Assembly (NCBI GenBank): GCA_041657405.1
Contig: JBBABX010000002.1
Location: 108,915 to 172,914, forward strand
Source of the DNA: Minisyncoccota bacterium
Lineage (GTDB): Bacteria > Patescibacteriota > Minisyncoccia > Phycocordibacterales > XYD1-FULL-46-19
Length of the DNA stretch: 64,000 bases
Direction: 5' to 3'
Shown: positions 1 through 64,000 of the stretch, one piece after another
Layout: each line of letters starts with the position of its first letter
Numbering within the stretch: the stretch's first letter is position 1
The notes under the pieces: generated by a model
What the model saw: only the letters and a program-made list of their open reading frames with translations
What the model was told of the DNA's origin: nothing
Databases searched by the model: none
Made by a program: the position numbers and the translations under genes

Positions 1-359
1 TTTAGGAGAGCGTTAAAAGCATCTTTAGTCAGCATATGAACCTCGTCTATGATGTAGACTTTATAAGGCGATTCAAATGGCAAAGTGCCAACCGCTTCGC
101 GTAAAGCGCGGATTTCGTCAATCCCTCGGTTAGAAGCGGCATCTATTTCAGACAAATCTCGTTCCGAACAACCGATAGTTTTCGCCAGCAGTCTCGCCAC
201 ACTAGTCTTGCCAGTACCTCGCGGACCAGCAAAAAGATAAGCATGAACTAGGCCTTTATTTTTTAAGGCAGTTTCTATGACTTCTGTTACTTGTTCTTGC
301 CCCAAAACTTCATTGAATTTCTGAGGACGATATTTGAGATATAAAGTTTGTTTAGACAT
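1..359 (-). CDS. dnaX: DNA polymerase III subunit gamma/tau, N-terminal part (3' end cut by window edge)
   Basis: Reverse translation from ATG at 359 gives MSKQTLYLKYRPQKFNEVLGQEQV...AGPRGTGKTSVARLLAK...YKVYIIDEVHML. Walker A (GPRGTGKTS) and the DEVH box are typical of DnaX. Confidence 0.8.
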   Translation of the reverse strand, partial: MSKQTLYLKYRPQKFNEVLGQEQVTEVIETALKNKGLVHAYLFAGPRGTGKTSVARLLAKTIGCSERDLSEIDAASNRGIDEIRALREAVGTLPFESPYKVYIIDEVHMLTKDAFNALL

Positions 360-408
360 ATTGAGATTATACCGAAAGAATAAAGAAAAATAAAATCGCC
401 CAAACTCT

Positions 409-663
409 TTAACGAGAGTGGGCGATTAAACGATACTTCCTTATCACATAAAGTCTCCAAACAAAATTCGGCAAGATGGGCGCGAGATTAACTTCTTTTG
501 CAACCTCTCTGTCCTCAATTACAGAGTGAATTAAAACTTCTTCAGAAGCTATCTTACAAGAATCCTCTTTTGGCAACAAAATTTCAGCCCAAGGAATGAG
601 TTGGGGAAACGAGTACGGCTTTATCGTGACCTTGTTTTGTTCCTCCTTTTTTAAAACATTCAT
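409..663 (-). CDS. small hypothetical protein upstream of dnaX (track ORF extends to 744; Met with better RBS at 663)
   Basis: ORF 409..744. The internal start MNVLKKEEQNK is preceded by AAGGAGG. No recognisable domain. Confidence 0.3.
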   Translation of the reverse strand: MNVLKKEEQNKVTIKPYSFPQLIPWAEILLPKEDSCKIASEEVLIHSVIEDREVAKEVNLAPILPNFVWRLYVIRKYRLIAHSR

Positions 664-958
664 TTCATCCTCCTTAATCAAACCAATCAAGTTTGGATCG
701 AGGACGAAAAAACTTGGAAAAGAGACCGAGACCGACCATGACAAGGAGCAGGAAACAAATCTTCAAAAAGAAGATGAGATTCCAGCGGATAAAAAGAACA
801 AATCGAGAAAACATATAGGACCTCCTTTCTTTACTTTCTTTCTTTATTAGAACATATTTTAATTAAAAAGGGAATAGTCTTAGAAAATAAGCTTTCTGAA
901 ATTTTAATGGTTTTATCTTCCCCTTTCAAAAAAACTGTAATCAATTTATACTGAACAA

Positions 959-1600
959 ATGAAAATTCCTAAATTAAGAAATTTAAAATCCACTCGTTTT
1001 TTGATTAGACGATCAATTAATTTATTTATTTCAAATCAATTAAAAGGCAAAAAAATACCAATCATCTTGGATATCGGAGCTGGAATGGGTCCTTACCAAA
1101 AATTAATCAATTATGATAAATATATCCCTTTGGATATTGAAAATAGAAGCAATGATCCAAATTTAATAATTGGGGACCTTAATAAAAAAATCCCTTTACA
1201 AAATAATTACGCTGACGGAGTAATTTGCACAGAAGTTTTGGAACACATAAAGAACCCTCAAAATGCGCTCAATGAAATTTATAGAGTGTTAAAAAAAGAT
1301 GGTTTTTTAATTTTAACCACTCCTATGACTTGGCCTCTTCACGAAGAGCCTCATGATTATTATCGTTACACCAAATATGGTCTTAAATATCTCTTAGAAA
1401 ATGCTGGCTTTGTTAATATAAAAATAGAACCTAGCTGTTGTTATCCTTATACAATCGCGCAATTAGTTGTAACTTATCTTCGGCCCAAAATATACGTTCC
1501 CATAGTTATTTTAATAAATATTTTTGGCGTCCTAGCTAGCAAATTTAATCAAAATTACAATATGCCTTTAAACAACCAAGTTGTTGCTTACAAAAAATAA
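959..1600 (+). CDS. class I SAM-dependent methyltransferase (Methyltransf_11-like)
   Basis: LDIGAGMGP SAM-binding motif, then DGVICTEVLEHIKNP and LKKDGFLILTTP motifs. Confidence 0.65.
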   Translation: MKIPKLRNLKSTRFLIRRSINLFISNQLKGKKIPIILDIGAGMGPYQKLINYDKYIPLDIENRSNDPNLIIGDLNKKIPLQNNYADGVICTEVLEHIKNPQNALNEIYRVLKKDGFLILTTPMTWPLHEEPHDYYRYTKYGLKYLLENAGFVNIKIEPSCCYPYTIAQLVVTYLRPKIYVPIVILINIFGVLASKFNQNYNMPLNNQVVAYKK

Positions 1601-1629
1601 ATTACGTGCGATCTTAATGAGCACAAAAA

Positions 1630-2580
1630 TCAAGTTATTAATTTTTGTTTTAATAAAATTTTCTTAATCTCCTCTGGGTTTTTTGCCCCCATCAATTGCT
1701 CACGCAAAAAAGAAGCCCCAACAAAACCGCGAACATAAGCTTTAAAATGTTTTTTCATTACTGCAAAATTTTTCTGATGTCCGTAGAAAAGTTTTTTGTT
1801 AGTTTTAGTTGGTCCATACAAATTCCAAAATAATTCCGTATGCTCCAACATTACCCTTAACCTATCCTCAAGTGAAAGTTTTCTTTTATGGTTGTTAATC
1901 AAGAGCCAAGGATTTCCAAAGGCCCCACGACCAATCATGATGCCATCAGCGCCAAAATATTTGGCCTTTTCTAGGCCATCTTTAATATCAATTACATCAC
2001 CGTTACCGATTATTATAATTTCCTCTTTTTGAATTCTTGAAACAATTTCTGGAAAAATTTCCCAATGAGCCGGAGACAAAGACATTTCTTTTCTAGTTCT
2101 CAAATGAACAGTCAAAGCAGCTGGTTTTTTATCAATGATTTTTTCTAACCAAGAAAAATCAATCTCATTGTAACCAAGTCGGGTTTTAACCGAAACTGGT
2201 AAATCCCCTGCTCCTTGTTTGGCCGCGACAATAATTTCTTGAGCCAAAACTGGATCTTTTATTAACGCGGCACCGGATTTTTGCTTTTCAATTGTTTTAT
2301 CAGGACAACCCATATTCAAATCCAATCCATCAAAACCAAGCTCTTTTATTAATTGAGCTGTTTTCTCTACATTTTCTGGTTGTGAACCAAAAATCTGTGC
2401 CACAATCGGTCGCTCTTCTTCAGTGTAATAAAGTTCACGTAACAATTTTAATCGCCCCTCATCACTCACTAAACCATCGCACGAAACAAACTCAGTAAAT
2501 AAAACTAGTTCGGGCGCCCCCTTAGTTTTCTGTGTTTTACTATATTTAACAAACATTGCCCGAAAAGCGGCGTCCGTCAT
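1630..2580 (-). CDS. dus: tRNA-dihydrouridine synthase
   Basis: FGSQPE, DGLDLNMGCP and KTRLG motifs plus a TIM-barrel FMN site, typical of the Dus family. Confidence 0.8.
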   Translation of the reverse strand: MTDAAFRAMFVKYSKTQKTKGAPELVLFTEFVSCDGLVSDEGRLKLLRELYYTEEERPIVAQIFGSQPENVEKTAQLIKELGFDGLDLNMGCPDKTIEKQKSGAALIKDPVLAQEIIVAAKQGAGDLPVSVKTRLGYNEIDFSWLEKIIDKKPAALTVHLRTRKEMSLSPAHWEIFPEIVSRIQKEEIIIIGNGDVIDIKDGLEKAKYFGADGIMIGRGAFGNPWLLINNHKRKLSLEDRLRVMLEHTELFWNLYGPTKTNKKLFYGHQKNFAVMKKHFKAYVRGFVGASFLREQLMGAKNPEEIKKILLKQKLIT

Positions 2581-2715
2581 ACATTGGCGCTAAAGCAAAA
2601 AATGGTTTATTCAGTTTTTCCCAAAAAGATTTCATTTGATTAATATATCCAAACTAATAGAAAAATAAAAGCCAAAACGGAAACAAGTCCGCTTTGGCCA
2701 CCTTGAAACATCCAA

Positions 2716-2904
2716 TCAACCGTCAATTCCCACCCTTTCAAAATTGCGATAGTAGGCTGGGTTGTTGTCTATCACTCGCTTCTCCCTTGGAGGCTTGCGC
2801 GCAACCAAGCAGACATTATTCCAATCAATCAATTTTGCTCGTGGTGGAGACTGAACATTATCCACCACTAGGGCCTCAATCGTCATACCAATTTTTCCAA
2901 CCAT
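2716..2904 (-). CDS. hypothetical protein (possible C-terminal half of split gene)
   Basis: 62-aa ORF overlapping the end of 2883..3221. Either a frameshift or two overlapping small genes. Confidence 0.25.
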   Translation of the reverse strand: MVGKIGMTIEALVVDNVQSPPRAKLIDWNNVCLVARKPPREKRVIDNNPAYYRNFERVGIDG

Positions 2905-3221
2905 ATAACAACGGTGTGTCCATCAAGTAAGTAGGTTCCCTCAGGCCCCTTCTCAATAATGGGCGGTAAGTAATGAGCAACGTAGGTTTGCCCATTAGCC
3001 TCTCCAATGACAATCATCGGTGTTTTTTTGGCAATACCGGCCGAGACGTGAAAACCAGCAAAGATGTCAGAAAATTCAGACAGAAACTTAATGACTTTCG
3101 ATGTCAAGACAAATGTCTGCATTGTCCGCACCGAAAAAGGAGAGATTCGATCCATTTTTATCCGACAATTACGATAAGGAAAGATCCCAGCGCCACCCGC
3201 CAAATTCACAGCCCAAAACAT
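2883..3221 (-). CDS. hypothetical protein (possibly the N-terminal half of a split gene with 2716..2904)
   Basis: Protein-like composition. Overlaps the next ORF by 22 nt in another frame. No confident family assignment; dUTPase/dCTP-deaminase-like resemblance is weak. Confidence 0.3.
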   Translation of the reverse strand: MFWAVNLAGGAGIFPYRNCRIKMDRISPFSVRTMQTFVLTSKVIKFLSEFSDIFAGFHVSAGIAKKTPMIVIGEANGQTYVAHYLPPIIEKGPEGTYLLDGHTVVIWLEKLV

Positions 3222-3230
3222 TTAAAGGAA

Positions 3231-3548
3231 GATTATGAAATTTTTATTGTTTCAAAAAACAAAAAAGATGGGCGTGAATTTGCAAAAAAGTGGTTGAAAA
3301 AACATTTACCATTCTTAAAAATAAAAAATATCGTTTTTGTCGAAAAAAATTCAGATAAATATAAGGTTTGCCAAAACCTAAAAGTTAAATTTATGATAGA
3401 TGATAGCCCAGAAATTTTTGACTTTTTCCCCAATAATTCCCAAATAAAACCTATCTTATTTGGAGTTAAAAAAACAGCCCCAAAAAGAAACTTAAACAGA
3501 GCTAAGGATTGGAAAAGTATATTTGAATTAATTAAAAAATTCGACTGA
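3231..3548 (+). pseudogene. 5'(3')-deoxyribonucleotidase (NT5C/HAD-like) C-terminal fragment; no intact N-terminal DxD half found
   Basis: C-terminal ~105 aa (KKWLKKHLPF...VKFMIDDSPEIF...ILFGVKKTAP) matches the NT5C-type HAD C-terminal half. In-frame upstream sequence (2973-3230) is Cys/His/Arg-rich and non-protein-like, and it overlaps a minus-strand ORF. No ATG for the fragment. Confidence 0.3.
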
Positions 3549-3550
3549 TT

Positions 3551-4585
3551 TTATCTAAAACTCGGTTGGAAGTTGTTATTGATGAAAATTGGCAATTTTT
3601 CCACGCCAACTACGCCATCTTGGCTTAATTTTAGTTTTAGAGCAAGGCCCGACATGGTTTCGGCGGAAAAATTTTGATCAAAAACAAAATTACCAAGACT
3701 GTAAGCAATATATTGATTGTTTATTGTTTCTTCGTCTTGGACCACGTGTGGATGATGTCCAATAACAGCCGTCGCGCCGGCCATCAAAGCTTTTTTAGCA
3801 ATTTGTTCTTGTTTGTCATTATGAATTTTTTGATACTCCTCGCCAAAGTGGATAGTCACAATCAAGACATCTGTCTGTTTTGCAGCTTGAGAAATTATGT
3901 CAGCAAACCTGAAATTACTAGCCAGCAAGATTCCAGCATCTTGTTCGGTTGCAACTAACCAGCTTGGTCCCACATCAGAAAAACCCAAAAAACCAACCTT
4001 CAAACCATTTTTCTCAATAATAACCGGTTCCTCCGCTTCGGCTTTGGTCAACCCCCCACCAACATAAGCAAAGCGATTTGCCGCGAGATGATTTAAGGAA
4101 TCAACAAAAGCAATTCGCCCCCAATCACCAGCATGATTGTTGGCAACATTTAGAACATCAAACCCAACTTTTTTTAAAGCAGGTAAAATTTTTAGCGACA
4201 TTCGAAAAGAATATAGATTGCCAGTATCCGCCCCTTGGTCGGAAATCGGCCCTTCTAAATTTCCCAACAAAATATCAGCCCCATCTTTGAACCCGTGAAG
4301 ATTTTCAAAAACATAAGAGAAGTCACCGCCACCTTTTTTGCTAACCATTTGAGCCACTCCTCGATTAAGCATAATGTCACCAACAGTCAACAAAATAATT
4401 TCTTTTGATTTGTTTTCGAAATTTAAAAAAGAAATCAAATTTAAGTTTTCTTTTAAAAAATTACCTGATTTTGGTTTAAGACAAAAACCCCAAAAAATTA
4501 TACTTAAGGCCATAAACAAAAAACAAAAAATCCTCAAAAGTTTTTTCTTTGAATTTTTATTTATTTTTTTTATAATTCCTCCCAT
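3551..4585 (-). CDS. CapA/PgsA-family metallophosphoesterase (poly-gamma-glutamate synthesis-like)
   Basis: GDIML, GNLEGP, NVANNHAGDWG and TIHFGEEY motifs, plus an N-terminal TM anchor. Confidence 0.75.
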   Translation of the reverse strand: MGGIIKKINKNSKKKLLRIFCFLFMALSIIFWGFCLKPKSGNFLKENLNLISFLNFENKSKEIILLTVGDIMLNRGVAQMVSKKGGGDFSYVFENLHGFKDGADILLGNLEGPISDQGADTGNLYSFRMSLKILPALKKVGFDVLNVANNHAGDWGRIAFVDSLNHLAANRFAYVGGGLTKAEAEEPVIIEKNGLKVGFLGFSDVGPSWLVATEQDAGILLASNFRFADIISQAAKQTDVLIVTIHFGEEYQKIHNDKQEQIAKKALMAGATAVIGHHPHVVQDEETINNQYIAYSLGNFVFDQNFSAETMSGLALKLKLSQDGVVGVEKLPIFINNNFQPSFR

Positions 4586-5985
4586 CCAAAATTATCTAAA
4601 GGTTTAAAGACAGATGGTCCACTATAAGAGACATTCCCAGCCACATAATTGATAATATTTTTAGTATCAGTTTTACGGTCATCACTACCCAATAAAACTA
4701 AAACTATTTTCCGATTTTCAAATTCTGACAAAGGCAATTCAAACAGCGCGAGCAATGTGCGATTAGCTTCATCAGTGTAACCGTTTTTGCCACCAGCATA
4801 ATAATTCATTCCAATCAAATTATTACGGTTTGTCCAGACAAAGCGTCCATATTTGTATTCTTTTAATTTAGTGATCTCAAACAAAAAAGCTTTATTTTGA
4901 TGAATATAATCAGCCAATCTGACCAGATCTTCAGCTGAAGAAATGTTATTGGGAGACAAACCGCTTGGATCTTCAAAAATTGTCCCCGTCATTCCAAGTT
5001 CTTTAGCTTTCTTGTTCATTCTCGCGATAAATTTGTCACGTCCTGCCCTCTCAGCAATTGCTTCAGCAGCGTCATTGCTTGATTCCAAAAGAAGCGGATA
5101 AAGCATAATTTCTAACGAGAACTTATCTCCGATTCGAAAATAACCACTCCCGCCATAAGTCTCGTAAGCTTGACGAGAAATTTCTATTTCCTCTTCTGGT
5201 TTAAATAATTCAAACGCGATTAAAGCTGTCATTAATTTAGTGACAGAAGCAACCGGCACCATCTTATCTTTATTTTTGCTCAAAATAACTTCCTTAGTCT
5301 TTAAATCGGCTACCAAATAAGAATTGGCGGTGAGGGCGCGAGGTTTAGATTTTTTCACAATATAAGAAAAATGATTATTTTCCCCCATCGTCCAACGCGC
5401 GCCATAAACCAAAACTCTGGTATCGATATCTATCCAATCAAAAATTTCTGCCGCCTCTTTGGTTTTCAACCGAAAACCACCGGCGTCTGTTTTAATTTTT
5501 TGACTTTTATTATTAGTTGGCTCTCCATGAATAAGAGAGTTGCCAAAAAACTGAATTGTGTAAGGAAATCTTATCTTGGCAATTGGCGAAAAATGATCTT
5601 CTTTTTTTCTTATAACCGCAAAACTTCCTCCCGAGGTTTCCCAAGCAGAACCGCTTGTTGGAATTGAAATCAAACTAAAAGATTTAAAAAGAACACCTCT
5701 GTCAAAAAGATGTAATTTAGTATTTTTAACGTCAATAATTATAGACTTGCCAATTGGAGGGACAGGCGTTTTCCCAACATCAAAATTAGAATAACTAGCT
5801 TGCAAAGTTGAATCAACAAGGGCTAAGTTAGATTTATAGCTAAATATCTCTCCATCTAAAAACTTAGAATAAAGAAATTCACCAACCAAGAAGAAAAGAA
5901 GGCTAAAAACCAAAATTACCGCTAGCGCGATAATTCCCAAGAATGAAAATTTTCCTAATTTTCCTAAATTATTTTTCTTGTTCAT
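4570..5985 (-). CDS. serine-type D-Ala-D-Ala carboxypeptidase (peptidase S11) with N-terminal L,D-transpeptidase-like domain
   Basis: SxxK (ASVTKLMT), SxN (SSND) and KTG-like (KNGYT) motifs. The N-terminal region has HG...DAGGFRL, resembling a YkuD domain with Cys replaced by Gly. N-terminal TM. Confidence 0.65.
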   Translation of the reverse strand: MNKKNNLGKLGKFSFLGIIALAVILVFSLLFFLVGEFLYSKFLDGEIFSYKSNLALVDSTLQASYSNFDVGKTPVPPIGKSIIIDVKNTKLHLFDRGVLFKSFSLISIPTSGSAWETSGGSFAVIRKKEDHFSPIAKIRFPYTIQFFGNSLIHGEPTNNKSQKIKTDAGGFRLKTKEAAEIFDWIDIDTRVLVYGARWTMGENNHFSYIVKKSKPRALTANSYLVADLKTKEVILSKNKDKMVPVASVTKLMTALIAFELFKPEEEIEISRQAYETYGGSGYFRIGDKFSLEIMLYPLLLESSNDAAEAIAERAGRDKFIARMNKKAKELGMTGTIFEDPSGLSPNNISSAEDLVRLADYIHQNKAFLFEITKLKEYKYGRFVWTNRNNLIGMNYYAGGKNGYTDEANRTLLALFELPLSEFENRKIVLVLLGSDDRKTDTKNIINYVAGNVSYSGPSVFKPLDNFGWEEL

Positions 5986-8449
5986 TATTAATCATTAAAT
6001 TCAAATCAGGTTCTTTAAATTCAATTTTATCACCCTGGGTTAAATTTCCCCCAATAACTGACTCGGCAATTTTTTGCTCTATATTATCTTGAATAAAACG
6101 CTGCATCGGCCTAGCTCCAAAAACTTCATTAGCCCCTAAGGTGGCTACTGTTTTCACCAGATAATCGTTGACCAGAAGCTCTAGACCTTGTTTGGTTAAA
6201 CGTTTACTCAACTTTACCAACATCAATCGGGAAATCTCTTCTAATGCTTCTGAGGATAAGGGTTCGAAAACAATAGTCGCATCAAAACGGTTTAAAAGTT
6301 CTGGTCGAAATATTCCCTTGGTGACAATATAATTTATAAGATTATTAGCAGTATTTTTTTCTTCGTCTTTTTGTTTAAAGTTTTTCCAAATTAATTCTGC
6401 GCCCGCATTAGAAGTTGCAATAAAGATTATATTTCTGGCATTAACTTTTTTGCCCCTCATATCAGAAAAAACACCTTCATCCAAGATTTGTAAAAAAAGA
6501 TTCAACACTTCACGGTTGGTTTTTTCAAATTCATCCAATAGTAATACACCATAAGGATTTTCACGAAGCATATCTACCAAAATTCCAGTTTTGCCAGTTT
6601 CAAATGAACCAATTAATTTAGTTAGGGCTTCTTCATTTTGAAATTCGGACATATCTAAACGTAACAAGCTGGATTCGCGACCAAAAATAACTTCAGCCAA
6701 AGCTTTGGCTGTTTCGGTTTTACCGACCCCAGTCGGTCCCAAAAAAAGAAAAGATCCAATCGGTCGATTAAGGTTGCGAATTCCAGCTCGAGACCTTCTT
6801 AAGGCTCCCGAAATTGACTTAATCGCTTCAATTTGTCCGACCACTCTTTTATGTATTTCAATTTCTAAATTTTGCAATTTGGTTCGTTCTTCAACTCCAA
6901 TTTCTCCCAGAGGGGTATTAGTTTTACTGGAAATAAATTTTTGGACATCATTTTTTTTAATAATTTTGAGTTCAAGTTTTTGGGCCCAAGGAATAATTTC
7001 TGCGATTAAATCAACAACCTTATCACTTGATGAACTTTCGGCAAAATAATTATCAGCTCCCCAAATTATTTCTAGTAAAGATTGGTAGGTAAAAAATAAT
7101 TTATATTTAGCTTCTATTTGCCAAACGGTTTCTTCCAAACCATGAATGAGCATCTCTGAATTTATTTCTTTGACAAAAATACGGTCAAAGAAATTCATCA
7201 ATTCAATATTAACAGCCAAAAAACGATGAAAAATATCATTAGTAGTAACGGCAACAATCTGGAAAGCATTACTTTGCAAATATTCTTCAACCAAACTCAA
7301 GAAAGAAGACCCTAAAGTTTGAAAACCAATCATCAAATTATAGATATCATCAATCACCAAAATTATATTGCCCGCCTTTTGAGCTTCGCTAAAAATTTTA
7401 AGCAATTCTCGTTCAGCATTGGATCGATCTTTAAAATTAGATAGAAAAACAGAAGCATTAAACAAAACCACCCGCTTATGTTCCAAAACTGGTAGGATAT
7501 TACGATTTTGAATTTTTCTCACCAAATGCCAGGCAACATCCAAGGACTCATCTCGCGAGTTACCAACCAAAATTGCGTTTGCCTCCTTGTCTTTAGCTAA
7601 AATATTTTCTAATTGAGTTATTTCTAAAGAATGAAGGGAATAATCATGACCAATACTAGAATAACGCAAACCTTGCGCCATATCCCAACTATATTTATCT
7701 AAAGTAAAAGTAGCACCAAACCCCCAATCTTTAGCCAAACCTGGAATTTTATTGAGATTAGATTTAGACCACCAACGTTTCGAAAATTCACCAAATTCAA
7801 TCCGATAAACAACCCAGTCAGTTGCTCCCAAAAGTTCTTTTTCAATAATTCCAAATTTTTTCAAAAATTGTGCGAAATCTGGATTTTTCTTGTATAAAAA
7901 CAAAACTAAAGACCGTAATTTTAAAACTCCATCAGTCAAGGTTCGCGGAGGAATTTCACTTACCAACTGTCGATTAATTAAAAATTCTTTCTGTGCTTCT
8001 TCTTCTATTCCTAACCGTAACAATATTTCTTTACCAACCGCCGAAAGGAAAAAACCACGCAAGGCATCTCCTTTTTCGGCCAAGAAAAGAATTCGGCCAA
8101 CGGTGATACTAAAAATATCATCGTTTGTATAACGATTCAAAGCAACATTCTCAAAATAATAAGAATCATTAAAATAAAAATCTAATAATTTAGATGAAAA
8201 ATAAAAAGCCAAACAAATAAAAGTGGCGCCCCAAAAACGTGGTGCCAAAGATGCCCAGACCGCAAAAAATGGAGCAAGAAATAAATTACCAAAAATTTCA
8301 AAAGTTAAAATTGGCAACAACAAAAAAAGAACTAGGGTCCCGCTTATATTTATTAACCAATTTCGTTTTTTCTCACCAATTAAAGAATCCAAAACTAAAA
8401 TTGGATAAAGACGGCTTGATTTTAGATATGCTTGCAATTTATTTGACAT
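5969..8449 (-). CDS. membrane-anchored ClpA/ClpB-like AAA+ ATPase paralogue with degenerate D1
   Basis: N-terminal 2-3 TM helices. D1-like region has GNSRDES in place of Walker A. D2 is intact: FLFLGPTGVGKTETAKALA, LLLDEFEK and sensor/arginine-finger region GARPMQRFIQ. Confidence 0.7.
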   Translation of the reverse strand: MSNKLQAYLKSSRLYPILVLDSLIGEKKRNWLINISGTLVLFLLLPILTFEIFGNLFLAPFFAVWASLAPRFWGATFICLAFYFSSKLLDFYFNDSYYFENVALNRYTNDDIFSITVGRILFLAEKGDALRGFFLSAVGKEILLRLGIEEEAQKEFLINRQLVSEIPPRTLTDGVLKLRSLVLFLYKKNPDFAQFLKKFGIIEKELLGATDWVVYRIEFGEFSKRWWSKSNLNKIPGLAKDWGFGATFTLDKYSWDMAQGLRYSSIGHDYSLHSLEITQLENILAKDKEANAILVGNSRDESLDVAWHLVRKIQNRNILPVLEHKRVVLFNASVFLSNFKDRSNAERELLKIFSEAQKAGNIILVIDDIYNLMIGFQTLGSSFLSLVEEYLQSNAFQIVAVTTNDIFHRFLAVNIELMNFFDRIFVKEINSEMLIHGLEETVWQIEAKYKLFFTYQSLLEIIWGADNYFAESSSSDKVVDLIAEIIPWAQKLELKIIKKNDVQKFISSKTNTPLGEIGVEERTKLQNLEIEIHKRVVGQIEAIKSISGALRRSRAGIRNLNRPIGSFLFLGPTGVGKTETAKALAEVIFGRESSLLRLDMSEFQNEEALTKLIGSFETGKTGILVDMLRENPYGVLLLDEFEKTNREVLNLFLQILDEGVFSDMRGKKVNARNIIFIATSNAGAELIWKNFKQKDEEKNTANNLINYIVTKGIFRPELLNRFDATIVFEPLSSEALEEISRLMLVKLSKRLTKQGLELLVNDYLVKTVATLGANEVFGARPMQRFIQDNIEQKIAESVIGGNLTQGDKIEFKEPDLNLMINNEQEK

Positions 8450-8452
8450 AAT

Positions 8453-8845
8453 TTAAAAAAACAAAAGTTTAAACCCAAATCCTAAAAGCAATAGGATAAT
8501 TAGTGGCAAACCCAACCACAATAAAATTAAAATCGGATATAAAAAAACAATTAGAATTAGAGAAACAACCCCAATGATAATGATAATTGACCTCATTATC
8601 ATTCCCACCAATCTCATTAAACTATTAACAACAAAAACCGCCAAAACTTCCTTTAATTTAAACTTGTCTTCAGGATAAGCCTCGCCCATTCGTCGCCAGG
8701 GTTCAAAAAAAGATTTCAAAAGTATTGAAAGAGAAAAATAATCCTTAATAAAAAATAAAATATCGCGATAAATCAAGGTAAACCGAAACAGGGCAATTGA
8801 ATAATGCCAAAAGAAATAATGCCCAATGACCGATAAAATATTCAT
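8453..8845 (-). CDS. small integral membrane protein, hypothetical
   Basis: 130 aa, 3-4 predicted TM segments. In an operon-like array with flanking minus-strand genes. Confidence 0.4.
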   Translation of the reverse strand: MNILSVIGHYFFWHYSIALFRFTLIYRDILFFIKDYFSLSILLKSFFEPWRRMGEAYPEDKFKLKEVLAVFVVNSLMRLVGMIMRSIIIIIGVVSLILIVFLYPILILLWLGLPLIILLLLGFGFKLLFF

Positions 8846-8901
8846 AATATTTTAATTATACAAACATTTTTGACAAGTGACCACACTTTAATAAAGAACT
8901 A

Positions 8902-9774
8902 TTAATTAATAAAACGATAAAATATTTTTTGGTCAAATCGAATGTCAATATATTCCAACCTTCCATTTTGTCGAGTCCAATCAGTCAAAAATATTTTATT
9001 TTTAAGAGTAGAACTCAAACTGCCTAATAATTCAGGAAGGGAACTTTTTTCATTAAATATCACTTGCCACCTTTTATCTTTTTCGGACATTACCCAACCA
9101 GACCAATCGCCATCGGTCAAAGGTTGCCAATAAATCAATTTTGATGAATTACTATTCGGCAAACCGGCAACCAGATGATTAATCGCCAAAGTTAGAGCTT
9201 GAATTTTTTCAACAGTGCTAGAAGACATCACCACCCGACCAATTGGCGACAATGACAAGGGTCCTATAATTTCTGTTATTATCGCTTTTGAAAAAACTGG
9301 TGCTTGTGAATAAATTTCTCCATTTTCATTTAAATAATAGCAATCCTCTTTTTTTATACTATCTTGACCGTCACACCAGACAAGTTTCGCCTTTTTGTCG
9401 TTGACAACAAGTTTTAAAGTATTTAAATCAGGCAAACTGATAACAATTTCAGCCAGTCGAGGAAATTCTTGTTTAAGAGTCTCAACTAAAATCTTTTTGT
9501 GAAGAAAAAAAATACTCCCTTTCGGCACTAACCCTAAATAACGACCAGCAATACTTTTTTGAGCAATTGTTTGAATTAAATCTTTATTTTCAGCAGTGTT
9601 GCCTACCACAACAACAGAATCAAACCTTAAAAAATGCCAATTCAAAAGAATAATAAAACTACCCACTAAAAAAAGTATCAACAAAAAACCTAAAATTATT
9701 TTAATTTTAAGGATTTTTTTCTCACGTTCTTTAGACCTTTTTAAAATGTCACGCTTGCTTTTTGATACCGCCAT
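8902..9774 (-). CDS. FtsQ/DivIB-like cell-division protein (POTRA domain)
   Basis: Basic cytoplasmic N-terminus, a single TM, then a POTRA-like segment VVVGNTAENKDLIQ...LPDLNTLKLVVNDKKAKLVW. Confidence 0.5.
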   Translation of the reverse strand: MAVSKSKRDILKRSKEREKKILKIKIILGFLLILFLVGSFIILLNWHFLRFDSVVVVGNTAENKDLIQTIAQKSIAGRYLGLVPKGSIFFLHKKILVETLKQEFPRLAEIVISLPDLNTLKLVVNDKKAKLVWCDGQDSIKKEDCYYLNENGEIYSQAPVFSKAIITEIIGPLSLSPIGRVVMSSSTVEKIQALTLAINHLVAGLPNSNSSKLIYWQPLTDGDWSGWVMSEKDKRWQVIFNEKSSLPELLGSLSSTLKNKIFLTDWTRQNGRLEYIDIRFDQKIFYRFIN

Positions 9775-9778
9775 GACT

Positions 9779-11041
9779 TTATTTTATGATATCTTTGCCA
9801 AGATAAGGTCTTAATGCTTCCGGCACAACAACAGAACCATCAGCTTGTTGAAAATTTTCGATAAGAGGAACTAAAATTCGCGGTGAGGCAACTAATGTGC
9901 CATTTAACGAATGAACAAAGCGAAGCCTTCCTTCAGTATCACGATAACGAGTATTTAAACGACGAGCTTGAAAATCATGAAAATAAGAAATGGAATGAGT
10001 TTCACGAAATTTACCTTCAGACGGCACCCAAGCTTCAATATCATATTTTTTTACTTGACCCTGCCCCAAATCACCAGCGCAATTTATAACAACTCGATAA
10101 GGAATTTTCAAACTTTGCATGAATCGTTCTGCGTTAGCTAATAATTTTTCGTGCCAATTAACACTCTCTTGATGATTGGCTTCACAAAGAATTACTTGTT
10201 CAACTTTATAAAATTCATGGACCCTGATCAAGCCTTGGGTATCCTTACCATGACTGCCAGCTTCCCGACGATAACAGGGAGAAAAAACAATGAATTTATA
10301 AGGCAAACGATCAAGAGGCACAATTTCATCAAAATAATATCCCATTGTAGGAACTTCGGCCGTTCCGGCAAGATAATCATTATCTTGTGTTTTGTATAAA
10401 TCTTCTTCGCCGTCAGGCAAATAACCAGTTCCCATAAAATTTTCTGGGCGATCTAAAACAGGGGGTAATAATGACGTAAAACCATCCTCTAAGGCCAGTT
10501 TCATCGCATGTTGCCAAATCGCAAACGATAATAAGACAGCCTCATTTTTTAAAAAATAACCGCGAAAACCCGAAACCTTTATGCCTCGTTCAAAATCCAC
10601 CAACTTTAAATCAGTCATCAATTCTATGTGACCCTTGGGAATAAAATCAAACTTCGAACGATCACCCCAAATTTTTATTTCTTGATTCTCGCTATCATCT
10701 TTTCCTTCGGGAACAGAAGAATCCGGAATGTTAGGCACTTTAAGTAATAAATTTTTCCAAGTTTCCATTACTTGTTTTAATTCTTCTTCTTTCTTCTCAC
10801 GTGAATTTTTTACCTCCTTCATTTGTTCAATTAAATTGTCACGTTCCGTTTCGTCTTGGATTTGAGAAATTTTACTGCTGGCCTCATTCTGACACGCACG
10901 CAAATTATCAACTTCGCTTGTCAATTTAATCCTTTGTTCATCGGCTTCCAACAAAGCTTCCACATTAAAATCAGACTTTTTTTTGCGGACGGCCTCTTTA
11001 ATAACTTCTTTATTTTCCCGAATAAATTTTATATCTAGCAT
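9779..11041 (-). CDS. serS: seryl-tRNA synthetase
   Basis: MLDIKFIREN start, N-terminal coiled coil, class II motifs (FRRE, GLIRVHEFxKVE, GDLG). Confidence 0.9.
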   Translation of the reverse strand: MLDIKFIRENKEVIKEAVRKKKSDFNVEALLEADEQRIKLTSEVDNLRACQNEASSKISQIQDETERDNLIEQMKEVKNSREKKEEELKQVMETWKNLLLKVPNIPDSSVPEGKDDSENQEIKIWGDRSKFDFIPKGHIELMTDLKLVDFERGIKVSGFRGYFLKNEAVLLSFAIWQHAMKLALEDGFTSLLPPVLDRPENFMGTGYLPDGEEDLYKTQDNDYLAGTAEVPTMGYYFDEIVPLDRLPYKFIVFSPCYRREAGSHGKDTQGLIRVHEFYKVEQVILCEANHQESVNWHEKLLANAERFMQSLKIPYRVVINCAGDLGQGQVKKYDIEAWVPSEGKFRETHSISYFHDFQARRLNTRYRDTEGRLRFVHSLNGTLVASPRILVPLIENFQQADGSVVVPEALRPYLGKDIIK

Positions 11042-11252
11042 AAAATAATATTAACAAATAGAAACCAAAAAACAAAGGGGAGAAAATAAATACAAAAAAC
11101 TTTGCAAAACAAGAATTTAAACGTTCCACTATCCGCTTGGAATGTTTATTTTTAAGATTTAAGCCGAGACTTTTTTAAAAAATTATCAAAAGGGAACAAT
11201 ATCCACGTTTTAATAGCCAGACAGTCATAAAAAATTTGTTAAAATACAAATA

Positions 11253-12125
11253 ATGGATTGGGTAATCAAAAAAATAATTGGGCAAGAAATACCACCCATT
11301 TTAAAAGAAATCCCTCAACCACCTAAATTTTTATATTCGGTGGGACAATTGCCCGATTGGCAAAAAGAAATTCTACTGTGCGTTGTTGGTTCACGCAAAT
11401 ATTCCGCTTATGGTCATGATGCCATAGAAAAAATAATTTTAGGTTTAACTGGTTATCCAATAACTATAGTTTCTGGTTTAGCATTAGGGATAGACACTTT
11501 GGCGCATCAATTTGCTCTTAGTGCCGGACTCAAAACTCTCGCTTGGCCCGGCTCTGGATTAAACCCAAAGGTTATTTACCCCTCAACCAATTATCGTTTG
11601 GCAGAAAAAATTCTTATTGAAGGCGGTTGTTTATTATCAGAATACGAGCCAAATCAACCAGCCACACTTTATACTTTTCCACGTCGCAATCGTTTGATGG
11701 CAGGGCTAGCCAAAGCTACTTTAATTATTGAAGCCGGAGCCAAGTCTGGCACCCTAATTACCGCTCGTTTAGCAACTGAATACAATCGTGATGTTTTGGC
11801 TGTACCTGGTTCAATTTTTTCACCAAATTCTTACGGTTCCAATTGGTTAATTAAACAAGGAGCTATCCCAGTCACCTCAGCAGATGATGTTTTGGGTGTC
11901 CTAGGTTTACCATCAACCAAATCTCAAATTACTAACCACGATTTTAATGAACTCTCGCCGGAAGAAAAAATAATTATTAAACTTTTGCAAGTTGAACCAC
12001 TAAACAAAGAAACTTTAATTCGCAAATCTGGTCTAAAATCAACTCAAGCCAACATTGCTCTATCAATAATGGAAATCAAAGGCTTAATCAAAGAAACAAT
12101 AGGAGAAATTCATTTGGCAATTTAG
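11253..12125 (+). CDS. dprA: DNA processing protein DprA/Smf
   Basis: VVGSRKYSAYG, GLALGID and IIEAGAKSGTLITARLATEYNRDVLAVPGSIFSPNSYGSNWLIKQGA Rossmann core, plus a C-terminal wH. Confidence 0.85.
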   Translation: MDWVIKKIIGQEIPPILKEIPQPPKFLYSVGQLPDWQKEILLCVVGSRKYSAYGHDAIEKIILGLTGYPITIVSGLALGIDTLAHQFALSAGLKTLAWPGSGLNPKVIYPSTNYRLAEKILIEGGCLLSEYEPNQPATLYTFPRRNRLMAGLAKATLIIEAGAKSGTLITARLATEYNRDVLAVPGSIFSPNSYGSNWLIKQGAIPVTSADDVLGVLGLPSTKSQITNHDFNELSPEEKIIIKLLQVEPLNKETLIRKSGLKSTQANIALSIMEIKGLIKETIGEIHLAI

Positions 12126-12192
12126 ACAAGACTTGTGTTAAAAATATTTTTAATTTTTTAACTAAGTTAAACATCAGAGGCCTAAATTAAAT

Positions 12193-12221
12193 TTGACAAA
12201 ACATTACAAAATGCATAATAC
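12193..12221 (+). promoter_or_regulatory. putative sigma70 promoter upstream of topA
   Basis: TTGACA at 12193-12198; 17-nt spacer; TAATAC (or TG-extended CATAAT). About 30 nt upstream of the topA ATG. Confidence 0.35.
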
Positions 12222-12251
12222 TTGCTAAACTGTTAAATAAATTTTATTAAT

Positions 12252-14429
12252 ATGAAATTATTAATTGTTGAATCACCGGCTAAGGCCAAAACTATCAGTA
12301 AGTATCTGGACAATGCTTACACCGTCAAGGCAAGTGTCGGTCATATTCGAGACTTACCAAAATCAAATAAAAACGCGATTGATATAGACAAAGGTTTTGC
12401 CCCCAACTATGTCGTTTCGCCTGGAAAAGAAAAAGTAGTTGCTGATTTAAAAAAACTAGCCAAGAAGGCGGATGAAGTAGTCCTTGCAACTGACCCCGAC
12501 CGTGAAGGCGAGGCTATTGCTTGGCACCTCAAAGAAACTATCCATCTAAAAGATCCTAAACGTATTGTTTTCCACGAAATTACTAAAGAGGCTGTTCAAG
12601 AAGCGATTAAACATCCGAGAAAAATAGATGAGGATTTACGTTTAGCCCAAGAGGCGCGTCGCGTGCTTGACCGCTTATTTGGTTATGATTTATCAGCTCT
12701 AATCTGGCAAAAAGTCCGTTACGGCTTATCTGCTGGTCGGGTACAGTCACCCGCTTTGCGTATCTTGGTTGAACGTGAAAAAGAAATCCGAGCTTTCTCA
12801 CCAGAAAAATTCTGGATTATCATGGCAAATTTTAAAACTAAAAACAGTCAACTGTTACCTTTCAAATGCAGCGAAGAACCAAAAACAGCTGAGCAAGCAG
12901 AAAAAATTGTCAGCGCTGCCCAAAAAGAAAAATGGCAGATTGCTAAAATAGATGAAACAGAAACCAAACGTTCCGCGCGCGCACCTTTTACAACTTCCAC
13001 TCTCCAACAAACCGCCTCGTCACGGCTTGGTTACGCTCCAAGCGTTACTATGCGTTTGGCCCAAAAACTTTATGAAGCCGGACATATCACTTACATGCGC
13101 ACTGATAGCACAAACTTGAGCAAGACTGCTCTCGGTGAAATAATAAATGTTGTAGAAAAAGACTTTGGACAAAACTATGTTTCGCCGCGAAATTACAAAA
13201 CAAAAAGCAAAAACGCCCAAGAAGCCCACGAGGCTATCCGTCCCACTCATGCAAACACAAAATTGATTGGCGCCAACCCTCAAGAAAAAAAATTATATCA
13301 GTTGATTTGGCAAAGAGCTGTTTCCAGTCAAATGGCTGATGCTAAAATTTTACGCACCAAAGTTATCGCCGAAAGCGACAACAAAAAAATTCCAGTCTTT
13401 GAAACCAATGGTTCGCGAATTGTTTTTGACGGCTGGCTCAAGGCCGACCCGACCGCGCGCGGTGAAGAAATTGAATTACCCAAAATGACTGCCAAAGAAC
13501 CTCTTTCATTAAAAAATATTTCAGCCGAAGGTAAGGAAACCCAACCCCCTCATCGTTATACTGAAGCTGGTTTGGTCAAGGAATTGGAAAAACGCGGCAT
13601 TGGTCGGCCAAGCACTTACGCCGCTATTATCAAAACTATTCAAGACCGCGGTTATGTAATAAAAGAAAATAAAGCCCTTCGTCCGACAGACACCGGCGAA
13701 GTGGTTAGTGATTTTTTGAGCAAACATTTTGAACAATATATTAGTGACACTTTCACCGCTGAAATGGAAAATAAACTTGATGATATTGCTGATGGCAAAC
13801 GTAACTATATCAAGACCTTGAGAGATTTTTATGACCCATTTACTAAAGAGATTGTTAGTAAAAAGAAAATTGATAAAATCACTAATCTTGGCGCGGCCCC
13901 AAGCGAAATCAAATGTCCAATTTGCGGTAGTCCAATGATCATCAAACTGGCTAAAAACGGCCGCTTTTACAGTTGTGCAAAATTTCCTAAATGCACTGGA
14001 GCTCTGACCCTGGAAGGCAAAGAATTGGCTGGACCCAAAGAAACTGGCGAAAAATGTCCGGAATGTGATAGTCCACTAGTGGAACGTGACGGCCGTTTTG
14101 GTCGTTTTGTTGCCTGTTCCAATTACCCGAAATGTCGTTACATCAAAAAAGACGCTGTATTAGAAAACGGTGAGAAGCCGGGCGATACCGGTGTCCGATG
14201 TCCAATTTGTCAAATTGGAACAATGACTGAAAAACGCGGACGTTTTGGAGTTTTTTATGGCTGCTCAAATTACCCCAAATGTAAAAATATTATCAAGTCT
14301 AAACCAACTGGCGAAATTTGCCCAATATGCGGTTCTTTGATGATGGAAGGAACTAAGACCATTCCTGACCGATGCAGTAATAAAACCTGTCCAAATCACA
14401 ACCCTCACAAATTAAAGAAGGATAAATAA
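12252..14429 (+). CDS. topA: DNA topoisomerase I with C-terminal zinc ribbons
   Basis: Toprim MKLLIVESPAKAKTI; active-site region; multiple CxxC...CxxC zinc-ribbon repeats at the C-terminus. Confidence 0.9.
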   Translation: MKLLIVESPAKAKTISKYLDNAYTVKASVGHIRDLPKSNKNAIDIDKGFAPNYVVSPGKEKVVADLKKLAKKADEVVLATDPDREGEAIAWHLKETIHLKDPKRIVFHEITKEAVQEAIKHPRKIDEDLRLAQEARRVLDRLFGYDLSALIWQKVRYGLSAGRVQSPALRILVEREKEIRAFSPEKFWIIMANFKTKNSQLLPFKCSEEPKTAEQAEKIVSAAQKEKWQIAKIDETETKRSARAPFTTSTLQQTASSRLGYAPSVTMRLAQKLYEAGHITYMRTDSTNLSKTALGEIINVVEKDFGQNYVSPRNYKTKSKNAQEAHEAIRPTHANTKLIGANPQEKKLYQLIWQRAVSSQMADAKILRTKVIAESDNKKIPVFETNGSRIVFDGWLKADPTARGEEIELPKMTAKEPLSLKNISAEGKETQPPHRYTEAGLVKELEKRGIGRPSTYAAIIKTIQDRGYVIKENKALRPTDTGEVVSDFLSKHFEQYISDTFTAEMENKLDDIADGKRNYIKTLRDFYDPFTKEIVSKKKIDKITNLGAAPSEIKCPICGSPMIIKLAKNGRFYSCAKFPKCTGALTLEGKELAGPKETGEKCPECDSPLVERDGRFGRFVACSNYPKCRYIKKDAVLENGEKPGDTGVRCPICQIGTMTEKRGRFGVFYGCSNYPKCKNIIKSKPTGEICPICGSLMMEGTKTIPDRCSNKTCPNHNPHKLKKDK

Positions 14430-14476
14430 AAATATGTTCTTTTGTCTAAGCCCAAACTCGTGCTAGAATCTTTTTT

Positions 14477-15937
14477 ATGGATGCAGAGGAAATTTTCAAT
14501 TTAATGAAAAATCCTTCATCGTCTGATAAAGACTTGATAAACAAGGCTTTATCCTTTGCAGAACATGCTCATGAAGGTCAAAAACGTTATTCCGGTGAAC
14601 CTTTTATTATTCACCCTTTTAATGTTGCTCTCTTGTTAGCTGAATTCAAAGCCGACGCGGAAACAATCGCTGCCGGTCTTTTACATGATACGGTAGAAGA
14701 CACCAATATCAGCGCTAATGATTTAAAAAAAGAATTTGGACCAGCTATCGCCTTTTTGGTTGAAGGAGTAACAAAATTGGGCAAATTAAAATACCAAGGA
14801 GCCAAGCGTCATAGTGAGAGCTTACGTAAATTATTTGTTGCGATGGCTGAAGATATAAGAGTTATTATGATTCGCCTAGCTGATCGACTCCACAATGTTC
14901 GCACCCTGCAATATGTTCCCGAGGACAAACAAAAAAGAATTGCCTTAGAAACTCTAGAGCTTTACGCGCCATTAGCCAATCGACTTGGTGTTTGGAAAAT
15001 GAAGGGCCGCCTGGAAGACGCCAGTTTTCCTTATGCTTATCCAGAAGATTATCAAAAAGTAGTTGAGCTTAGAAAATCAAAAGGTAAAGAAACTGTAAAA
15101 CGATTACAAAAAATCTACCGTGTCTTACAAAAAGCGATTGCCGAAAGGAGAATTAAAGATTTTGAAATTGATTATCGTATCAAATATCTTTACAGTCTAT
15201 ACACCAAACTCTTGCGAAAAAATATGAATATTGATGAAATCTATGATATTTCCGCATTACGAGTAATTGTTGAAACGGTTGAAGAATGTTATCAAGTGCT
15301 TGGCATTGTTCACAATCTTTGGCGTCCAGTAACTGGAAGATTAAAGGATTATATCGCCAATCCCAAGCCCAATGGTTACCAAAGTATCCATACCACTGTT
15401 CTTATTGGTGATGGCACAATCGTAGAAATCCAAATTCGCACTGAACAAATGCAACACGAAGCTGAATATGGGATTGCTTCGCATATCGCCTATGATGAAA
15501 AAACTAAAAAAATAAAAACAGCTCAGGTTCCTAAAAATATTGAGTGGATTCAAGATTTGATCAACTGGCAAAAAGAAGTAAAAGATAACCAAAAAAATAA
15601 ATTTATCAAAGAGTTGCGAAATAATTTTTTTCATGACCGAATTTTTGTTTTTACGCCAAAAGGCGAGGTGATAGAATTGCCAGACAAAGCCTCACCTCTT
15701 GACTTTGCTTACGCTATCCATTCAGACATTGGACATCATGCTTCTGGTGCCAAAATTAACGGCAAAATGAGTGCCTTAAACGCTTCTCTAACCGATGGTG
15801 ATTTGGTAGAAATTTTAACCAGCAAAAATAGCGAGCCACGAACCAAATGGCTTAATTTCGTCAAAACAACCGACGCTAAAAGACATATCCGTAGTTATCT
15901 ACATCTTAAACAACAAAAAGAAAAAGGGTTAAATTAA
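14477..15937 (+). CDS. short-form RelA/SpoT (p)ppGpp synthetase/hydrolase (HD + synthetase + TGS; no ACT)
   Basis: HD motif HxxxxLHDTVEDT; synthetase RVIVETVEECYQVLGIVHNLWRP...DYIANPKPNGYQSIHTTV; TGS-like end. Only 486 aa. Confidence 0.85.
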   Translation: MDAEEIFNLMKNPSSSDKDLINKALSFAEHAHEGQKRYSGEPFIIHPFNVALLLAEFKADAETIAAGLLHDTVEDTNISANDLKKEFGPAIAFLVEGVTKLGKLKYQGAKRHSESLRKLFVAMAEDIRVIMIRLADRLHNVRTLQYVPEDKQKRIALETLELYAPLANRLGVWKMKGRLEDASFPYAYPEDYQKVVELRKSKGKETVKRLQKIYRVLQKAIAERRIKDFEIDYRIKYLYSLYTKLLRKNMNIDEIYDISALRVIVETVEECYQVLGIVHNLWRPVTGRLKDYIANPKPNGYQSIHTTVLIGDGTIVEIQIRTEQMQHEAEYGIASHIAYDEKTKKIKTAQVPKNIEWIQDLINWQKEVKDNQKNKFIKELRNNFFHDRIFVFTPKGEVIELPDKASPLDFAYAIHSDIGHHASGAKINGKMSALNASLTDGDLVEILTSKNSEPRTKWLNFVKTTDAKRHIRSYLHLKQQKEKGLN

Positions 15938-16926
15938 ACAGAAAAATTTTTGATAAAATAAAGATTTTCCTCATCATCTTTAGATTCTCGATTATCTAAA
16001 TTTTTTTCTTTTACGTTTTCAGTATCAATCTCAAATTCTTCTTTAACTACTTGTTCTTGACTATTTATCTCGTCTTTAACCTCTAAAATTGACTGGGGTT
16101 TAACCTCGCTCATCATTCTAAGAATTCGCTTTAAATCGTCTTCAGATGACCAGTCAATCATCACCCGTCCCCCCTTCTCTTTTTTCTCAACTTTCACACG
16201 ATTACCATATTTTTCTGACAATTTTTCTTCCAATTCTAAAATCTCTGGTTCAACCAAAGTTTCAATCTTGCGAATTTTATCAAAAGCGATTCTTCTCGCG
16301 ATATTCTCTGTATCACGAACGTTAAGACGTTTGAAAATAATTTCTTTAAAAATAGTTATCTGTTCTTGGGGTCGATCAGTCAACATCAATAACGGTCTAG
16401 TATGACCTTCGCTGATCTTGCCAGATGCCAAGGCATCTAACATTTCTTGAGGCAAATTGAGAATGCGAATTGTATTAGACACATACTCACGACTACGACC
16501 TATCCTCTTGGCTACTTCAATGTGAGTTAAATTAAATTCCTTAATAAGTCTGAAAAAGGCTTGGGCTCTTTCAATCGGGTTAAGATCTTCTCGTTGCAAA
16601 TTTTCAATAATCGCCATCTCTAACTTTTCTTTGTCAGATTGATCACCTGTTCTAATAACCGCCGGAACTTGTTTTAATCCAGCTAATTGTGATGCTCGCC
16701 AACGTCGTTCGCCAGCAATTAATTCGTATTCAGAAAAAAGACTGCCATCTTCACGTTCCACTTCTTTTCGTGTTACCACCAAGGGTTGCAACACTCCATA
16801 TTGGCGAATAGAATCAGCCAAATCGCGCAAACGTTCATTATTGAATTCTTGTCTCGGTTGAAATGGGTTTGGTCTTATTTTTTCAACTTCAATCAAGAAA
16901 ATTTTATCTTCGTAGTTTCCAGGCAT
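15934..16926 (-). CDS. parB: chromosome partitioning protein ParB/Spo0J
   Basis: ParB box IEVEKIRPNPFQPR, GVLQPLVV and YELIAGERRWRAS, then an HTH. Acidic C-terminal tail. Confidence 0.8.
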   Translation of the reverse strand: MPGNYEDKIFLIEVEKIRPNPFQPRQEFNNERLRDLADSIRQYGVLQPLVVTRKEVEREDGSLFSEYELIAGERRWRASQLAGLKQVPAVIRTGDQSDKEKLEMAIIENLQREDLNPIERAQAFFRLIKEFNLTHIEVAKRIGRSREYVSNTIRILNLPQEMLDALASGKISEGHTRPLLMLTDRPQEQITIFKEIIFKRLNVRDTENIARRIAFDKIRKIETLVEPEILELEEKLSEKYGNRVKVEKKEKGGRVMIDWSSEDDLKRILRMMSEVKPQSILEVKDEINSQEQVVKEEFEIDTENVKEKNLDNRESKDDEENLYFIKNFSV

Positions 16927-16983
16927 ATTCTTATTTTAACATAAATTGATTTTTAGGAAAATTAGGGTAAAATAAAATAGCTA

Positions 16984-17065
16984 GCCGCTGTGGTGGAATT
17001 GGCAGACACGCACGACTCAAAATCGTGTGCCTCACGGCATGTCGGTTCGACTCCGACCAGCGGCA
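16984..17065 (+). tRNA. tRNA-Leu(CAA)
   Basis: Hand-folded cloverleaf: acceptor GCCGCTG/CAGCGGC, anticodon stem CACGA/TCGTG with loop CTCAAAA, long variable arm, T-loop GGTTCGACTCC. Confidence 0.85.
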
Positions 17066-17098
17066 CCGAAAAATTTTCGCATACCCCACTAATTAAGA

Positions 17099-18061
17099 GT
17101 GTCTAAACTTACAGAAAAACCAAACGTCATTGTCATTCTCGGCCCAACAGCTTCAGGAAAGACTGAATTGTCTATTAAATTGGCAAAAAAAATTAATGGG
17201 GAAATAATTTCAGCCGATTCAAGACAAGTTTACAAAGGCTTGAACCTTGGCACTGGCAAAGTAACAAAAAAGGAGATGGCTGGAATACCTCATCATCTGC
17301 TTGATATCATTAACCCTCAAAATAAGTTTTCTGTTAGTAAATACCAGAAACTAGCCAAGAGAAAAATCGCGGATATTTTAAAACGAAATAAAATACCAAT
17401 TATCGTTGGAGGGACCGGTTTTTATATTCAAGCCTTAGTTGATGATTTGGCTTTGCCAAAAGTGAAACCTGACAAAAAATTGCGTGCCAAATTAAAACAA
17501 AAAACAACAGCTGAGCTTTTTGCCATCCTCCAAAAACTTGACCCTAAGCGCGCCCAGACAATTGATAATAAAAATTCTGTCCGATTAATTCGCGCAATTG
17601 AAATAACTAAATCTCTGGGTCAAGTGCCAAAATTAAAAAAAACTAATTCCCATTTTAATTTTATCCAGATTGGTCTTCAGCCCAAACCCTCAAGGCTCCA
17701 AATAAAGATAAAAAAAAGACTCTCAAACAGGTTAAAACAAGGTTTAATAGCTGAAGCAAAAAAACTCCACCAAAACGGTCTAACTTGGAAAAGAATGGAA
17801 GAACTTGGCTTAGAATATCGTTATTTGGCTCGTTTTTTGCGTGACAAAATAAAAAAAGAACAAATGATCCAAGAATTAGAAACAGAAATCAATCATTACG
17901 CCAAAAAACAAATGACTTGGTTTAAACGAGATTCAAGAATCATTTGGTTTGACCCCGCAGACAAAAATCTCTTTAAAAAAACAATGGCTCTAATAAAAAG
18001 CGGGAGCTGGAGGAATCGAACCCCCAACGACGGTTTTGGAGACCGTAGTTATACCATTTAA
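17099..18061 (+). CDS. miaA: tRNA dimethylallyltransferase
   Basis: P-loop IVILGPTASGKTELSI, SADSRQVYKGLNLGTGK, GGTGFY. The last ~20 codons overlap the antisense of tRNA-Trp. Confidence 0.85.
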   Translation: MSKLTEKPNVIVILGPTASGKTELSIKLAKKINGEIISADSRQVYKGLNLGTGKVTKKEMAGIPHHLLDIINPQNKFSVSKYQKLAKRKIADILKRNKIPIIVGGTGFYIQALVDDLALPKVKPDKKLRAKLKQKTTAELFAILQKLDPKRAQTIDNKNSVRLIRAIEITKSLGQVPKLKKTNSHFNFIQIGLQPKPSRLQIKIKKRLSNRLKQGLIAEAKKLHQNGLTWKRMEELGLEYRYLARFLRDKIKKEQMIQELETEINHYAKKQMTWFKRDSRIIWFDPADKNLFKKTMALIKSGSWRNRTPNDGFGDRSYTI

Positions 18062-18071
18062 CTAAGCTCCC
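18001..18071 (-). tRNA. tRNA-Trp(CCA)
   Basis: Reverse complement folds: acceptor GGGAGCT/AGCTCCC, anticodon stem ACGGT/ACCGT with loop CTCCAAA, T-loop GGTTCGATTCC. Confidence 0.85.
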
Positions 18072-18121
18072 AATCTTTTCCACAGTCAAAAACTAGTTGA
18101 TATCATAACACAAAAGTTTTT

Positions 18122-18166
18122 TTAAAAAAAGAAAAAAATAAAAAGAAAAGCCCTCACCAGGAGGGC
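18122..18166 (-). terminator. rho-independent terminator after rpmG
   Basis: Hairpin GCCCTC-acca-GGAGGGC followed on the minus strand by a U-run (plus-strand AAAAAGAAAA). Confidence 0.45.
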
Positions 18167-18324
18167 TATTTCTTGATTTCAACGTGTTGCGTATGTTTTT
18201 TGCACCACTTGCAATATTTTTTCAAATCAATTTTTCGCTCAACTTTTTTCTTGTTTTTGCGACTATAATAATTAATTCGTTTGCAAGATTTGCAAGCTAA
18301 TTTGATAAGGGAATCTTGTGACAT
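18166..18324 (-). CDS. rpmG: 50S ribosomal protein L33 (missed by the >=60-aa ORF track)
   Basis: Reverse translation MSQDSLIKLACKSCKRINYYSRKNKKKVERKIDLKKYCKWCKKHTQHVEIKK. Two C-x2-C pairs and the NYxTxKNK signature of bL33. Confidence 0.8.
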   Translation of the reverse strand: MSQDSLIKLACKSCKRINYYSRKNKKKVERKIDLKKYCKWCKKHTQHVEIKK

Positions 18325-18454
18325 AATTAAATTAATCCGTCTAAATGACAGAGCTTAATTATTATAGCTCAAGTTACTATATTAAGCAACTTTTTATAGT
18401 TAGAAAATTGATATTCAAAAAAATAAATAATTAAACAACTCCTTATAGTGGTTC

Positions 18455-18484
18455 TTGACTTTTATATTATTTCTGTATTATAAT
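18455..18484 (+). promoter_or_regulatory. sigma70-like promoter
   Basis: TTGACT; 18-nt spacer; TATAAT. About 45 nt upstream of the 18531 ORF, whose RBS is GAGGAGAAGGAAAA. Confidence 0.5.
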
Positions 18485-18530
18485 ATAAAAAGATGTTAAG
18501 TCCCCAAACAAGAAGTGAGGAGAAGGAAAA

Positions 18531-18734
18531 ATGATGAAAAGAAAGATCCTGCAAGTCTTGAAGAAAAAAATCAAAGAACTTGAAAAGTTTTTGGAACAGG
18601 ATCGCCAAGACCTCAAGCATGAGGTTCATGAAATCATGATTCTCCTGGTCGAAGCCCGGAAGTGGATAGGTTCAGAAGAAATGCGAAAGCATCTTCAGAG
18701 ATTTGGAGCCCTTAATCACAGCAAGTCCTTTTAA
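18531..18734 (+). CDS. small hypothetical protein (67 aa, charged/helical)
   Basis: Strong RBS, consensus promoter upstream and a perfect terminator downstream. No recognisable domain. Confidence 0.45.
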   Translation: MMKRKILQVLKKKIKELEKFLEQDRQDLKHEVHEIMILLVEARKWIGSEEMRKHLQRFGALNHSKSF

Positions 18735-18740
18735 AAACCA

Positions 18741-18788
18741 AAGCTCTTCAAGTATATTTAAATATACTTGAAGAGCTTAATTTTTTGA
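18741..18788 (+). terminator. rho-independent terminator
   Basis: Perfect 19-bp inverted repeat AAGCTCTTCAAGTATATTT/AAATATACTTGAAGAGCTT followed by TTTTTTT. Confidence 0.7.
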
Positions 18789-18861
18789 ATTTATTTCTCA
18801 ATTTATTTGCAAAACGATTCCCCTCTCCCGCATACTTTCACATACGGGGACGTTTGTTTTG

Positions 18862-18944
18862 TGCGTAGGGAGGGATTCGAACCCCCGTAGGCCGAAGCCG
18901 CCTGATTTACAGTCAGGTGCGATTGACCACTCCGCCACCTACGC
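18862..18944 (-). tRNA. tRNA-Tyr(GTA)
   Basis: Reverse complement: acceptor GCGTAGG/CCTACGC, anticodon stem CCTGA/TCAGG with loop CTGTAAA, long variable arm, T-loop GGTTCGAATCC. Confidence 0.85.
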
Positions 18945-19004
18945 AATTAGGCTTATTTAAAACCTAATTTATCATAATATATCTAATGAGATCACGCAAA
19001 TTTT

Positions 19005-21716
19005 TTATTTTTTGACAACTGAAGTTTTGGAATTTCTGTTAGAATTATTGGCTTGTCGACGAAAAACTTTTTTTAACTCAACTATTGGCTCGTCTTTTTT
19101 CATTTCAACCATAACAACTCCTCCATTATCAATGGAACGAGTAATAATAAATTTAGCAACCGGGTTTAGAATTTTGTTTTGAATTAAACGTTTTAGAGGA
19201 CGTGCACCATATTCTGGATTAAAACCTTCTTTGGCTAGGTGAGATAAAGTCTTTTCTGATACTTCTAAGAAAATGCCTTTTCTCATCAATCTTTCTTTTA
19301 TCAAATCCAATTGGATAACAACAATCTTTTTAAGCACCTCTTCGGATAGAGGATTAAAAATAATTATTTCGTCCAAACGATTCAAAAATTCTGGCCGAAA
19401 ATGATCTTTAAGACTGCTAGTCATCTTTTCTTTAACATCTTCAAAACTGGTTTCAGCCTCGTCTCGTCCAGAAAAACCAATTCTATTAAAACTCTTAATG
19501 TATTGGCTGCCAATATTAGAGGTCATAATAATAATGGTATTTTTAAAATTGACAGTGCGACCCTTAGAGTCAGTCAGACGACCATTATCAAGAACTTGAA
19601 GCAAAACATTAAATACTTCTGGATGCGCTTTTTCCACTTCATCAAAAAGCAAAATAGAATAGGGACGATGACGAACCATTTCAGTCAAGTTACCCCCCTC
19701 TTCATAACCAACATAACCAGGTGGTGAACCAATAAGTTTAGAGACAGAATATTTTTCCATAAATTCAGACATATCCACTCTGATTAAAGATTTTTCATCA
19801 TTAAACAAAAATTCTGCCAAACTACGAGCTAATTCGGTTTTACCAACACCAGAAGGGCCCAAAAACATAAATGAACCAATGGGACGATCAGGATCAGCAA
19901 TTCCAGCGCGGGAACGTCTCACTGATTCAGAAACTTTTTCTACCGCTTCATCTTGGCCTTTAACTCGTTTTTTCAATTCATCCTCCATACGAACTAATTT
20001 CTCACTCTCTTCTTCTAACATTTTCGTCACGGGGATTCCGGTCCAGCGAGAAACCACTTTGGCAACCTCTTCTTCGGACACTTCTTCCTTAAGAACCTTC
20101 CTCGTCGCTTGTAATTTTTTTAATTTATTTTCTTTAGTTTTAAGATTTTTTTGTCGTTCTGGCATCAAACCATAGAGGATTTCAGCCGCTTTAGTTAAAT
20201 CAGCACGGAGTTCGGCTTGACTAGCTTCAAATTTTAATTTTTCCAACTCTTCTTTAATATCACGGATTTCATTTATTAATTGTTTTTCATTTTTCCAACG
20301 TAATTCAAGCTCACTGACTTTTTCTTTAAGTTCAGCGATTTCTGTCTCAATCTCTTTGATTCGCGATTTAGCTGTTTTATTATCGTTAAGTTCAACCTCT
20401 TTCTTCAAAGCTTCTTTTTCTACTTCTAAACGCATAATTTTGCGTTCGTTATCCTCTAAAACAGCCGGTTTGTTTTCTAATTGCAAACGTAAAGCAGAAG
20501 CTGCTTCATCAATTAAATCTATCGCCTTATCTGGCAAAAAACGGTCAGTGATATAACGAGCCGATAAATTAACCGCCGCAACAATTGAATCATCGGTGAT
20601 ATGGACGCCATGGTGAAGTTCATATTTGTCTTTTAACCCACGTAAAATAGTAACGGCATCCTCTAAAGTTGGTTCTTCAACAGAAACCGGCTGAAAACGC
20701 CTGGTTAAAGCTTGATCACGTTCAATATATTTTTGATATTCTTTGATAGTTGTCGCACCAATTGTGCGCAAATCACCGCGCGCCAACGCGGGTTTTAGCA
20801 TATTAGAAGCATCAATCGCACCTTCGGCCGCGCCAGCTCCGACAATTGTATGAATTTCATCAATAAACAAGATAATTTTATTCTCTGATTTTTCTACTTC
20901 TTTGATAATGTTTTTTAAACGCTCTTCAAATTCTCCCCGATATTTAGTGCCAGCCAAAAGTAACCCCAAATCAAGCGAGACAATTTCCTTGCCTCGCAAA
21001 GATTCTGGCGCGTCACCTTTGGCAATGCGAATTGCCAAACCTTCAACGATTGCTGTTTTGCCAGTACCAGCTTCGCCAACCAGGACTGGATTATTTTTGG
21101 TTCGACGAGACAAAATCTCCATAATTCGACGAATTTCCGCATCACGCCCAATAACTGGATCAAGTTTATCTGCTCTGGCCATTTCGGTTAGATTTCTAGT
21201 AAATTTTTCAATGGCTTTAAATTTTTTAGCAGTCGTTAAATTTGGTATTTTCCCAGATTTTAATTCTTCTAAAATCTGAAGAACATTGTCGCGAGTAATT
21301 TTAAAACGATTAAGTATCTCTTTTGCCTGGCTCGGCACATCCAAGATTGCCAAAAGCAAATGCTCGGTAGATACAAATTCATCACGCAAATTGCTGGCTT
21401 GCTTGATAGATTCTTCAAAAACCTTTACTAATTCTGGAGTTAAATAAATTTGATAGTTAGAGCTAACTACTCCACCCATACTTGAACCCTCAATGCTATC
21501 CAAAATATAGTCAGTCAAGGCAATAGAATCCACTTCTAATTTTTCAATAATAGAAACAACCAAACTTTCTTCCTGCAAAACTAAGGCTGCCAACATGTGC
21601 ATCGGATTGACTTGGTTTTGGGCACGCTCAATCGCCAATTCATGAGATTTACGAATAGCTTCACGAGCTTTTGAAGTAAAATTTTGAAATGGAGGCATAA
21701 ATTTCAAATCTAGCAC
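19005..21716 (-). CDS. clpB: ATP-dependent chaperone ClpB
   Basis: N-domain; D1 Walker [19 protein letters not shown]; long coiled-coil M-domain; D2 Walker [18 protein letters not shown]; GARPLKR. Confidence 0.9.
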
Positions 21717-21888
21717 TACTAAATAATTATAATTATCGACAAATTTCTAATAAAAAGTTAATTAGAAAGAAAAACTACCACTTAAATTAAGCTGCTAAAA
21801 TTAAATTTATAATTTATCTACAAAATTCAATCTGTCTGATTTAAATTAATGCTGAAAACTTTCTTATCGTACATTTACCTTAACACAG

Positions 21889-22692
21889 TTATCTTATTTG
21901 GTCAACAAACCTTTTCAGGGTTAGTGAAGCCAAAGCATAACCTCGAGCAATACCAATTCCTACAATCCGACCCTGGGTATCAATTACTGGACCACCAATA
22001 TTGTCTGAATTTACAGCGTTAGTCCTGATAAGCCCAGCTGTATTAGTTGCCGTTTGATCAGTACTCGTTGCCGTCGCACTAACAAAATCAATTATAATAC
22101 CAGTCGCAATTTCGGTTGAATTATCATTGGCAACACTCAAGCCAACGACTGTCTGACCGACTGTCGGTTCTTCCCCTAATAATTGTCCGGGCTTGGCAAA
22201 TTCCGTGCCAGAAGCGTTGATTTTAAAAAAGGCTATTCCGTGGTTATCATCCCGATTTATTAAATCTGCTTGAAGATTCGCTTTGCCAAAAGAAACAGAT
22301 ACTTCCTCTAAATTTTCCGGCAAATTTTTGGCGCCAGTTACAACTAAATCATTTTCCAACAGAAAACCTGTTCCTAACCCCTTTTTCCCAACATCATCTT
22401 TTTGAGAAATTTTTACCACCCCAGAAGAAACTTTGCCAACTGCTTGAGCAATTAATTCTCCTTCGTTGGGCAAAGGCGCTTCGCGGACAATCTTTACAAT
22501 TGTCGTAGTCGCCCCAGGCACAATCTTTTCTATCGTCCTTTCTACGACTTTTGTCACCGCGCCAGAAAAACCACCTTGGGGTGATTGATCAAGCAAGGTA
22601 ACAGTGACAATCGCCGTGGTAACAGAAGTTACAAACATTACAAGAAGAAGCAGTAAAAAAAATTGGCTTTTATTCAAATCATTGATAGTCAT
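21889..22692 (-). CDS. membrane-anchored trypsin-like serine protease (S1 family; no PDZ)
   Basis: N-terminal TM; catalytic Ser motif GGP in NSDNIGGPVID; Gly-rich beta-barrel segments. Confidence 0.6.
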   Translation of the reverse strand: MTINDLNKSQFFLLLLLVMFVTSVTTAIVTVTLLDQSPQGGFSGAVTKVVERTIEKIVPGATTTIVKIVREAPLPNEGELIAQAVGKVSSGVVKISQKDDVGKKGLGTGFLLENDLVVTGAKNLPENLEEVSVSFGKANLQADLINRDDNHGIAFFKINASGTEFAKPGQLLGEEPTVGQTVVGLSVANDNSTEIATGIIIDFVSATATSTDQTATNTAGLIRTNAVNSDNIGGPVIDTQGRIVGIGIARGYALASLTLKRFVDQIR

Positions 22693-22811
22693 ACAAAAAT
22701 TATAACATAAAAAAAGATAAAGAAAGAATTTTTGAATAGTTTTTTAAAACTTGTTTTAATTTCCACGAAAATTAGTAAAAAAGCCCTATCCCATTTTAAG
22801 GAAATAGAGCT

Positions 22812-23510
22812 TTAAACGACAAATGCAAAACCTAAATTTCTATCCAATTTGAGGCTGGGAGTGATGAAATTAGTATCCAACCAATTTCCTCCAGCGCTAC
22901 GATTGATACTAAGCAAACGCCAATCACCATTGAAGTCTTTGACTGGTCGCATAACCACAATCCGCCAAAATCCCATTTCTTCGATTTCTTTATCTGTAAA
23001 CCTCTGGCGAATCAGACAAGCGATTTCAAGTTGGGGAGCAAAGAAACGACAACCAACCGCAAAGGCTTTGATTTTGCCAAAACTTCGGTCATTATTTCCA
23101 AAAAACAAGCCTCTGAAAATCACCACTTTTGTTGTCACTCCCGAGGTTGAATCAAAAGATGATGAAAAAAGCACTCGTTTGGCACAATCTTTAATCCGAC
23201 AGTTCCTTTGTTCAAGGCGTGAAACCCATTTAGGACCAGACGTTCCATCACTGGTAACTGTAAAGTACACAAGACCATTCTCTTCAAACCAACCTTCTCG
23301 ACAATACTGTTTAGGCGTCATTTTCTTTTTCTCTCGATAAAATTCCTCCTCAAGATCATCAAGCTTTGCTTTAACCAAAACATTTCCAGCAATTTTAATT
23401 CTTCTGTTCTTGTTTATCATCGCCAAACCTCCCTCTACTCGTTTGTTAGTCTTTGTCAAAGAGCCAACGACAATACCTCCACAGTATAGCAAAACAAAGG
23501 CAACAAACAA
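22812..23510 (-). CDS. hypothetical protein with N-terminal TM
   Basis: 232-aa ORF, protein-like composition, no recognisable motifs. Confidence 0.4.
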   Translation of the reverse strand: MFVAFVLLYCGGIVVGSLTKTNKRVEGGLAMINKNRRIKIAGNVLVKAKLDDLEEEFYREKKKMTPKQYCREGWFEENGLVYFTVTSDGTSGPKWVSRLEQRNCRIKDCAKRVLFSSSFDSTSGVTTKVVIFRGLFFGNNDRSFGKIKAFAVGCRFFAPQLEIACLIRQRFTDKEIEEMGFWRIVVMRPVKDFNGDWRLLSINRSAGGNWLDTNFITPSLKLDRNLGFAFVV

Positions 23511-23587
23511 ACGCTTAAGATAGATGTTGAAGCGTTTAAACCCTTACATTGAGCCATTTATAAAGAAAAGAAAGATAACTAAAAATT

Positions 23588-24793
23588 TCAAAATCGATGA
23601 TATTTAACAATAATTTCATTCAAACTTCTAATAAATTTTTGAGCTTCGCTTATTTTGGCTTCCCGCGGCAAACTAACTCTAACCGCCCCCTTTTGTCTCT
23701 CTTCATTATAACCAAGAGCCCTCATTACCTGAGAATCAGCATCGACTCCCAAAGAACAGGCGCTACCAGCTGAAATAGCGAAACCTTTTTTATCCATTTC
23801 CAAAACTAATTGCTCCCCTTCCAAACCCTCGACTGAGAAATTTAAAATATTTGGCAATCTCTCCATCCCAGCTAAACTACTGTTAATTTTAACCTCTGGA
23901 ATTTTTAATAATTCTTTCGCTAAATAATCGCGAATTTTTGTTAATTTTAGGATTTCTTTTTCTTTTTTTAATTCACAAATCTCTAAAGCTTTGGCTAAAC
24001 CAACGATTGCCGGAGTATTATAGCTGCCAGACCGACGTCCAGTTTCTTGCCCCCCTCCTAATATTATTGGCGCCAACTCAACTCCCCGTCTAACATAAAG
24101 AAAACCGACACCTTTAGGACCAAAAATTTTTGAACCATTAACAGTCATCAGATCCACCCCTAATTGTAAGACGTTCAGATTAAGAAAACGTGGTGCTTGG
24201 CACGCATCAATATGCAAATAAGGAAATTCAGTTTTTTGTTCTTTGCGCCAACGACGAATCACTTTAACCACTTCTTTAATTGGTTGAATTGCGCCAATCT
24301 CATTATTGGCATAAATTATTGAGAGCAAAAAAGTTTCTGTCTTCAAATTTTTTTCGACTTCTTTAGGATTAATCAAACCATTCTCTGAAACTGGCAAATA
24401 AGAAATTTGGTAGCCCTCCTTCTCTAAATAATGAAATGGTTCAAGCGTTGCTTTATGCTCAATCATTGTGGTGATAAGGTGACCAGTTTTTCCATAGGCA
24501 CGCGCAGTTCCTAAAATTGCCAAGTTATTGCTTTCTGTTCCGCCACTAGTAAAAATAATTTCCGCTGGTTGTGCCGCAATCAACCTGGCAATAATTTTTC
24601 GCGCTTCGAACAAATTCTGCTGCGCCAAAATTCCTTCTCGATGAAGACTGGAAGGGTTGCCAAAATCTTTAGCGGCTTTGCTCATCACTTTTTTGACAAC
24701 TGGTTCAAGCTTGGTTGCGGCCGCCGTGTCCCAATAATATCTGCGCTTTTTATTTCTAAAAATATTTCCCCGAAATAACTCCATAGTTGGCAT
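23588..24793 (-). CDS. cysteine desulfurase (aminotransferase class V; IscS/NifS-like)
   Basis: SGGTESNN; PLP lysine region NGSKIFGPKGVGFLYVRR; active-site Cys loop SAGSACS. Confidence 0.8.
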   Translation of the reverse strand: MPTMELFRGNIFRNKKRRYYWDTAAATKLEPVVKKVMSKAAKDFGNPSSLHREGILAQQNLFEARKIIARLIAAQPAEIIFTSGGTESNNLAILGTARAYGKTGHLITTMIEHKATLEPFHYLEKEGYQISYLPVSENGLINPKEVEKNLKTETFLLSIIYANNEIGAIQPIKEVVKVIRRWRKEQKTEFPYLHIDACQAPRFLNLNVLQLGVDLMTVNGSKIFGPKGVGFLYVRRGVELAPIILGGGQETGRRSGSYNTPAIVGLAKALEICELKKEKEILKLTKIRDYLAKELLKIPEVKINSSLAGMERLPNILNFSVEGLEGEQLVLEMDKKGFAISAGSACSLGVDADSQVMRALGYNEERQKGAVRVSLPREAKISEAQKFIRSLNEIIVKYHRF

Positions 24794-24822
24794 TTTATCA
24801 CATTTTGATTTAAAATTAAGAT

Positions 24823-25284
24823 ATGGATTTAAATACTTTATTTATTGTCACTTTTGGTCTGATTGCCATTGTGATTTTTATTTTGGTTAGAATAATCATT
24901 TTGGAAAAGAAATTAAAAAATTTATTGGCAGGCAAAAATGCTCGCAGCCTGGAAGATACCATTAGCAACAACGTTGAAACGATCCAAAAAATTGACAAGC
25001 GCATTTTGTTGATTGCTCAAGAAATAGACAGCATCAACAAACGCCTTGCCAAAGCTATCCAAAAAGTTCACGTGGTTCGTTTCAATCCCTTTAAAGATCA
25101 GGGCGGTAATCAAAGTTTTGCGACTAGTTTCTTAGATGAAAAAGGAGACGGAGTGGTAATTTCTAGCCTTTACTCTCGTGACAAATTTAGCGTTTATGCC
25201 AAACCAATAAATAGTGGCAAGTCAAAATACGAATTATCTGAAGAAGAACGTGAGGCAATAGACTGCGCAGAACAACAAATTTAA
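24823..25284 (+). CDS. DUF4446-like membrane protein
   Basis: Single N-terminal TM, coiled coil, and VHVVRFNPF...GGNQSFATSFLDEKGDGVVISSLYSRD, typical of the DUF4446 family. Confidence 0.45.
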   Translation: MDLNTLFIVTFGLIAIVIFILVRIIILEKKLKNLLAGKNARSLEDTISNNVETIQKIDKRILLIAQEIDSINKRLAKAIQKVHVVRFNPFKDQGGNQSFATSFLDEKGDGVVISSLYSRDKFSVYAKPINSGKSKYELSEEEREAIDCAEQQI

Positions 25285-25348
25285 GATAATTCCTACAAAC
25301 ATTAACAGCGTTCAAACGCGTTTTTTTGACGTTTGAATAAATTTAAAC

Positions 25349-26881
25349 TTGTCTTTAGACCTTTTTATTGGTTTAATACCAAGTGTAATGGAAACTCAAG
25401 AAAACAAAAAAACGGTCCGACCACCAGTTATTGCAGTTATGGGTCATATTGACCATGGCAAATCAAAATTACTTGATTATATTCGCAAAACGAACGTGGT
25501 AGATCGCGAATCTGGAGGGATCACCCAACACGTTAGCGCTTATGAGGTTCTTCACAATAATCAAAAAATAACTTTTTTGGATACTCCGGGACATGCTGCT
25601 TTTGAAGCTATGCGCGGTCGTGGTGCGCAAATTTGTGATATTGCCATCTTAATCGTTTCCGCCGAAGAAGGTGTCAAAGCGCAAACTCTTGAAGCATTAA
25701 AATCAATCAAAGAAAACAACAAGCCTTTTGTTGTTGTTATTAGCAAGATAGATAAACCAGAGGCCAATCCTGAACATACAAAACAAAGTTTGGCCGAAAA
25801 CGATATTTTTGTTGAAGGTTATGGTGGAAGCATCCCCTGTGTTTTGGTTTCTTCTACTGAGGGCACAGGAATTGACGAACTTTTAGATCTTTTGCTCTTA
25901 GTCGCCGAAATGGAGGAGTTAAAAGGGAACATACAGACTACGGCTGAAGGCTACGTTTTGGAAACAAATATGGATCCACGCGCCGGTGTCACGGCTACCT
26001 TAATAATAAAAGATGGAATTTTAAATGATAAAAATTTTATTGTCGCCGGCAACACCTTAAGCAAGATTAAAAAAATGGAAAACTTTTTGGGTCAGCCTGT
26101 TAAAGAACTTTCTTTTTCATCACCAGTTAAAATTTTTGGTTTTTCCGAATTACCTCCAGTTGGTTGCAAATTCAAGGCTTTCCCAGACAAAAACACTGCC
26201 GAAAAATGGCTTGAGGAAAATCCTTTTAAAACTACTCCTTGCGCCAAGATTTTAAATTCCAACCTTGATAAAGACTCCGTCAGCATTCCGCTTATTATCA
26301 AAGCAGATGTTGCTGGCACTTTGGAAGCCGTGGAAAAAGAATTAGCCAAAATTAATTTGGAACGTGTTCATCTAGATATTGTGGCAAAAAATGTCGGACC
26401 CGTTTCTGAAAATGATGTTAAGATGGTCAACGCTTTTCCCGAAGCAGTTATCCTTGGTTTTAAAGTTAAAACTGAAAAAAGTGCCGAGACTTTAGCTGAA
26501 AAATCCAATATTCTCATCAAAACTTCTGATATTATTTACAAATTGTCTGAATGGCTAGAAGAATTGGCCCTTAAGCGAACCCCTAAAATAACTGTTGAAG
26601 AAATTGTCGGTCGTGCAAAAATTTTAAAAACTTTCGCCAGCACCAAAGATAAACAAATCATTGGCGGGATTGTTAATTCTGGCAAAATTATGAAAAACTT
26701 AAAAATTAAGATCAACAGACACGAAAATGAAATCGGCCAAGGCAAAATTCTTGATTTACAAATCCAAAAAATCAAAACAAACGAAGTGGGAGAAAACACC
26801 CAGTTTGGAGCCGAAATCGAATCAAAAGTGGAAATTGCCGCTGGTGATGTTATTTATGCTTTTGAAACAGTAACTAAATAA
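25349..26881 (+). CDS. infB: translation initiation factor IF-2 (short form; start may be ATG at 25388)
   Basis: G-domain AVMGHIDHGKSKLLD, DTPGH and ISKIDK, followed by the IF-2 beta-barrel domains. Confidence 0.9.
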   Translation: MSLDLFIGLIPSVMETQENKKTVRPPVIAVMGHIDHGKSKLLDYIRKTNVVDRESGGITQHVSAYEVLHNNQKITFLDTPGHAAFEAMRGRGAQICDIAILIVSAEEGVKAQTLEALKSIKENNKPFVVVISKIDKPEANPEHTKQSLAENDIFVEGYGGSIPCVLVSSTEGTGIDELLDLLLLVAEMEELKGNIQTTAEGYVLETNMDPRAGVTATLIIKDGILNDKNFIVAGNTLSKIKKMENFLGQPVKELSFSSPVKIFGFSELPPVGCKFKAFPDKNTAEKWLEENPFKTTPCAKILNSNLDKDSVSIPLIIKADVAGTLEAVEKELAKINLERVHLDIVAKNVGPVSENDVKMVNAFPEAVILGFKVKTEKSAETLAEKSNILIKTSDIIYKLSEWLEELALKRTPKITVEEIVGRAKILKTFASTKDKQIIGGIVNSGKIMKNLKIKINRHENEIGQGKILDLQIQKIKTNEVGENTQFGAEIESKVEIAAGDVIYAFETVTK

Positions 26882-26883
26882 TT

Positions 26884-27207
26884 ATGACTTTCCATAAAGA
26901 AAAAGAAGAGTCCCTTCTTCAAGGTTTAGTTGCCGAATATTTAAACCGTGAAGCTGGCACTAAATCTCTTATCACAGTTACTCGTTGTTCTATCAGTTCA
27001 GATTCAAAAAAAGCAACTGCTTATATTTCAGTTATCCCAGAGAATCTAGAAGAAGAAGCGTTAAATTTTGCCAAAAGACGACGACCAGAAATTAGAACTT
27101 ACATCAAAGAAAATTCCAGACTACGTCATCTTCCTCACGTTGAAATAAAAATAGATGAGGGTGAAAAAAATCGACAAAACATTGAACGCTTAATAAGGAA
27201 CGGATAA
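26884..27207 (+). CDS. rbfA: ribosome-binding factor A
   Basis: Position immediately after infB. KH-like fold signature LVAEYLNRE...ITVTRCSISSDSKKATAYISV. Confidence 0.7.
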   Translation: MTFHKEKEESLLQGLVAEYLNREAGTKSLITVTRCSISSDSKKATAYISVIPENLEEEALNFAKRRRPEIRTYIKENSRLRHLPHVEIKIDEGEKNRQNIERLIRNG

Positions 27208-27304
27208 AAAATTAAATTAGTCTTTGAAAATGGAAAATTAAAACTAAAAATGCTAAGATTTATTCTGTCTTTAGGTTTTACATTTTTAGATTTGATTTTG
27301 ATAC

Positions 27305-27376
27305 GGCCTGGTCGCCAAGTGGTAAGGCAAGGGTCTGCAAAACCCTTATACGGCGGTTCGATTCCGCCCCAGGCCT
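27305..27376 (+). tRNA. tRNA-Cys(GCA)
   Basis: Acceptor GGCCTGG/CCAGGCC, anticodon stem AGGGT/ACCCT with loop CTGCAAA, T-arm GGCGGTTCGATTCCGCC. Confidence 0.85.
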
Positions 27377-27461
27377 CCCGCAAATGTAAAATTTGAGTTA
27401 AAAATGTAGGTTAAATATTATCTTTACATCTTAATTTTTTTATTTTACATTTGTTTATAAA

Positions 27462-27543
27462 GCCCGGGTGGTGGAATCGGTATACACGCACGACTTAAAA
27501 TCGTGTGGAGAAATCCGTGCGGGTTCGAGTCCCGCCCCGGGCA
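27462..27543 (+). tRNA. tRNA-Leu(TAA)
   Basis: Acceptor GCCCGGG/CCCGGGC, anticodon stem CACGA/TCGTG with loop CTTAAAA, long variable arm, T-loop GGTTCGAGTCC. Confidence 0.85.
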
Positions 27544-27613
27544 CAAATTTTAGTTTTACTTTTTAGTAAAACTCCTTGACAAAAATTTGACACTAAAATT
27601 TTTTAATCAAAAT

Positions 27614-27655
27614 ATTTGATAACAAAGTGTGCGGCCGCATACTTTGTTATCAAAT
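27614..27655. repeat. 42-bp near-perfect palindrome with GCGGCCGC core (copy 1)
   Basis: ATTTGATAACAAAGTGTGC-GGCC-GCATACTTTGTTATCAAAT, with one arm mismatch. Shares its core with the copy at 28651. Confidence 0.8.
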
Positions 27656-27684
27656 CTTAAGTTTGTTATAATTAATTTTTAGTT

Positions 27685-28200
27685 ATGAGTTTAACTAGCG
27701 AAATACTCTTTTTTCTTTCTAATAATCCTGGAAATTATCGAGAGTTAAGATCTCGTCTTTCCAGTTCCTATATTGATGACAAATTAAGAAGCAAACAATA
27801 CGAAAAACAAAAAACCAGAGACGATGATAAATCTTTTAGGACTCTTTTGTCTAACTTAAAGAAAAGGGGTTACCTAAAAAATAACAAGGGAATTTGGTCG
27901 GTCACCCCAAAAGGTCTAAAAAGAACCAAAGAATTAAAAGGATTTACGAATTATTGTAACTATCCAAAACTAAAAAATTGTAGTGGAAAAATAATAATTT
28001 CTTTTGATATTCCCGAATTAAACCGATCAGCACGTTCTTGGCTCAGACGAGCCCTCTATAATTTAGACTTTACAATGTTGCAACATAGTGTTTGGTTGGG
28101 ACCTTCTCCTTTGCCAGAAGAATTTATTATTGACCTAAAGATAAAAGAAATATTTAAATGCTTAAAGTTTTTTACCGTGAAAGAAACTGAGATCGTTTAG
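27685..28200 (+). CDS. winged-helix DNA-binding protein with C-terminal Cas2-like domain (VapD/Cas2/PaaX-C fold)
   Basis: N-terminal wHTH-like region GYLKNNKGIWSVTPKG. C-terminal KIIISFDIPELNRSARSWLRRALYNLDFTMLQHSVWLGP matches the Cas2 pattern (YDI...RRR..L...G.R.Q.SVF). Confidence 0.45.
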   Translation: MSLTSEILFFLSNNPGNYRELRSRLSSSYIDDKLRSKQYEKQKTRDDDKSFRTLLSNLKKRGYLKNNKGIWSVTPKGLKRTKELKGFTNYCNYPKLKNCSGKIIISFDIPELNRSARSWLRRALYNLDFTMLQHSVWLGPSPLPEEFIIDLKIKEIFKCLKFFTVKETEIV

Positions 28201-28263
28201 TTCCAGAAATAATCTTAACAAAAACAAAACGTTACTTTGTTATTAAAGCAAACTCCTTATTGG

Positions 28264-28347
28264 TGCTGGGGAGAGGACTCGAACCTCCATGGATTTTACT
28301 CCACTAGCTCCTAAGGCTAGCGCGTCTACCAATTTCGCCACCCCAGC
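28264..28347 (-). tRNA. tRNA-Leu(TAG) (CCA encoded at 28261-28263)
   Basis: Reverse complement: acceptor GCTGGGG/CCCCAGC, anticodon stem CTAGC/GCTAG with loop CTTAGGA, long variable arm, T-loop GGTTCGAGTCC. Confidence 0.85.
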
Positions 28348-28403
28348 ATTTAAATTTGTGAGCAAGGCATGCTTCGCTTGTCCAGGCACTTGCTTCGCTC
28401 GTG

Positions 28404-28476
28404 TCCGCCCAGAGGGATTCGAACCCCCGACCGTTTGCTTAAGAGGCAACTGCTCTACCGACTGAGCTATGGGCGG
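28404..28476 (-). tRNA. tRNA-Lys(CTT)
   Basis: Reverse complement: D-arm GCTCAGTCGGTAGAGC, anticodon loop CTCTTAA, T-loop GGTTCGAATCC. Acceptor CCGCCCA/TGGGCGG gives an unusual C1-G72 pair, so the exact ends are uncertain by +/-1. Confidence 0.75.
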
Positions 28477-28650
28477 ATAAACTGACTAAAAACAAAACCA
28501 AGATAAATAAATCTTGCCATAACGAAACTGGAACTATTCGCCATAAACATTCTGATATTTTTGAAAAACTATGGACAAATAAACACCACCATATTATTAC
28601 AAAAAACAAGTAAAAAGCCAAGATTTTTAAACTTTCTACTTTATAAACTA

Positions 28651-28700
28651 TTCTTTTTGATAACAAAGTGTGCGGCCGCACACTTTGTTATCAAAAAGAA
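28651..28700. repeat. 50-bp perfect palindrome with GCGGCCGC core (copy 2); candidate bidirectional terminator
   Basis: TTCTTTTTGATAACAAAGTGTGC-GGCC-GCACACTTTGTTATCAAAAAGAA. Both arms end in T/A runs. Confidence 0.8.
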
Positions 28701-28861
28701 TAACACCAATCTTTATTAAATTCTAAAAAATGACTTTCACAACTTTAAACTTTAAAACATTTTAAAAAATATCCCTCAAAATTTAAAAATACACCTAATA
28801 AATACAGTTGTCTCCAAAATCAGCAAAATTTAACCTTAAAATCCTTATTTTAAATCTATAT

Positions 28862-28890
28862 TTGACTTTTTTCGCAAAAAGGTGTATAAT
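28862..28890 (+). promoter_or_regulatory. consensus sigma70 promoter
   Basis: TTGACT; 17-nt spacer; TATAAT. Drives the downstream high-GC 3-gene module. Confidence 0.6.
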
Positions 28891-28972
28891 AATAGGTAGA
28901 AATGTTCGGGGATGTTCCCCTTTTGAAAATGTGGTTAATAAAAATTAGGGGGTAAAACCCCAAGGAGGTTGT

Positions 28973-29113
28973 TATGTTATTTTTCCAGATCGTTCTTGGG
29001 TTCGTTTTGATGTTAGTATTGGCGACTATAACCAGTCCTTTATGGCTCTTTTGGCTCGCCAATAATCCGCGTTTCACTTTCATCTCACCGTTCACTACAA
29101 TCCGTGACGGTTA
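28973..29113 (+). CDS. 46-aa hydrophobic membrane peptide
   Basis: RBS AAGGAGG 5 nt upstream. MLFFQIVLGFVLMLVLATITSPLWLFWLANNPRF..., with a single TM. Ends 8 nt before the SPFH-like ORF. Confidence 0.4.
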
Positions 29114-29120
29114 AGCAAAA

Positions 29121-30065
29121 GTGGTCATGCGCGGCGATTCTTTCCAGAAAGTAATCGCGCGAAAAGAAGGGTGCGATGTAATTACACCCCAAAACAAGGT
29201 ATATTACCCAGACAATAAGGTCTGGGATATCGTCCAGAGAAACCCAGAGGCCCCAAGAAAAGAGTCTTTTCTGCAAAAAAATCTGGGACTTTACTGGGTA
29301 GGTATTCCACCCTTTCAGAAACTGTACCATTATAATTTCGGCTGGGTAACCTACAAAGCACCAGAGGGCGAGACGGATCCCCGACCCGTCAAAAGACAAG
29401 AGGAGTTATTCCACATCTATATCAAGGATGCTCTATATTGGGGCACTCTAAAGGAAGCGGAAACTTTTGATAAGCTTCCAGTGGACGTGGAGTTTTTGTT
29501 CACTCTTCGGGTCGTCAATGTCTACGATGCTCTTTTTGAGATACATCGCTATCTCGATGCAATCTTAGACCTGGTTCGACAGCAAGGTAGACAATACGTC
29601 GGCACCAGAACCTACGACCAATTGGTCCAAAAAGAAGGCGACTCAGACCATGAGGGATTCTCTCATGGTGTATACAACCTCGGAACACAAGTAAGAGAGG
29701 AATATGGTGTTAAAATTGTTAGGGCTGACATTCTCTCTATTGACCCAGCTGGTTCAGCTGCTGCTCAATATCGAGAGGCATCAACCGCGGCTTACTTGGC
29801 AGAAGCCAAGAAAATCGCAACCGTCACCGCCGCCGAAGGAGAGGCAAGGGCAACCGAGTTGATCGGAAAAGCACGAGAAAAAGCGCTTAAGGCGCAAATT
29901 CGTGCTTTTGCCGCAAACCCCACCGCCGCTCAGGCAACTCTGAATGCTGAGGCAGCACGGGCAATGGGAATTGAGCATGTCGCCCATGCGGTGACTGCCG
30001 GCATTCGCGCCGGCTTCACTTCTAATTCCGAAGAACCACCGACGCAGCCACCGGCAAATCCTTAA
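29121..30065 (+). CDS. SPFH/band-7 (stomatin/HflKC-like) domain protein
   Basis: GLYWVGIPPFQKLYHY (PG.h.P.i..v pattern), GVKIVRADILSIDPA, and a C-terminal Ala/Glu-rich AEGEARA helix. Local GC (~50%) is well above background. Confidence 0.55.
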   Translation: MVMRGDSFQKVIARKEGCDVITPQNKVYYPDNKVWDIVQRNPEAPRKESFLQKNLGLYWVGIPPFQKLYHYNFGWVTYKAPEGETDPRPVKRQEELFHIYIKDALYWGTLKEAETFDKLPVDVEFLFTLRVVNVYDALFEIHRYLDAILDLVRQQGRQYVGTRTYDQLVQKEGDSDHEGFSHGVYNLGTQVREEYGVKIVRADILSIDPAGSAAAQYREASTAAYLAEAKKIATVTAAEGEARATELIGKAREKALKAQIRAFAANPTAAQATLNAEAARAMGIEHVAHAVTAGIRAGFTSNSEEPPTQPPANP

Positions 30066-30080
30066 GAAGGGAGGAAGATT

Positions 30081-30677
30081 ATGATTGGAGTAGTAATCGG
30101 AGCTGGCAGTTTTCTGTGCCTGGTAGGAATTGTGATAGGTGTAATTTATGTCATCACAAAACCCACCGCGCCACAATCCCAACAATCACCACCTTCTCGA
30201 GAAACACCGGCGACAGGGAGTGGTCAAGGCACCAGAGCAAACAATCTCTTGATGTTGAGTTTGGGCCAAAAAATCACTAGCTATGCCATCGCAGTAGTAA
30301 TTATCGTAGGGATAATTCTAGGGCTAGTCTGGCTAGGACGACCCAAAGCAACAGTTATGCCGTCCAAGCCCCCGATTGCAACAACCTACAAACATGCAGA
30401 TAAGGTGGTTGCCGATGGGGGGCCGTGGCAGAAAACAGAAGAGGTAGATTGGACAAAAGTAAACCCAATTCTTATCCCTAAAGATTGTCAAGGTTACTAC
30501 CTTTACAATCCTGGAGATAGACCCTTCCTAATCTGTCTGCCAGACGGCTCGGTTTTTGAGAGTAACGACCTAAATACAAACTCCCCTAAGCGGTATCTCC
30601 CCTTACTTCCGGGGAAAGAATTGAAATTGGCTTCCCTCACCGGAAAGTCAATGGAAATCACTTTCTACTGGAATTAA
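30081..30677 (+). CDS. two-TM membrane protein with C-terminal extracytoplasmic domain, hypothetical
   Basis: RBS GGGAGGAAG. TM1 at residues 1-25 and TM2 at ~65-90. Cys-containing C-terminal domain. Confidence 0.5.
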   Translation: MIGVVIGAGSFLCLVGIVIGVIYVITKPTAPQSQQSPPSRETPATGSGQGTRANNLLMLSLGQKITSYAIAVVIIVGIILGLVWLGRPKATVMPSKPPIATTYKHADKVVADGGPWQKTEEVDWTKVNPILIPKDCQGYYLYNPGDRPFLICLPDGSVFESNDLNTNSPKRYLPLLPGKELKLASLTGKSMEITFYWN

Positions 30678-30687
30678 TCACAAACAA

Positions 30688-30720
30688 GACCCGACACACA
30701 AAAAGTGTCGGGTCTTTTTA
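30688..30720 (+). terminator. rho-independent terminator
   Basis: Perfect 10-bp stem GACCCGACAC/GTGTCGGGTC with a 7-nt loop, followed by TTTTTA. Confidence 0.7.
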
Positions 30721-30739
30721 ATGGTCATCTTTTACAACT

Positions 30740-30985
30740 CTACCCCGTCAAACCCTCAATCGCACTAACAATAAAATGCATAATGCCATAGACTGAAACC
30801 ATAATCGTCATCCCAACCACACCCCAGGTAATATTACGAATTGCTTGACTACGATCTTCTTTGCCATCTTTAGCACGCCAAAGATATTCCACCAAACCGT
30901 AAAGAAAAAAGATTACCGCCAAGCCAAACATCAAAAAAATGAGGGGATTCAAGATATGAGTCTCAATATTGCGAAGCAAAGTCAT
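30740..30985 (-). CDS. small double-TM membrane protein, paralogue 1 (MVSVxG family)
   Basis: 81 aa, two TM. Conserved C-terminal TM motif MVSVYGIMHF shared with paralogues 2 and 3. Confidence 0.5.
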   Translation of the reverse strand: MTLLRNIETHILNPLIFLMFGLAVIFFLYGLVEYLWRAKDGKEDRSQAIRNITWGVVGMTIMVSVYGIMHFIVSAIEGLTG

Positions 30986-30995
30986 TTAGTTAAAA

Positions 30996-31361
30996 TTATG
31001 GAAGAGGAATATCGGGTACTTGATAGTTAGAAGAACTATCAACTCCAGTTAAATCTTGCAAAAATCCCACCAAGCCCCAAACCGAAACCATCACCGCGAT
31101 AATAATAATCCCCCAGAACATATCTGTCCTAGCCTTAGCTCTCTCATCGCCAGAACTACGCAAAAATTTTAAAAGACCCCACAAAAAATAGACTACGGCC
31201 AGGGCAATAAAGATAACAACTAACCATTGAAGAATCTCACCAACAGCTCCAGCAATCTCTCCAACTTCACCTGAATCACCTTGTAATATCCCCTGCGCTA
31301 AAGCCATAAAAGGCGCAACAGACAAAGCCCAAGGAGCAATTTTAATCATTCGTCTTAACAT
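30996..31361 (-). CDS. small double-TM membrane protein, paralogue 2
   Basis: Signal-peptide-like N-terminus. FLWGLLKFLRSSGDERAKARTDMFWGIIIIAVMVSVWGLVGFLQD is nearly identical in its second half to paralogue 3. Confidence 0.5.
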   Translation of the reverse strand: MLRRMIKIAPWALSVAPFMALAQGILQGDSGEVGEIAGAVGEILQWLVVIFIALAVVYFLWGLLKFLRSSGDERAKARTDMFWGIIIIAVMVSVWGLVGFLQDLTGVDSSSNYQVPDIPLP

Positions 31362-31469
31362 ATATTTAAATTAATAAATTAAACTAATAATTGATAATTT
31401 CTTCGACTACTTTATAATAACTTTTTAATTATAACATTCCTTCTAAACAAATGAAAAGTAATTTTTCTT

Positions 31470-31814
31470 CTAATCCTCGGTATAATCACCCAATTCTCCT
31501 AAAACATTTGGCTGGTCAATATTCCCACTTTTAAAACGGGGGACATTGGGCGGACTAGTTGGAATCGAATCGCCAAAAAACATTTGTTGCAAAAATCCCA
31601 CCAAGCCCCAAACCGAAACCATTACTGTCAAAACAATCACCCCCCAAACCATCATCGTCTTGGCTTTTTCCAATTCAGATTTATCACCCAAACCTGACCT
31701 TAAATATTTTATCAAACCCCAAAGAAATAACGCTACAGCTACTCCAATCAACAAGGCCACCAAAGGTGAAATTACTCCCGTTAAAAAATTATTTATTATT
31801 TGACTAAATGACAT
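31470..31814 (-). CDS. small double-TM membrane protein, paralogue 3
   Basis: FLWGLIKYLRSGLGDKSELEKAKTMMVWGVIVLTVMVSVWGLVGFLQQ; Pro-rich C-terminal tail. Confidence 0.5.
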   Translation of the reverse strand: MSFSQIINNFLTGVISPLVALLIGVAVALFLWGLIKYLRSGLGDKSELEKAKTMMVWGVIVLTVMVSVWGLVGFLQQMFFGDSIPTSPPNVPRFKSGNIDQPNVLGELGDYTED

Positions 31815-31832
31815 AAGTTATTTTAATTATAA

Positions 31833-32288
31833 TTATACAATACTTTGTTCAATCATCACGCCCTCAATCAAGTCATCAGCGGTATTTTTAATAACCTCCG
31901 CAATAACAAACGCTCCCAAAATTATTGCCGAGCCAATCAAAACTCCTTTAATGACTGTGTGCGCTTTTCTGATTTGAGATTCGTTGCCTCTCGCGGTCGT
32001 ATAAAGAAAACCCGCGTAAATAATTGCGATGATGACAATTGTAGTGCCAATTTGCACCATTATCTCAAGAATCAACCCCAAAAGACCTGGTAAATTATCT
32101 ATACCGTCTTTTAGCGGATTGGTAAAAATACCACCACCATCTTCAATAGTTCCGATTCCTTGGCCAGCCCCAGTCCCAACCCCCTGCCCAGCCCCAGTCC
32201 CAATTCCTGTTTGGGCCCAAAGTAAGTTTACGGAAAAACAAAAAATTATTACCAAAATTAAAATCAAAAATAACTTTAAATATTTCAT
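31833..32288 (-). CDS. secreted/membrane protein, paralogue 4 (signal peptide + Gly-rich GTGAGQG repeats + 2 TM)
   Basis: Signal peptide, repeats GIGTGAGQGVGTGAGQGIGT, then YAGFLYTTARGNESQIRKAHTVIKGVLIGSAIILGAFVIAEVI. Confidence 0.5.
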   Translation of the reverse strand: MKYLKLFLILILVIIFCFSVNLLWAQTGIGTGAGQGVGTGAGQGIGTIEDGGGIFTNPLKDGIDNLPGLLGLILEIMVQIGTTIVIIAIIYAGFLYTTARGNESQIRKAHTVIKGVLIGSAIILGAFVIAEVIKNTADDLIEGVMIEQSIV

Positions 32289-32293
32289 ATTAA

Positions 32294-32737
32294 TTATTGA
32301 CCAAAAACTTCTTCAATAACTGCTTGGAAAGCACCTCCACTATCAAAAAATAAACTAATAAAAGTTTTAACAATAGCATAAGCGCCTACCGCCAGGGCGA
32401 CACCAATAATAACATTCCTAAGCATTTCTCGATAAAAAGTAGGGTCTTTCCCTTGAGAAGAATCCCAGATTGTTTTAAAACCAGCCCAAATTATCAAAAT
32501 AGTCGCAATTGGTAAAATAATATAACCAATCACATAATCAAAAGTCTTGCCAACTAATTTTTTTAATTCACTAAAATCACAATCCATTGCACCATCTTCT
32601 CCCGTGCCACAAACAACCAGATGAAATCCTGAATCACCAGTCTGGTTTTCAGCTAAAAGCGTCACCGGCAAAAACAACAAAAGTGAGCAGATAAAAAAGA
32701 TTACGCCAAACTGAATTTTTGGGAGAAATGTTTTCAT
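32294..32737 (-). CDS. secreted/membrane protein, paralogue 5 (signal peptide + Cys pair + 2 TM)
   Basis: Signal peptide. WAGFKTIWDSSQGKDPTFYREMLRNVIIGVALAVGAYAIV has the same architecture as paralogue 4. Confidence 0.5.
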   Translation of the reverse strand: MKTFLPKIQFGVIFFICSLLLFLPVTLLAENQTGDSGFHLVVCGTGEDGAMDCDFSELKKLVGKTFDYVIGYIILPIATILIIWAGFKTIWDSSQGKDPTFYREMLRNVIIGVALAVGAYAIVKTFISLFFDSGGAFQAVIEEVFGQ

Positions 32738-32739
32738 AT

Positions 32740-34032
32740 TTATTTATTTAGCAAACTTGCGGCTTCTTTGATAGCCAAATCAACTCGCAAACGTCCGCTA
32801 GAATAATTATCGACCAAATCGCTAAAAACTTTAGCGTTAGCTGTTGAATTAAAATCTAACCAAGCGCGTGCAATCAAAGCCGCTTCATGAAAAATTTGGG
32901 TGTAAGGATTAGCCGAACCAAGCAAGAGGGTATTTCGTTTAACCGGCTGCAGGGAAAATGCCCTGGCAATATTTTCGGCTTTGTCTGAAATTGCCAAAGC
33001 GTAAACCGCCGAGAGAGTTGCCGTTAGACGCGAAGAATTTCTCATTATTGCTAAACCGTAAAAACGGCCAAAGGTTTGTCGTTTTTGCAAATTTTGTTGT
33101 GGCACTTCGGTTACGTCAAAATTAAGGTGGGGATTTTTGTTTTTTAAATAAAGATACTCGCTAGCGGGACCAAAATAATTTGCCAACTTGCCTGCCAAAA
33201 AACTATTCCTGGATTCCGCCCAAGAACGATGCCAACTATAGGTCACCTTGGCCGGGTCGGCAAATTGCACAAAAAATTCCAGAGCAGCTTGTGTCGGCAT
33301 AATAGAATAACCAAGATTTTCAGCTAAGGTCTGCTTAATCGCACCATTGCTTTGATAAACTATCGGATTACCAGCTTGTAATAAAAGAAGGGAAAATATA
33401 TCTTTGGCATGATTAACATTAAAAAATGTGCCTAAGGCTATTGCGCTTTGCAACAAGTTGTTGTTATCATCCAAAATTGTCAATTTGGGTTGATTACGGA
33501 CTAGCTCTTCCCAAGTCTTGGGTGGTAAAGGTAAACCATTAGTGGTATAAATATCTTTGTTGTAATAAAGAACTAGAGGGTCAACCCCAATTGGCAAAGC
33601 GTAATAAGCCTCCCCAATTTCAAACAATCGCGCACCATCCACAAAAGTGTCGTAAAAATTTCGTTTGGGATAATATTCTGCGGGAAAAGGATAAAGCCTT
33701 TCCCGTTGTTGTAAAATAACTTCATGAGACGCGATAATCATATCGGGACCCGTCCCCGAAGCCAGGGCGTTTGTTAATTCAGATTCAAAAGTAGCAGGAT
33801 TTTTCCTAACATAAGACAGTAAAAATTTGTCTTCATTTTTTTTGTTTAAATCAGCAAAATCACGAGTAAGCAAGTTTTCGTCAACCGTCCCCCAAATAAC
33901 CACCGTCCCAGCTGAACCAACAGATGTTTTTTTAAAGCCAGGAATAATCCCAGAAAAAATTAAAACACTTACTACTGCCGCAGCGCCAAAAATAAACAAG
34001 AGGATTAATTGAAAGGTGTTGCTTTTATTCAT
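32740..34032 (-). CDS. extracellular solute-binding protein (ABC-transporter SBP family 1-like), membrane-anchored
   Basis: N-terminal TM/signal, TVVIWGTVDEN, and YALPIGVDPLVLYYNKDIY, typical of the SBP_bac_1 family. Confidence 0.6.
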   Translation of the reverse strand: MNKSNTFQLILLFIFGAAAVVSVLIFSGIIPGFKKTSVGSAGTVVIWGTVDENLLTRDFADLNKKNEDKFLLSYVRKNPATFESELTNALASGTGPDMIIASHEVILQQRERLYPFPAEYYPKRNFYDTFVDGARLFEIGEAYYALPIGVDPLVLYYNKDIYTTNGLPLPPKTWEELVRNQPKLTILDDNNNLLQSAIALGTFFNVNHAKDIFSLLLLQAGNPIVYQSNGAIKQTLAENLGYSIMPTQAALEFFVQFADPAKVTYSWHRSWAESRNSFLAGKLANYFGPASEYLYLKNKNPHLNFDVTEVPQQNLQKRQTFGRFYGLAIMRNSSRLTATLSAVYALAISDKAENIARAFSLQPVKRNTLLLGSANPYTQIFHEAALIARAWLDFNSTANAKVFSDLVDNYSSGRLRVDLAIKEAASLLNK

Positions 34033-34035
34033 ATT

Positions 34036-34566
34036 TTATTTTTTTTGAAAAATTAAACCATAATGATGGTCGCCAGCAACAAATTCACGTTGCAAAACAA
34101 AACCATTATTTTCAAATGTTTGTTTTGCCTGTTCTTTGACAAAGACATCACCAGGCTGCGGCCCCAACCCCCCGAATGATTCATTCCAATCAATGATCAT
34201 CAATCGACCACCATTTTTTAAAATTCGCCGAGCTTCGGCAACGGTGGTATAAACTGATTTAGTCATAAAAAGCACATTAACCATAATCACCGCGTCAACC
34301 AAGGCGTCCGCCAGACCAGAGCCAGAAACTCTTTCTATATCGCCCCAAATAACTTCTACATTCCGCCAACCTTGACGGTCAGCCTCTTCTCTTAATTTTT
34401 CCAGAAGATCTTTTTGCACATCCACGGCATAAACTTTACCGTCAATACCAACCAGGGGGGCCGCTGCCAAACTAAAAGCACCAACGCCGCAACCCAAATC
34501 CGCAACTCGATCGCCAGGTTTTAATTCTAATTGTTGAATGTTTTTTTGTGGTTCACTAAAAGCCAT
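34036..34566 (-). CDS. class I SAM-dependent methyltransferase
   Basis: Motif I VADLGCGVGAFS; DVQKDLL; motif post-I; LKNGGRLMIIDW. Confidence 0.7.
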   Translation of the reverse strand: MAFSEPQKNIQQLELKPGDRVADLGCGVGAFSLAAAPLVGIDGKVYAVDVQKDLLEKLREEADRQGWRNVEVIWGDIERVSGSGLADALVDAVIMVNVLFMTKSVYTTVAEARRILKNGGRLMIIDWNESFGGLGPQPGDVFVKEQAKQTFENNGFVLQREFVAGDHHYGLIFQKK

Positions 34567-34754
34567 CTATTTTCTTTATTATATTTTAACATTTGACCAA
34601 AAAGCGAACAAGAAAAAATGTGAACAAGTTTGGGAATTAACCTCTTTAGCTTTTTTGTTTTAATTGTAAATTTTTGTATTTGCAAATAATTTAATTTAAA
34701 TTTTTTTTTAAAATTAAAACCCAAAATTGATTTAATTTATGTCTTATATTAATT

Positions 34755-37238
34755 TTACAGCCCTGTCATTGAAGCAATCTGGTCACCTTCGCGAAGCTTC
34801 ATTATCCGAACCCCCTGCGTCTGGCGACCCAAAGACGGAATCTCCTCCAAGCCAGTGCGAATAACTTGTCCCATTTTGGAGATTGCCACCATTTCAGTCA
34901 AACCTTCATCAACAACCTTAGCTGCCACCAAAGCACCAGTTTTTTTGGTTACACTTATTGTTTTAATTCCCGAACCGCCACGTTTTTGAACTTTATATTC
35001 TTTTAGTTTAGTTTTTTTGCCATAGCCATTTTCGCTGATAACCAAATATTCAGCCTCTTTCATTTCCTTTTTTATCACCTCAGCAGCAATTACCCTATCA
35101 TTTTTCTTTAATTTCATAGCTCGCACTCCCGCAGCACTTCGTCCCATTTCACGAATATCAGTTTCCTTAAAGCGAATCGCTTGTCCAGATCGTGATGATA
35201 TTATCACCTCATTATCTTTATGAATAGCCCGGGCCGCCAACAGCAAATCATCATCGGCTAATTTAATTGCCACCAATCCGCTACGGCGGACATCTTTAAA
35301 ACTCTCGGCCGAAACTTTCTTAGCCACCCCCCCAGCAGTAACCAACATCAACGAAAAATCAACCTTTTTGTATTCTTTTGGCATTGCTAAAACAGAAGTC
35401 ACTTTTTCATCATCGGTCAAAGACAAAAAATTCATAACTGATTTACCACGTGTGGCGCGCTTGCCTTCCGGCACTTCATACATTTTGAGCTGGTAAGCTT
35501 TACCCCTATCAGTAAAGAAGAGTAGATCATCATGGGTATTAGCGGTCAAGAAAATTGTGACAAAATCTTCTTCTTTCATATTGACATCTATCACCCCGAC
35601 TCCTCCTCGTCTTTGCGCGCGAAATTCCGCTGGGTCAGTGCGTTTAATATAACCGCCTGCTGTCACTGTCAAAACTTCTTCTTTTTCAGGAACTAAATCT
35701 TCGGTCTTGATTTCTCTAACGCCACCTTTGATAACTTTAGTTTTGCGGTTATCACCATATTTATCTCGAATTTCTGCAAGCTCATCTTTGATAATATTGT
35801 CTACCTTTTTGGGGTCAGCCAAAATCGCTTTTAATTCTTTAATCAAAGCTAATTTTTCTTTAAGTTCGTCTTCAATTTTTTTGCGTTCCAAACCAGCCAA
35901 TTTCTGTAATTTCATTTCTAAAATTGCTGTCGCTTGAATTTCAGAAAACTTAAAGTTTTTTACCAAAGCAGTATGCGCTTCTGGTGTATCTTTAGATTTT
36001 TTAATTGTCTTGATAATTTCATCAATGTGATCAAGCGCTCGTTTTAAACCTTCTAAAATGTGGGCGCGTTCTTCAGCTTTTCGTAAATCAAATTTAGTGC
36101 GACGAACCACCACTATCTGACGATGTTTTAAAAATTCCTCTAATATACCTTCAAGAGGCAAAAGCTTAGGCACTCCATCAACTAGGGTCAGCAAATTGTA
36201 ATGAAAGGTTATTTCTAAGTCAGTATGTTTATAGAGCGCGTTTAAAATCTTTTGCGGAAAAGCACCGCTTTTCAAATCAACTACAATACGAACATCTTTG
36301 GTTGACTCATCACGAATATCTTTTATTCCTTCCAATTTTTTATCACGCACCAAATCAGCTATTTTCATTATCAATTCAGCTTTATTAACCTGATAAGGAA
36401 TAGAACTGATAATAATTTGATAAAAACCAGCTTTGGCTTCCATTATTTCTGCTTCGCCACGCACCAAAACTCCCCCCTTGCCAGTCGCAAAAGCGCGTTT
36501 TATATCTTGTTCATTAAAAACTAAACCACCGGTCGGGAAATCGGGACCTTTAACAAATTCTAACAAATCTTCAGTGGTCGCTTCTGGATTATCAACCAAA
36601 TAAATCAAAGCTTCAATCAATTCGCGTAAATTGTGCGGTGGAATTTTGGTTGCCATACCAACAGCAATACCAACAGCGCCATTTAAAAGCAGTCCCGGTA
36701 CCGCCGAAGGCAAAACTACTGGTTCACGCCTAGTGCCATCATAGTTGGGGATAAAATCTACTGTATCTTTTTCTATATCGCGCAAAACTTCATTAGATAA
36801 TTTAGACATCCTGGCTTCGGTATAACGCATTGCAGCCGGTGAGTCTCCGTCAATGGAACCAAAGTTGCCTTGTCCATCCACTAGAATATAACGCATAGAA
36901 AAATCTTGTGCCAAACGAGTCATTGCATCATAACAAGCCCCGTCACCATGTGGATGGTATTTACCCAAGACATCGCCAACCACCGTCGCCGACTTGCGAT
37001 ATTTCGCAGCAGCAGTTAGCCCAAGCTCGTGCATAGAAAAAAGAATTCGTCGCTGGACCGGCTTTAGACCATCGCGTACGTCCGGCAAAGCACGACCTAC
37101 AATAACAGACATTGAATAATCCAGGTAAGATTCTTTCATTTCCGTCACAATATCTACGGGTATAATTGAAACTCGCTCCACTTGCAGAGCATCGTCTTTT
37201 TCTTTTTTTTCTTTTTTATTATCTTTATCTTTAGCCAT
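34755..37238 (-). CDS. gyrA: DNA gyrase subunit A (with Lys/Glu-rich N-terminal extension)
   Basis: [27 protein letters not shown]; active-site Tyr region [10 protein letters not shown]; C-terminal beta-pinwheel repeats. Confidence 0.9.
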
Positions 37239-37239
37239 A

Positions 37240-37551
37240 CTATTTTTCCATTTGTCCTGTCAAAACTTTAAAGCCTTCAACAACTGCCGCCGTATTTCTT
37301 TTTATAAATTCTAACCAATTACTCTTTTCCTCTTTTGTTATTATTTCAGTTTGGCCAGCTTCAGCAGCTTTTTCAACCTGGGCTAAAATTTCAGCTTCTT
37401 CTAAATTTTGGTTGTAAGCCAAAAAGTTAAAGTTAATAAACCAAATCAAAGCAATAAAAAGAGTTAGCCCACTACTCCAAACCATAAGCAATGTTTGGCG
37501 TTTGGGTTCTGGTTTTTCTCTGACTTTGCTTATATAATCTTTTATTGACAT
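37240..37551 (-). CDS. small membrane-anchored hypothetical protein
   Basis: 103 aa, one TM. Start overlaps the gyrA region (operonic). Confidence 0.4.
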
Positions 37552-37585
37552 AGTTATTTATAAAATTTATTCAATAATTTGATTT

Positions 37586-38203
37586 TTAAATTTCTTTCAA
37601 AACTACCACCTCTCCTTCTTTGCCATCCAAATCTTTTCTCTTTAAAGTTAATTTATCTGTCGCTTCAATATCACCAGTGCCCGCTTCTTTAAGAAAAACC
37701 TTCAAATTCTCATCATTTTCACCTGACAAAATCGGAATGATAATCGAAGGTTCTAAGGAATTTGCTAATTTAAAAGCTTCTTTAGCCTTTAGAGTCCCAT
37801 TATCGCCAATCGGCACACAAAGCACATCTACCCCCCCAATTTCTTCTTTGATGTTCTTGAGCTCGGTTTCGGCGACTGCTCCCAAATGACAAAAACGAAT
37901 ATTATCTATAGTAAAAGTATAAATAGTATTTATCAAATCTTCTGGACCATTAGAAGATATCCCCAAAATAAAATTGCCACCGACTTCATATTCCCCTGGA
38001 CCATCAATCACAAACGGAGTTTTGTTGGCATAAGAAACCATCTCGGCACCATTAAAATCTTTATGATTTAAAGAAATCATCGCTAAATCCGCACCAAACC
38101 TGACTGTTTTCATTTTTGAATCTTTACTTAGAGGATTAAAAGCCGCGACCAAATCGCCCTGCTGAACTTTTATAAAAGCTTTACCGTGATAACTTATTAT
38201 CAT
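37586..38203 (-). CDS. MBL-fold metallo-hydrolase-like protein
   Basis: About 205 aa with a beta-lactamase-fold pattern HxGxxAFxxV...HxDH-like (LNHKDF, FCHLGAV...DVLCVPIGD). Family assignment is tentative. Confidence 0.45.
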   Translation of the reverse strand: MIISYHGKAFIKVQQGDLVAAFNPLSKDSKMKTVRFGADLAMISLNHKDFNGAEMVSYANKTPFVIDGPGEYEVGGNFILGISSNGPEDLINTIYTFTIDNIRFCHLGAVAETELKNIKEEIGGVDVLCVPIGDNGTLKAKEAFKLANSLEPSIIIPILSGENDENLKVFLKEAGTGDIEATDKLTLKRKDLDGKEGEVVVLKEI

Positions 38204-38365
38204 ATTTTTTTATTTTAACATAACTATAACTAAAAATACACTCTTGTCTTGCTCTCTTGCTGTTTGATATTTTAAGGTGGTTTAATCTGCTTTCTATAAA
38301 ATTAGAAAATTTTAATCTACTTTAAATTTTGACTTTTTTCTTGATTTTACCTATACTTTTACATT

Positions 38366-39577
38366 ATGAATACAATGCAAAAAGATTTGTCACAAACAAC
38401 TGATCAAGAACAAAATATTGAAGACCTTGGGCAAGAAGGGGCTGAATTTAAGAATCCCAAAGAAAACGAGCGTCGAGTAATGGAAGAAGTTCTTAAAAGT
38501 TCTCCGTTGCCACCAGAAGAAGGGGCTTTGATAGAAGGAGGGGTTATTGCTAAAGGAAAAAAATCGCTTTACATAGATTTGCCACCTTTTGGCACTGGTA
38601 TTATTTTTGGTCGCGAATATTTGAACGCTAAAGATATCATTAAAAAAATCTCAATTGGTGACACAGTAACGGCCAAAGTGATTGAGACCGAAGGAGAAGA
38701 TGGGTATATCGAACTTTCGTTAAAAGAAGCCAAACAGGCTATTATTTGGGATGAAGCCGAAAAGGCCACCAAGGGAAAGACTTTATTTGATTTGGAAGTC
38801 AAAGACGCCAACAAAGGTGGTCTTATTTTAGAATGGAAAAGCATTGACGGTTTCTTGCCTGCTTCTCAACTCAAAGCCGAACACTACCCGCGAGTTCCCG
38901 ATGGTGACAAAGACGCGATTATGGAAGAATTGAAAAAGTTTATCGGTCAAACTTTGACAGTTTCCATTATCGGTACCGACTCCAAAGAAGGTAAATTAAT
39001 TTTTTCAGAAAAAAACCAAGATTCCAAACTTAAAAAAGAAATTATAGATAAATATTCACTGGGCGATATTGTTGAAGGCGAAGTAACTGGTGCTGTAGAT
39101 TTTGGTATTTTTATCAAAATTCAAGAAGGTTTAGAAGGTCTAATCCACATCTCTGAAATTGATTGGTCATTAGTGGAAAATCCTCGCGAGCTCTTTAAAG
39201 TTGGCGACAAAATCCGCGCAAAAATCATAGATATTAAAGAAGATAAAATTTCTTTATCTATCAAAACACTAAAGGAAAACCCCTGGCAAGGCGCTGAAAA
39301 GAAATACAAACGTGGAGATGTTGTCAAAGGCGTTGTTATCAAACACAATAGACATGGCGCGTTGGTTAGCCTTGAAGAGGGAGTGGCTGGATTAGTTCAT
39401 ATTTCAGAATTTGTTAGTGAAGAAGAGTTGCGACAAAAGTTAGAACTTGGAAAAACTTATACTTTTACTATTAATATTTTTGAACCCAAAGACCAAAAAA
39501 TGACCTTACTATTCGGCACTGTCCCCGAAAGAGTAGATGAAGAAAGCAAGAAAAAAACAGAAAACAAACAAAAATAG
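38366..39577 (+). CDS. rpsA: 30S ribosomal protein S1 (four S1 domains)
   Basis: Repeated S1 motifs GDTVTAKV, GDIVEGEVTGAVDFGIFIKI..GLIHISEI, GDVVKGVVIKHNRHGALVSL..GLVHISEF. Confidence 0.8.
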   Translation: MNTMQKDLSQTTDQEQNIEDLGQEGAEFKNPKENERRVMEEVLKSSPLPPEEGALIEGGVIAKGKKSLYIDLPPFGTGIIFGREYLNAKDIIKKISIGDTVTAKVIETEGEDGYIELSLKEAKQAIIWDEAEKATKGKTLFDLEVKDANKGGLILEWKSIDGFLPASQLKAEHYPRVPDGDKDAIMEELKKFIGQTLTVSIIGTDSKEGKLIFSEKNQDSKLKKEIIDKYSLGDIVEGEVTGAVDFGIFIKIQEGLEGLIHISEIDWSLVENPRELFKVGDKIRAKIIDIKEDKISLSIKTLKENPWQGAEKKYKRGDVVKGVVIKHNRHGALVSLEEGVAGLVHISEFVSEEELRQKLELGKTYTFTINIFEPKDQKMTLLFGTVPERVDEESKKKTENKQK

Positions 39578-39689
39578 CTCAAAATCCTATCAGTAAAAAC
39601 ATTAGCTCGCCAAAATGGCGAGCTAATGTTTTTATAACTTATCAACATCCCTCTTGCTTTTATTTTTCCTTTCTGCTATCATAAAAATT

Positions 39690-39874
39690 GGAGCACCCCT
39701 ATGGGCGGGCGGGCAATTCCCCCCCAATGTCCGTGTCCATGTTTCTCCTTCCGCAATCCCCGCACGCACAGCCAGACAAAACGACACACTCGAGTTGCCC
39801 GCCCGCTCCCCACCTGACCAAAATTGGTCAAACCAAGCCCGACATTTGATTATGACGGGCTTTTCTTTTTTTTT
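39690..39874. ncRNA. candidate structured GC-rich RNA element / rpsA 3' structure ending in a terminator
   Basis: GGGCGGGCGGGCAA (39703-39716) pairs with TTGCCCGCCCGC (39795-39806). Local GC exceeds 55% against a ~33% background. Terminal hairpin AAGCCCG...CGGGCTT + T9 at 39835-39874. Confidence 0.25.
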
Positions 39875-39896
39875 AAATTTAGAATTTCAATAGTCT

Positions 39897-40499
39897 TTAA
39901 TTGTAAAAATTCATTGCTTTTTCTAAACCATTTTCCACCCAAGAAAGGCCGGCTTCAACCGCTTGCGATAAAACTTTTTTTAAAATTTTTTCTTCAACAG
40001 ATTTAAAATCATTGATAACAAAATTCATAACTTTATCAGCAGATGGCTTTTTTATCTTACCAGTCGGAGTGCGAGGCGAAACTCCGAGTCGCAGTCTAGC
40101 GAAATCTTTGGTCTTCAGAGTTTTTATTATTGAATCTAAACCACGATGACCTCCAGCACTCCGACCAAACGAAAACCGAACAACACCTAAAGGCAAATCA
40201 ATATCGTCATAAATCACTAAAATTTTTTTCCCAGCTGCACAACCATTAACATAAGACCCGACTGCTTGTCCTGATTTATTCATAAAAGTTTCCGGTTTGA
40301 CTAAAAGAATTTCTTTCTTTTTTAGACCATGACCAACCGTTCCCTTACTCTCTAAAGATTGTCTTTTTTTATTTAAAACCCAATCACTAAAATTTTTTTC
40401 CTTAGCCCAAAAATCAACCACTAAACGACCAGCGCTATGACGACTTTTAGCATAGTTCGCGCCAGGATTACCCAAACCAAAAATTATAAAATCAACCAT
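39897..40499 (-). CDS. pth: peptidyl-tRNA hydrolase
   Basis: FGLGNPG; catalytic His region HSAGRLVVD; KPETFMNKSG. Confidence 0.85.
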   Translation of the reverse strand: MVDFIIFGLGNPGANYAKSRHSAGRLVVDFWAKEKNFSDWVLNKKRQSLESKGTVGHGLKKKEILLVKPETFMNKSGQAVGSYVNGCAAGKKILVIYDDIDLPLGVVRFSFGRSAGGHRGLDSIIKTLKTKDFARLRLGVSPRTPTGKIKKPSADKVMNFVINDFKSVEEKILKKVLSQAVEAGLSWVENGLEKAMNFYN

Positions 40500-40562
40500 T
40501 TATAAATTATACCTTTCGACTTTTCTTGCGTCAAAACATTATTTGCTATAATATTTGATAAT

Positions 40563-41180
40563 ATGAAAATTCCTTTTATTTGGAAAGAAGAAAAACTCAA
40601 AAATGATTTGAGCTTGAAAACTGATAATTCTGATAATTTAAACAAAAAAGAAAGTTTCTGGGACTTGATAAAATTTGCTGCCTTTTTAATGTTAATCATT
40701 ATTCCTTTCCGAATGTTTATTGCCCAACCTTTTATTGTAAATGGAGCTTCTATGGATCCAACTTTCCACGAAGGCGATTATCTAATTGTCGATGAATTGT
40801 CTTATTCTTTACGTGAACCCAAAAGAGGTGAGGTTGTTATCTTCAGCAACCCCGCTAATCAATCGCAATATTTTATCAAACGCATAATCGGATTACCCGG
40901 TGAAACTGTCTATGTCCATGGCAATCAAGTTAAAATCATCAACAACAAAAAACAACTCGTCCTTGAAGAGCCATATCTCGGTTCAGCCAGCGACCATGTC
41001 AAAAGTCTAATCCTCGGTCCAGATGAATATTTTGTAATGGGCGATAACCGAGCCGTCAGTTATGATTCTAGAATGTGGGGTCCACTCAAGGGAGAGCTAG
41101 TCAAGGGTCGTGCTTTTTTACGTCTCTTTCCACCCAAAGTAATTTCTTATTTACCAGGTCATTATGAGTTTGAAAAATAA
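40563..41180 (+). CDS. lepB: signal peptidase I
   Basis: TM; catalytic Ser box GASMDPT; Lys box; GDNRAVSYDSRMWGPL. Confidence 0.85.
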   Translation: MKIPFIWKEEKLKNDLSLKTDNSDNLNKKESFWDLIKFAAFLMLIIIPFRMFIAQPFIVNGASMDPTFHEGDYLIVDELSYSLREPKRGEVVIFSNPANQSQYFIKRIIGLPGETVYVHGNQVKIINNKKQLVLEEPYLGSASDHVKSLILGPDEYFVMGDNRAVSYDSRMWGPLKGELVKGRAFLRLFPPKVISYLPGHYEFEK

Positions 41181-42495
41181 AAAAATGAAAATTTCAAAAA
41201 AGACTAAGGGTAAAGATGATTCTCTCCAATCAGTTAAAGGGATGCGAGACTTAATTGCCGACCAAGTTTTTATTTATCAAGGCTTTTGCGAAAAAGCAGC
41301 TGAAGTTGCTCTTTATTATGGCTTCAAACCAATTGAAACCCCCATTCTAGAAAAAGAGATATTGTTCACTCGAGGAGTTGGCCAAGATACTGATATCGTC
41401 AGCAAAGAAATGTTTTCCTTAAAAACTAAAGGTGGCGATCGATTAGTGATGAGACCAGAAGGAACTGCCGGCGTTATGCGCGCATATGTAGAAAATGGTA
41501 TGCAATCATTGCCTCAACCAATAATGTTTTATTATAGTGGACCTTTTTTCCGACACGAAAAGCCTCAGCGTGGCCGATACCGTCAATTTTATCAATTTGG
41601 TTTGGAAATTTTGGGTTCTCCTAAAAGCATTATGGATGCCACTATTATCAAGTTGACAACTATTATTTTAGAAGAAGCCGGATTTAATAATTACACTCTC
41701 AAAATAAACAGTATTGGTGACGCTGAATGTCGCGGAGTTTATCGTCGTGATTTAGTTAATTATTATAAGAAAAATCTTAAAGGAATTTGTTCTGATTGCC
41801 GTGAACGTTTGAAAACTAATCCTCTTCGCTTGCTTGATTGTAAAAATCCCATGTGCCAAGAAATAAAAAAGGAAGCCCCAGAATCTATCGCTTCACTTTG
41901 CGGTCCCTGTAAAACACACTTTAAAGAAGTTTTAGAATATTTAGACGCCATGGAGATTCCTTACGAAATAGATAGCACTTTAGTTCGCGGTTTAGATTAT
42001 TATTCTCGTACTGTCTTTGAAATTTTTGTGATTGATGAAAACGAAGCGGGAGAAAATTTACCCTTGGCAGTTGGTGGCGGCGGTCGTTATGACTATTTAT
42101 CCAAAAGTTTAGGAGTAAGAAAAGAAATTCCAGCGGTCGGTGTTTCAATTGGAATTGATCGTTTGGTGGAGATGCCTTCTTATGTCAAACACGCGCCCCG
42201 TCTTGTAAAAAAACCAAAAGTCTTTTTTATTCAACTATCCTTTGACGCCAAACTGCGAAGTTTTGAGGTGATTGAAGCTTTACGCAAAGCACGTATTCCC
42301 CTTACTCATTCTCTTTCTAAAGATTCTCTTTCTGCCCAATTAGCCATTGCTGAAAAAATGAAGGTTCCTTACACAATTATTCTTGGACAAAAAGAAGCTC
42401 TCGAAGGCACCGTCATTGTGCGTAATATGGATACTCGGTCGCAAGACACTATCAAAATTGATAAGTTAGCTGAATATTTAAAAAAAATAAAATAA
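41164..42495 (+). CDS. hisS: histidyl-tRNA synthetase
   Basis: GMRDL; class II motif 2 FRHEKPQRGRYRQFYQFGLE; motif 3 GGGRYD; C-terminal anticodon-binding domain. Confidence 0.9.
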   Translation: MSLKNKKMKISKKTKGKDDSLQSVKGMRDLIADQVFIYQGFCEKAAEVALYYGFKPIETPILEKEILFTRGVGQDTDIVSKEMFSLKTKGGDRLVMRPEGTAGVMRAYVENGMQSLPQPIMFYYSGPFFRHEKPQRGRYRQFYQFGLEILGSPKSIMDATIIKLTTIILEEAGFNNYTLKINSIGDAECRGVYRRDLVNYYKKNLKGICSDCRERLKTNPLRLLDCKNPMCQEIKKEAPESIASLCGPCKTHFKEVLEYLDAMEIPYEIDSTLVRGLDYYSRTVFEIFVIDENEAGENLPLAVGGGGRYDYLSKSLGVRKEIPAVGVSIGIDRLVEMPSYVKHAPRLVKKPKVFFIQLSFDAKLRSFEVIEALRKARIPLTHSLSKDSLSAQLAIAEKMKVPYTIILGQKEALEGTVIVRNMDTRSQDTIKIDKLAEYLKKIK

Positions 42496-42737
42496 TTTCT
42501 ACCCTGCAAATTCTAATCAAAATTTGTTGTGTGAATCTGATTTAGTCCCCTTTCAGTTAATTTAAACGCTTCAAAAAAATAGTGGGGCGTTTGAACCTTT
42601 GTTTTAAGCCATAGAAAATAAAACGATTTATTGGTCATCATAAAAAATTAAATTGATGCCCAATACTTGGTGGTTTAATATTTTATTTTTCTGGCTTGCG
42701 TCTTTTTTGTTCGTATGATATCTTATTTAGAATTATG

Positions 42738-42956
42738 GATACAATTGAAATCACCAAAAATGGTAATGAGTCAAACGCCAGCATCATCAGGCGTTTTAGC
42801 AAACGCGTTAAATTATCAAATATTGTTCGTGGCGCTCGCAGTCGTCGTTATTCCACGCGCCATAAATCAGAATTAAAGAAAAAACAAGATGCCCTAAGAC
42901 GTTTAGCTAAGTATGCTGAGTATGAGCGCCTGAAAAAACTTGGCAAACTAAAGTAA
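42738..42956 (+). CDS. rpsU: 30S ribosomal protein bS21 (track ORF begins at 42696)
   Basis: IIRRFSKRVKLSNIVRGARSRRYSTRHKSELKKKQ fits the bS21 pattern ALRRFKR....G...E.RRR.FYEKP...RKR. Confidence 0.55.
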   Translation, partial: DTIEITKNGNESNASIIRRFSKRVKLSNIVRGARSRRYSTRHKSELKKKQDALRRLAKYAEYERLKKLGKLK

Positions 42957-43429
42957 TGCCTGACCCAAACAATAATTTTTTTATCACTAATCTTACGAAA
43001 AGGAATGTCCCAGACATTCCTTTTGTCGCTATAAAAAACAAAGTATTGAACAAGAATTTTAATATTAGTCTTGTTTTTGTCACTCCCGCCAAAGCGCGTG
43101 AATTAAACAAAACCTATCGTCAAAAAAATTATTACCCAAATGTTTTGACTTTTCCACTAGCCAAAAAAGATGGCGAAATTTTTATTAACCTCACACGGGC
43201 CATTAGCGAAGCGTGCGAATATAAACATTCTAATGAAGAACATCTTGCTTTTTTGTTTATACACGGCCTCTTGCATTTGAAAGGATTGTCACATAGTAGT
43301 AAAATGGAGAGTGAAGAACAAAAATTTTTAAAATTATTTTTTACTAATGGCAAAAAATCTCATCACCGGCTTGGATATCGGTACAAATTGGATCAGACTC
43401 GTCGTTTGCGAACAAAAAAACGACGATAA
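42956..43429 (+). CDS. ybeY: rRNA maturation RNase YbeY
   Basis: LVFVTPAKARELNKTYRQKNYYPNVLTFPL; metal-binding HGLLHLKGLSH (H..HG..HL.G.DH-like). Confidence 0.7.
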   Translation: MPDPNNNFFITNLTKRNVPDIPFVAIKNKVLNKNFNISLVFVTPAKARELNKTYRQKNYYPNVLTFPLAKKDGEIFINLTRAISEACEYKHSNEEHLAFLFIHGLLHLKGLSHSSKMESEEQKFLKLFFTNGKKSHHRLGYRYKLDQTRRLRTKKRR

Positions 43430-44513
43430 TGTTCCACAAGTTTTAGCATTGGTCAAAAGACAATCTAGGGGTTTACGTCGAGGTTATATCATCAACCTAG
43501 AAGAAGCTACTGAATGTATTCGTGAAGCTCTAGACGACGCCGAACGAATTATCCGCGGTCGCATTCGCAAGGTAATTGTTGGCATCGGTGGCTTATCATT
43601 AGAATCAAAAATAACGGAGGGAGGAGTGATCGCTTCTCGACCCGATTCCGAAATCACCGATAGCGATGTTGTTCGCGTCATAGAAGCAAGCGAGGCCTCC
43701 CTAGCAGATTCGATTAACAAACAAGTCCTCCATCGAATTCCTTTATCCTTTAAATTAGATGGTGAAAAAGTCTTGGGTCGTCCTGAAGGATTGCGTGGTT
43801 CTAAATTGGAAGTTAAAACCTTATTCATTACTGCCGGGATCCAGCACTTACGTGATCTAGTTCGCGCAGTAGAAGAAGCCGGTTTGATTATTGAGGATTT
43901 AGTTGCTTCGCCATTTGCCGCTTCGTTGGCAGTAATGTCAAAAATCCAAAAGATGGCCGGTTGTGTCTTGGTTAATATTGGTTCACAAACAACCTCCATC
44001 GCTGTTTTTGAAGAAGGATTGCCGTTATCAATTCAAGTTTTTGCTATTGGCTCTACGGACATCACTAATGATATTGCCCTCGGTTTTAAGATCCCGATTG
44101 AAGAAGCCGAAAAAGTTAAAAAGGGAGAGGGTGAGCCAGTCGGCACCAAAAAAAAGTTAGATGAAATAATTGAAGCGCGACTTTCAGATATTTTTGAATT
44201 TATCGAAATGCATTTGAAAAAAATTAAACGCAATGGTTTGTTGCCAGCTGGTCTTATCATTACCGGCGGCGGCGCTAGTGTTACCAGCATTGAAGAGTTG
44301 GCTAAGAATTATTTTCGTTTACCAGCAAAAACAGCTCAAACAGCTATTGCGACTAATTCTAAAAGTCAAATTCGCGATGCCGTTTGGTCGGTCTCTTTTG
44401 GGCTGTGCCTCTTCGGCGCATCAGAACAAGAAGATAATTCTTTTGGTCCACGCGCTACTTTAAGAAATACTCAAAAGAAAATTTGGGCCTGGTTAAAAGA
44501 ATTTATGCCTTAA
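43347..44513 (+). CDS. ftsA: cell division protein FtsA
   Basis: Actin-like ATPase: GLDIGTNWIRLVV, IVGIGGLSL, LVNIGSQTTSIAVF, IITGGGA. Confidence 0.85.
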   Translation: MAKNLITGLDIGTNWIRLVVCEQKNDDNVPQVLALVKRQSRGLRRGYIINLEEATECIREALDDAERIIRGRIRKVIVGIGGLSLESKITEGGVIASRPDSEITDSDVVRVIEASEASLADSINKQVLHRIPLSFKLDGEKVLGRPEGLRGSKLEVKTLFITAGIQHLRDLVRAVEEAGLIIEDLVASPFAASLAVMSKIQKMAGCVLVNIGSQTTSIAVFEEGLPLSIQVFAIGSTDITNDIALGFKIPIEEAEKVKKGEGEPVGTKKKLDEIIEARLSDIFEFIEMHLKKIKRNGLLPAGLIITGGGASVTSIEELAKNYFRLPAKTAQTAIATNSKSQIRDAVWSVSFGLCLFGASEQEDNSFGPRATLRNTQKKIWAWLKEFMP

Positions 44514-44635
44514 TCCTGATTATCCAGATTCAAATTTTATTTTACAAATCCAGAGAAAGATAAAATTTTGCCTTTTGCGGTTTTTTTGCTAAGATTAAAT
44601 AGTTTAAGAAAAATAACCCTTTTATTTACTAATAT

Positions 44636-45817
44636 ATGCCAAAAATCAACCCAGAAATTGAGTCCTTTGCCCGCATCAAAGTTATTGGTGTCGGCGGTTC
44701 CGGCACAAACGCCGTTAATCATATGGTTAACTCAAAAGTCCAAGGAGTGGAGTTTATTGTGATGAATACCGATGCCCAACATCTTCATCATTCACCTGCT
44801 AACAAAAAATTACATATTGGCAAGAACCTGACTCGCGGCTTAGGCACGGGTATGGATCCAGAGATTGGTCGTCGTGCCGCCGAAGAAAGTTTGGAAGATA
44901 TTCAAAATATGATTAAAGGCGCTGATATGGTTTTTATCTCTTGTGGTTTTGGTGGCGGAACTGGCACCGGTGCGGCTCCAATTATTGCCAAGGTCGCCAA
45001 AGAACAAGGGGCTCTTACGATCGGTGTAGTAACCAGACCTTTCTTTTTTGAAGGCAAACAACGCGCCAATATTGCCGAAAAAGGAATGGATGAATTAAAA
45101 AAAGAGGTTGACGCAATTATCGCCATTCCTAATGACCGCTTATTAGGAATCATTAGTAAAGATACGACTTGCACTTCGGCTTTTGCAATGTGTGATGAAA
45201 TTTTGCGACAAGCAGTAGAAGGTATTTCTAATATTATTACAATGCCTGGTATCATTAACGTAGATTTTGCTGATATCCGCGCAATTATGGCTAATGCTGG
45301 TTCAGCTTTGATGGGTATTGGAACTGCTTCAGGCGAAAATCGTGCAGTAGAAGCGGCTAAGGGAGCTATCAATTCCCCTCTCTTAGACATTTCTATCAAG
45401 GGTGCCAAGGGGGTTCTCTTTACTATTTCTGGCGGAGTCGATTTGACAATGTTTGAAATCCAAGAAACCGCCAAGGCCATTACTTCATCTATTGACCAAG
45501 AAGCCAAAGTTATTTTTGGCGCTATTCAAGATGACAAATTAAAGAAAAATGAAATCAAAGTTACCGTCATTGCTTGCGGTTTTCCAGAAATGGCAATTTC
45601 CCACCGCGACTCAATAGAAACAAACAATCAAATTCAAGAAGAAATAAAAAAAGGTGAGTCGGGAACAGTTAAAGAAAAAAATGAAGCTACTTCAGCCAAA
45701 GTTTCAGAACGACAAACCCAAAAGCCGTTGGTCTCAAACAAAACTGAAAAAACTATCGAGGAAGAAGAAGACGACTGGTCATCAATCCCCGCTTTTTTGC
45801 GTCGTGCTAAAAAATAA
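44636..45817 (+). CDS. ftsZ: cell division protein FtsZ
   Basis: IKVIGVGGSGTNAV; tubulin signature GGGTGTG; NTDAQ; T7-loop NVDFAD; C-terminal tail DDWSSIPAFLRR. Confidence 0.9.
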   Translation: MPKINPEIESFARIKVIGVGGSGTNAVNHMVNSKVQGVEFIVMNTDAQHLHHSPANKKLHIGKNLTRGLGTGMDPEIGRRAAEESLEDIQNMIKGADMVFISCGFGGGTGTGAAPIIAKVAKEQGALTIGVVTRPFFFEGKQRANIAEKGMDELKKEVDAIIAIPNDRLLGIISKDTTCTSAFAMCDEILRQAVEGISNIITMPGIINVDFADIRAIMANAGSALMGIGTASGENRAVEAAKGAINSPLLDISIKGAKGVLFTISGGVDLTMFEIQETAKAITSSIDQEAKVIFGAIQDDKLKKNEIKVTVIACGFPEMAISHRDSIETNNQIQEEIKKGESGTVKEKNEATSAKVSERQTQKPLVSNKTEKTIEEEEDDWSSIPAFLRRAKK

Positions 45818-45862
45818 GATAATTTAGTTTTTATTAGCCTTACCTCTTCTTTAGACTTTTTT

Positions 45863-46786
45863 ATGTATGATTTAATCATTATTGGAGGTGGACCGGCGGG
45901 AATAGCTGCCGGTATTTATGCCGCCCGAAAAAAATTAAAGACCCTACTTCTAACGGAAAGCTTAGAAGGTCAATCGAGTGTCTCACCAGAAATTCAAAAC
46001 TGGATAGGAGAAATAAATATTTCAGGAATTGATTTATCAAAAAAATTAGAGTCTCATCTACGTTCTTACGAAAGCGATAATTTTGTAATTAAAACAAAAG
46101 AAAAAGCCATTAGCCTTAATCCTCAAGATAAAGGCCTGACAGTTTTTTCGATTAATGATACTTACCAGACAAAAACTGTTTTAATCGCTACTGGTGCTAA
46201 CCGTCGGAAATTATCAGTTCAAGGCGCGGCAGAATTTGAACAAAAAGGCGTTACTTATTGCGCTTCTTGCGATGGCCCAATCTTTGCTGGTCAAAAAGTG
46301 GCAATAATTGGTGGCGGCAATGCTGGTTTTTGTTCGGCAGCTCAACTTCTTGCCTATTGTGAAAAGGTCACTCTTTTAGAGACCGCTTCCAATTTTAAAG
46401 CTGAACAAATCACTATAGACAATCTGATTGCTAACCCCAAATTCAAAGCTCTAGCCAATGTTGAACTCTTAGAAATCAAAGGTGATAAATTTGTGACTAG
46501 TTTAGTTTATCGCGACAAAGAAACAGACAAGGAATATGAATTGCCAGTCACCGGTATTTTTGTAGAGATCGGCTTTATCCCAAACACTAAAAATTTTCAA
46601 GACTTAGTGGAAACAACCACCTGGGACGCCATCAAGATTGATCATCGCACCGGACAAACTTCTCGTGAAGGTATTTGGGCAGCTGGCGATTGTACCGATA
46701 TCCTTTACCATCAAAACAACATCGCGGCTGGTGACGCCATCAAAGCTGTGGAAGATATTTATAATTACTTGCAAAAACAAAGCTAA
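45863..46786 (+). CDS. trxB: thioredoxin-disulfide reductase
   Basis: FAD GGGPAG; redox-active CASCDG; NADPH GGGNAG; GDCTD. Confidence 0.8.
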   Translation: MYDLIIIGGGPAGIAAGIYAARKKLKTLLLTESLEGQSSVSPEIQNWIGEINISGIDLSKKLESHLRSYESDNFVIKTKEKAISLNPQDKGLTVFSINDTYQTKTVLIATGANRRKLSVQGAAEFEQKGVTYCASCDGPIFAGQKVAIIGGGNAGFCSAAQLLAYCEKVTLLETASNFKAEQITIDNLIANPKFKALANVELLEIKGDKFVTSLVYRDKETDKEYELPVTGIFVEIGFIPNTKNFQDLVETTTWDAIKIDHRTGQTSREGIWAAGDCTDILYHQNNIAAGDAIKAVEDIYNYLQKQS

Positions 46787-47520
46787 AAGCTTTCAGCCAA
46801 TTTTATCGCCAGATAAAGAACCCCCATTCCCAACACAGTAGCCATAGTAGTCCAGCGTGTAGAATGCCCATGATGACTTTCTGGCAATAATTCAGAAGCC
46901 CCAATATAAAGAAAAAAACCGCCAAATAACGCCAAAATTAAACCGAGATAATTTTCAGACAAGTTGAAAAAATTGGTGGAAAAAATACCTAAAGCGGGAG
47001 CAAAAGACAATGGGATAAGCCACTTGAGGGTTCCCTGTCTTTCGTGACCATTTTTTAACAACAATCCAACAATATTGAGACCATCAGAAAAATTGTGAGC
47101 CAAAACCGCTGTTGCCATAATTAAACCAGCACTCGCCGATACTTGCAAAACTAGACCAACAGCTAAACCGTCAATAAAACTGTGAACGGCCAAAATTGAG
47201 ACTGTTATTGGACCATGCCATTGATGCCTAAGATTGTGGCAATGTTCAATTGTTTCGCCACTATGCAAATGAAAAAGAACTAAGCGGTCTAAAATTAAAT
47301 AAGCAAGAAAACCTAAAGCGACTAGAGACAATATTTCCTCAACCGATAAAAAATTTTCTGTCATTTCGATTGCCTCTGGCAAGAGGTCAAAAAAAGCGAC
47401 TCCAACCAAAGCACCAGCTGAAAAACCTAAAATTAAATGTAGACGGTCGCGAAAATGCAAAGCAAAAAAACCGCCAAATAACATTAATATAAACGCCAAG
47501 ACTGCCACCAAATACGTCAT
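46783..47520 (-). CDS. ZIP-family divalent metal transporter
   Basis: Multi-TM protein with HNFSDGL and HSFIDGLAVG motifs, typical of ZupT/ZIP. Confidence 0.65.
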   Translation of the reverse strand: MTYLVAVLAFILMLFGGFFALHFRDRLHLILGFSAGALVGVAFFDLLPEAIEMTENFLSVEEILSLVALGFLAYLILDRLVLFHLHSGETIEHCHNLRHQWHGPITVSILAVHSFIDGLAVGLVLQVSASAGLIMATAVLAHNFSDGLNIVGLLLKNGHERQGTLKWLIPLSFAPALGIFSTNFFNLSENYLGLILALFGGFFLYIGASELLPESHHGHSTRWTTMATVLGMGVLYLAIKLAESF

Positions 47521-47569
47521 AACACAAATAAATAATTTATAAAAATTGTTTTTAGAAGGAAACGGCGAG

Positions 47570-47818
47570 TTATTGACTCGCCGTTTGGCTCTTTAGATTC
47601 TCCAAATCTTCTATTCTAACAAAACCATTTTCCTCATCAACAAAATACAATATCTTCGGCGACGCAACACAGCGAAAACAATAAGACATTCCACAACTAT
47701 CCCAACGATGAACCCGATGAACAAACGAAAAACCAATGTCTGGATATTCTTTTTGGAGAATTGAAAGAGCTTGGTCTTTACTAAAAACTTCGGAACAAGA
47801 ATATGAAAGACTTTTCAT
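47570..47818 (-). CDS. small Cys-rich hypothetical protein
   Basis: 82-aa ORF with CxxC-like spacing (C...C...C..C). No family recognised. Confidence 0.3.
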   Translation of the reverse strand: MKSLSYSCSEVFSKDQALSILQKEYPDIGFSFVHRVHRWDSCGMSYCFRCVASPKILYFVDEENGFVRIEDLENLKSQTASQ

Positions 47819-47962
47819 CTTCCACCTCCTTTGACTGACAAAACCAGTCTAAATAAAGTATAACTCTATTCCACAATTAAAAACAGGCATTGCTCAAATT
47901 AAGAAAATATAGTATATTAAACAGTGTAGAAAAATAGCTTTTAATCTAATTTTCTAAACTAA

Positions 47963-48034
47963 GGCCCTATCGTCTAATGGCTAGGACATCACCCTTTCAC
48001 GGTGGTAATCGGGGTTCGACTCCCCGTAGGGTCA
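47963..48034 (+). tRNA. tRNA-Glu(TTC); 3' end is the attachment site of the downstream island
   Basis: Acceptor GGCCCTA/TAGGGTC, anticodon stem TCACC/GGTGG with loop CTTTCAC, T-loop GGTTCGACTCC. Confidence 0.85.
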
Positions 48035-48151
48035 CAATAGAGAGAGCTAGTTCGAGCACTCGACAAGGGTCGAAACTAGCAAACAAAAGCAAGTCAGAAA
48101 TGACTTGCTTTTGTTGTAGTTTAATACAACGATTTGTGATATAATATTTTC

Positions 48152-48358
48152 ATGAAGGATGACGCCAAAAAGTTGGGAGAAAATCTCAAAAATATCCGAA
48201 CAAGCAAGAATATCACTCAGACTGAATTTGCTGAGAAGCTTGGTGTCGATAAGTCTTTTGTCAGTAATATCGAGAACGGAAAGACAAACCCCACTCTTTC
48301 TACTATTACTAATCTAGCCCAGACATTAGGAGTGTCTACTAACGAATTATTAAAATAA
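48152..48358 (+). CDS. XRE-family HTH transcriptional regulator
   Basis: LKNIRTSKNITQTEFAEKLGVDKSFVSNIENGKTNPTLSTITNLAQTLGVSTNELL, a classic Cro/C1 HTH. Confidence 0.7.
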   Translation: MKDDAKKLGENLKNIRTSKNITQTEFAEKLGVDKSFVSNIENGKTNPTLSTITNLAQTLGVSTNELLK

Positions 48359-48359
48359 T

Positions 48360-49814
48360 ATGTTCGAACAAGCATTCAAAAACATAGACGATATCTTACA
48401 CAAAGACGCTGGCGCATCCAGTGAACTTGATTATGTTGAACAAACATCATGGATCCTTTTCCTAAAATATCTTGATGACTTAGAGGCTGACCGAGCACTA
48501 GAGGCGAGCTTTATGAATAAGGAATATAAATATATCCTACCTTTACAGTTTCGTTGGAATATCTGGGCTTGCCCGAAAAATAAGGATGGCAAAATTGATC
48601 ATAATAAAGCTCTTACAGGAGATGATTTGAAAGATTTTGTTGATCAGAAACTATTCCCTTCACTCAAGAAGTTTAAAACTGATGCACTTAGTCCTGACAC
48701 GATTGAATACAAGATTGGAGAAATATTTAGTGAATTAAAAAACAAGATTCAAAGTGGCTATGCTTTGCGTGAGATTTTGAACATTGTTGATGCGATGCAT
48801 TTCCGATCACAAGAAGAAAAGCACGAGCTATCACATTTGTATGAAGGCAAAATCAAGAACATGGGTAATGCGGGACGAAATGGTGGTGAATATTACACTC
48901 CTCGCCCTCTCATTAAAACAATTGTGAACGTAGTTGGTCCAAAGATTGGCGACAAAATATATGACGGTGCTGTTGGATCGGCAGGATTCCTTGTTGAGGC
49001 TTTTGAATATTTGAAACAGAGCAAAGACTTGTCTACGAAAGACATGGAAATTCTCCAAAAGAAAACTTTCTACGGTAAGGAGAAAAAGTCACTTGCATAC
49101 ATTATCGGTATCATGAATATGATTTTGCATGGTATTGATGCCCCAAATATTATTCACACCAACACACTCGCTGAAAATCTTGCTGATATTCAGGAAAAAG
49201 ATAGATATGATGTGGTCCTTGCCAATCCTCCATTTGGTGGAAAAGAACGTACTGAAGTACAGCAAAACTTTCCAATTAAAACTGGTGAGACAGCGTTCCT
49301 GTTCCTTCAGCATTTTATAAAAATACTAAAAGCTGGTGGTAAAGCGGGTGTGGTTATCAAAAATACATTTCTATCAAATACAGATAATGCATCAGTATCG
49401 CTCCGAAAACATTTACTTGAAAGTTGTAACCTTCACACGGTCCTAGATCTTCCAGGTGGAACATTTACCGGTGCAGGAGTAAAAACAGTTATTTTATTTT
49501 TTGAAAAAGGTGCTCCAACTAAAAAGGTTTGGTACTACCAATTAAATCTCAGTAGAAATCTTGGGAAAACCAACCCTTTGAATGAAAAGGATCTTGCTGA
49601 TTTTATTGCTTTGCAAAAAACAAAAGCAGATTCAGATAATTCTTGGTCCATTGACGTTAAAGATGTTGATCAGAAGACTTTTGATTTGTCTGTGAAGAAT
49701 CCGAATAAGGGGGTTGAGGTTGTTTTGCGGGAGCCGAAGGGTATTTTGGTAGAAATGGAAAAACTTGATGCAGAAATCAAGAGCAATATATTGAGTATCA
49801 AAAAGCTTTTATAA
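48360..49814 (+). CDS. hsdM: Type I restriction-modification system methyltransferase subunit M
   Basis: HsdM N-terminal domain; SAM motif GSAGFL; catalytic LANPPFGG. Confidence 0.9.
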   Translation: MFEQAFKNIDDILHKDAGASSELDYVEQTSWILFLKYLDDLEADRALEASFMNKEYKYILPLQFRWNIWACPKNKDGKIDHNKALTGDDLKDFVDQKLFPSLKKFKTDALSPDTIEYKIGEIFSELKNKIQSGYALREILNIVDAMHFRSQEEKHELSHLYEGKIKNMGNAGRNGGEYYTPRPLIKTIVNVVGPKIGDKIYDGAVGSAGFLVEAFEYLKQSKDLSTKDMEILQKKTFYGKEKKSLAYIIGIMNMILHGIDAPNIIHTNTLAENLADIQEKDRYDVVLANPPFGGKERTEVQQNFPIKTGETAFLFLQHFIKILKAGGKAGVVIKNTFLSNTDNASVSLRKHLLESCNLHTVLDLPGGTFTGAGVKTVILFFEKGAPTKKVWYYQLNLSRNLGKTNPLNEKDLADFIALQKTKADSDNSWSIDVKDVDQKTFDLSVKNPNKGVEVVLREPKGILVEMEKLDAEIKSNILSIKKLL

Positions 49815-49818
49815 AAAT

Positions 49819-50043
49819 ATGAGTAATTCATTTTCAGAAAGACAAAAAATAATTGAGGTAAAAAGTCTAGATCTTCAAGACATGCCCATTGAAGTTAAGA
49901 ACAGGCTTTGGAATATTATTCAAGATTATATTGATAATAAATATCACGAGGGTCATGACCGTAACTTAATTATTGAATCTATTTGGGATAAATTTTTTAA
50001 ACAAAATAAAAATGATCTATGGGGTCAAACTAGTTATAGATAA
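49819..50043 (+). CDS. hypothetical protein inserted between hsdM and hsdS
   Basis: 74-aa ORF 4 nt after the hsdM stop. No motif recognised. Confidence 0.35.
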   Translation: MSNSFSERQKIIEVKSLDLQDMPIEVKNRLWNIIQDYIDNKYHEGHDRNLIIESIWDKFFKQNKNDLWGQTSYR

Positions 50044-50049
50044 AAATAT

Positions 50050-50640
50050 ATGGATTATTACCTAGGTCAAATTCAAGAGAGGTTTTATAAACTTGAGTGG
50101 AATCGCACCTATGATTTTTTGGAATTTATAATTTCTTCTGATAATTATGATCAGCGTAGAAATAATCTTGTCTGGCAGTTAAATCAGGTTTTTGATGAAG
50201 AAAAAATACCTTACAAAATAATTGATGGTCAAGTAACCCCACTAATTTCTGAGGAAGAATTAGAAGAGATTGATACAGCCCTAAACAGTAAGTATGATTT
50301 AGTCTCCAATCATCTAAGAAGGGCCCTCGAGTACTATAAAAAGAGACCAGAAGCCGACTATAAGAATTCAATAAAAGAATCAGTAAGTGCCGTCGAAGCA
50401 TTAGCGAAAATATTATTGAATAATCCACAAGGCACCTTAGGTAAACTTGCTGATGATCTAAACATTCACAGTGCTCTTAAGGAAGCTATAAAGAAAATAT
50501 ACGGATGGACTTCAGATGAGGGTGGTATAAGACACTCAGAAAAGAATGGACAAAAAAGTGTCGATATTGCTGAGGCTAGATATATGCTTGTCCATTGTTC
50601 CGCTCTTGTAAACTTTCTGATTTCAAAATATGAAAACTAA
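50050..50640 (+). CDS. hypothetical protein inserted in R-M operon (possible Abi/HEPN-like accessory)
   Basis: 196-aa helical protein with GWTSDEGGIRHSEKNGQ (R-H pair). Sits at a position where Abi/anticodon-nuclease genes occur in Type I loci. Confidence 0.35.
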   Translation: MDYYLGQIQERFYKLEWNRTYDFLEFIISSDNYDQRRNNLVWQLNQVFDEEKIPYKIIDGQVTPLISEEELEEIDTALNSKYDLVSNHLRRALEYYKKRPEADYKNSIKESVSAVEALAKILLNNPQGTLGKLADDLNIHSALKEAIKKIYGWTSDEGGIRHSEKNGQKSVDIAEARYMLVHCSALVNFLISKYEN

Positions 50641-51841
50641 TTGGCAAACAAAAAAACTCGGTGAGATTTGTGATATAGAGATTGGTAAAACCCCATCTCG
50701 ATCAAATAAAAAACTGTGGGATATTGAGAAAACAACTAAGAATGTCTGGTTGTCCATAAGAGATCTTTCAAATGCGGAAGATGGAATTATCTCTGATAGT
50801 AGAGAATATGTTTCTGATAAAGCTGCATCATCTTTATCGCTTGTTGAAAAGGGTACATTGTTGGTCAGCTTCAAACTCACTCTTGGCCGACTGGCATTTG
50901 CTGGTAAAGATTTATATACGAATGAGGCGATTGCTGCGCTAAATATTAAGGATGAAAAAGAAATATCTAGAGAATATCTATATCAGTATTTAAGTTATTT
51001 TGATTGGGATGCTGCAACAAAAGGTGATGTGAAAGTAAAAGGAAAAACTCTCAATAAAGCTAAATTAAAGGAAATTGAAATAGTATATCCACCACTCCCC
51101 GAACAAAAAAGGATAGTAAAAACTCTTGATGAGACATTCAAAAAACTAGAAAAAGCAAAAGAAATTACAGAAAAGAATTTAAGGAATTCAAAAGAGCTTT
51201 TCGACTCTTACTTGCAGGGAGTTTTCAATAGTCCAAATAGTAATTGGAAAGAGAAACGACTTGAGGAACTAGGCCAGATTACTTCTAGTAAGAGAATTTA
51301 CAAAAAAGAATACGTCACTCATGGTATTCCTTTTTACAGAATAAAAGAAATTAAAGAGCTTGCTCATGATAAAAAAATAACGATTGAGCTGTATATTTCA
51401 AAAGATAGATACAAAGAAATAAAGAATATTTTTGGTATACCCAAAGAGGGAGATATCTTAATGACAGCTGTGGGAACTATTGGTGAAATTTATGTGGTGA
51501 AAAAAGATGAGGAGTTTTACTTTAAAGATGGAAATATTCTCTGGTTTAAAAACTTCGATACTGTAGATCCAAATTTTCTAAAATATGCACTGATTTCCTT
51601 TGTTGAACAAATCAATAATCTTTCTAAAGGTTCTGCTTACAGTGCCCTAACGATAGAAAAAATCGAAAAACATAAGATATTTATACCTACTGACATAAAA
51701 GAACAAAAATCTATTGTTAAAAAACTCGACCATCTTTCTGAACAAACAAAAAATCTCGAATTAATTTATCAAAAGAAAATTTCTGCTATCGAGGAATTGA
51801 AAAGATCCATCCTAAGCAAAGCCTTCTCAAAGGGACTATAG
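50630..51841 (+). CDS. hsdS: Type I R-M specificity subunit S (two target-recognition domains)
   Basis: Duplicated TRD architecture with a conserved central repeat LPPLPEQKRIVKTLDE and coiled-coil spacers. Confidence 0.85.
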   Translation: MKTNWQTKKLGEICDIEIGKTPSRSNKKLWDIEKTTKNVWLSIRDLSNAEDGIISDSREYVSDKAASSLSLVEKGTLLVSFKLTLGRLAFAGKDLYTNEAIAALNIKDEKEISREYLYQYLSYFDWDAATKGDVKVKGKTLNKAKLKEIEIVYPPLPEQKRIVKTLDETFKKLEKAKEITEKNLRNSKELFDSYLQGVFNSPNSNWKEKRLEELGQITSSKRIYKKEYVTHGIPFYRIKEIKELAHDKKITIELYISKDRYKEIKNIFGIPKEGDILMTAVGTIGEIYVVKKDEEFYFKDGNILWFKNFDTVDPNFLKYALISFVEQINNLSKGSAYSALTIEKIEKHKIFIPTDIKEQKSIVKKLDHLSEQTKNLELIYQKKISAIEELKRSILSKAFSKGL

Positions 51842-51843
51842 TA

Positions 51844-54171
51844 TTGTATAATGTCAAGCATATGAACGAAGCAGAAACTAGAGCTGAATATATTGATCCG
51901 AAGCTAAAAGAATCTGGCTGGGGTGTCATCGAAGGATCCAAAGTCCTTCGAGAATTTCGTATATCTCCAGGGAAAATTCAAATCGGTGGTGCTCTACAAA
52001 AACCTGAAATTGCAGACTATGTCTTGGTATATAAAAACCGTAAGCTTGCGATTGTAGAAGCAAAGAAAGAGTCACTTGAATATACAGAAGGTGTTGCTCA
52101 AGCAAAGACATATGCTGGTAAACTTCAGATTGCTTATACATACTCTACAAATGGTCACGATATCTATGAGATAGGAATGCAAACAGGTCTCGAGGGACCA
52201 GTGAATAAATTTCCAACACCGGATGAACTCTGGGATAAGACTTATTCAGATCAAAATGCTTGGAAAGAAAAATTTACCAATGTCCCATTTGAAGACGTAA
52301 ACGGGAGTAAGAATGCTCGCTACTATCAAGAGATTGCCGTTAATCGTGTTATGGACGCTGTGGCAGAAGATAAGAAAAGAGTGTTGCTGACACTTGCAAC
52401 AGGTACGGGAAAAACTTTTATTGCTTTCCAAATTGCGTGGAAACTATTCCAGAGCAGATGGAATCTATCAAAAGACGGTGAAAGACGACCTCGTATACTT
52501 TTCCTAGCTGATAGAAACATACTTGCTGATCAAGCATTTAATGCCTTCGGTGCTTTTCCAGAAGATGCTTTGGTTCGTATAACTCCAAATGACATTCGTC
52601 GTAAAGGTGAGGTCCCAATGAACGGCAGTATCTTCTTTGCTATTTTCCAAACATTTATGAGCGGTCCAAATGACACTCCTTACTACGGTGATTATCCTTC
52701 AGACTATTTTGATTTCATTATTATTGATGAGTGTCACCGCGGTGGTGCAAATGATGAATCTAATTGGCGAGGTATTCTTGAATACTTCTCTCCTGCGGTC
52801 CAACTAGGTCTTACAGCTACTCCAAAACGAAAAGATAATACAGACACATATAAATATTTTGGTGATCCAGTCTATATATACTCTCTTAAGGAAGGTATAA
52901 ACGATGGATTCCTTACACCGTTCAAAGTCAAAAGAATCAAAACAACGCTTGATGAGTACATCTACACATCAGACGACATGATTGTTGAAGGTGAAGTAGA
53001 AGAAGGAAAGGTTTACAAAGAGGATGATTTTGCTCGTGGAAATATAAAAATTATTGAGCGAGAGGAATTTCGTGTTAAGACATTTTTGAAAGAAATAAAT
53101 CAAAATGAAAAAACTATCGTATTTTGTGCTACACAAGGTCATGCGCTTCTTGTTCGTGATTTGATAAATAAACATAAAGAAAATAAAGATCCAAATTATT
53201 GTCAGCGTGTTACTGCAAATGATGGTTTTCTTGGTGAACAATATCTAAGAGAGTTTCAAGATAACGAAAAGACCATCCCGACAATTTTGACTACATCACA
53301 AAAACTTTCTACAGGAGTAGATGCACGAAACATTCGAAATATTGTACTTATGCGACCAGTCAACTCAATGATTGAGTTTAAACAAATAGTTGGACGTGGC
53401 ACGAGACTGTTTGATGGTAAAGAATATTTCACAATTATAGATTTTGTAGATGCATATCATCATTTCCTAGATCCTGAATGGGATGGCGAACCGATTGATC
53501 AAACCACTGAAGAGGTTGAGCCGAAAGAACCAAAAGAGCCTAAGGAACCGAGAGAACCCGGACCAACACCTGAGCCACCAGAAGAACAACCAAGGAAGTT
53601 GAAAATCAAACTTCGTGATGGTAAAGAAAGAGAAATACAACATATGGTCCAAACATCTTTTTGGAGTGCTGATGGTAGACCAATTTCTACTGAAGAATTT
53701 TTGAATAATCTTTATGGAACCTTGCCTGATTTATTTAAAGATGAAAAACAATTAAGAGATATTTGGTCAAATCCACAAACTCGAAAGACTCTACTTGATA
53801 AACTTGGTGAACTTGGATATGGAAAAGATCAGCTTGAATCTATTCAAAAAATTATAAACGCTGAGAATAGTGATTTGTTCGATGTGCTTGGATATATTGC
53901 ATTTGCATTACAGCCTATTACTCGTGCAGAGAGAATTCAAAATACAAAGTACGACATCTTGGATGGTTTAGATGAAAAACATCGTGAGTTTATTGAATTC
54001 GTATTAGCTAAATATCAAGAGAGAGGTGTTGAAGAATTAGATGAAGAAAAACTCCCACAATTACTCAATCTCAAATATCACGCTATTTCTGATGCCGAGA
54101 AAAAACTTGGCGGAGTTAAATTGATCAGATCAAATTTCTTTACCTTTCAAAAGCATCTTTATTCAAAATAA
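51844..54171 (+). CDS. hsdR: Type I restriction enzyme R subunit (short, ~775 aa) with Pro/Glu/Lys-rich linker
   Basis: HsdR N-terminal nuclease region TRAEYIDPKL; helicase motif I LATGTGKTF; DEAH-like IIDECHRG; motif VI QIVGRGTR; EPKEPKEPKEPREPGP linker. Confidence 0.9.
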   Translation: MYNVKHMNEAETRAEYIDPKLKESGWGVIEGSKVLREFRISPGKIQIGGALQKPEIADYVLVYKNRKLAIVEAKKESLEYTEGVAQAKTYAGKLQIAYTYSTNGHDIYEIGMQTGLEGPVNKFPTPDELWDKTYSDQNAWKEKFTNVPFEDVNGSKNARYYQEIAVNRVMDAVAEDKKRVLLTLATGTGKTFIAFQIAWKLFQSRWNLSKDGERRPRILFLADRNILADQAFNAFGAFPEDALVRITPNDIRRKGEVPMNGSIFFAIFQTFMSGPNDTPYYGDYPSDYFDFIIIDECHRGGANDESNWRGILEYFSPAVQLGLTATPKRKDNTDTYKYFGDPVYIYSLKEGINDGFLTPFKVKRIKTTLDEYIYTSDDMIVEGEVEEGKVYKEDDFARGNIKIIEREEFRVKTFLKEINQNEKTIVFCATQGHALLVRDLINKHKENKDPNYCQRVTANDGFLGEQYLREFQDNEKTIPTILTTSQKLSTGVDARNIRNIVLMRPVNSMIEFKQIVGRGTRLFDGKEYFTIIDFVDAYHHFLDPEWDGEPIDQTTEEVEPKEPKEPKEPREPGPTPEPPEEQPRKLKIKLRDGKEREIQHMVQTSFWSADGRPISTEEFLNNLYGTLPDLFKDEKQLRDIWSNPQTRKTLLDKLGELGYGKDQLESIQKIINAENSDLFDVLGYIAFALQPITRAERIQNTKYDILDGLDEKHREFIEFVLAKYQERGVEELDEEKLPQLLNLKYHAISDAEKKLGGVKLIRSNFFTFQKHLYSK

Positions 54172-54176
54172 GAAAA

Positions 54177-55457
54177 TCAAGTAACCTTAATTGTCTTATT
54201 CTTCAAAACAAGCTCACTACTGATACATTCCAAGATAGATCTTTGCTCTAGCGGAGATCCTTCTTTCAGTACAAATTTTGTATAATCCTTTAGATCAATA
54301 GGTTCTATTTTCTCTGTCTTTTTCTTGCCCAAAAACATTGCTTGTAGCTTCTTAAACTTTTGAATTTCAACATCAAGCTTTGCAGTGAGTTTAACCTTGT
54401 TTATGTTCAAAGTATCAACCATATTAAGTAGTGATTCGATAAGTTCAGTTTCGTTCAGTGCAGGATTTTTACAATTCCTGTCTTTGGCTTTTGTGCATCG
54501 GTAATACACATGCCGATTAACTCCACCATTCAGCAACTTCTTAAACTTTTCATCCGCAGTAATACCTGATCCACAAACTCCACATTTCATAATTCGCGTA
54601 AAAGCAAATTCTTTACCTTGAGATTTAATAACTTGTGACTTGATAGAGTTTCTTGTCTCGTCAAACAATTCTTTAGAGATAATAGGTTTATGTTTTCCCT
54701 CATACCAAACACCTGATCCTTGTGGGAACTCAAAGCGACCATAGTAGAAAGTATTATTTATAATCTTGAATACATTTCCTAAACTTAGATGAAAACCTCT
54801 GTGAGTTTTAAAATCAAGATCATACCGTAACCATGCGTGTACTTTTGATACACTCCATTTTTCATAACTAATCTTCTCAAATATTTGTCGTATGGTATCA
54901 GCTCGTTCTGGATCAATTTCTACCTCACACTTTGCTAATCGTTGATTAGGCTTTCTATATCCTGTTGGTGGTTGTACTGGCCATAATCCCATTTCGCACC
55001 TAGCTCTCATACCACGCTTTACATTGATACTTTTATTATCGTTTTCGAGTTTTGCCTGACTACAAAGGATCATTAGCAGGAACTTATCACTTGGTGAATT
55101 AGAAAAAGTCTGACCAAAAGTTTTGATCTGAATTAGTTTCCTTTGATCCATTCTATCTACAAGTTTTCCGAGGTCACCTGCATTACGAGAAAGTCGATCA
55201 GGTGCCCATGTGATTATTCCGTTGAATATCCCCGTGTCGATATCTTTTACGATTTCCTCAAATACAGGTCTTTGTCCAGATTCTTTTGCAGAGTGGGATT
55301 CCTTGCGGATCTCAACAATGGTGAGATTTTCACGCTCGGCAATCTGCTTCATTTCTTTGATTTGAGAATCAATAGAAAGTGCTTGCTTTTCCTCTGCTTC
55401 GGTTGACTTACGAGCGTATAAGCAATACTTCATTTGGCTTTGTTCAACTTCTGTCAT
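54177..55457 (-). CDS. large serine recombinase (resolvase domain + recombinase domain + zinc ribbon)
   Basis: Catalytic-Ser N-terminus YARKSTEAEEKQALSIDSQ; recombinase domain; C4 zinc ribbon CGVCGS...YYRCTKAKDRNC. Confidence 0.85.
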   Translation of the reverse strand: MTEVEQSQMKYCLYARKSTEAEEKQALSIDSQIKEMKQIAERENLTIVEIRKESHSAKESGQRPVFEEIVKDIDTGIFNGIITWAPDRLSRNAGDLGKLVDRMDQRKLIQIKTFGQTFSNSPSDKFLLMILCSQAKLENDNKSINVKRGMRARCEMGLWPVQPPTGYRKPNQRLAKCEVEIDPERADTIRQIFEKISYEKWSVSKVHAWLRYDLDFKTHRGFHLSLGNVFKIINNTFYYGRFEFPQGSGVWYEGKHKPIISKELFDETRNSIKSQVIKSQGKEFAFTRIMKCGVCGSGITADEKFKKLLNGGVNRHVYYRCTKAKDRNCKNPALNETELIESLLNMVDTLNINKVKLTAKLDVEIQKFKKLQAMFLGKKKTEKIEPIDLKDYTKFVLKEGSPLEQRSILECISSELVLKNKTIKVT

Positions 55458-55559
55458 ATATATATTAATGACGCAGATCAGCTCTTTTGCTAAGCACTCA
55501 ATCGTTGGTAACTTGTTGGTAACTTCCTCTGTTATTTTAAGGTTCTGCGATAGAATGGT

Positions 55560-55790
55560 CGTTGAATAATAGGGTCGAAAATGTTATTATTTGTTTACAA
55601 CTAAATCAGTAGCCTAAACCATTGCTTCGGCAGTGGCATGGTGAATTAAGTCCGTTGAAGATAAAGAACCCATCATGTGGGGTTTGTCTTCCAAGGCCGT
55701 ATCGGGAAACTGGTACGGAGGGTTTAAACCCTCAACCTATGTGGTGGGCTTTTTGTTTCTCTACATAGGATTATTAATCCTAACCTTGAG
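55560..55790 (+). ncRNA. candidate structured RNA / 5' leader upstream of GIY-YIG gene
   Basis: Multiple local helices (GCTTCGGCAGTGGC, GGAGGGTTTAAACCCTC, CATGTGGGG/CCTATGTGG). GC content is well above the local background. Confidence 0.2.
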
Positions 55791-55793
55791 AAA

Positions 55794-56396
55794 ATGAACG
55801 AAATAATTTATATCCTCATAAATGAAGCGATGCCTGGTTATGTGAAGATAGGTAAAACTTCCACAAGTTTAGAACAACGAATCCGAGAGTTAAGTTCTTC
55901 AACAAGTGTTCCTATCCCGTTTACATGTTTCTATGCTTGTACAGTAAAAAGTGCAACATTTGTTGAACAGCAACTACACGATGCATTCGATGACAGTCGT
56001 ATAAATCCACGAAGAGAATTCTTTCATATTTCACCAGAACGAGTGGTAGCCGCACTTAAACTTGCAGAGATAGAGAACATCACCCCAAAGAGAGACTTTG
56101 TAGAATCTAAGGAAGATCAAGAAGCCTTGAATCAGGCCCGCACACGACGATCTAAATTTAATTTTAGTATCGTGAATATTCCAGTCGGAGCTGAACTTGT
56201 GTTCAGTCGAGATGAAAATATTAAGGCTCGAGTTGTTGATAATAATGCAGTTGAGTTTAATGGAGAGATAACTAGCCTTTCTACTTCTGCTCAAAAGATA
56301 CTTGGCTACGATTACGGAGTGGCTGGAACAGACTACTGGATGTATGAAGACGAAACACTTGATGAACGGAGAAGAAGAATTGAGACAGAGGAATAG
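55794..56396 (+). CDS. GIY-YIG nuclease superfamily protein (T5orf172/DUF4357-like)
   Basis: IIYILINEAMPGYVKIGKTS...EQRIREL...H..F...R...REFFHISPE fits the T5orf172 GIY-YIG pattern. Confidence 0.6.
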   Translation: MNEIIYILINEAMPGYVKIGKTSTSLEQRIRELSSSTSVPIPFTCFYACTVKSATFVEQQLHDAFDDSRINPRREFFHISPERVVAALKLAEIENITPKRDFVESKEDQEALNQARTRRSKFNFSIVNIPVGAELVFSRDENIKARVVDNNAVEFNGEITSLSTSAQKILGYDYGVAGTDYWMYEDETLDERRRRIETEE

Positions 56397-56409
56397 AATT
56401 CATTTCTAG

Positions 56410-56994
56410 CTACATTGATGGAATATCAGACTCTTTAGGTTTTTTTATCTTTGGTGGCTTTTTTCCAGTTTTTTCGTATTCTTTCATCCATTCCTCAAAT
56501 ATTTCCTGTGCTCTATATTCATTCGGCTTATTAAGAACACCTCTCCATTTATCCAGAAATTCCACCGCATTTTTTCCTGCTTGTTCTTGTTTTTTCTTTT
56601 CTTCTTCTGTAACAGTGTTTCGTATATTCTGCTCGATTTCGCGTTGTCTAACCCCTTCCATTGTGGAACGGAAATGCGTGATCAAATCATCAGAATCAAC
56701 TTTGAACACATATGGTCTTCTGAAATCAGGGTGCTTATGACTTAACCAATACTTTGTATACATGGTGTCTTTTCTCTTGATACCTTCAAGTACATTACTA
56801 AGAGCAACATCACTAACAAGACCGACACCAAGCGACATAGCTTCATTTATTCGAACGAGAAATTTATGATCCTCTTTCATCCAGCGATAGAAAGTATTTC
56901 TTGAAATACCAATCTTATCACAAGCGATCTGAATGACTGGTGTTTTCTCAATCTCTTCCGCGAGTTTATTAAGCAGTGCCTGTGTCTTTTTCAT
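56410..56994 (-). CDS. HTH protein resembling phage terminase small subunit
   Basis: N-terminal HTH IQIACDKIGISRNTFYRWMKED; basic/acidic C-terminus with a KKPPKIKKPK tail. Confidence 0.4.
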   Translation of the reverse strand: MKKTQALLNKLAEEIEKTPVIQIACDKIGISRNTFYRWMKEDHKFLVRINEAMSLGVGLVSDVALSNVLEGIKRKDTMYTKYWLSHKHPDFRRPYVFKVDSDDLITHFRSTMEGVRQREIEQNIRNTVTEEEKKKQEQAGKNAVEFLDKWRGVLNKPNEYRAQEIFEEWMKEYEKTGKKPPKIKKPKESDIPSM

Positions 56995-58252
56995 AAATCG
57001 CCTTACAACCTGTCAGCTTCTCGTACCTACATACGATCAAGTCACAGAAAACTTCAGAAAGCTCGCACCCATACACCCTTCGACCAAGAGCTTGCGCAGA
57101 AATAAGAGTGCTACCCGAACCAAGAAAGCTGTCCAGAATGATGTCATGGGGCTTCGTACAGCGTTTTATGGCTTTCTCATGGAGCTGTGGAGGTTTAGAT
57201 GTTGCATGTTCGTATTCCTTTGCAGGCAATCGTTTAGCCATCCAAACATCGTTAATTTCTTCAAGTAAGTCATTACCAGTACTTAATTCTTTATTAAGAA
57301 CCTCATTGAGATTTTTAATATTTGAAAGGTATGGTTTTCCACGAATACCGTATACAACAGGCTCATATACTTTATTAAACGCCACAGACGGAACGGGGTT
57401 CTGATTGTTTTTTAACCATAAACACACTCGTTTGTTGGCAATACCTAAAGAGCGATATAGATCCTGAACTACTCCGATATACACCTGATCACACCAGTAA
57501 AATACATGAGTATCTTTATTTGAAACAGCGAGAGCGGCCTCCATGCTGTCTTTCAAAAACTTTTTATACTCATCAAAACTTCTAGTGTCATTCACATTTC
57601 CACCATAATCTTTCTTGCCTCCAATACCACCATCGTAGTCTACGGAAATGTTATAAACTGGATCGCTATAGATCATGCTTGCTCGGTCATTACCAAGCAG
57701 ACGAACAAGGTTGTTTTTATCCGTAGAATCTCCACAAAGGATGCGATGATTTCCGAGAATGATAATGTCACCAAGTTTAGTTTTTGGATTCTTGATTTTC
57801 TTTAGTTCTTTTTCGACATCAAAATCGTCTCCCGTAACTTCTTTTTTGGTGTCCATAAGTTCGCCGATTTCAATCGGGTCGAAACCTGCAAACTCCAACG
57901 TCTCGAAATCGAATGATTTGAGTAAACCAAAATCCCAATCACCGCCAAGCTTATTGGAAGCGATCAAGTACTCTTTTGATTCCTTTTCCGTAAGCTTACG
58001 GTTGGGTACACGAATATCAATAAGCTCTTCACCTCGACCGATGAGTTGCAGAGCTTTTATTCGCTGATGACCAGCGAGAATTGTGCCGTCTTTGTCGACA
58101 GCGGGTATCTCAACAAGGTTATACTTCTTGAGACTTCTAGTAAGATCCGACATTTGCTTGTCGGTAATAACACGAGGATTGATCTTTTGAGGGATAAGAT
58201 CATTAACCCGTTTTTGGACTGTAGTCCAAGATAGTTTTTTCATAAGTAACAA
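56969..58252 (-). CDS. ParB-like nuclease domain fused to beta-class N6A/N4C DNA methyltransferase (orphan MTase)
   Basis: ParB-N box LVEIPAVDKDGTILAGHQRIKAL; motif IV SDPVY (DPPY variant); C-terminal motif I ILDSFLGSGST. Confidence 0.75.
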   Translation of the reverse strand: MLLMKKLSWTTVQKRVNDLIPQKINPRVITDKQMSDLTRSLKKYNLVEIPAVDKDGTILAGHQRIKALQLIGRGEELIDIRVPNRKLTEKESKEYLIASNKLGGDWDFGLLKSFDFETLEFAGFDPIEIGELMDTKKEVTGDDFDVEKELKKIKNPKTKLGDIIILGNHRILCGDSTDKNNLVRLLGNDRASMIYSDPVYNISVDYDGGIGGKKDYGGNVNDTRSFDEYKKFLKDSMEAALAVSNKDTHVFYWCDQVYIGVVQDLYRSLGIANKRVCLWLKNNQNPVPSVAFNKVYEPVVYGIRGKPYLSNIKNLNEVLNKELSTGNDLLEEINDVWMAKRLPAKEYEHATSKPPQLHEKAIKRCTKPHDIILDSFLGSGSTLISAQALGRRVYGCELSEVFCDLIVCRYEKLTGCKAIYEKDTGTA

Positions 58253-58410
58253 CGATAAAAAAGCTGATAAATTTTGCCATAAAAATTTAAAATACCGATG
58301 ACTGTCAGTATTTTTGCTTGTTACTTAAACTCTCCTAGTGCTACAGATGTCCAAAAACATCTGTACTATCAGTTTATCAATTTGATAAATTATGTCAAGC
58401 AAGTTATACT

Positions 58411-58674
58411 GTGGATATGTCAAAAAAGATAACTTTTAACGATCTTGATAAAGATATTGGACAAAAAATTAAAGATTGTCGTTTAGAAGCAGGATATTCT
58501 CAAACAAATCTTGCGAGACTTTTAAAATACGAAACACCTACTGCTATTTCACTGATTGAAAGTGGAGAGAGAAGCTTAAAGATTCATGATCTCATTATTC
58601 TCTGTCAGCTTTTTATGAAAAACTACGAATACTTCTTAGATAAACCCGATACTCATAAAATGGTCGAGAAATAA
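58411..58674 (+). CDS. XRE-family HTH regulator
   Basis: IGQKIKDCRLEAGYSQTNLARLLKYETPTAISLIESGERSLKIHDL. Confidence 0.65.
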   Translation: MDMSKKITFNDLDKDIGQKIKDCRLEAGYSQTNLARLLKYETPTAISLIESGERSLKIHDLIILCQLFMKNYEYFLDKPDTHKMVEK

Positions 58675-58695
58675 AAGTATAACTTTAAACAGTAT

Positions 58696-61600
58696 ATGCA
58701 ATTTTTAGATAAAGAATGGTCAAAAAAGCACTTAGAGGATATCAAAAAGAAAGCTGATAAGCGTTACACACCAGAATTAAATGTTGAGCTTCCTATATCT
58801 GAGATTTTTGACGGACTTGGTCGTACTAAGGCTTTTTATACAACGGTGCAATCTCACTACGGGAAACTTTTTAAAAGATTTAGGTCAATAACCAGTGTTT
58901 ATAAAAATAGAAAAATTCAAAGAACATTTAATTCTTTTGCTCGAAATGTAAAAGAGCTATTAGATATTCTAGAAAACGTAAAGAAGTACGAGACAACACA
59001 GATCCCGTGGAAAAAAATTAATTCGCTTGCTGAAAAATCACAGTCTTATTCTTGGAAACTTTCTGACCAAATTAGAAAGGAAAAAGAAAAACCTGTCCAA
59101 AAAGAATTGCTTAAACCAGAAGAACCTTATACTTATCCAAGAACCAATGCTGATATATTCAACTCTGATCTACACGATATAACAGAAGTTCAAAGGGAGC
59201 TTAGATTTTTTATAGACTTTAGTAAAAGCACTTCCGCAGAAACTTCAAATAGACCATTTCTGTTGGTTAATGGACTAGCCGGATCTGGCAAGACACACTT
59301 GCTGTGTGATTTGGTTAAACATCGAATTGATAAGGGCTACGCTCCTACTGTTCTAAGCTTCGGTGAATTTTTTGAAGGCAGTGATGATATTTGGTTCAAA
59401 ATGGCCAAACAGTTTGGGTTGAATCCCGTAAAATGGAATAAGGACAAAATACTAAAAGAACTTGATAATAAGGGTAAGTCTACAAAAAGCAGGTCAATCT
59501 TAATGATTGATGCTTTAAATGAATCGAGGCCATTATCTTTTTGGAACAGTAAACTTAAAAAGCTTCTTGCTGATATTCGCAAATATCCAAATGTGGCTCT
59601 CGTAGCAACTATCCGTTCAGGTTTTGAGAAAGATGTAATAAATGAAAATGTTAAGAAACAATTTACCCAAGAAGAGCATCGGGGCTTTGAATTTCAAGAA
59701 TGGGAAGCTGTAACAAAATTCTTTAAAGAGTTTTCATTACCCCTTCCAGAAATCCCTCTCTTAACTCCTGAGTTTCAAAATCCGCTTTTCCTTCTATTAT
59801 TTTGCAAAGCATTTGAGAACACAGCCGGAAAGAAACAGAAAAAGTCATTCAAAGGTCAGGAAGGTGCTACACATATTTTTGAAAAGTATGTTGATTCGGT
59901 CTCAAAGAAAATTGAGAAAAAGTTTAAAATTGATCACGGGCCAGGAAAGAATATCTGGGATACGGTAATAGAAAAGATTGCCGAACAAATGGTTAATAAA
60001 AATGTAGACAGATTATTTGCGGATGATATTTTGAAGTTAATCAAAAAAGCTCACCCTGCACTTGGTGAAAGTACTCTTTTAGATGATTGCGAAAAGAACT
60101 TTTTACTGGTTAAAGTTCCACATTATGTACCAGAAACAGGTACTTCAGCAGGCTTTGATTATCGTTTTCCTTTCCAGAGGTTTAGTGACCATTTAGTCGG
60201 AAGATCTCTTTTTAAGAAGTATGAAAAGGAGTTTGGTAAAACAAACAAAAATATTTCCACTGCAACTAAATTCTTTTCAAAAAGAAGGAAGCTAGGAAAA
60301 TTTTTAAGTCGTGGAATTAACCGAGGAATCATAGAAGCTCTATTTATTCAGTGTCCTGAACAACTCAAAGGTGTTGAGTTTTTTGAGGTGGCTCCACATG
60401 TAAAGGACTACCTAGCTAAAGATGCTTTTGTTCAAAGTATCGTATGGAGACAACCATCAGCATTTTCTTCAGATCTTAAAAAACCACTCGAATTTATAAA
60501 TAGAAGAATATTAGCATTTGGAGACGGAAACTCAGCAATCTTAAACGCTTTTCTATCTGTAGCCGTCGTTCCCTCACATCCATTTAATGCAGAATTTCTC
60601 CATAAGCATTTAATGAAGATGAAGATGCCAGCCAGAGATGCTTGGTGGTCAGTGTTTCTTCATGACGAACACAAAGACAGAAACGCAGTAGATCGACTGC
60701 TTAAGTGGAGTTGGTCTGATCAAGAATTATGCCATCTCACAGACGACTCAATCTTTTTAACCGCGATTACGCTTGCTTGGTTCTTAACTACACCGAACCG
60801 TTTTGTTAGAGACAAGGCGACTAAAGGTTTAGTGACTCTGCTACAAAATAGATTAAACCTCGTTAAAAGGCTTTTGGAAAAGTTTGAGAACGTAGATGAC
60901 CCTTATATTACGGAGCGATTATTCGCTGTTGCCTATGGGAGTATTCTTAGAAACCAAAAAGATACAGCTAATATAAAAACCATAGCTGTTTATACCTACA
61001 ACAAGTTTTTTAAGAGCAACAGACCACCTGTACATGCTTTGATTCGAGATTATGCTCGTGGAATTATTGAAGCCGCTAGACTAAACAAAATTAATTTCCG
61101 TCATTCCATTAAGAATACCGAACCCCCTTATCAGAGTACTTGGCCTACCAAAATACCTAGTAAGAAAACCTTAAATAAAAAATATAGTTTGGAGGATTAT
61201 TCCATAACAGAAAATAGTTTCCGTAGTGTCTGGTCATCATTAACCTTTGATGATTTTGGTAGGTACGAAATTGAATCACATCTTGGCTATTGGTCTGGAA
61301 GAAAATTAAACGTGGCAGAACCTGATAGAAAGGAAATATATAAAAAATTTAAGAGTGGTTTAACGAAGAAACAAAATGATTTGTTGGGCAAGGCAACTAA
61401 TATATTCTTTGGGATAAACATTAATAAAATAATGGCTCAAGTTAGGTTTGTAACCCCGGGGGAAAATAACGAAGTGGATGAGAAAGAAGAAAAAAAGAAC
61501 GAAGCGAAAGCAAAGAAAGAGAGAAAAGAACTTCTTGTAAACTTCAAGAATTCACTAAGTTTTAAAAAGCGTAAATATTTTGAAACAGAAATAGAGCCTT

Positions 61601-62838
61601 TTCTCGACGACCGTGGGTCTATTGAGGATCCTCGTGAGCGTTTTGATACCTCCCTTGCTCCAAGATGGATATTTAATCGTGTTATAGAGCTAGGTTACGA
61701 CCCAGAAATTCATGGAAAGTTTGATAATCGAGTTAACCGCTATGATAGTAGTGGCAGATCAAACCATAAAGCAGAGAGAATTGGTAAAAAATATCAGTGG
61801 ATTGCTTTGCATGAATTTACTGCCTTAGTAGCAGACCATTTTGAATTTACAGGTCGATACTGGGGCAGAAGTGGAGGAAAATATCTTGGCGCATGGAACC
61901 CATACATTAGGGATATAGATCCATCTTTGCTCATACAAAATGACAACAAAATAAAAGCAGAAGCAGAATTTAAAAATTGGAATAGTGGTCATGGAAAATA
62001 TGACGGTTGGTTGAAAGAAAGGAGTGATACGAAGTGGCTCCAAAAGAAATCCGATTTGCCTGATCCAAGAGAGATAATCAATATTACGGATGATACTGGT
62101 AGAAATTGGCTAGCTCTTAAAGGTATATTTGTTTGGCAACAAGAAACCCCACCAGAGCGAGAAAAATATGATTATCCTACTCGTGAATTGTTTTATATCT
62201 TAAAGAGCTTTATTGTCAAAAAGAAAGACTTAAAAAAGATTACTACTTGGGTAAAAAGCAAGGGCTTTGGTAATTGGTTGCCTGAATCAAATAACTGGTA
62301 CGAAACATTTATAGGTGAATTTCCAAATTCATCCTCCTTCGAAGATATGCGTGGCGACTTTAATGTATGGACTAAATCAAGTGATAAAGCTGTAGAAATA
62401 AGCAAGATTCCTTTGGTAGTGACTGACGATGGCTATTTAAATGAATTTACTCTCGATTGCTCGAGAGATGAAGGTATATCTATAATGCTTCCCTCAAAAT
62501 TCATTGTTAAAAAAATGAAATTGAAACAACCTGAGTTGGATGGAAGATTTCGAGATAAAAAAGGAAAGGTGGTAATGTACGCAACGAGTGTTTCTGAAGA
62601 AAACACACCTTCTGCGCTTATAGCTGACAAAAAAGAATTTTTAGAATTTTTGAATAAAAACGGATTAGCAGTCTTCTGGACTTTACTAGCAGAAAAGCAG
62701 TTTATTGGAGGAAGTAGATCGGGAATGGACGGATATAAAGGACGGTTGGAAACTTCTGGAATTTATTACTTTGACTCCAAAGACAGACTAAAAGGAACTA
62801 TGAATTCGAAATTTGATTCACCAAAGAAGAAATCCTAA
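58696..62838 (+). CDS. 1380-aa STAND/NACHT-like P-loop NTPase with long C-terminal helical region (candidate antiphage defence protein)
   Basis: Walker A LLVNGLAGSGKTHLL at ~aa 195; Walker B ILMIDALNE; sensor-like VALVATIRSG; about 1000-aa C-terminal region of unknown function. Located in a mobile island beside the R-M system. Confidence 0.55.
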   Translation: MQFLDKEWSKKHLEDIKKKADKRYTPELNVELPISEIFDGLGRTKAFYTTVQSHYGKLFKRFRSITSVYKNRKIQRTFNSFARNVKELLDILENVKKYETTQIPWKKINSLAEKSQSYSWKLSDQIRKEKEKPVQKELLKPEEPYTYPRTNADIFNSDLHDITEVQRELRFFIDFSKSTSAETSNRPFLLVNGLAGSGKTHLLCDLVKHRIDKGYAPTVLSFGEFFEGSDDIWFKMAKQFGLNPVKWNKDKILKELDNKGKSTKSRSILMIDALNESRPLSFWNSKLKKLLADIRKYPNVALVATIRSGFEKDVINENVKKQFTQEEHRGFEFQEWEAVTKFFKEFSLPLPEIPLLTPEFQNPLFLLLFCKAFENTAGKKQKKSFKGQEGATHIFEKYVDSVSKKIEKKFKIDHGPGKNIWDTVIEKIAEQMVNKNVDRLFADDILKLIKKAHPALGESTLLDDCEKNFLLVKVPHYVPETGTSAGFDYRFPFQRFSDHLVGRSLFKKYEKEFGKTNKNISTATKFFSKRRKLGKFLSRGINRGIIEALFIQCPEQLKGVEFFEVAPHVKDYLAKDAFVQSIVWRQPSAFSSDLKKPLEFINRRILAFGDGNSAILNAFLSVAVVPSHPFNAEFLHKHLMKMKMPARDAWWSVFLHDEHKDRNAVDRLLKWSWSDQELCHLTDDSIFLTAITLAWFLTTPNRFVRDKATKGLVTLLQNRLNLVKRLLEKFENVDDPYITERLFAVAYGSILRNQKDTANIKTIAVYTYNKFFKSNRPPVHALIRDYARGIIEAARLNKINFRHSIKNTEPPYQSTWPTKIPSKKTLNKKYSLEDYSITENSFRSVWSSLTFDDFGRYEIESHLGYWSGRKLNVAEPDRKEIYKKFKSGLTKKQNDLLGKATNIFFGININKIMAQVRFVTPGENNEVDEKEEKKNEAKAKKERKELLVNFKNSLSFKKRKYFETEIEPFLDDRGSIEDPRERFDTSLAPRWIFNRVIELGYDPEIHGKFDNRVNRYDSSGRSNHKAERIGKKYQWIALHEFTALVADHFEFTGRYWGRSGGKYLGAWNPYIRDIDPSLLIQNDNKIKAEAEFKNWNSGHGKYDGWLKERSDTKWLQKKSDLPDPREIINITDDTGRNWLALKGIFVWQQETPPEREKYDYPTRELFYILKSFIVKKKDLKKITTWVKSKGFGNWLPESNNWYETFIGEFPNSSSFEDMRGDFNVWTKSSDKAVEISKIPLVVTDDGYLNEFTLDCSRDEGISIMLPSKFIVKKMKLKQPELDGRFRDKKGKVVMYATSVSEENTPSALIADKKEFLEFLNKNGLAVFWTLLAEKQFIGGSRSGMDGYKGRLETSGIYYFDSKDRLKGTMNSKFDSPKKKS

Positions 62839-63258
62839 GGACTGTCACTTTTGTCACTTTTATGAACACAGAAGATAAGAAAAATCCTAAAAATTGGACA
62901 ACGGAAGAAACAGATAGAGTTGTTGCTGTATTTCAATGGTTACTAGATCAAGATAGAAAGCAAAACCCTCATTTATATACAAAGAAAGCTACTCTCGAGA
63001 AGGGTCGATTAAGGAGTCAGAAAGAGCTAAAATGAGCCTTACAGGGCAATATATCCTTGGGTCGCATCACGAGAAGGCTCACCAAATTAATGAACAAGAT
63101 GCGAAGCATCGGTGATTATAATTTTGTAGACTCTACAGGAAGTCGAAAGACGGAAGCGGTATACAAGACGAGCGAAGCGAGTGCTTGTCGCTGAGTCGGG
63201 GTCGAGAGTATTTTGGCTTTTGCAAGTCTTCCGAGCAAAAGACTTAGTAACTCGTGAC

Positions 63259-63278
63259 CGACTCCCCGTAGGGTCACA
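63259..63278. repeat. attR-like 20-bp direct repeat of tRNA-Glu 3' end
   Basis: Identical to 48018-48037. Confidence 0.8.
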
Positions 63279-63576
63279 CGAGCAAAAAACAAGCCAACTA
63301 CTTTACTTGAAAATGAAACGCAAAGTCAGAAACATGTTTTTTAACAGAAAAAACAGTAAAGTCGAGTTTGTAAAATCTACTAGTAACTGATGAGTGAATT
63401 ATTGTGAACCTCTATAATTTTAGGCGCAAAGCATTTCTAGGGAAGTTTTTTGGTGGTTTTTTACTTCTAAATCTGCTAATTTATAACTATAAAATTTAAA
63501 GGGAAAAATGACTTTCACCCAAGATGAAATCACTTGAGACTGAAAGTAGGATAATTACCAATCATAAAAAATAATT

Positions 63577-63666
63577 GGAAAGGTGGCTGAGTGGTCGAAG
63601 GCACCGCACTCGAAATGCGGTGAGGGAGCAATCCCTCCGTGGGTTCGAATCCCACCCTTTCCGCCA
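63577..63666 (+). tRNA. tRNA-Ser(CGA) with encoded CCA
   Basis: Acceptor GGAAAGG/CCTTTCC, D-arm GCTGAGTGGTCGAAGGC, anticodon stem CCGCA/TGCGG with loop CTCGAAA, long variable arm, T-loop GGTTCGAATCC, 3' GCCA. Confidence 0.85.
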
Positions 63667-63725
63667 AGACAACTAAGTATCGGAGTGACCCGAGTACTTC
63701 AAAACACCCCCTTGTGGGTGTTTTG

Positions 63726-64000
63726 TTATTCTTCCTCTTTATCTACCTCTAATCTCAACCTTGCTCCCTCCACAAGCTCTGTATAGGTTGTAATATCAAT
63801 ATTCTTTAGTGAAGCTTTTATTTCTTTGTACGCATCTTCAGCGTTTTTCTCATAATCAGATTTTGTTACTTTTGCTTTAGTGGTTGAAGATAATTCAGAA
63901 TAAGGTTTAACTATTCTCTGAATAGAACCTATTACTATTAATGCCCTTGGTCTACATATTGATAGAGTAATAGTTCCACCAACTTTTGCTTCGATAAATT
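63726..64000 (-). CDS. hypothetical protein, C-terminal 91 codons (5' part beyond window)
   Basis: Open frame from the window edge to TAA at 63726-63728, ending ...ITTYTELVEGARLRLEVDKEEE. Confidence 0.4.
   Translation of the reverse strand, partial: FIEAKVGGTITLSICRPRALIVIGSIQRIVKPYSELSSTTKAKVTKSDYEKNAEDAYKEIKASLKNIDITTYTELVEGARLRLEVDKEEE

Follow-up and report, generated by a model that had tools for sequence, protein, structure and literature searches.

The locus described here raises a simple question: what are two near-identical long palindromes doing on either side of one small regulator-like gene? It lies in a 64-kb stretch of DNA (the window, taken over its whole length), and a sequence-only reading had placed a winged-helix and Cas2-like ORF, tRNA-Leu(TAG) and tRNA-Lys(CTT) between the palindromes, where all three were located (Table 1). 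Three explanations had been left side by side by that reading, namely a bidirectional terminator, operators of the enclosed regulator, and the ends of a MITE that had captured tRNAs. The Patescibacteria (Candidate Phyla Radiation) cannot be grown alone and, to our knowledge, their transcription control is almost entirely uncharted. The analysis below makes it likely, from sequence comparison, that the palindromes are the cognate operators of the enclosed protein, a short member of the PaaX family.

Both palindromes were found where they had been placed. Palindrome 1 was 42 bp long, as read before, with 20 of 21 pairs matched and a G·T mismatch at 27629/27640 as the sole exception; palindrome 2, previously given as 50 bp, proved to be a perfect dyad of 54 bp (27/27 pairs). 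The GCGGCCGC core was common to the two, and the 40-nt core that they shared started at points 1041 bp apart, in agreement with the spacing of 1 kb. The outer boxes were also the same, TGATAACA and TGTTATCA (27617-27624 and 27645-27652 in palindrome 1, 28658-28665 and 28686-28693 in palindrome 2), around a CGGCCG centre (27632-27637 and 28673-28678). The G+C content of the window was 32-42%. Within these 64 kb the 19-nt arm occurred four times (two palindromes, both strands) versus 0.01 expected from shuffles, and GCGGCCGC three times versus 0.16 expected; the third GCGGCCGC, at 24717, was inside a gene and had no surrounding palindrome. No further palindrome copies were found in the 64 kb and, among the 28 CGRYCG centres of the window, only those of palindromes 1 and 2 belonged to a site-like dyad with symmetric boxes. 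The arm search that had been proposed thus returned the two palindromes alone within 64 kb, and the many dispersed copies named as the contrary outcome were not seen.

The surroundings of palindrome 2 differed from the earlier description. T-runs had been reported on both of its sides, and what was found was a T-run 5' and an A-run 3', both inside the palindrome, giving 5'-TATTCTTTTT-stem-AAAAAGAATA-3' on each strand. The units that it separates had been called convergent and are divergent, with tRNA-Lys leftwards and the Band_7 operon rightwards. CTTAAGTTTG lies directly 3' of palindrome 1. In the sub-lineage of the window the palindromes reach ±27, past any plausible protein footprint, which suggests an extra hairpin or cruciform-related constraint.

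Table 1. Features of the palindrome locus, with positions in the window.
Feature	Position	Strand	Basis or remark
tRNA-Cys(gca) and tRNA-Leu(taa)	27305..27544	+	Immediately 5' of palindrome 1
Palindrome 1, upstream operator (predicted)	27614..27655	.	Equivalent site 5' of the gene in nearly all homologous loci
Regulator promoter (predicted)	27644..27672	+	Consensus match 10/12, TG present
Short PaaX-family protein gene, 171 aa	27685..28200	+	Pfam PaaX_M, fold matches
Remnant of the family's downstream operator	28233..28247	.	Alignment with L008, L024 and L012, which have the full site
tRNA-Leu(tag)	28261-28347	-	Between palindromes 1 and 2
tRNA-Lys(ctt)	28403-28476	-	Between palindromes 1 and 2
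Palindrome 2, positionally conserved third site	28649..28702	.	Orthologous to the third sites of L020, L023, L024 and L025
Band_7 operon promoter-like site, TTGACT-17-TATAAT	28862..28890	+	11/12 consensus matches

In the protein that the enclosed gene encodes, a winged helix at the N terminus (residues about 1-85) is followed by a Cas2-like domain (about 101-165). The latter matched Pfam PaaX_M (PF20803, the central Cas2-like dimerisation domain) with an E value of 2.6e-11 and 43.9 bits against a cut-off of 24. The winged helix expected of the PaaX family was indicated by weak Pfam matches (Mrr_N, HTH_45) and by fold matches of the PadR type, and the predicted model (mean pLDDT 76) had three helices and a beta-hairpin wing at residues 3-73. 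The best fold matches in the PDB were PaaX (8a39), Rv0674 (3kfw) and Cas2 proteins. The protein stops directly after the Cas2-like domain, and it scored 16.8 bits with the PaaX equivalog TIGR02277, whose cut-off is 264.55. Since the C-terminal effector domain is missing and TIGR02277 is below its cut-off, the protein is a short PaaX relative and not a PaaX orthologue. Its family falls into 4866 clusters when grouped at 50% identity. When all ORFs in the window were searched with a profile, the gene itself was the only match.

The likeness to Cas2 consists in the ferredoxin-like fold of the C-terminal domain and a beta-1 motif with a conserved Asp (FDIP, D108). The protein differs from Cas2 in that the domain is fused to a winged helix and stays below the cut-offs of Pfam (22.1 versus 23.8 bits) and NCBIfam TIGR01573 (19 versus 24.5); no cas1-like gene was present in the ORF listing of 24-32.5 kb, and no CRISPR-like repeat array was found by a repeat search of 26.5-30 kb. 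The neighbours of the gene are IF-2, RbfA, tRNAs and Band_7. An origin in phage or defence systems was considered and rejected, as IMG/VR held neither relatives nor sites, no PHROG family matched the protein, and PADLOC gave weak Cas2 matches only.

About 80 related loci from uncultivated Patescibacteria share this bracketing of the gene by two matching 38-bp sites. For 69 distinct homologous loci (identity 33-84%, in many different genomic contexts), the upstream flank of the gene was compared with the downstream one, and their best ungapped match was scored against shuffled flanks. The median score was 21, versus 8 for shuffled flanks (null maximum 13); 63 of the 69 loci had a matching site on both gene flanks with a score above the null 95th percentile, and 54 exceeded the null maximum. 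The match was invariably one kind of site, consisting of an outer box, about 6 nt, a CGRYCG centre with a conserved flanking base, about 6 nt, and the inverted box. No description of a gene bracketed by two matching sites was found in the full-text literature searched, which covers few subscription journals, and the arrangement seems not to have been described before.

Site anatomy was analysed in 46 dereplicated site pairs (92 sites). Dyad symmetry was 88-100% in the boxes (±11-18) and 59-71% in the spacers (±5-10), identity between the two sites of a locus was 78-100% and 52-78%, respectively, and the flanks (±20-24) were at background level. The boxes agreed inside a locus and varied from locus to locus; position ±17 carried 0.17 bit of consensus, yet was 89% symmetric and 78-87% identical across a locus's two sites. 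Perfect palindromes made up 7 of the 92 sites, and spacer mismatches were G·T in 34 cases, A·C in 42 and other in 116, without enrichment of wobble pairs. Because perfect palindromes are few and the mismatches have no wobble bias, the symmetry acts at the level of DNA. Asymmetric centres (CGACCG/CGGTCG) were considered as orientation marks and rejected, as same and opposite orientations and CGATCG/CGACCG pairs all occur; such mixed centres are explained by simple tolerance of transitions and are thus not evidence for programmed inversion.

The comparison also brought out two features of the window that the sequence-only reading had overlooked. Palindrome 2 is a conserved third site, whose orthologues have conserved flanks and differing site types, and the family's downstream site is reduced here to the right half-arm TACTTTGTTATTAAA, 14/15 identical to the right arm of palindrome 1, with the left arm and the centre deleted. 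The two tRNA genes lie inside the palindrome pair in the window and are not part of the site-gene-site module seen across the family; the second site of L008-L011 sits between the regulator gene and tRNA-Leu(tag), leaving the tRNAs outside the pair.

Promoters were called as consensus matches, with predicted starts. The right arm of palindrome 1 contained the -35 element of the regulator gene (TTGTTA, 27644-27649); 17 bp separated it from a TG-extended -10 element (TATAAT, 27667-27672), and 12 nt farther on stood the ATG, with no Shine-Dalgarno sequence; L008 had the same layout. In 22 of the 46 loci, 26-30 nt separated the site centre from the ATG, and the bases at -12 to -7 formed a -10-like hexamer (A2 and T6 in 15/22, TG in 11/22), indicating a leaderless promoter inside the site. 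For half of the family, then, the right box resembles a -10 element and stands 7 nt ahead of a leaderless ATG. A role of the sites as promoters of neighbouring genes was rejected as a general one: with a limit of 140 nt, ORFs that start co-directionally near the downstream site, or divergently near the upstream site, were present in a minority of the loci, and their distance to the site varied. The -35 element of the promoter-like site of the Band_7 operon begins 160 bp to the right of palindrome 2; this site is conserved in L020, L023, L024 and L025 and is a possible target.

Protein and site also varied together. The base at ±4, adjoining the centre, tracked residue 114, located in the Cas2-like domain (helix 1): Lys114 went with G in 45 of 56 half-sites and Arg114 with A in 97 of 112, across several separate 60%-identity clusters. 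The window protein breaks the Lys/G rule, with Arg114 and G at ±4. For the box positions, the best co-variation was with winged-helix residues 49 and 52. Shared ancestry confounds this co-variation. The pattern at residue 114 suggests that the Cas2-like domain of PaaX-type proteins takes part in reading the DNA.

The proposal that the palindromes are operators of the winged-helix protein is strongly supported by the about 80 loci, by the PaaX-like geometry and by the overlap with the predicted promoter. Each site is a 38-bp dyad with a TGATAACA box, 6 nt, CGGCCG plus a conserved base on each side, 6 nt, and the inverted box. One dimer would occupy a site, with a winged helix at each outer box and the Cas2-like core of the dimer above the centre. 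Because the upstream site overlaps the gene's promoter, binding should repress the regulator gene; protein on this site would block its own promoter, and the function is probably auto-repression with pairing of sites. The second matching site of the family stands just 3' of the stop codon and has been reduced to a half-arm in the window. The second intact site here is the conserved third site 1 kb off, from which the tRNA-Lys/tRNA-Leu(tag) unit and the Band_7 operon diverge. We infer dimer pairing because two matched sites persist in every lineage examined. The dimers may pair by looping of the DNA or by cooperative binding, so that the gene and, in the window, two tRNA genes would be enclosed, and the protein might influence the tRNA or Band_7 units.

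Some observations fit the operator model less well. The type of the third site differs from that of the local gene's sites in some relatives (L008/L017-L021, L025/L026), and a third site of differing type may be bound weakly or not at all by the local protein. The symmetry of the spacers exceeds what an operator made simply of two boxes would require, and the model gives the site downstream of the gene no explained purpose.

Among the closest known systems is PaaX of E. coli and Pseudomonas, repressor of the phenylacetate catabolon, in which a winged helix is likewise followed by a PaaX_M domain; of the solved structures, PaaX 8a39 matched the fold of the window protein best. In E. coli the operator of PaaX, TGATTC-N27-GAATCA, has inverted hexamers about 2.5 helical turns apart, and PaaX keeps its own promoter repressed through steric hindrance (PMC9493321). 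Both palindromes contain TGATAA-N24-TTATCA, with the same wide-spaced geometry. The window protein is, however, half the size (171 aa), lacks the phenylacetyl-CoA-binding C-terminal domain and has no paa genes nearby; the sites of its family have a CGRYCG centre that co-varies with the Cas2-like domain, and its gene is bracketed by two sites, with a promoter that is often leaderless and embedded in the site. For the bracketing, the analogy is with regulators whose own operators lie on both sides of the repressor gene and which act by looping, namely lambda CI (OL/OR), phage 186 CI (FL/FR) and LacI (O1/O2/O3). Here too the regulator gene lies between its own predicted sites several hundred bp apart, and, much like the immunity regions of lambdoid phages, the regulator and both predicted operators shift specificity jointly and move as one cassette between similar genomes. 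There is, however, no phage context, the fold is another one, and each side carries one 38-bp site instead of an operator triplet; looping is proposed by analogy.

It is unlikely that the palindromes work as RNA hairpins in intrinsic, perhaps bidirectional, termination and owe their shared sequence to duplication or gene conversion. On this reading one of them would end transcription of the regulator gene and of the tRNA-Cys/tRNA-Leu(taa) unit, and the other that of neighbouring units. Like rho-independent terminators, the palindromes are long, G+C-cored, intergenic inverted repeats beside tRNA genes; a terminator scan flagged both, and palindrome 1 starts 70 nt 3' of tRNA-Leu(taa). The second site of L008-L011 and L012 separates the regulator gene from tRNA-Leu(tag), which converge on it, the upstream site of L012 is flanked by A6/T6, other tRNA genes of the window have long hairpins 3' (18741-18778, 48082-48115), and symmetry to ±27 in the sub-lineage exceeds the need of a protein site. 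The G+C-rich stem-loop is thus present, but no U-rich tract was found immediately 3' of the stem at a unit end. Palindrome 2 stands between divergent units with its T-run 5' and its A-run 3' of the stem on either strand, which does not fit the bidirectional terminator suggested before. Family-wide, 7 of 92 sites are perfect, mismatches lack a G·U bias, and conservation falls on the two boxes and the centre and not on the continuity of a stem. In half of the loci the upstream site precedes a predicted leaderless start and would therefore be outside the gene's mRNA, and terminators require neither shared sequence nor co-variation with a protein. In an Rfam search only the four tRNAs were above threshold; sub-threshold matches to microRNA precursors were set aside as generic hairpin similarity.

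It is very unlikely that site, gene and site form a small mobile or recombining cassette, with the sites as termini or recombination sites, the lone third site as an empty target, and either a host recombinase or the encoded Cas2-like protein as the agent. As with transposase or invertase genes, two like sites always bracket the gene; the unit resembles Hin/hix, IS terminal inverted repeats and Acinetobacter pdif modules in that a single gene stands between two matching sites, here of about 38 bp and with inverted symmetry, and in the signs of exchange between genomes. L018 and L024 differ by 2 of 2337 nt on the left and are 54% identical in the cassette, with the break exactly at the 3' end of tRNA-Leu(taa), while L018 and L020 have an identical cassette and flanks about 90% identical. 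Further breakpoints adjoin the third site, orphan sites were found, and both orientations relative to lepA occur in different lineages. The breakpoint at the tRNA end, however, is about 100 bp outside the upstream site and not within it, as expected of ordinary homologous recombination with conserved tRNA genes as anchors. Profile searches of the protein detected no domain of a transposase or recombinase, its fold is of neither kind, the 64 kb hold one gene copy and two sites, the location is stable within lineages among housekeeping genes, and IMG/VR viral contigs contain neither relatives nor sites. The MITE with captured tRNAs is not supported: in the relatives the pair brackets the gene alone, the 64 kb hold two copies of the palindrome, and no target-site duplication is seen in the 10-nt flanks of the window and of L008-L012. 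REP/BIME-type repeats, or restriction-site-centred palindromes unrelated to the gene, are hardly credible here. Long palindromes centred on an 8-bp restriction-type core would suit them, and a scan for AAAGTNTGCGGCCGCANACTTT in one genome per species (185,579 species genomes) gave two unrelated-looking loci, one in a Candidatus Uhrbacteria MAG, where three palindromes with GCGGCCGC at the centre precede a gene, the other a coding-region coincidence in a Halobacteroidaceae MAG. REP/BIME palindromes have tens to hundreds of intergenic copies per genome. The two copies in 64 kb, the chance expectation of 0.01, the lack of symmetric boxes at the other CGRYCG centres of the window and the tight link of the sites to one regulator gene family in about 80 loci all speak against such repeats.

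A further possibility, improbable in our view, is that the site-gene-site unit is a self-contained specificity cassette. The Cas2-like domain would read CGRYCG, the protein and both sites would diversify together, and alleles that diverged long ago (54% nt identity) would be traded between near-identical genomes under balancing or conflict-driven selection, for instance with an immunity-like or incompatibility-like function, or with site-specific nicking or recombination by the Cas2-like domain on paired sites.

If the sites are the operators of the enclosed protein, as we consider likely, the family of 4866 clusters with its predicted sites would provide dozens of natural protein-operator pairs with differing specificities. 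These loci point to leaderless promoters embedded in operators and to a rule of bracketing by two sites. A Cas2-like domain that reads DNA, as the co-variation suggests, would bear on how PaaX binds unusually wide operators and on the role of the Cas2 fold outside CRISPR. Long perfect palindromes beside tRNA genes in Patescibacteria should not be annotated by default as terminators or MITEs.

The window contains two long palindromes with a 40-nt common core, the core starts being separated by 1041 bp, and a 171-aa ORF and two tRNA genes lie between them. The sequence-only reading had described the palindromes and the enclosed genes, and its description was correct overall except for the length of the second copy (54 bp). 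The 19-nt arm occurred four times in the window (both palindromes on both strands) versus 0.01 expected from shuffles, and GCGGCCGC occurred three times versus 0.16 expected, the third copy being intragenic and without a surrounding palindrome. No further site-like dyad was found elsewhere in the 64-kb window. A REP-type dispersed repeat was rejected.

Coordinates of the palindromes, genes and related features (positions in the window unless a relative's locus is named)
Feature	Position	Strand	Description
Palindrome 1	27614-27655		42 bp, 20/21 pairs, one G·T mismatch; GCGGCCGC core
171-aa ORF	27685-28200	+	between palindromes 1 and 2
Codon of Arg114	28024-28026	+	within the 171-aa ORF
Half-arm	28233-28247		between stop codon and tRNA-Leu(tag)
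tRNA-Leu(tag), tRNA-Lys(ctt)		- (both)	between palindromes
Palindrome 2	28649-28702		54 bp, 27 perfect pairs; GCGGCCGC core
Band_7 segment	28975-32737		right of palindrome 2
Other long hairpins	18741-18778, 30683-30719, 39594-39634, 48082-48115		14-19 pairs, unrelated sequence
L007 array	6041-6481 (MGDU01000026.1)		three GCGGCCGC-centred palindromes within 440 bp
L008 repeat	2750-2777 and 2920-2947		tRNA-Lys 3' part, about 170 bp apart
L024 insertion	3485-3633		131 bp between 18-bp direct repeats
L040 downstream sites	1236 and 1332		96 bp apart
L089 and L090 orphan pairs	5125-5253 (L089), 2896-3024 (L090)		90 bp apart, no gene between

The ORF product matched the Pfam family PaaX_M ("PaaX protein central Cas2-like domain") with an E value of 2.6e-11, scoring above the curated cut-off, and its matches to Cas2 and winged-helix families were all under their cut-offs. 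In the AlphaFold model (mean pLDDT 76), residues 3-73 form a winged helix and residues 101-165 a beta-alpha-beta-beta-alpha-beta domain, and the closest solved structures were E. coli PaaX (8a39), the PaaX-like Rv0674 (3kfw), PadR-type winged helices and Cas2 proteins. There is no counterpart of the C-terminal effector domain of PaaX, and the protein fell far short of the PaaX equivalog model, indicating a short relative rather than a PaaX orthologue. An identical protein is annotated in a Candidatus Paceibacterota MAG, and the family comprises 4866 clusters at 50% identity (E ≤ 1e-3). Viral contigs, phage families and defence-system models yielded no relatives, and the window no paralogue.

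The sites are linked to the gene. Loci encoding an 84%-identical protein carried the same two palindromes, the second directly after the stop codon and ahead of tRNA-Leu(tag); a 60%-identical protein was flanked by a different pair, two copies of GTCAACAAGAGTGACGGCCGTCACTCTTGTTGAC, and proteins at 47-51% identity by pairs whose centres are imperfect. Scanning metagenome contigs added another 80 loci (33-84% identity). For each gene, the 260 nt upstream were compared with the 360 nt downstream without prior assumption of a site; the best ungapped match had a median score of 21 as compared with 8 for shuffled flanks (shuffled maximum 13), and it exceeded the null 95th percentile in 63 of 69 distinct loci and the null maximum in 54. 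The matched element was in every case the same kind of site, a box, 6 nt, a CGRYCG centre bordered by one conserved base per side, 6 nt and the inverted box, with outer box variants including TGTTAACA, TATATACA, TATTAACA and TGATAACA, and with CAATTG as the centre in a few loci. The site census demanded the CGRYCG centre, so its invariance over 46 dereplicated pairs is partly by construction, but the unbiased flank comparison recovered it independently. Across these 46 pairs, the boxes (±11-18 from the centre) showed 88-100% dyad symmetry and 78-100% identity between the two sites of a locus, the spacers (±5-10) 59-71% and 52-78%, respectively, and the flanks (±20-24) were at background in both. 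At position ±17 a consensus is nearly lacking (0.17 bit), but symmetry reaches 89% and a locus's two sites agree in 78-87%, indicating that sites are alike within a locus and different between loci.

The relative L040 has two downstream sites besides its upstream site. L089 and L090 have, at 2.1 kb from the module, an orphan pair of another type (TATCACATGAAAACGCGAYCGCG...) between the lepA end and a DivIC/FtsB-like gene; another paralogue may target this pair. In L007, a Candidatus Uhrbacteria MAG, the palindrome array is upstream of a gene whose start is at 6556, and one palindrome, AAAAGTGTGCGGCCGCACACTTTT, has a TATAAT-like promoter after it; the available N-terminal part of the gene product (70 residues) matched no Pfam family, and the array could represent a distant analogue of this system.

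In the window the family's downstream site is truncated to its right half-arm (matching palindrome 1's right arm at 14/15 positions), at the position where L008, L012 and L024 carry a full site. Palindrome 2 is orthologous to the third site of all syntenic relatives, which lies between tRNA-Lys and the Band_7 operon with both flanks conserved and with a conserved TTGACT-17-TATAAT promoter whose -35 starts 160 bp to its right. The third site is of the gene's own type in the window and nearly so in L022-L024, and of the type of another allele in L008/L017-L021 and in L025/L026. In no lineage examined did the gene have fewer than two matched sites around it, suggesting that the sites function in pairs. 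The Band_7 segment encodes a Band_7 (SPFH) protein, a 198-aa protein without Pfam matches and, on the minus strand, a row of small membrane proteins with two helices each that match T4SS_pilin weakly; the segment has diverged alleles (75% identity) in relatives, and G+C rises to 0.41-0.42 at 28-32 kb.

Copy 2 had been proposed as a possible bidirectional intrinsic terminator between convergent units with T-runs on both sides. Instead, on either strand a T-run lies 5' and an A-run 3' of the stem, which puts the T-run on the wrong side for an intrinsic terminator, and the surrounding units are divergent. Family-wide, the dyads are imperfect: of 92 dereplicated sites, only 7 have full symmetry over ±19 and most have 1-6 mismatches, and spacer mismatches (G·T 34, A·C 42, other 116) show no wobble-pair excess, while both boxes and spacers are more symmetric than column-shuffled controls, with several Watson-Crick pair types per position. 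The upstream-site centre lies 26-30 nt ahead of the ATG in 22/46 loci, without a Shine-Dalgarno sequence, and in those loci the hexamer at -12 to -7 is -10-like (A2 and T6 in 15/22; TG two bases upstream in 11/22). The right box would thus also serve as the predicted extended -10 of a promoter giving a leaderless mRNA, from which the site would be absent. In the window, the predicted -35 (TTGTTA) comes from the right arm of palindrome 1, followed after 17 bp by TG-TATAAT and 12 nt later by the ATG; all promoters in this analysis are consensus matches. These features favor a promoter-overlapping, protein-binding dyad over a terminator hairpin. Symmetry to ±27 in the window's sub-lineage and A/T-run flanks at some sites are consistent with termination, which may be a secondary role there but leaves the family-wide site pattern unexplained. 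Among the other long hairpins of the window, which are probably terminators, two lie directly 3' of tRNA genes (tRNA-Tyr, tRNA-Glu) and one follows a gene ending at 30677.

That the site-gene-site unit is a mobile cassette has a low probability. Alleles are indeed exchanged: on the left, 2 of 2337 nt separate L018 from L024, and their site-gene-site alleles, which begin exactly at the 3' end of tRNA-Leu(taa), are different (54% identical columns); the cassettes of L018 and L020 are 100% identical, their left flanks only about 90%; 100% identity between L020 and L024 resumes about 80 nt right of the third site; and L023 and L024 are identical as far as the third site and 75% past it. Relative to the window, IF-2 and RbfA are 79-86% identical across these lineages, and the regulator 84%, 61% or 60%. 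Such swaps in near-identical backgrounds point to an old polymorphism recombining between co-occurring strains. Breakpoints at conserved tRNA genes are expected of ordinary homologous recombination, so exchange alone is no proof of site-specific mobility. The module's neighbors family-wide are housekeeping genes (IF-2/RbfA/tRNAs, lepA, cysS-dnaB, valS, ligA-trpS; identified from N-terminal sequences), and its location is constant within sub-lineages. In L018, L020, L023 and L024, relatives of window 27545-28900, the cassette and its adjoining segments make up a recombination mosaic with breaks at the tRNA-Leu(taa) 3' end and beside the third site. The L024 insertion relative to L023, between repeats of the tRNA-Lys 5' part (GAGCTATGGGCGGATAAA), and the L008 repeat resemble scars left at tRNA-Lys by recombination or integration.

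The best explanation, also raised from the sequence alone, is the operator reading: given the matched sites in 63/69 loci, the PaaX-like geometry and the promoter overlap, the short PaaX-family protein encoded between the palindromes most likely uses them as its cognate operators. The wide-spaced inverted hexamers here, TGATAA-N24-TTATCA, resemble those of the PaaX operator in E. coli, TGATTC-N27-GAATCA (PMC9493321); compared with that operator, the conserved central element and its putative reader are new. Base ±4, adjoining the CGRYCG, varies together with residue 114, which lies in helix 1 of the Cas2-like domain, in statistics that ignore phylogeny: Lys114 occurs with G in 45/56 half-sites, Arg114 with A in 97/112 and Ala114 with C in a single case, and several distinct 60%-identity clusters showed the same association. 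Winged-helix residues 49 and 52 were the best partners of box positions, likewise with phylogeny ignored. The window protein, with Arg114 and G at ±4, breaks the rule, and for both reasons the co-variation of residue 114 remains a lead. It hints that the Cas2-like domain contacts DNA and would fit a dimer lying along the site in the order wHTH, Cas2-like dimer, wHTH.

From sequence analysis of 64 kb of this genome and of the homologous loci, we rate the arrangement as new as a variant of the PaaX-type repressor with its operator, no description having been found in the searchable literature. E. coli PaaX represses its own promoter via steric hindrance (PMC9493321). By this family precedent and the promoter overlap, binding of the upstream site would lead to auto-repression, and the universal duplication of the site suggests that the two sites may pair.

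What the first reader, a model, noticed from the sequence alone, without database searches (positions are those of the whole stretch)
47963..63278. tRNA-Glu-targeted ~15.3 kb island with phage-satellite hallmarks and defence cargo
The last 20 bp of tRNA-Glu (CGACTCCCCGTAGGGTCACA, 48018-48037) recur exactly at 63259-63278, which is the classic signature of site-specific integration into a tRNA 3' end. Between the repeats are a large serine recombinase, a TerS-like HTH protein, a ParB-nuclease/MTase fusion, a GIY-YIG protein, two XRE regulators, a full hsdMSR set and a giant NTPase. There are no capsid, tail or portal genes, so the element looks like a satellite/PICI-like or integrative defence island rather than a prophage. 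One puzzle is that large serine recombinases usually do not generate 20-bp direct repeats, so the responsible integrase may lie outside the window or the repeat may be a relic.
Basis: seen in the sequence. Interest (0 to 1): 0.7.

Follow-up and report, generated by a model that had tools for sequence, protein, structure and literature searches.

The report
Serine-recombinase defence island in tRNA-Glu
A 15.2-kb mobile island full of anti-phage genes sits in a tRNA-Glu gene of a tiny "candidate phyla radiation" bacterium, and about 140 related loci suggest it was inserted by its own large serine recombinase, an enzyme class rarely linked to tRNA targets.

Summary
The last 20 nt of tRNA-Glu(UUC), at 48017-48036, recur exactly at 63259-63278, and shuffles expect no such repeat. 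Four metagenome contigs from other species carry the predicted uninterrupted tRNA-Glu junction. The gene list is also right: XRE, hsdM/S/R, a broken AbiJ-like gene, a large serine recombinase (LSR), T5orf172, a TerS-like gene, ParB-methylase, and XRE plus Avs2. There is no tyrosine integrase and no structural gene.

This LSR has 575 matching stretches in species-representative genomes, nearly all Patescibacteria. In 52 of 71 loci with enough flank, a tRNA gene lies downstream with its 3' end facing the LSR, sometimes only about 125 bp away. Three further elements, in tRNA-Ser and tRNA-Glu, show the same repeat running from the T-loop to the tRNA 3' end. Conserved motifs abut the repeat on both element sides, and the motif type follows the LSR clade rather than the tRNA.

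Relatives share a core of S24 repressor, ParB-methylase, TerS, TerL and LSR, with variable defence cargo and no capsid genes. That fits a phage satellite, but the satellite reading is inferred. The window copy has lost TerL and the repressor. The orphan LOOT RNA turns out to be a regular part of these elements.

The parts
47963..48035 (+). tRNA-Glu(UUC), the integration target. It is intact after integration and forms the attL side.
   Evidence: ARAGORN; Rfam tRNA 59.5 bits.
48017..48036 (+). Left copy of the 20-bp direct repeat (attL core), running from the T-loop CGACT to the tRNA 3' end plus 2 nt.
   Evidence: Comparison of attB, attL and attR.
48037..48075 (+). Element-side arm next to the tRNA (the P' arm), holding the motif GCTAGTTCGAGC (48046-48057) and the palindrome TCGAGCACTCGA.
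   Evidence: Present after the tRNA in 12 of 13 loci of this LSR clade, including one at tRNA-Arg and one at tRNA-Gly. Found in 0 of 3 and 1 of 34 loci of two other clades. It occurs only here in the window at 0 mismatches.
48152..48358 (+). XRE-family HTH regulator, a backbone gene at the tRNA-proximal end of the element.
   Evidence: Pfam HTH_3 E=6e-19. Homologues at 63-90% identity sit in the same position next to the tRNA in L008, L011, L012, L025, L032, L043 and L070, beside different cargo.
48360..49814 (+). hsdM, the Type I R-M methyltransferase (cargo slot between the tRNA and the LSR).
   Evidence: Pfam N6_Mtase 3e-63; PADLOC MTase_I 5e-159.
49819..50640 (+). AbiJ-like / PDC-S32 gene interrupted by an in-frame TAA at 50041-50043, so probably a pseudogene.
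   Evidence: Pfam AbiJ_NTD4 matches on both pieces; PADLOC PDC-S32 2.6e-71; translation.
50630..51841 (+). hsdS, the Type I specificity subunit.
   Evidence: Pfam Methylase_S 1e-38, two TRDs.
51844..54171 (+). hsdR, the Type I restriction subunit.
   Evidence: Pfam ResIII and EcoEI_R_C; PADLOC REase_I 4e-137.
54177..55457 (-). Large serine recombinase (426 aa), the proposed integrase of the element.
   Evidence: Pfam Resolvase, Recombinase and Zn_ribbon_recom; phrog_95 integrase 2e-62; YARKS catalytic motif. Best PDB hits are SPbeta SprA/YokA and TP901-1 integrase. 575 related stretches were found in species-representative genomes.
55611..55733 (+). LOOT RNA (Rfam RF03000), lying 154 nt upstream of the LSR start and divergent from it.
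   Evidence: 78.1 bits against a gathering score of 46.4. In related loci, 33 of 52 copies lie 144-275 nt upstream of the LSR on the opposite strand.
55794..56396 (+). T5orf172/MUG113 protein (by my recollection a GIY-YIG-clan domain), the candidate defence gene PDC-S57. It sits where relatives carry TerL.
   Evidence: Pfam T5orf172 1e-16; PADLOC PDC-S57 4e-73; synteny.
56410..56994 (-). TerS-like HTH protein (194 aa).
   Evidence: phrog_4102 terminase small subunit 1e-10. 39% identical over 84 aa to the TerS that precedes TerL in L008.
56969..58252 (-). ParB-N domain fused to an N6/N4 DNA methyltransferase, a backbone gene.
   Evidence: Pfam N6_N4_Mtase 9e-31; phrog_498 and phrog_620. Present upstream of TerS in most related loci.
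58411..58674 (+). Second XRE-family HTH, immediately upstream of Avs2.
   Evidence: Pfam HTH_3 3e-8.
58696..62838 (+). Avs2 antiviral STAND NTPase (1380 aa). It lacks the N-terminal ~180 residues of the solved Avs2.
   Evidence: PADLOC Avs2 PDLC02164 E=0, matching profile positions 169-1501. PDB 9o4e_A E=1e-196, query 19-1372 aligned to chain 180-1481.
62862..63035 (+). Conserved 57-aa ORF at the tRNA-distal end of the element, function unknown. Calling it a directionality-factor candidate is speculation only.
   Evidence: 64-86% identical ORFs in L007, L008, L065, L070, L082 and L089. DNA block 62843-63085 is 88% identical to L008. No Pfam or PHROG hit.
63242..63258 (+). Element-side arm at the distal end (the P arm): ACTTAGTAACTCGTGAC, directly abutting the right repeat copy.
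   Evidence: The same motif directly precedes a T-loop-to-3'-end tRNA remnant in L037, L056, L027 and L062. It is unique in the window.
63259..63278 (+). Right copy of the 20-bp repeat (attR core), the displaced original 3' end of tRNA-Glu.
63279..63434 (+). Original sequence downstream of tRNA-Glu, i.e. host flank.
   Evidence: With the repeat, window 63259-63434 is 76-77% identical to the sequence that directly follows an intact tRNA-Glu in L090-L093.

Best explanation
The 15,242-bp segment is one integrative element of a large Patescibacteria-wide family. Its integrase is the on-board large serine recombinase. The LSR recombines an element site (P arm ACTTAGTAACTCGTGAC, then the tRNA-derived core, then a P' arm containing GCTAGTTCGAGC) with a site inside tRNA-Glu. 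The crossover lies somewhere within the 20 bp that starts in the T-loop. Because the element carries its own copy of the tRNA 3' end, the tRNA stays intact at attL. The original 3' end is displaced to attR, and this produces the 20-bp direct repeat. The backbone consists of XRE, LSR, LOOT RNA, TerS-like, ParB-methylase and the 57-aa ORF. It frames three variable slots, which here hold a Type I R-M system plus a dead AbiJ-like gene, a T5orf172/PDC-S57 gene, and XRE plus Avs2. The element therefore works as a mobile anti-phage island. What is shown: the repeat, the uninterrupted site in relatives, the family-wide association of the LSR with tRNA genes, and the conserved arms. What is inferred: catalysis by the LSR, the crossover position, and the mode of transfer. 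Full-length relatives carry TerS, TerL and an S24 repressor but no capsid genes. This suggests packaging into a helper phage's capsids (a satellite lifestyle, about 35-40% likely). The window copy has lost TerL and the S24 repressor, so it would depend on others for transfer or be stranded.
For: (1) The repeat is exact and not expected by chance. (2) The predicted uninterrupted junction exists in 4 metagenome contigs. There, a tRNA-Glu with 1-2 mismatches to the window's continues directly into sequence 76-77% identical to window 63259-63434, among housekeeping genes. (3) No tyrosine integrase lies between the repeats. None appears among the 25 commonest Pfam families of 115 cargo ORFs from relatives, nor among the ten unannotated ORFs scanned in two other repeat-bounded elements. 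(4) 575 stretches in species-representative genomes encode relatives of the LSR. In 52 of 71 loci with at least 3 kb of downstream flank, a tRNA gene lies downstream with its 3' end facing the LSR. Only 7 of 66 loci have any tRNA upstream. The minimal spacing is 120-152 bp, with no cargo (L015, L017, L075, L081, L095, L100, L102). (5) The same repeat anatomy, from T-loop to tRNA 3' end and 18-20 nt long, bounds L037 and L056 (tRNA-Ser) and L028 (tRNA-Glu). These elements are 10.4-18.6 kb. (6) The P-arm motif abuts the repeat in 5 elements, and a P' motif follows the tRNA in most of the 52 loci. (7) LSR pairs at least 80% identical share the tRNA isotype in 86-90% of cases, against 13-24% below 60% identity. 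The P' motif type follows the LSR clade rather than the tRNA (12/13 vs 0/3 and 1/34). (8) Island tetranucleotide usage lies outside the host range. (9) Cargo identities come. Relatives carry MmeI-type, Type I and Type III R-M, Thoeris, Shedu and a DGR in the same slots.
Against: There is no biochemical evidence. No excised circle or attP junction was found in viral contigs, and no terminally redundant contigs were seen. The uninterrupted sites come from other species, have anticodon CTC rather than TTC, and lie in different gene neighbourhoods. No empty site was found in the same species. Only 4 of about 50 loci show a clear second repeat copy within the 10-kb flank. L007, L008 and L275 show none. 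Classical LSR sites need only a 2-bp identity, and the P and P' arms show no obvious dyad symmetry, so the site geometry is unresolved. For the satellite part, no replication module was detected. TerL is absent from 43 of 112 loci, including the window.
Confidence: 0.8

Rival explanations
1. The island is the relic of a classical tyrosine-integrase tRNA island whose integrase has been lost or lies outside the window. On this view the LSR is unrelated cargo or belongs to a nested element.
For: tRNA 3'-end repeats are the textbook signature of tyrosine integrases. The literature states that serine integrases were not known to target tRNA genes (PMC4383910) and that predicted cases are rare (14/297) and unproven (PMC7192596). 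The LSR sits 6 kb from attL and 8 kb from attR.
Against: No tyrosine integrase was found in the window island or among the ORFs scanned in relatives. The LSR-to-tRNA association is family-wide and orientation-specific, with spacing down to about 125 bp. Both ends of the window island carry family-specific arm motifs that follow the LSR clade, so both ends belong to the LSR element.
Confidence: 0.05
2. The locus is a decayed, now immobile prophage remnant kept as a chromosomal defence hotspot. The repeat is a fossil of an old LSR integration, and cargo turnover happens by homologous recombination between conserved backbone genes, not by element transfer. There is no satellite lifestyle.
For: All backbone genes are phage-derived (LSR, TerS, TerL, ParB-methylase, CI-like repressor). 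The window copy lacks TerL and the S24 repressor and has a dead AbiJ-like gene. No replication module and no excised form were found. Cargo breakpoints coincide with the ends of conserved blocks.
Against: The LSR ORF is intact and the two repeat copies are identical. The backbone ORFs match at 40-90% identity over at least 40% of their length across well over a hundred loci, and none of 145 neighbouring ORFs is a structural gene. Uniform loss of that kind is not what random prophage decay predicts. Closely related LSRs occur at different tRNAs (L015 Glu and L017 Arg), and tandem copies occur at one tRNA (L028), which indicates ongoing integration.
Confidence: 0.12
3. The 20-mer at 63259 is the stump of a second, independent tRNA-Glu(CUC) gene whose 5' part was deleted, and is unrelated to integration.
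For: The sequence to the right of the 20-mer is homologous to what follows tRNA-Glu(CTC), not TTC, in L090-L093.
Against: The stump starts at the same T-loop position as in three other elements at other tRNAs. It is directly preceded by the family's P-arm motif. Apart from one anticodon base, the window tRNA body is nearly identical to the tRNA of the uninterrupted sites: 1 mismatch in 74 nt in three contigs and 2 in the fourth.
Confidence: 0.02
4. The recombinase is a DNA invertase or resolvase (as some source annotations name it) that controls phase variation of the adjacent Type I R-M system, not an integrase.
For: JGI names for homologues read 'DNA invertase Pin-like'. The gene abuts hsdR.
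Against: It has the three-domain architecture of large serine integrases. There are no inverted repeats around hsdS. Homologues lie next to unrelated cargo, or no cargo at all, but always near a tRNA.
Confidence: 0.01

Closest known systems
tRNA-integrating genomic islands and prophages driven by tyrosine integrases (the 'Islander' signature; for example P4-like satellites with defence hotspots, recalled from memory)
   Same: An intact tRNA plus a displaced tRNA 3' fragment as a direct repeat. The element restores the tRNA. The integrase is on board, cargo slots vary and are rich in defence genes, and tandem arrays can form at one tRNA.
   Different: The recombinase here is a large serine recombinase, not a tyrosine recombinase. 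Published surveys call serine-integrase use of tRNA genes unknown (PMC4383910) or rare and unproven (PMC7192596).
Large serine integrases of temperate phages and islands (SPbeta SprA, TP901-1, A118, phiC31, Bxb1; also SCCmec CcrAB, recalled from memory)
   Same: Resolvase, Recombinase and Zn-ribbon architecture. Best structural-sequence matches are SprA/YokA and TP901-1. As recalled for SCCmec, which preserves the 3' end of rlmH, the target gene's 3' end is preserved, giving repeats longer than the 2-bp crossover.
   Different: The targets are tRNA genes, with the identity block starting in the T-loop. The protein is short (426 aa). No directionality factor has been identified, and the site geometry is unresolved.
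PLE of Vibrio cholerae (a phage satellite that uses a large serine recombinase; PMC9410903, seen)
   Same: An LSR-integrated, capsid-less chromosomal island with an anti-phage role.
   Different: By my recollection PLE integrates into Vibrio repeat sequences, encodes its own replication initiator and no terminase. The family here targets tRNAs, encodes TerS (and usually TerL), and shows no replication module.
PICI/SaPI-type satellites
   Same: Size of 10-19 kb, an integrase, a repressor (S24/CI-like in relatives), a TerS gene, no structural or lysis genes, and accessory cargo.
   Different: No primase/replicase or ori was found. Most relatives also encode TerL but, unlike capsid-forming PICIs, no capsid or portal genes. 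The integrase is a serine recombinase. Helper dependence is untested.
Avs2 (AVAST type 2) and Type I R-M, the cargo systems
   Same: The full hsdM/S/R set is present. Avs2 matches the PADLOC Avs2 profiles and the solved Avs2 structure 9o4e over NTPase and sensor.
   Different: This Avs2 lacks the N-terminal ~180 residues of the solved protein and follows a separate XRE gene. Its effector is not identified.

Membership tests
Large serine recombinase (serine integrase) | N-terminal resolvase catalytic domain with a serine nucleophile | tested here: met
   Pfam PF00239 E=3.7e-20; motif LYARKST at residues 13-19.
Large serine recombinase (serine integrase) | C-terminal Recombinase domain plus zinc-ribbon domain | tested here: met
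   PF07508 2.3e-10 and PF13408 1.9e-8. Aligns to SprA/YokA over residues 14-380.
Large serine recombinase (serine integrase) | Coiled-coil motif within the zinc-ribbon domain that controls directionality | not tested
   No structure prediction was run. About 80 residues follow the zinc ribbon.
Large serine recombinase (serine integrase) | Catalyses attP x attB recombination at a 2-bp crossover | not testable with these tools
   Only the boundaries of the identity block are known.
tRNA-targeting integrative genomic island | Intact tRNA at one end and a displaced tRNA 3' fragment as a direct repeat at the other | tested here: met
tRNA-targeting integrative genomic island | Uninterrupted target site in related genomes | tested here: met
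   L090-L093. These are other species with anticodon CTC. No same-species empty site was found.
tRNA-targeting integrative genomic island | Tyrosine-family integrase on board (as in the Islander definition) | tested here: not met
   There is no Phage_integrase hit in the island. The integrase is serine-type.
tRNA-targeting integrative genomic island | Excision to a circular form | tested here: inconclusive
   The attP junction is absent from viral contigs.
Phage satellite (PICI-like) | Lacks capsid, tail and lysis genes and is far smaller than a phage | tested here: met
   Window island. Relatives: no structural family among the 25 most frequent PHROG families matched by 145 neighbouring ORFs. 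Bounded sizes are 10.4-18.6 kb.
Phage satellite (PICI-like) | Packaging-redirection gene(s), meaning TerS or a terminase | tested here: met
   TerS-like in the window (phrog_4102 1e-10). TerS plus TerL in relatives (phrog_38 6e-77). TerL is absent in the window.
Phage satellite (PICI-like) | Own replication module (primase/replicase plus ori) | tested here: not met
   None was detected in the window or in the annotated relatives.
Phage satellite (PICI-like) | Master repressor relieved by a helper phage or by SOS | tested here: inconclusive
   An S24/CI-like repressor is present in many relatives. The window has only XRE proteins.
Phage satellite (PICI-like) | Helper-dependent induction and packaging | not testable with these tools
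   No cultured host or phage is available.
Avs2 (AVAST type 2) | STAND NTPase plus C-terminal sensor homologous to Avs2 | tested here: met
   PADLOC PDLC02164 E=0; PDB 9o4e_A 1e-196.
Avs2 (AVAST type 2) | N-terminal effector domain | tested here: inconclusive
   The alignment starts at residue 180 of 9o4e and position 169 of PDLC02164. A shorter profile, PDLC02165, matches from position 38.
Type I restriction-modification | hsdM, hsdS (two TRDs) and hsdR together | tested here: met
LOOT RNA (Rfam RF03000) | Score above the Rfam gathering threshold over the full model | tested here: met
   78.1 bits against 46.4, model positions 1-121 of 121.

The most novel reading that the evidence does not exclude
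These elements form a previously undescribed, Patescibacteria-wide class of capsid-less, terminase-encoding phage satellites. They integrate into the T-loop region of tRNA genes by means of a dedicated clade of large serine recombinases. The orphan LOOT RNA would be a functional backbone component, for example a packaging or regulatory RNA. On this reading tRNA targeting is not a tyrosine-integrase monopoly, and the family would provide programmable, tRNA-specific serine integrases for organisms that have no genetic tools.
Probability: 0.3. Interest if true: 0.85.

Novelty: new variant of a known kind. Interest (0 to 1): 0.65.

Why it matters
tRNA genes are the classic landing sites of tyrosine integrases. 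Published genome-wide surveys state that serine integrases were not known to use them, or found only a handful of unverified cases, and they asked why. A family with hundreds of members, where a large serine recombinase is systematically paired with tRNA-Glu, -Ser, -Gln, -Arg or -Trp and with recognisable arm motifs, makes that question testable. One can ask how a serine integrase reads a tRNA gene and how it changes target. Serine integrases are the preferred tools for inserting large DNA segments. A natural set with conserved, predictable tRNA targets would be useful, especially for candidate-phyla-radiation bacteria, which have no genetic systems. The family also shows how these very small genomes acquire and exchange anti-phage defences such as R-M, Avs2, Thoeris, Shedu and DGRs. 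It gives the first genomic context for the orphan LOOT RNA. It also points to a possible satellite-helper system in an uncultured phylum.

Tried and rejected
1. I searched for an excised or circular form. The window's predicted attP junction and a degenerate P-arm-plus-core pattern gave no hit in viral contigs. A 14-mer version returned only chance matches. None of 27 full-length viral contigs had terminal redundancy, and a pattern search for attP-like sites in viral loci found only attL sites.
2. I looked for a same-species empty site through exact-protein look-ups of the flanking ZIP and 82-aa genes. Only occupied or truncated contigs came back.
3. I tested the idea that carrying Avs2 (which by my recollection senses phage TerL) explains the loss of TerL in this copy. 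This cannot be tested, because Avs2 occurs only in the window among about 140 loci and TerL is missing in 43 of 112 loci anyway.
4. I tested whether LOOT RNA replaces TerL. Rejected: 23 loci have both.
5. I tested whether LOOT is a guide RNA for the LSR. This is unlikely, because L007 and L008 have LSRs 96-98% identical to the window's but no LOOT, and L008 still sits at tRNA-Glu.
6. I tested whether the LSR is an hsdS invertase. There are no inverted repeats.
7. I looked for a second repeat copy in L007, L008 and L275. None was found with up to 4-6 mismatches. The far end probably lies beyond the 10-kb flank or has decayed.
8. I looked for dyad symmetry in the reconstructed attP by eye. None was convincing, so the crossover position is left open.
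9. Literature searches for this family in Patescibacteria found nothing specific. The library is incomplete, so prior description cannot be excluded.


Full report
**1. The observation**

ARAGORN and Rfam place tRNA-Glu(UUC) at 47963-48035. The 20-mer CGACTCCCCGTAGGGTCACA occurs at 48017-48036 and again, exactly, at 63259-63278. No further copy appears with up to three mismatches, and 100 dinucleotide-preserving shuffles gave none. It is the only exact long repeat in the region, with a spacing of 15,242 bp. The repeat starts in the T-loop (TTCGACT) and runs to two bases past the discriminator.

- XRE, then hsdM, hsdS and hsdR
- a three-domain large serine recombinase (LSR, 426 aa, minus strand)
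- a T5orf172 protein, which matches the PADLOC candidate family PDC-S57
- a TerS-like HTH protein
- a ParB-N/methyltransferase fusion
- a second XRE
- a 1380-aa STAND NTPase that is Avs2 (PADLOC E=0; PDB 9o4e E=1e-196)

Three features were missed. An AbiJ-like gene is broken by an in-frame TAA. A LOOT RNA lies at 55611-55733. A conserved 57-aa ORF lies at 62862-63035. There is no tyrosine integrase and no structural gene. GC content matches the host (0.361 vs 0.370). Tetranucleotide usage of the island lies well outside the range of host chunks.

**2. Host and abundance of the recombinase**

The LSR has more than 120 clusters at 80-100% identity. Where sources name them, they are Candidatus Paceibacterota, Nomurabacteria or Patescibacteria. 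A scan of one genome per species found 575 stretches encoding relatives at 55-96% identity. Almost all are in Patescibacteria MAGs. IMG/VR holds 60 more. I analysed about 140 of these loci, each with up to 10 kb of flank on either side.

**3. Is the segment an insertion?**

I built the junction expected if the island were removed: tRNA-Glu through the 20-mer, joined to the sequence right of 63278. I then searched metagenome contigs for it. Four contigs contain it. In them, a tRNA-Glu differing from the window's by only 1-2 bases, one of them in the anticodon (CTC instead of TTC), runs directly into about 175 nt. That stretch is 76-77% identical to window 63259-63434. The contigs carry housekeeping genes: mraW, ftsI and a Mur ligase upstream, peptidases and others downstream. 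So the sequence right of the second repeat copy is the natural continuation of a tRNA-Glu gene, and the 15.2 kb is an insertion relative to that state.

One caveat applies. These are other species with different neighbouring genes. I found no empty site in the same species.

**4. Which recombinase?**

Five comparative observations point to the LSR.

(a) With loci oriented so the LSR is on the plus strand, 52 of 71 loci with at least 3 kb downstream have a minus-strand tRNA gene downstream, its 3' end facing the LSR. Only 7 of 66 have any tRNA upstream. In several loci the tRNA lies only 120-152 bp past the LSR stop codon with nothing between. Elsewhere 1-10 kb of cargo is inserted there.

(b) Three further elements are bounded by the same kind of repeat. 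L037 and L056 lie in tRNA-Ser(GCU), with repeats of 20 and 19 nt. L028 lies in tRNA-Glu, with a repeat of 18 nt. Each repeat runs from the T-loop to the tRNA 3' end, and the elements measure 10.4-18.6 kb.

(c) Directly left of the distal repeat copy, the window, L037, L056, L027 and L062 share the motif ACTTAG(N)TCGTGAC. Directly right of the tRNA, most of the 52 loci carry a palindromic motif. It reads TCGTGCTAGCACGAG in most clades and GAGAGCTAGTTCGAGCACTCGA in the window's clade. Both motifs occur in the window only at the island ends.

(d) LSR similarity predicts the tRNA isotype. Pairs at least 80% identical share it in 86-90% of cases, pairs below 60% in 13-24%. The tRNA-proximal motif type follows the LSR clade, not the tRNA. 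The window type is found in 12 of 13 loci of its clade, including members at tRNA-Arg and tRNA-Gly. It is found in 0 of 3 tRNA-Glu elements of another clade and in 1 of 34 loci of a third.

(e) No tyrosine integrase appears in the window island. None is among the 25 commonest Pfam families of 115 cargo ORFs, and none among the ten otherwise unannotated ORFs scanned in L037 and L056.

The long repeat is then simply explained. The element carries a replacement copy of the tRNA 3' end, so integration keeps the tRNA intact and displaces the original end. The crossover must lie within the 20-bp identity, whose left edge is the T-loop CG. Its exact position is not determined, and I saw no convincing dyad symmetry in the reconstructed element site.

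**5. What kind of element?**

Full-length relatives share a core. Examples are L007 (a 705-kb Nomurabacteria chromosome record, CP064973.1), L008, and many others. The core consists of a divergent S24/CI-like repressor, a 139-aa protein, ParB-methylase, TerS, TerL (phrog_38, E=6e-77) and the LSR.

Variable genes occupy three slots:
- Between the LSR and the tRNA, the commonest families are ResIII, N6_N4_Mtase, N6_Mtase, Methylase_S, MmeI, T5orf172 and AbiEii-like ATPases. DsbA/thioredoxin and P-type ATPase families also occur.
- Between TerL and the LSR, L095 carries a diversity-generating retroelement plus a Type III R-M system.
- Beyond the repressor, relatives carry Thoeris, HEPN, Shedu, an SF1 helicase or GIY-YIG genes.

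Among 145 ORFs next to the core in about 35 loci, the only recurrent phage family is the CI/UmuD-like repressor. No capsid, portal or tail family recurs. The bounded sizes of 10-19 kb exclude complete tailed phages.

A conserved terminase pair without any structural gene, under a cleavable repressor, suggests that the elements are packaged into a helper phage's capsids. This is inference. I found no replication module and no packaged or circular form.

The window copy is a derived member. T5orf172 sits where TerL would be. XRE plus Avs2 sit where the repressor and the 139-aa gene would be. It keeps an intact LSR, both arms and identical repeat copies.

**6. LOOT RNA**

Rfam finds a full-length LOOT RNA 154 nt upstream of the LSR and divergent from it. 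Six of seven close relatives also have it. A covariance model built from eight copies found 52 copies in 143 sources. Of these, 33 lie 144-275 nt upstream of the LSR start on the opposite strand, and 6 lie 46-98 nt downstream on the same strand. LOOT is not exclusive with TerL, since 23 loci have both. It is absent from L007 and L008, whose LSRs are 96-98% identical to the window's, and L008 still sits at tRNA-Glu. LOOT is therefore not needed for targeting. It is a regular, optional backbone part of this family. I found no published function for it in the papers held.

**7. Comparison with known systems**

The anatomy (tRNA, replacement 3' end, direct repeat, cargo hotspots, tandem copies as in L028) is that of classical tRNA islands. 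Those are defined by tyrosine integrases. [quoted passage not shown] The TIGER survey found 14 of 297 serine-integrase elements in t(m)RNA genes. It noted this had not been reported before and needs experimental proof (PMC7192596).

The LSR itself is a normal member of its protein family. PLE shows that satellites can use an LSR. By my recollection PLE has a replication module, no terminase and a different target. PICIs share TerS, a repressor and the lack of structural genes, but they have replication genes and usually tyrosine integrases.

I therefore file the window element as an LSR-driven tRNA-integrating defence island: a new variant of a known kind. It works like a tRNA island and may work like a satellite. 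It fails the tyrosine-integrase criterion of the first class and the replication-module criterion of the second.

**8. Verdict**

The satellite lifestyle is plausible at about 0.35-0.4. The element in this window may be a stranded derivative.

The wider result is the interesting part. It is a very large family of tRNA-targeting serine integrases with recognisable arms, defence cargo, a terminase module and LOOT RNA, found in an uncultured phylum. Limits: everything rests on metagenome assemblies and sequence comparison, flanks were capped at 10 kb, and the literature library is incomplete.

Noticed in passing
window 55611-55733 (+); also L010, L011, L012, L014, L072, L086 and about 40 other loci: The orphan Rfam family LOOT RNA is a recurrent part of these LSR elements. 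Of 52 copies, 33 sit 144-275 nt upstream of the LSR start on the opposite strand, and 6 sit just downstream on the same strand. It is absent from L007 and L008, which have near-identical LSRs.
   Followed up: partly
window 58696-62838: The Avs2 homologue aligns to the solved Avs2 (9o4e) only from residue 180 onward, so the usual N-terminal effector region is missing. It is preceded by a separate 87-aa XRE gene. What serves as its effector is unclear.
   Followed up: partly
window 49819-50640: An AbiJ-like (PDC-S32) gene inserted between hsdM and hsdS is split by a single in-frame TAA at 50041-50043.
   Followed up: yes
window 47963-48035 vs L090-L093; window 63279-63434: The uninterrupted relatives have tRNA-Glu with anticodon CTC where the window has TTC. 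The tRNA bodies otherwise differ by at most one base. About 175 nt of non-coding sequence after the tRNA is conserved at 76-77% between genomes that otherwise do not align, and it has no Rfam match.
   Followed up: partly
L028:760-830: The distal repeat copy of the L028 element is followed by a window-type tRNA-proximal arm (AGCTAATTCGAGCTCTCGA). This suggests two family members of different LSR clades integrated in tandem at one tRNA-Glu.
   Followed up: partly
L095:2100-9700 (same contig as L275): A diversity-generating retroelement (reverse transcriptase plus bAvd) and a Type III R-M system lie between TerL and the LSR, revealing a third cargo slot in the family.
   Followed up: partly
L007:2637-2900: There are three copies of the distal-arm motif ACTTAGT(G)ATTCGTGAC within 260 bp, two of them inside a duplicated ~64-nt block. 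None is followed by a tRNA remnant, and this is unexplained.
   Followed up: no
L275:873-3324 vs window 44666-46764 and 63577-63664; L008:17390-17793: The block tRNA-Ser(CGA), island, tRNA-Glu lies in the opposite orientation relative to ftsZ and trxB in L275 compared with the window. In L008 the two tRNAs are adjacent and divergent. The neighbourhood of this site is rearranged between relatives.
   Followed up: no
L009:1-2320 vs L008: L009 shares the island and right flank with L008, but its left flank switches abruptly to GC-rich housekeeping genes inside a truncated DUF5343 gene. This may be a chimeric assembly or a recombination event.
   Followed up: no
window 16984-28476: Seven further tRNA genes lie in two clusters (Leu, Trp and Tyr at 17-19 kb; Cys, Leu, Leu and Lys at 27-28.5 kb). 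None has the family's arm motifs or an LSR nearby.
   Followed up: partly

Follow-up and report, generated by a model that had tools for sequence, protein, structure and literature searches.

[quoted passage not shown]

The AbiJ-NTD4 domain was defined as a domain fused to HEPN domains of the AbiJ family (Anantharaman et al., PMC3710099). In the same study, published in 2013, it was proposed that N-terminal domains of the AbiJ type restrain the HEPN toxin and sense phage, and HEPN genes were noted inside restriction-modification (R-M) operons. Among genes that lie within BREX, DISARM and Type I R-M systems, defence functions have been reported to be enriched, and such candidates received the name PDCs (Payne et al., bioRxiv 10.1101/2024.01.29.577857). 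The AbiJ-NTD4/HEPN family was known before, and it is established that Abi/HEPN genes can be embedded in Type I R-M operons. The family, whose PADLOC model is PDC-S32, is widespread, with at least 588 confirmed matches in a genome scan, and we found in the literature no experimental test of any member of the AbiJ-NTD4 subfamily.

Members of this family, as represented by Pfam PF18863, by CBY_0614 and by PDC-S32, are single-chain proteins in which an AbiJ-NTD4 domain is joined to a HEPN domain, and they are often embedded in Type I R-M operons. The gene that we describe here is homologous to these proteins over the whole length, has the same domain order and the same TSDEGGIRH signature, and likewise lies in a Type I R-M operon. 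Unlike them, it consists of two cistrons, and the cut falls within the NTD4 domain. What is new is the stable split inside the presumed sensor domain, together with a non-canonical R-H motif.

Operon layout and identity of the two reading frames

The stretch of DNA analysed, referred to below as the window, comprises 64,000 nucleotides, and its FtsZ points to a host among the Patescibacteria, the best matches carrying the names Patescibacteria, Paceibacterota or Vogelbacteria. According to the ORF list and the sequence, hsdM, ORF1, ORF2, hsdS and hsdR are all located on the plus strand (Table 1), and Pfam searches showed that the three Type I genes are present and intact. An earlier, sequence-only reading of the same DNA had described a 74-aa and a 196-aa ORF wedged between hsdM and hsdS, tightly spaced and with the second overlapping the start of hsdS. 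The measured distances bear this out: hsdM and ORF1 are separated by 4 nt, ORF1 and ORF2 by 6 nt, and the 3' end of ORF2 overlaps the start of hsdS by 11 nt. The leading gene of the operon encodes an HTH_3 regulator and is separated from hsdM by 1 nt, a position analogous to that of C-proteins and of RptR (PMC12255303). A small HTH regulator also heads the operons in which TgvAB and DarTG2 form two-gene defence cassettes among hsd genes (PMC11411939, PMC12255303); however, the proteins of these cassettes are unrelated to those studied here, and the cassettes are located between hsdS and hsdR. Promoter and terminator scans gave no excess over the shuffled expectation, and hardly any Shine-Dalgarno motifs occur in the window.

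Table 1. Positions of the R-M operon, the split gene and the flanking island features in the window
Feature	Position	Strand	Evidence or remark
Left repeat copy, 3' end of tRNA-Glu (47963-48035)	48017..48036	+	Candidate island boundary
HTH_3 (Cro/C1-type) regulator, 68 aa	48152..48358	+	Pfam HTH_3 E=6e-19; PADLOC Control_protein/HTH matches
hsdM, Type I methyltransferase subunit	48360..49814	+	Pfam N6_Mtase E=3e-63 and HsdM_N
ORF1, 74 aa, N-terminal piece of AbiJ-NTD4 domain	49819..50043	+	Pfam AbiJ_NTD4, PADLOC PDC-S32
ORF1-ORF2 junction: in-frame TAA, AAATAT (6 nt), ORF2 ATG	50041..50052	+	
ORF2, 196 aa	50050..50640	+	
ORF2 residues 1-80, C-terminal piece of AbiJ-NTD4 domain	50050..50289	+	Pfam AbiJ_NTD4 positions 74-152
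ORF2 residues 81-196, HEPN-like four-helix effector domain (predicted)	50290..50640	+	Foldseek HEPN matches
TSDEGGIRH family signature, ORF2 residues 154-162	50509..50535	+	Invariant R161-H162
hsdS, specificity subunit, two target-recognition domains	50630..51841	+	Pfam Methylase_S E=1e-38, two stretches
hsdR, restriction/translocase subunit	51844..54171	+	Pfam ResIII, EcoEI_R_C, HSDR_N
Large serine recombinase, directly after hsdR	54177..55457	-	Pfam Resolvase, Recombinase, Zn_ribbon_recom
Right repeat copy	63259..63278	+	Candidate right boundary of an island of about 15.2 kb

ORF1 and ORF2 are real genes, and ORF2 has 198 relatives in the database, obtained with the fused sequence as query, with a best E-value of 1e-124. 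Two profiles are covered by the two ORFs in a complementary manner. Firstly, of the 152 positions of Pfam AbiJ_NTD4 (PF18863), ORF1 matches 2-63 with 38.3 bits and ORF2 matches 74-152 with 56.7 bits (E=5e-15), the cut-off being 34, so that a single AbiJ_NTD4 domain is divided over two polypeptides. Secondly, the PADLOC profile PDC-S32 (285 positions), which models a single gene, is spread across ORF1 (positions 8-79, E=6.8e-9) and ORF2 (positions 86-281, E=2.6e-71). In addition, intact single-chain relatives (262-290 aa) can be aligned with the fused query over 100% of its length, at 49-58% identity. Taken together, the complementary coverage of the profiles and the existence of full-length intact relatives indicate that a single known architecture has been divided between ORF1 and ORF2, and we consider it very probable that together they form a conserved two-cistron candidate defence gene of the AbiJ-NTD4/HEPN-like type, lodged in the Type I operon. 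The NCBIfam model STM4504/CBY_0614 gave a score of 17.8 bits, far from its cut-off of 150, and so weak a match places the gene in a subfamily other than that of the prototype CBY_0614. No match was obtained with the PHROGs profiles, and the profile search against PDB sequences gave nothing below E=0.4, i.e., no sequence-related solved structure.

The tentative interpretation given in the sequence-only reading, that the intervening genes are an abortive-infection module whose two proteins might associate in a complex, was essentially right, as both ORFs match AbiJ_NTD4 above the cut-off and also match PDC-S32. The homology searches supported the Abi-type nature of the ORFs, but not that they are two different proteins. 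The two scenarios that the reading had named as refutations, a C-terminal extension of HsdM and a frameshifted N-terminus of HsdS, do not apply. Its mention of a PrrC/RloC-like module did not hold either, as neither an ATPase domain nor a match was found with Pfam, NCBIfam or PADLOC. PrrC and RloC do resemble the system proposed here in that they are RNA-targeting suicide modules in Type I operons and, conceptually, guards of R-M; however, they combine an N-terminal ABC-type ATPase with an anticodon nuclease domain, whereas the window ORFs lack an ATPase and, at 74 and 196 aa, are too short.

Position and persistence of the cut

The position of the cut was examined on AlphaFold2 models of an intact homologue (P0004, which shares 57% identity with the fused query) and of ORF2 alone. 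The intact model has a mean pLDDT of 90.6 and a pTM of 0.78. Its N-terminal domain consists of helices 24-39 and 47-58, a hairpin with strands 68-70 and 75-77, helices spanning 80-123, a second hairpin and helix 141-151, and its C-terminal domain is helical (156-169, 177-196, 203-209, 214-228 and 246-267). Mapped on this model, ORF1 corresponds to the two first helices and the first strand of the hairpin; its last residues (GQT-SYR) fall on that strand and the turn, and the first residues of ORF2 (MDYY) fall on the second strand. The cut is thus located at the turn of a beta-hairpin within the NTD4 domain (residues 68-77 of the homologue). Since the two pieces map to adjacent strands, the new chain ends would lie side by side, and one strand from each chain could together form the hairpin. 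Modelled alone, ORF2 keeps the fold (pLDDT 85.5; helices 5-50, hairpin 55-64, helix 68-78), with a pLDDT of 70-87 over its first 40 residues, against 91-97 in the intact model, and below 50 for residues 1-3. This predicted drop in confidence at the N-terminus is consistent with a dependence of ORF2 on ORF1. A fold search of the viral structures in BFVD gave no meaningful match.

In the window, ORF1 and ORF2 share one reading frame: translated as a whole, 49819-50640 is a single frame of 273 codons, in which one TAA (50041-50043) is followed by two codons (K-Y) and then by the Met of ORF2. This shared frame had been overlooked in the sequence-only reading. It bears on two alternative explanations. 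On the one hand, the locus might be a pseudogene, in which a single-chain gene was freshly killed by a nonsense mutation, leaving ORF1 as a remnant and ORF2 as an accidental frame. On the other hand, programmed readthrough or recoding of the TAA might yield a fused protein of 273 aa. The single in-frame TAA fits the former, and the latter may draw on the fact that one substitution in the stop codon would suffice to fuse the genes, in the window as well as at locus L176, the in-frame layout being found in the clade of the window and at L176.

Several observations on other genomes argue against both. An assembly or sequencing error is ruled out, as the 74+196 arrangement recurs without change in four independent assemblies (L001-L004) obtained from different samples. 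The gene table of a relative at 82% identity likewise shows the 74+196 layout and the spacing unchanged. Many of the closest relatives are proteins of 195-209 aa whose Met start lies exactly at position 78 of the fused query. Immediately upstream of every such ORF2-only relative inspected, in DNA or in a gene table (the P0036 group, L090, L091, L092, L093, L094, L169, L170, L172, L174, L175 and L176), there is an AbiJ_NTD4 ORF of 67-85 aa, that of L176 being truncated by the end of the contig. Counting these loci, with L090 and L091 taken together with the P0036 group, the window lineage, and P0002, whose split is known from the gene table, the same cut occurs in at least 11 diverged lineages at 45-82% identity. 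Moreover, stand-alone homologues of ORF1, of 60-86 aa, form at least 13 clusters. The junctions differ between lineages: besides the TAA followed by 6 nt of the window, we found TAA+4, TAA+5, TAA+8, TAA+12, TAA+16, TAG+7, TGATG and an ATGA overlap, and all three relative frames of ORF1 and ORF2 occur among the split loci. This variety excludes both a common readthrough or frameshift signal and a recent nonsense mutation.

The substitution pattern points in the same direction. Among three relatives at unsaturated dS (0.43-0.75), dN/dS was 0.16-0.21 for ORF1 and 0.07-0.12 for ORF2, values that indicate purifying selection on both pieces since the split. Disrupted genes are also known from other members of the family (L051, L081, L115, L132, L138 and L158), with breaks at other positions and lacking proper starts; these look like ordinary pseudogenes or sequencing errors and could be taken to favour a pseudogene here as well, but it is against this irregular background that the regular cut at the hairpin stands out. 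With the same cut point and a proper ATG in diverged lineages, differing junctions and frames, selection on both ORFs, an identical junction in four assemblies, and the 74+196 layout kept in the relative at 82% identity, the pseudogene explanation is contradicted, and we give it almost no credence.

The readthrough explanation fares no better. Most split lineages have the two ORFs in the +1 or +2 frame or joined by an ATGA overlap, which excludes readthrough as the conserved mechanism; furthermore, TAA is the stop codon of 34 of the 45 genes in the window, and there is no suppressor tRNA among its nine tRNAs. Stop-codon readthrough is thus also contradicted, and just as hard to credit. An alternative genetic code with recoded TAA was considered and rejected on the basis of stop usage, TGA and TAG also serving as stops, and of the tRNA set.

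How often the split arose is a separate matter. Canonical splits were observed solely in the branch that is at least 45% identical to the query, and none was present among the 80 GTDB genome loci examined; the GC content of split loci is 0.30-0.37, with one at 0.45. On neighbour-joining (NJ) trees built from the 196 C-terminal residues, 8 changes were required to explain the split state (5-12 in 60 bootstraps, with a mode of 7-8), compared with about 31 when split and intact states were shuffled. On these NJ trees the split state thus appears clustered, not monophyletic. A single origin of the split was unsupported by the NJ bootstraps, on trees that are weak (196 columns, neighbour joining). 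The pattern may reflect repeated fission and fusion at the same hairpin or, equally, may be an artefact of weak trees.

The HEPN-like domain and its R-H dyad

The C-terminal domain resembles HEPN proteins by predicted fold. For the intact model, the Foldseek matches in the PDB were 1wol (probability 0.97), 2q00, 4nqf, 2hsb and 7ae6, all of which are HEPN proteins; for the ORF2 model, they were 1ufb (probability 0.99, TM-score 0.65 on target length), 2hsb and 1wol. HEPN proteins were thus the consistent top matches, with probabilities of 0.75-0.99 and E-values (0.25-1) that are non-significant, and on these matches we take the domain for a HEPN-like four-helix up-down bundle.

HEPN domains carry an Rx4-6H motif before their last helix. 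In the family studied here, no histidine is conserved 4-6 residues after the arginine, and H182 of ORF2 is not conserved. Instead, the family signature reads Y-G-[WY]-T-S-D-E-G-G-I-R-H, in which R161 and H162 occur in every one of the 120 sequences not gapped at these columns; the two residues are adjacent and lie in the loop that precedes the last helix. The sequence-only reading had singled out GIRHSE (ORF2 residues 159-164; GGIRH is encoded by 50521-50535) as a possible HEPN-like R-x-H motif. This was correct insofar as GIRH forms the invariant core of the motif shared by the family and the fold is HEPN-like; the spacing, however, is that of an adjacent R-H pair and not of Rx4-6H. The models and the alignment together indicate a C-terminal domain that is HEPN-like by fold and has a non-canonical R-H dyad. 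That this domain acts as an RNase is assumed by analogy.

The analogy is with AbiJ of Lactococcus and SadR of Staphylococcus aureus. The latter is an Abi_C-domain protein and a HEPN RNase, in whose motif RNEYGDAH mutation of R, N or H abolishes both RNase activity and defence (PMC13590631). The window gene is like AbiJ and SadR in having a C-terminal helical domain of the HEPN type and in its phage-defence context. It differs from them in its N-terminal domain and in having an adjacent R-H pair with no distal His, where they have an R-polar-x3-5-H motif. Its similarity to Pfam Abi_C (PF14355) is below threshold (E=0.043, 14.4 bits, cut-off 24), and with this model no more than 3 of the 84 family members have E<=0.01.

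Neighbourhood, proposed action and meaning

Where the flanking DNA was long enough, 18 of 71 intact and 9 of 15 split loci had Type I genes on the same strand at a distance of at most 6 kb; the Hsd detection was home-made, so these figures are lower bounds. Both gene orders, M-[gene]-S-R and M-S-[gene]-R, are present. In the window, L005 and L170, the split pair has hsdM on one side and hsdS on the other; in L176, hsdS comes after it. Across these loci, ORF2 is 50-65% identical, whereas HsdM, HsdS and HsdR of the other loci are only 21-29% identical to those of the window, and the HsdR proteins fall into distinct Type I families. The possibility that hsdS travels with the pair as one cassette was rejected, HsdS being only 21-28% identical.

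The tight packing of the pair between hsdM and hsdS, overlapping hsdS, in four unrelated operons could mean that the pair serves the Type I enzyme as an accessory, e.g., as a factor in HsdM/HsdS assembly or a modulator of restriction alleviation, and is not an independent defence gene. However, split pairs also occur with no R-M genes nearby (L169 and L172) or beside a Type II system (L175), no Type I genes were detected within 6 kb in 53 of the 71 intact loci with enough flank, and the pair is far more conserved than the adjoining Hsd proteins. Given the pairs that stand alone, an accessory role is unlikely, and we accord it only a slim chance. The stand-alone and Type II loci argue instead for a mobile module that favours R-M neighbourhoods and is no fixed accessory of one enzyme.

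In the window, this module lies within a larger candidate element. An exact 20-nt direct repeat (CGACTCCCCGTAGGGTCACA) is present in two copies with unrelated flanks, and the segment of about 15.2 kb between them holds the R-M operon with the split pair, the serine recombinase, a T5orf172 protein, a ParB-like/N6_N4 methyltransferase and a STAND-like NTPase of 1380 aa. This repeat-bracketed segment looks like an integrated defence island.

The reading that we favour, and that we consider likely, is that the two cistrons encode an AbiJ-NTD4 plus HEPN-like protein whose chains reassemble and which acts as a latent abortive-infection RNase backing up R-M. The ORF1 and ORF2 polypeptides would be co-translated from an HTH-hsdM-ORF1-ORF2-hsdS-hsdR transcript, and the last strand of ORF1 would pair with the first strand of ORF2, rebuilding NTD4 by complementation of the hairpin and a helix. 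The reassembled two-chain protein would then work as its single-chain relatives do: NTD4, the presumed sensor, would detect a cue of infection and control the HEPN-like domain, which, by analogy with HEPN domains of the AbiJ/SadR type, would be a latent RNase that is activated during phage infection, cleaves RNA and stops the infected cell. It would thus form a second line of defence behind Type I R-M, acting when restriction fails.

Of the alternatives, a toxin-antitoxin (TA)-like switch ranks first, ahead of the R-M accessory and, lastly, the pseudogene and readthrough explanations. According to this alternative, the 74-aa ORF1 would be a separable inhibitor or lid of an ORF2 HEPN toxin, and its turnover upon shut-off of host translation, or its capture by a phage factor, would free the RNase. 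Gene order and tight coupling do fit a type II TA system, with a small upstream ORF, a larger HEPN ORF downstream and, in some cases, a 4-nt ATGA overlap; HEPN-MNT pairs share this arrangement. It also fits that Abi N-terminal domains have been proposed as antitoxins that restrain HEPN (Anantharaman et al., PMC3710099), and that ORF1 evolves faster than ORF2 (dN/dS of about 0.2 versus about 0.1). However, what sets the present pair apart is that ORF1 is neither a nucleotidyltransferase nor a DNA-binding antitoxin; it is a fragment of a domain that is completed by ORF2. Searches of Pfam, NCBIfam and PHROGs revealed no DNA-binding or known antitoxin domain in ORF1, which is no independent domain but part of one compact fold in the intact model. 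Furthermore, intact single chains are the majority, so that a separable inhibitor is not required for function. We therefore regard a TA-like role for ORF1 as a tentative possibility, and reassembly of the two chains as the preferred reading. A related and bolder idea, which we consider doubtful, is that the NTD4 hairpin is a recurrent point of fission and fusion, and that the 74-aa piece serves as a lid or sensor that can come off and, when lost or captured during infection, activates the R-H HEPN RNase. If true, this would be a case in nature of a single-chain Abi protein turned into a TA-like switch.

The split AbiJ-NTD4/HEPN pair does not overturn current views. It does show that a cassette hops among unrelated Type I operons into the same slot between hsdM and hsdS, and that the HEPN-like domain of this family has an R-H dyad in place of Rx4-6H. 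It also suggests that Patescibacteria (CPR) carry layered defence on a small tRNA-linked island. Finally, the split form bears on the restraint and sensing by the N-terminal domain that were proposed in 2013, and it offers a ready-made handle, since either piece can be expressed by itself, or both at once, with no need to engineer the protein.

Host and genetic code

FtsZ, encoded at 44636-45817 in the window, shares 70-74% identity with proteins named Patescibacteria, Paceibacterota or Vogelbacteria, and the stop codons of 45 genes in the window are distributed as 34 TAA, 7 TAG and 4 TGA. Based on the FtsZ similarity and the stop codon usage, therefore, the host is a CPR bacterium that uses the standard code. 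In addition, hardly any start codon of the 45 genes inspected is preceded by a Shine-Dalgarno motif.

The segment between the direct repeats

The window contains two exact copies of the 20-nt direct repeat CGACTCCCCGTAGGGTCACA, 15.2 kb apart, whose flanks are unrelated to each other, and this pair constitutes an att-like duplication. The segment enclosed by the copies is probably an integrated defence island. It contains no tyrosine integrase, and a large serine recombinase is the only recombinase present between the repeats. The HTH_3 protein matches "control protein" profiles of PADLOC and is a putative C-protein/RptR-like regulator that heads the R-M operon. The genes of the 194-aa protein and the methylase overlap by 26 nt. 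Also on this island, the gene of the 1380-aa protein may be a defence gene of the STAND type, Avs-like or other.

Features of the putative island and its borders (window positions)
Feature	Position	Strand	Remark
tRNA-Glu	47963-48035		left repeat copy at its 3' end
Left repeat copy	48017-48036
HTH_3 protein, 68 aa	48152-48358	+	ends 1 nt before hsdM
Large serine recombinase	54177-55457	-	mid-segment
T5orf172/MUG113 (GIY-YIG-like) protein	55794-56396	+	inside putative island
194-aa protein	56410-56994	-	no Pfam match; inside putative island
427-aa N6_N4 DNA methylase	56969-58252	-	N-terminal extension; inside putative island
1380-aa protein	58696-62838	+	weak matches to STAND NTPase domains (nSTAND6, NPHP3_N)
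Right repeat copy	63259-63278

Relatives of the split pair in other assemblies

Among the loci of family relatives, L051, L081, L115, L132, L138/L142 and L158 carry genes that are broken at positions other than the hairpin by frameshifts or stops and lack a proper restart codon. These irregular breaks probably mark ordinary pseudogenes or arose as sequencing errors; the split in the hairpin, by contrast, is regular.

As to gene context, in L175 (160-3197; GCA_037439925.1, JBBIVD010000176.1) the split pair follows not a Type I operon but a Type II R-M cassette composed of an HTH regulator, an N6_N4 methylase and an MjaV-family endonuclease. In two other lineages, L005-L008 (e.g. L005, 2101-3490) and L174 (238-1155), the pair is adjoined by a DUF3800 gene, accompanied in L005-L008 by an additional 165-aa ORF of unknown function, and several more small genes, one of them GIY-YIG-like, are located between hsdS and hsdR of L005. 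Multiple embedded genes pile up in these operons.
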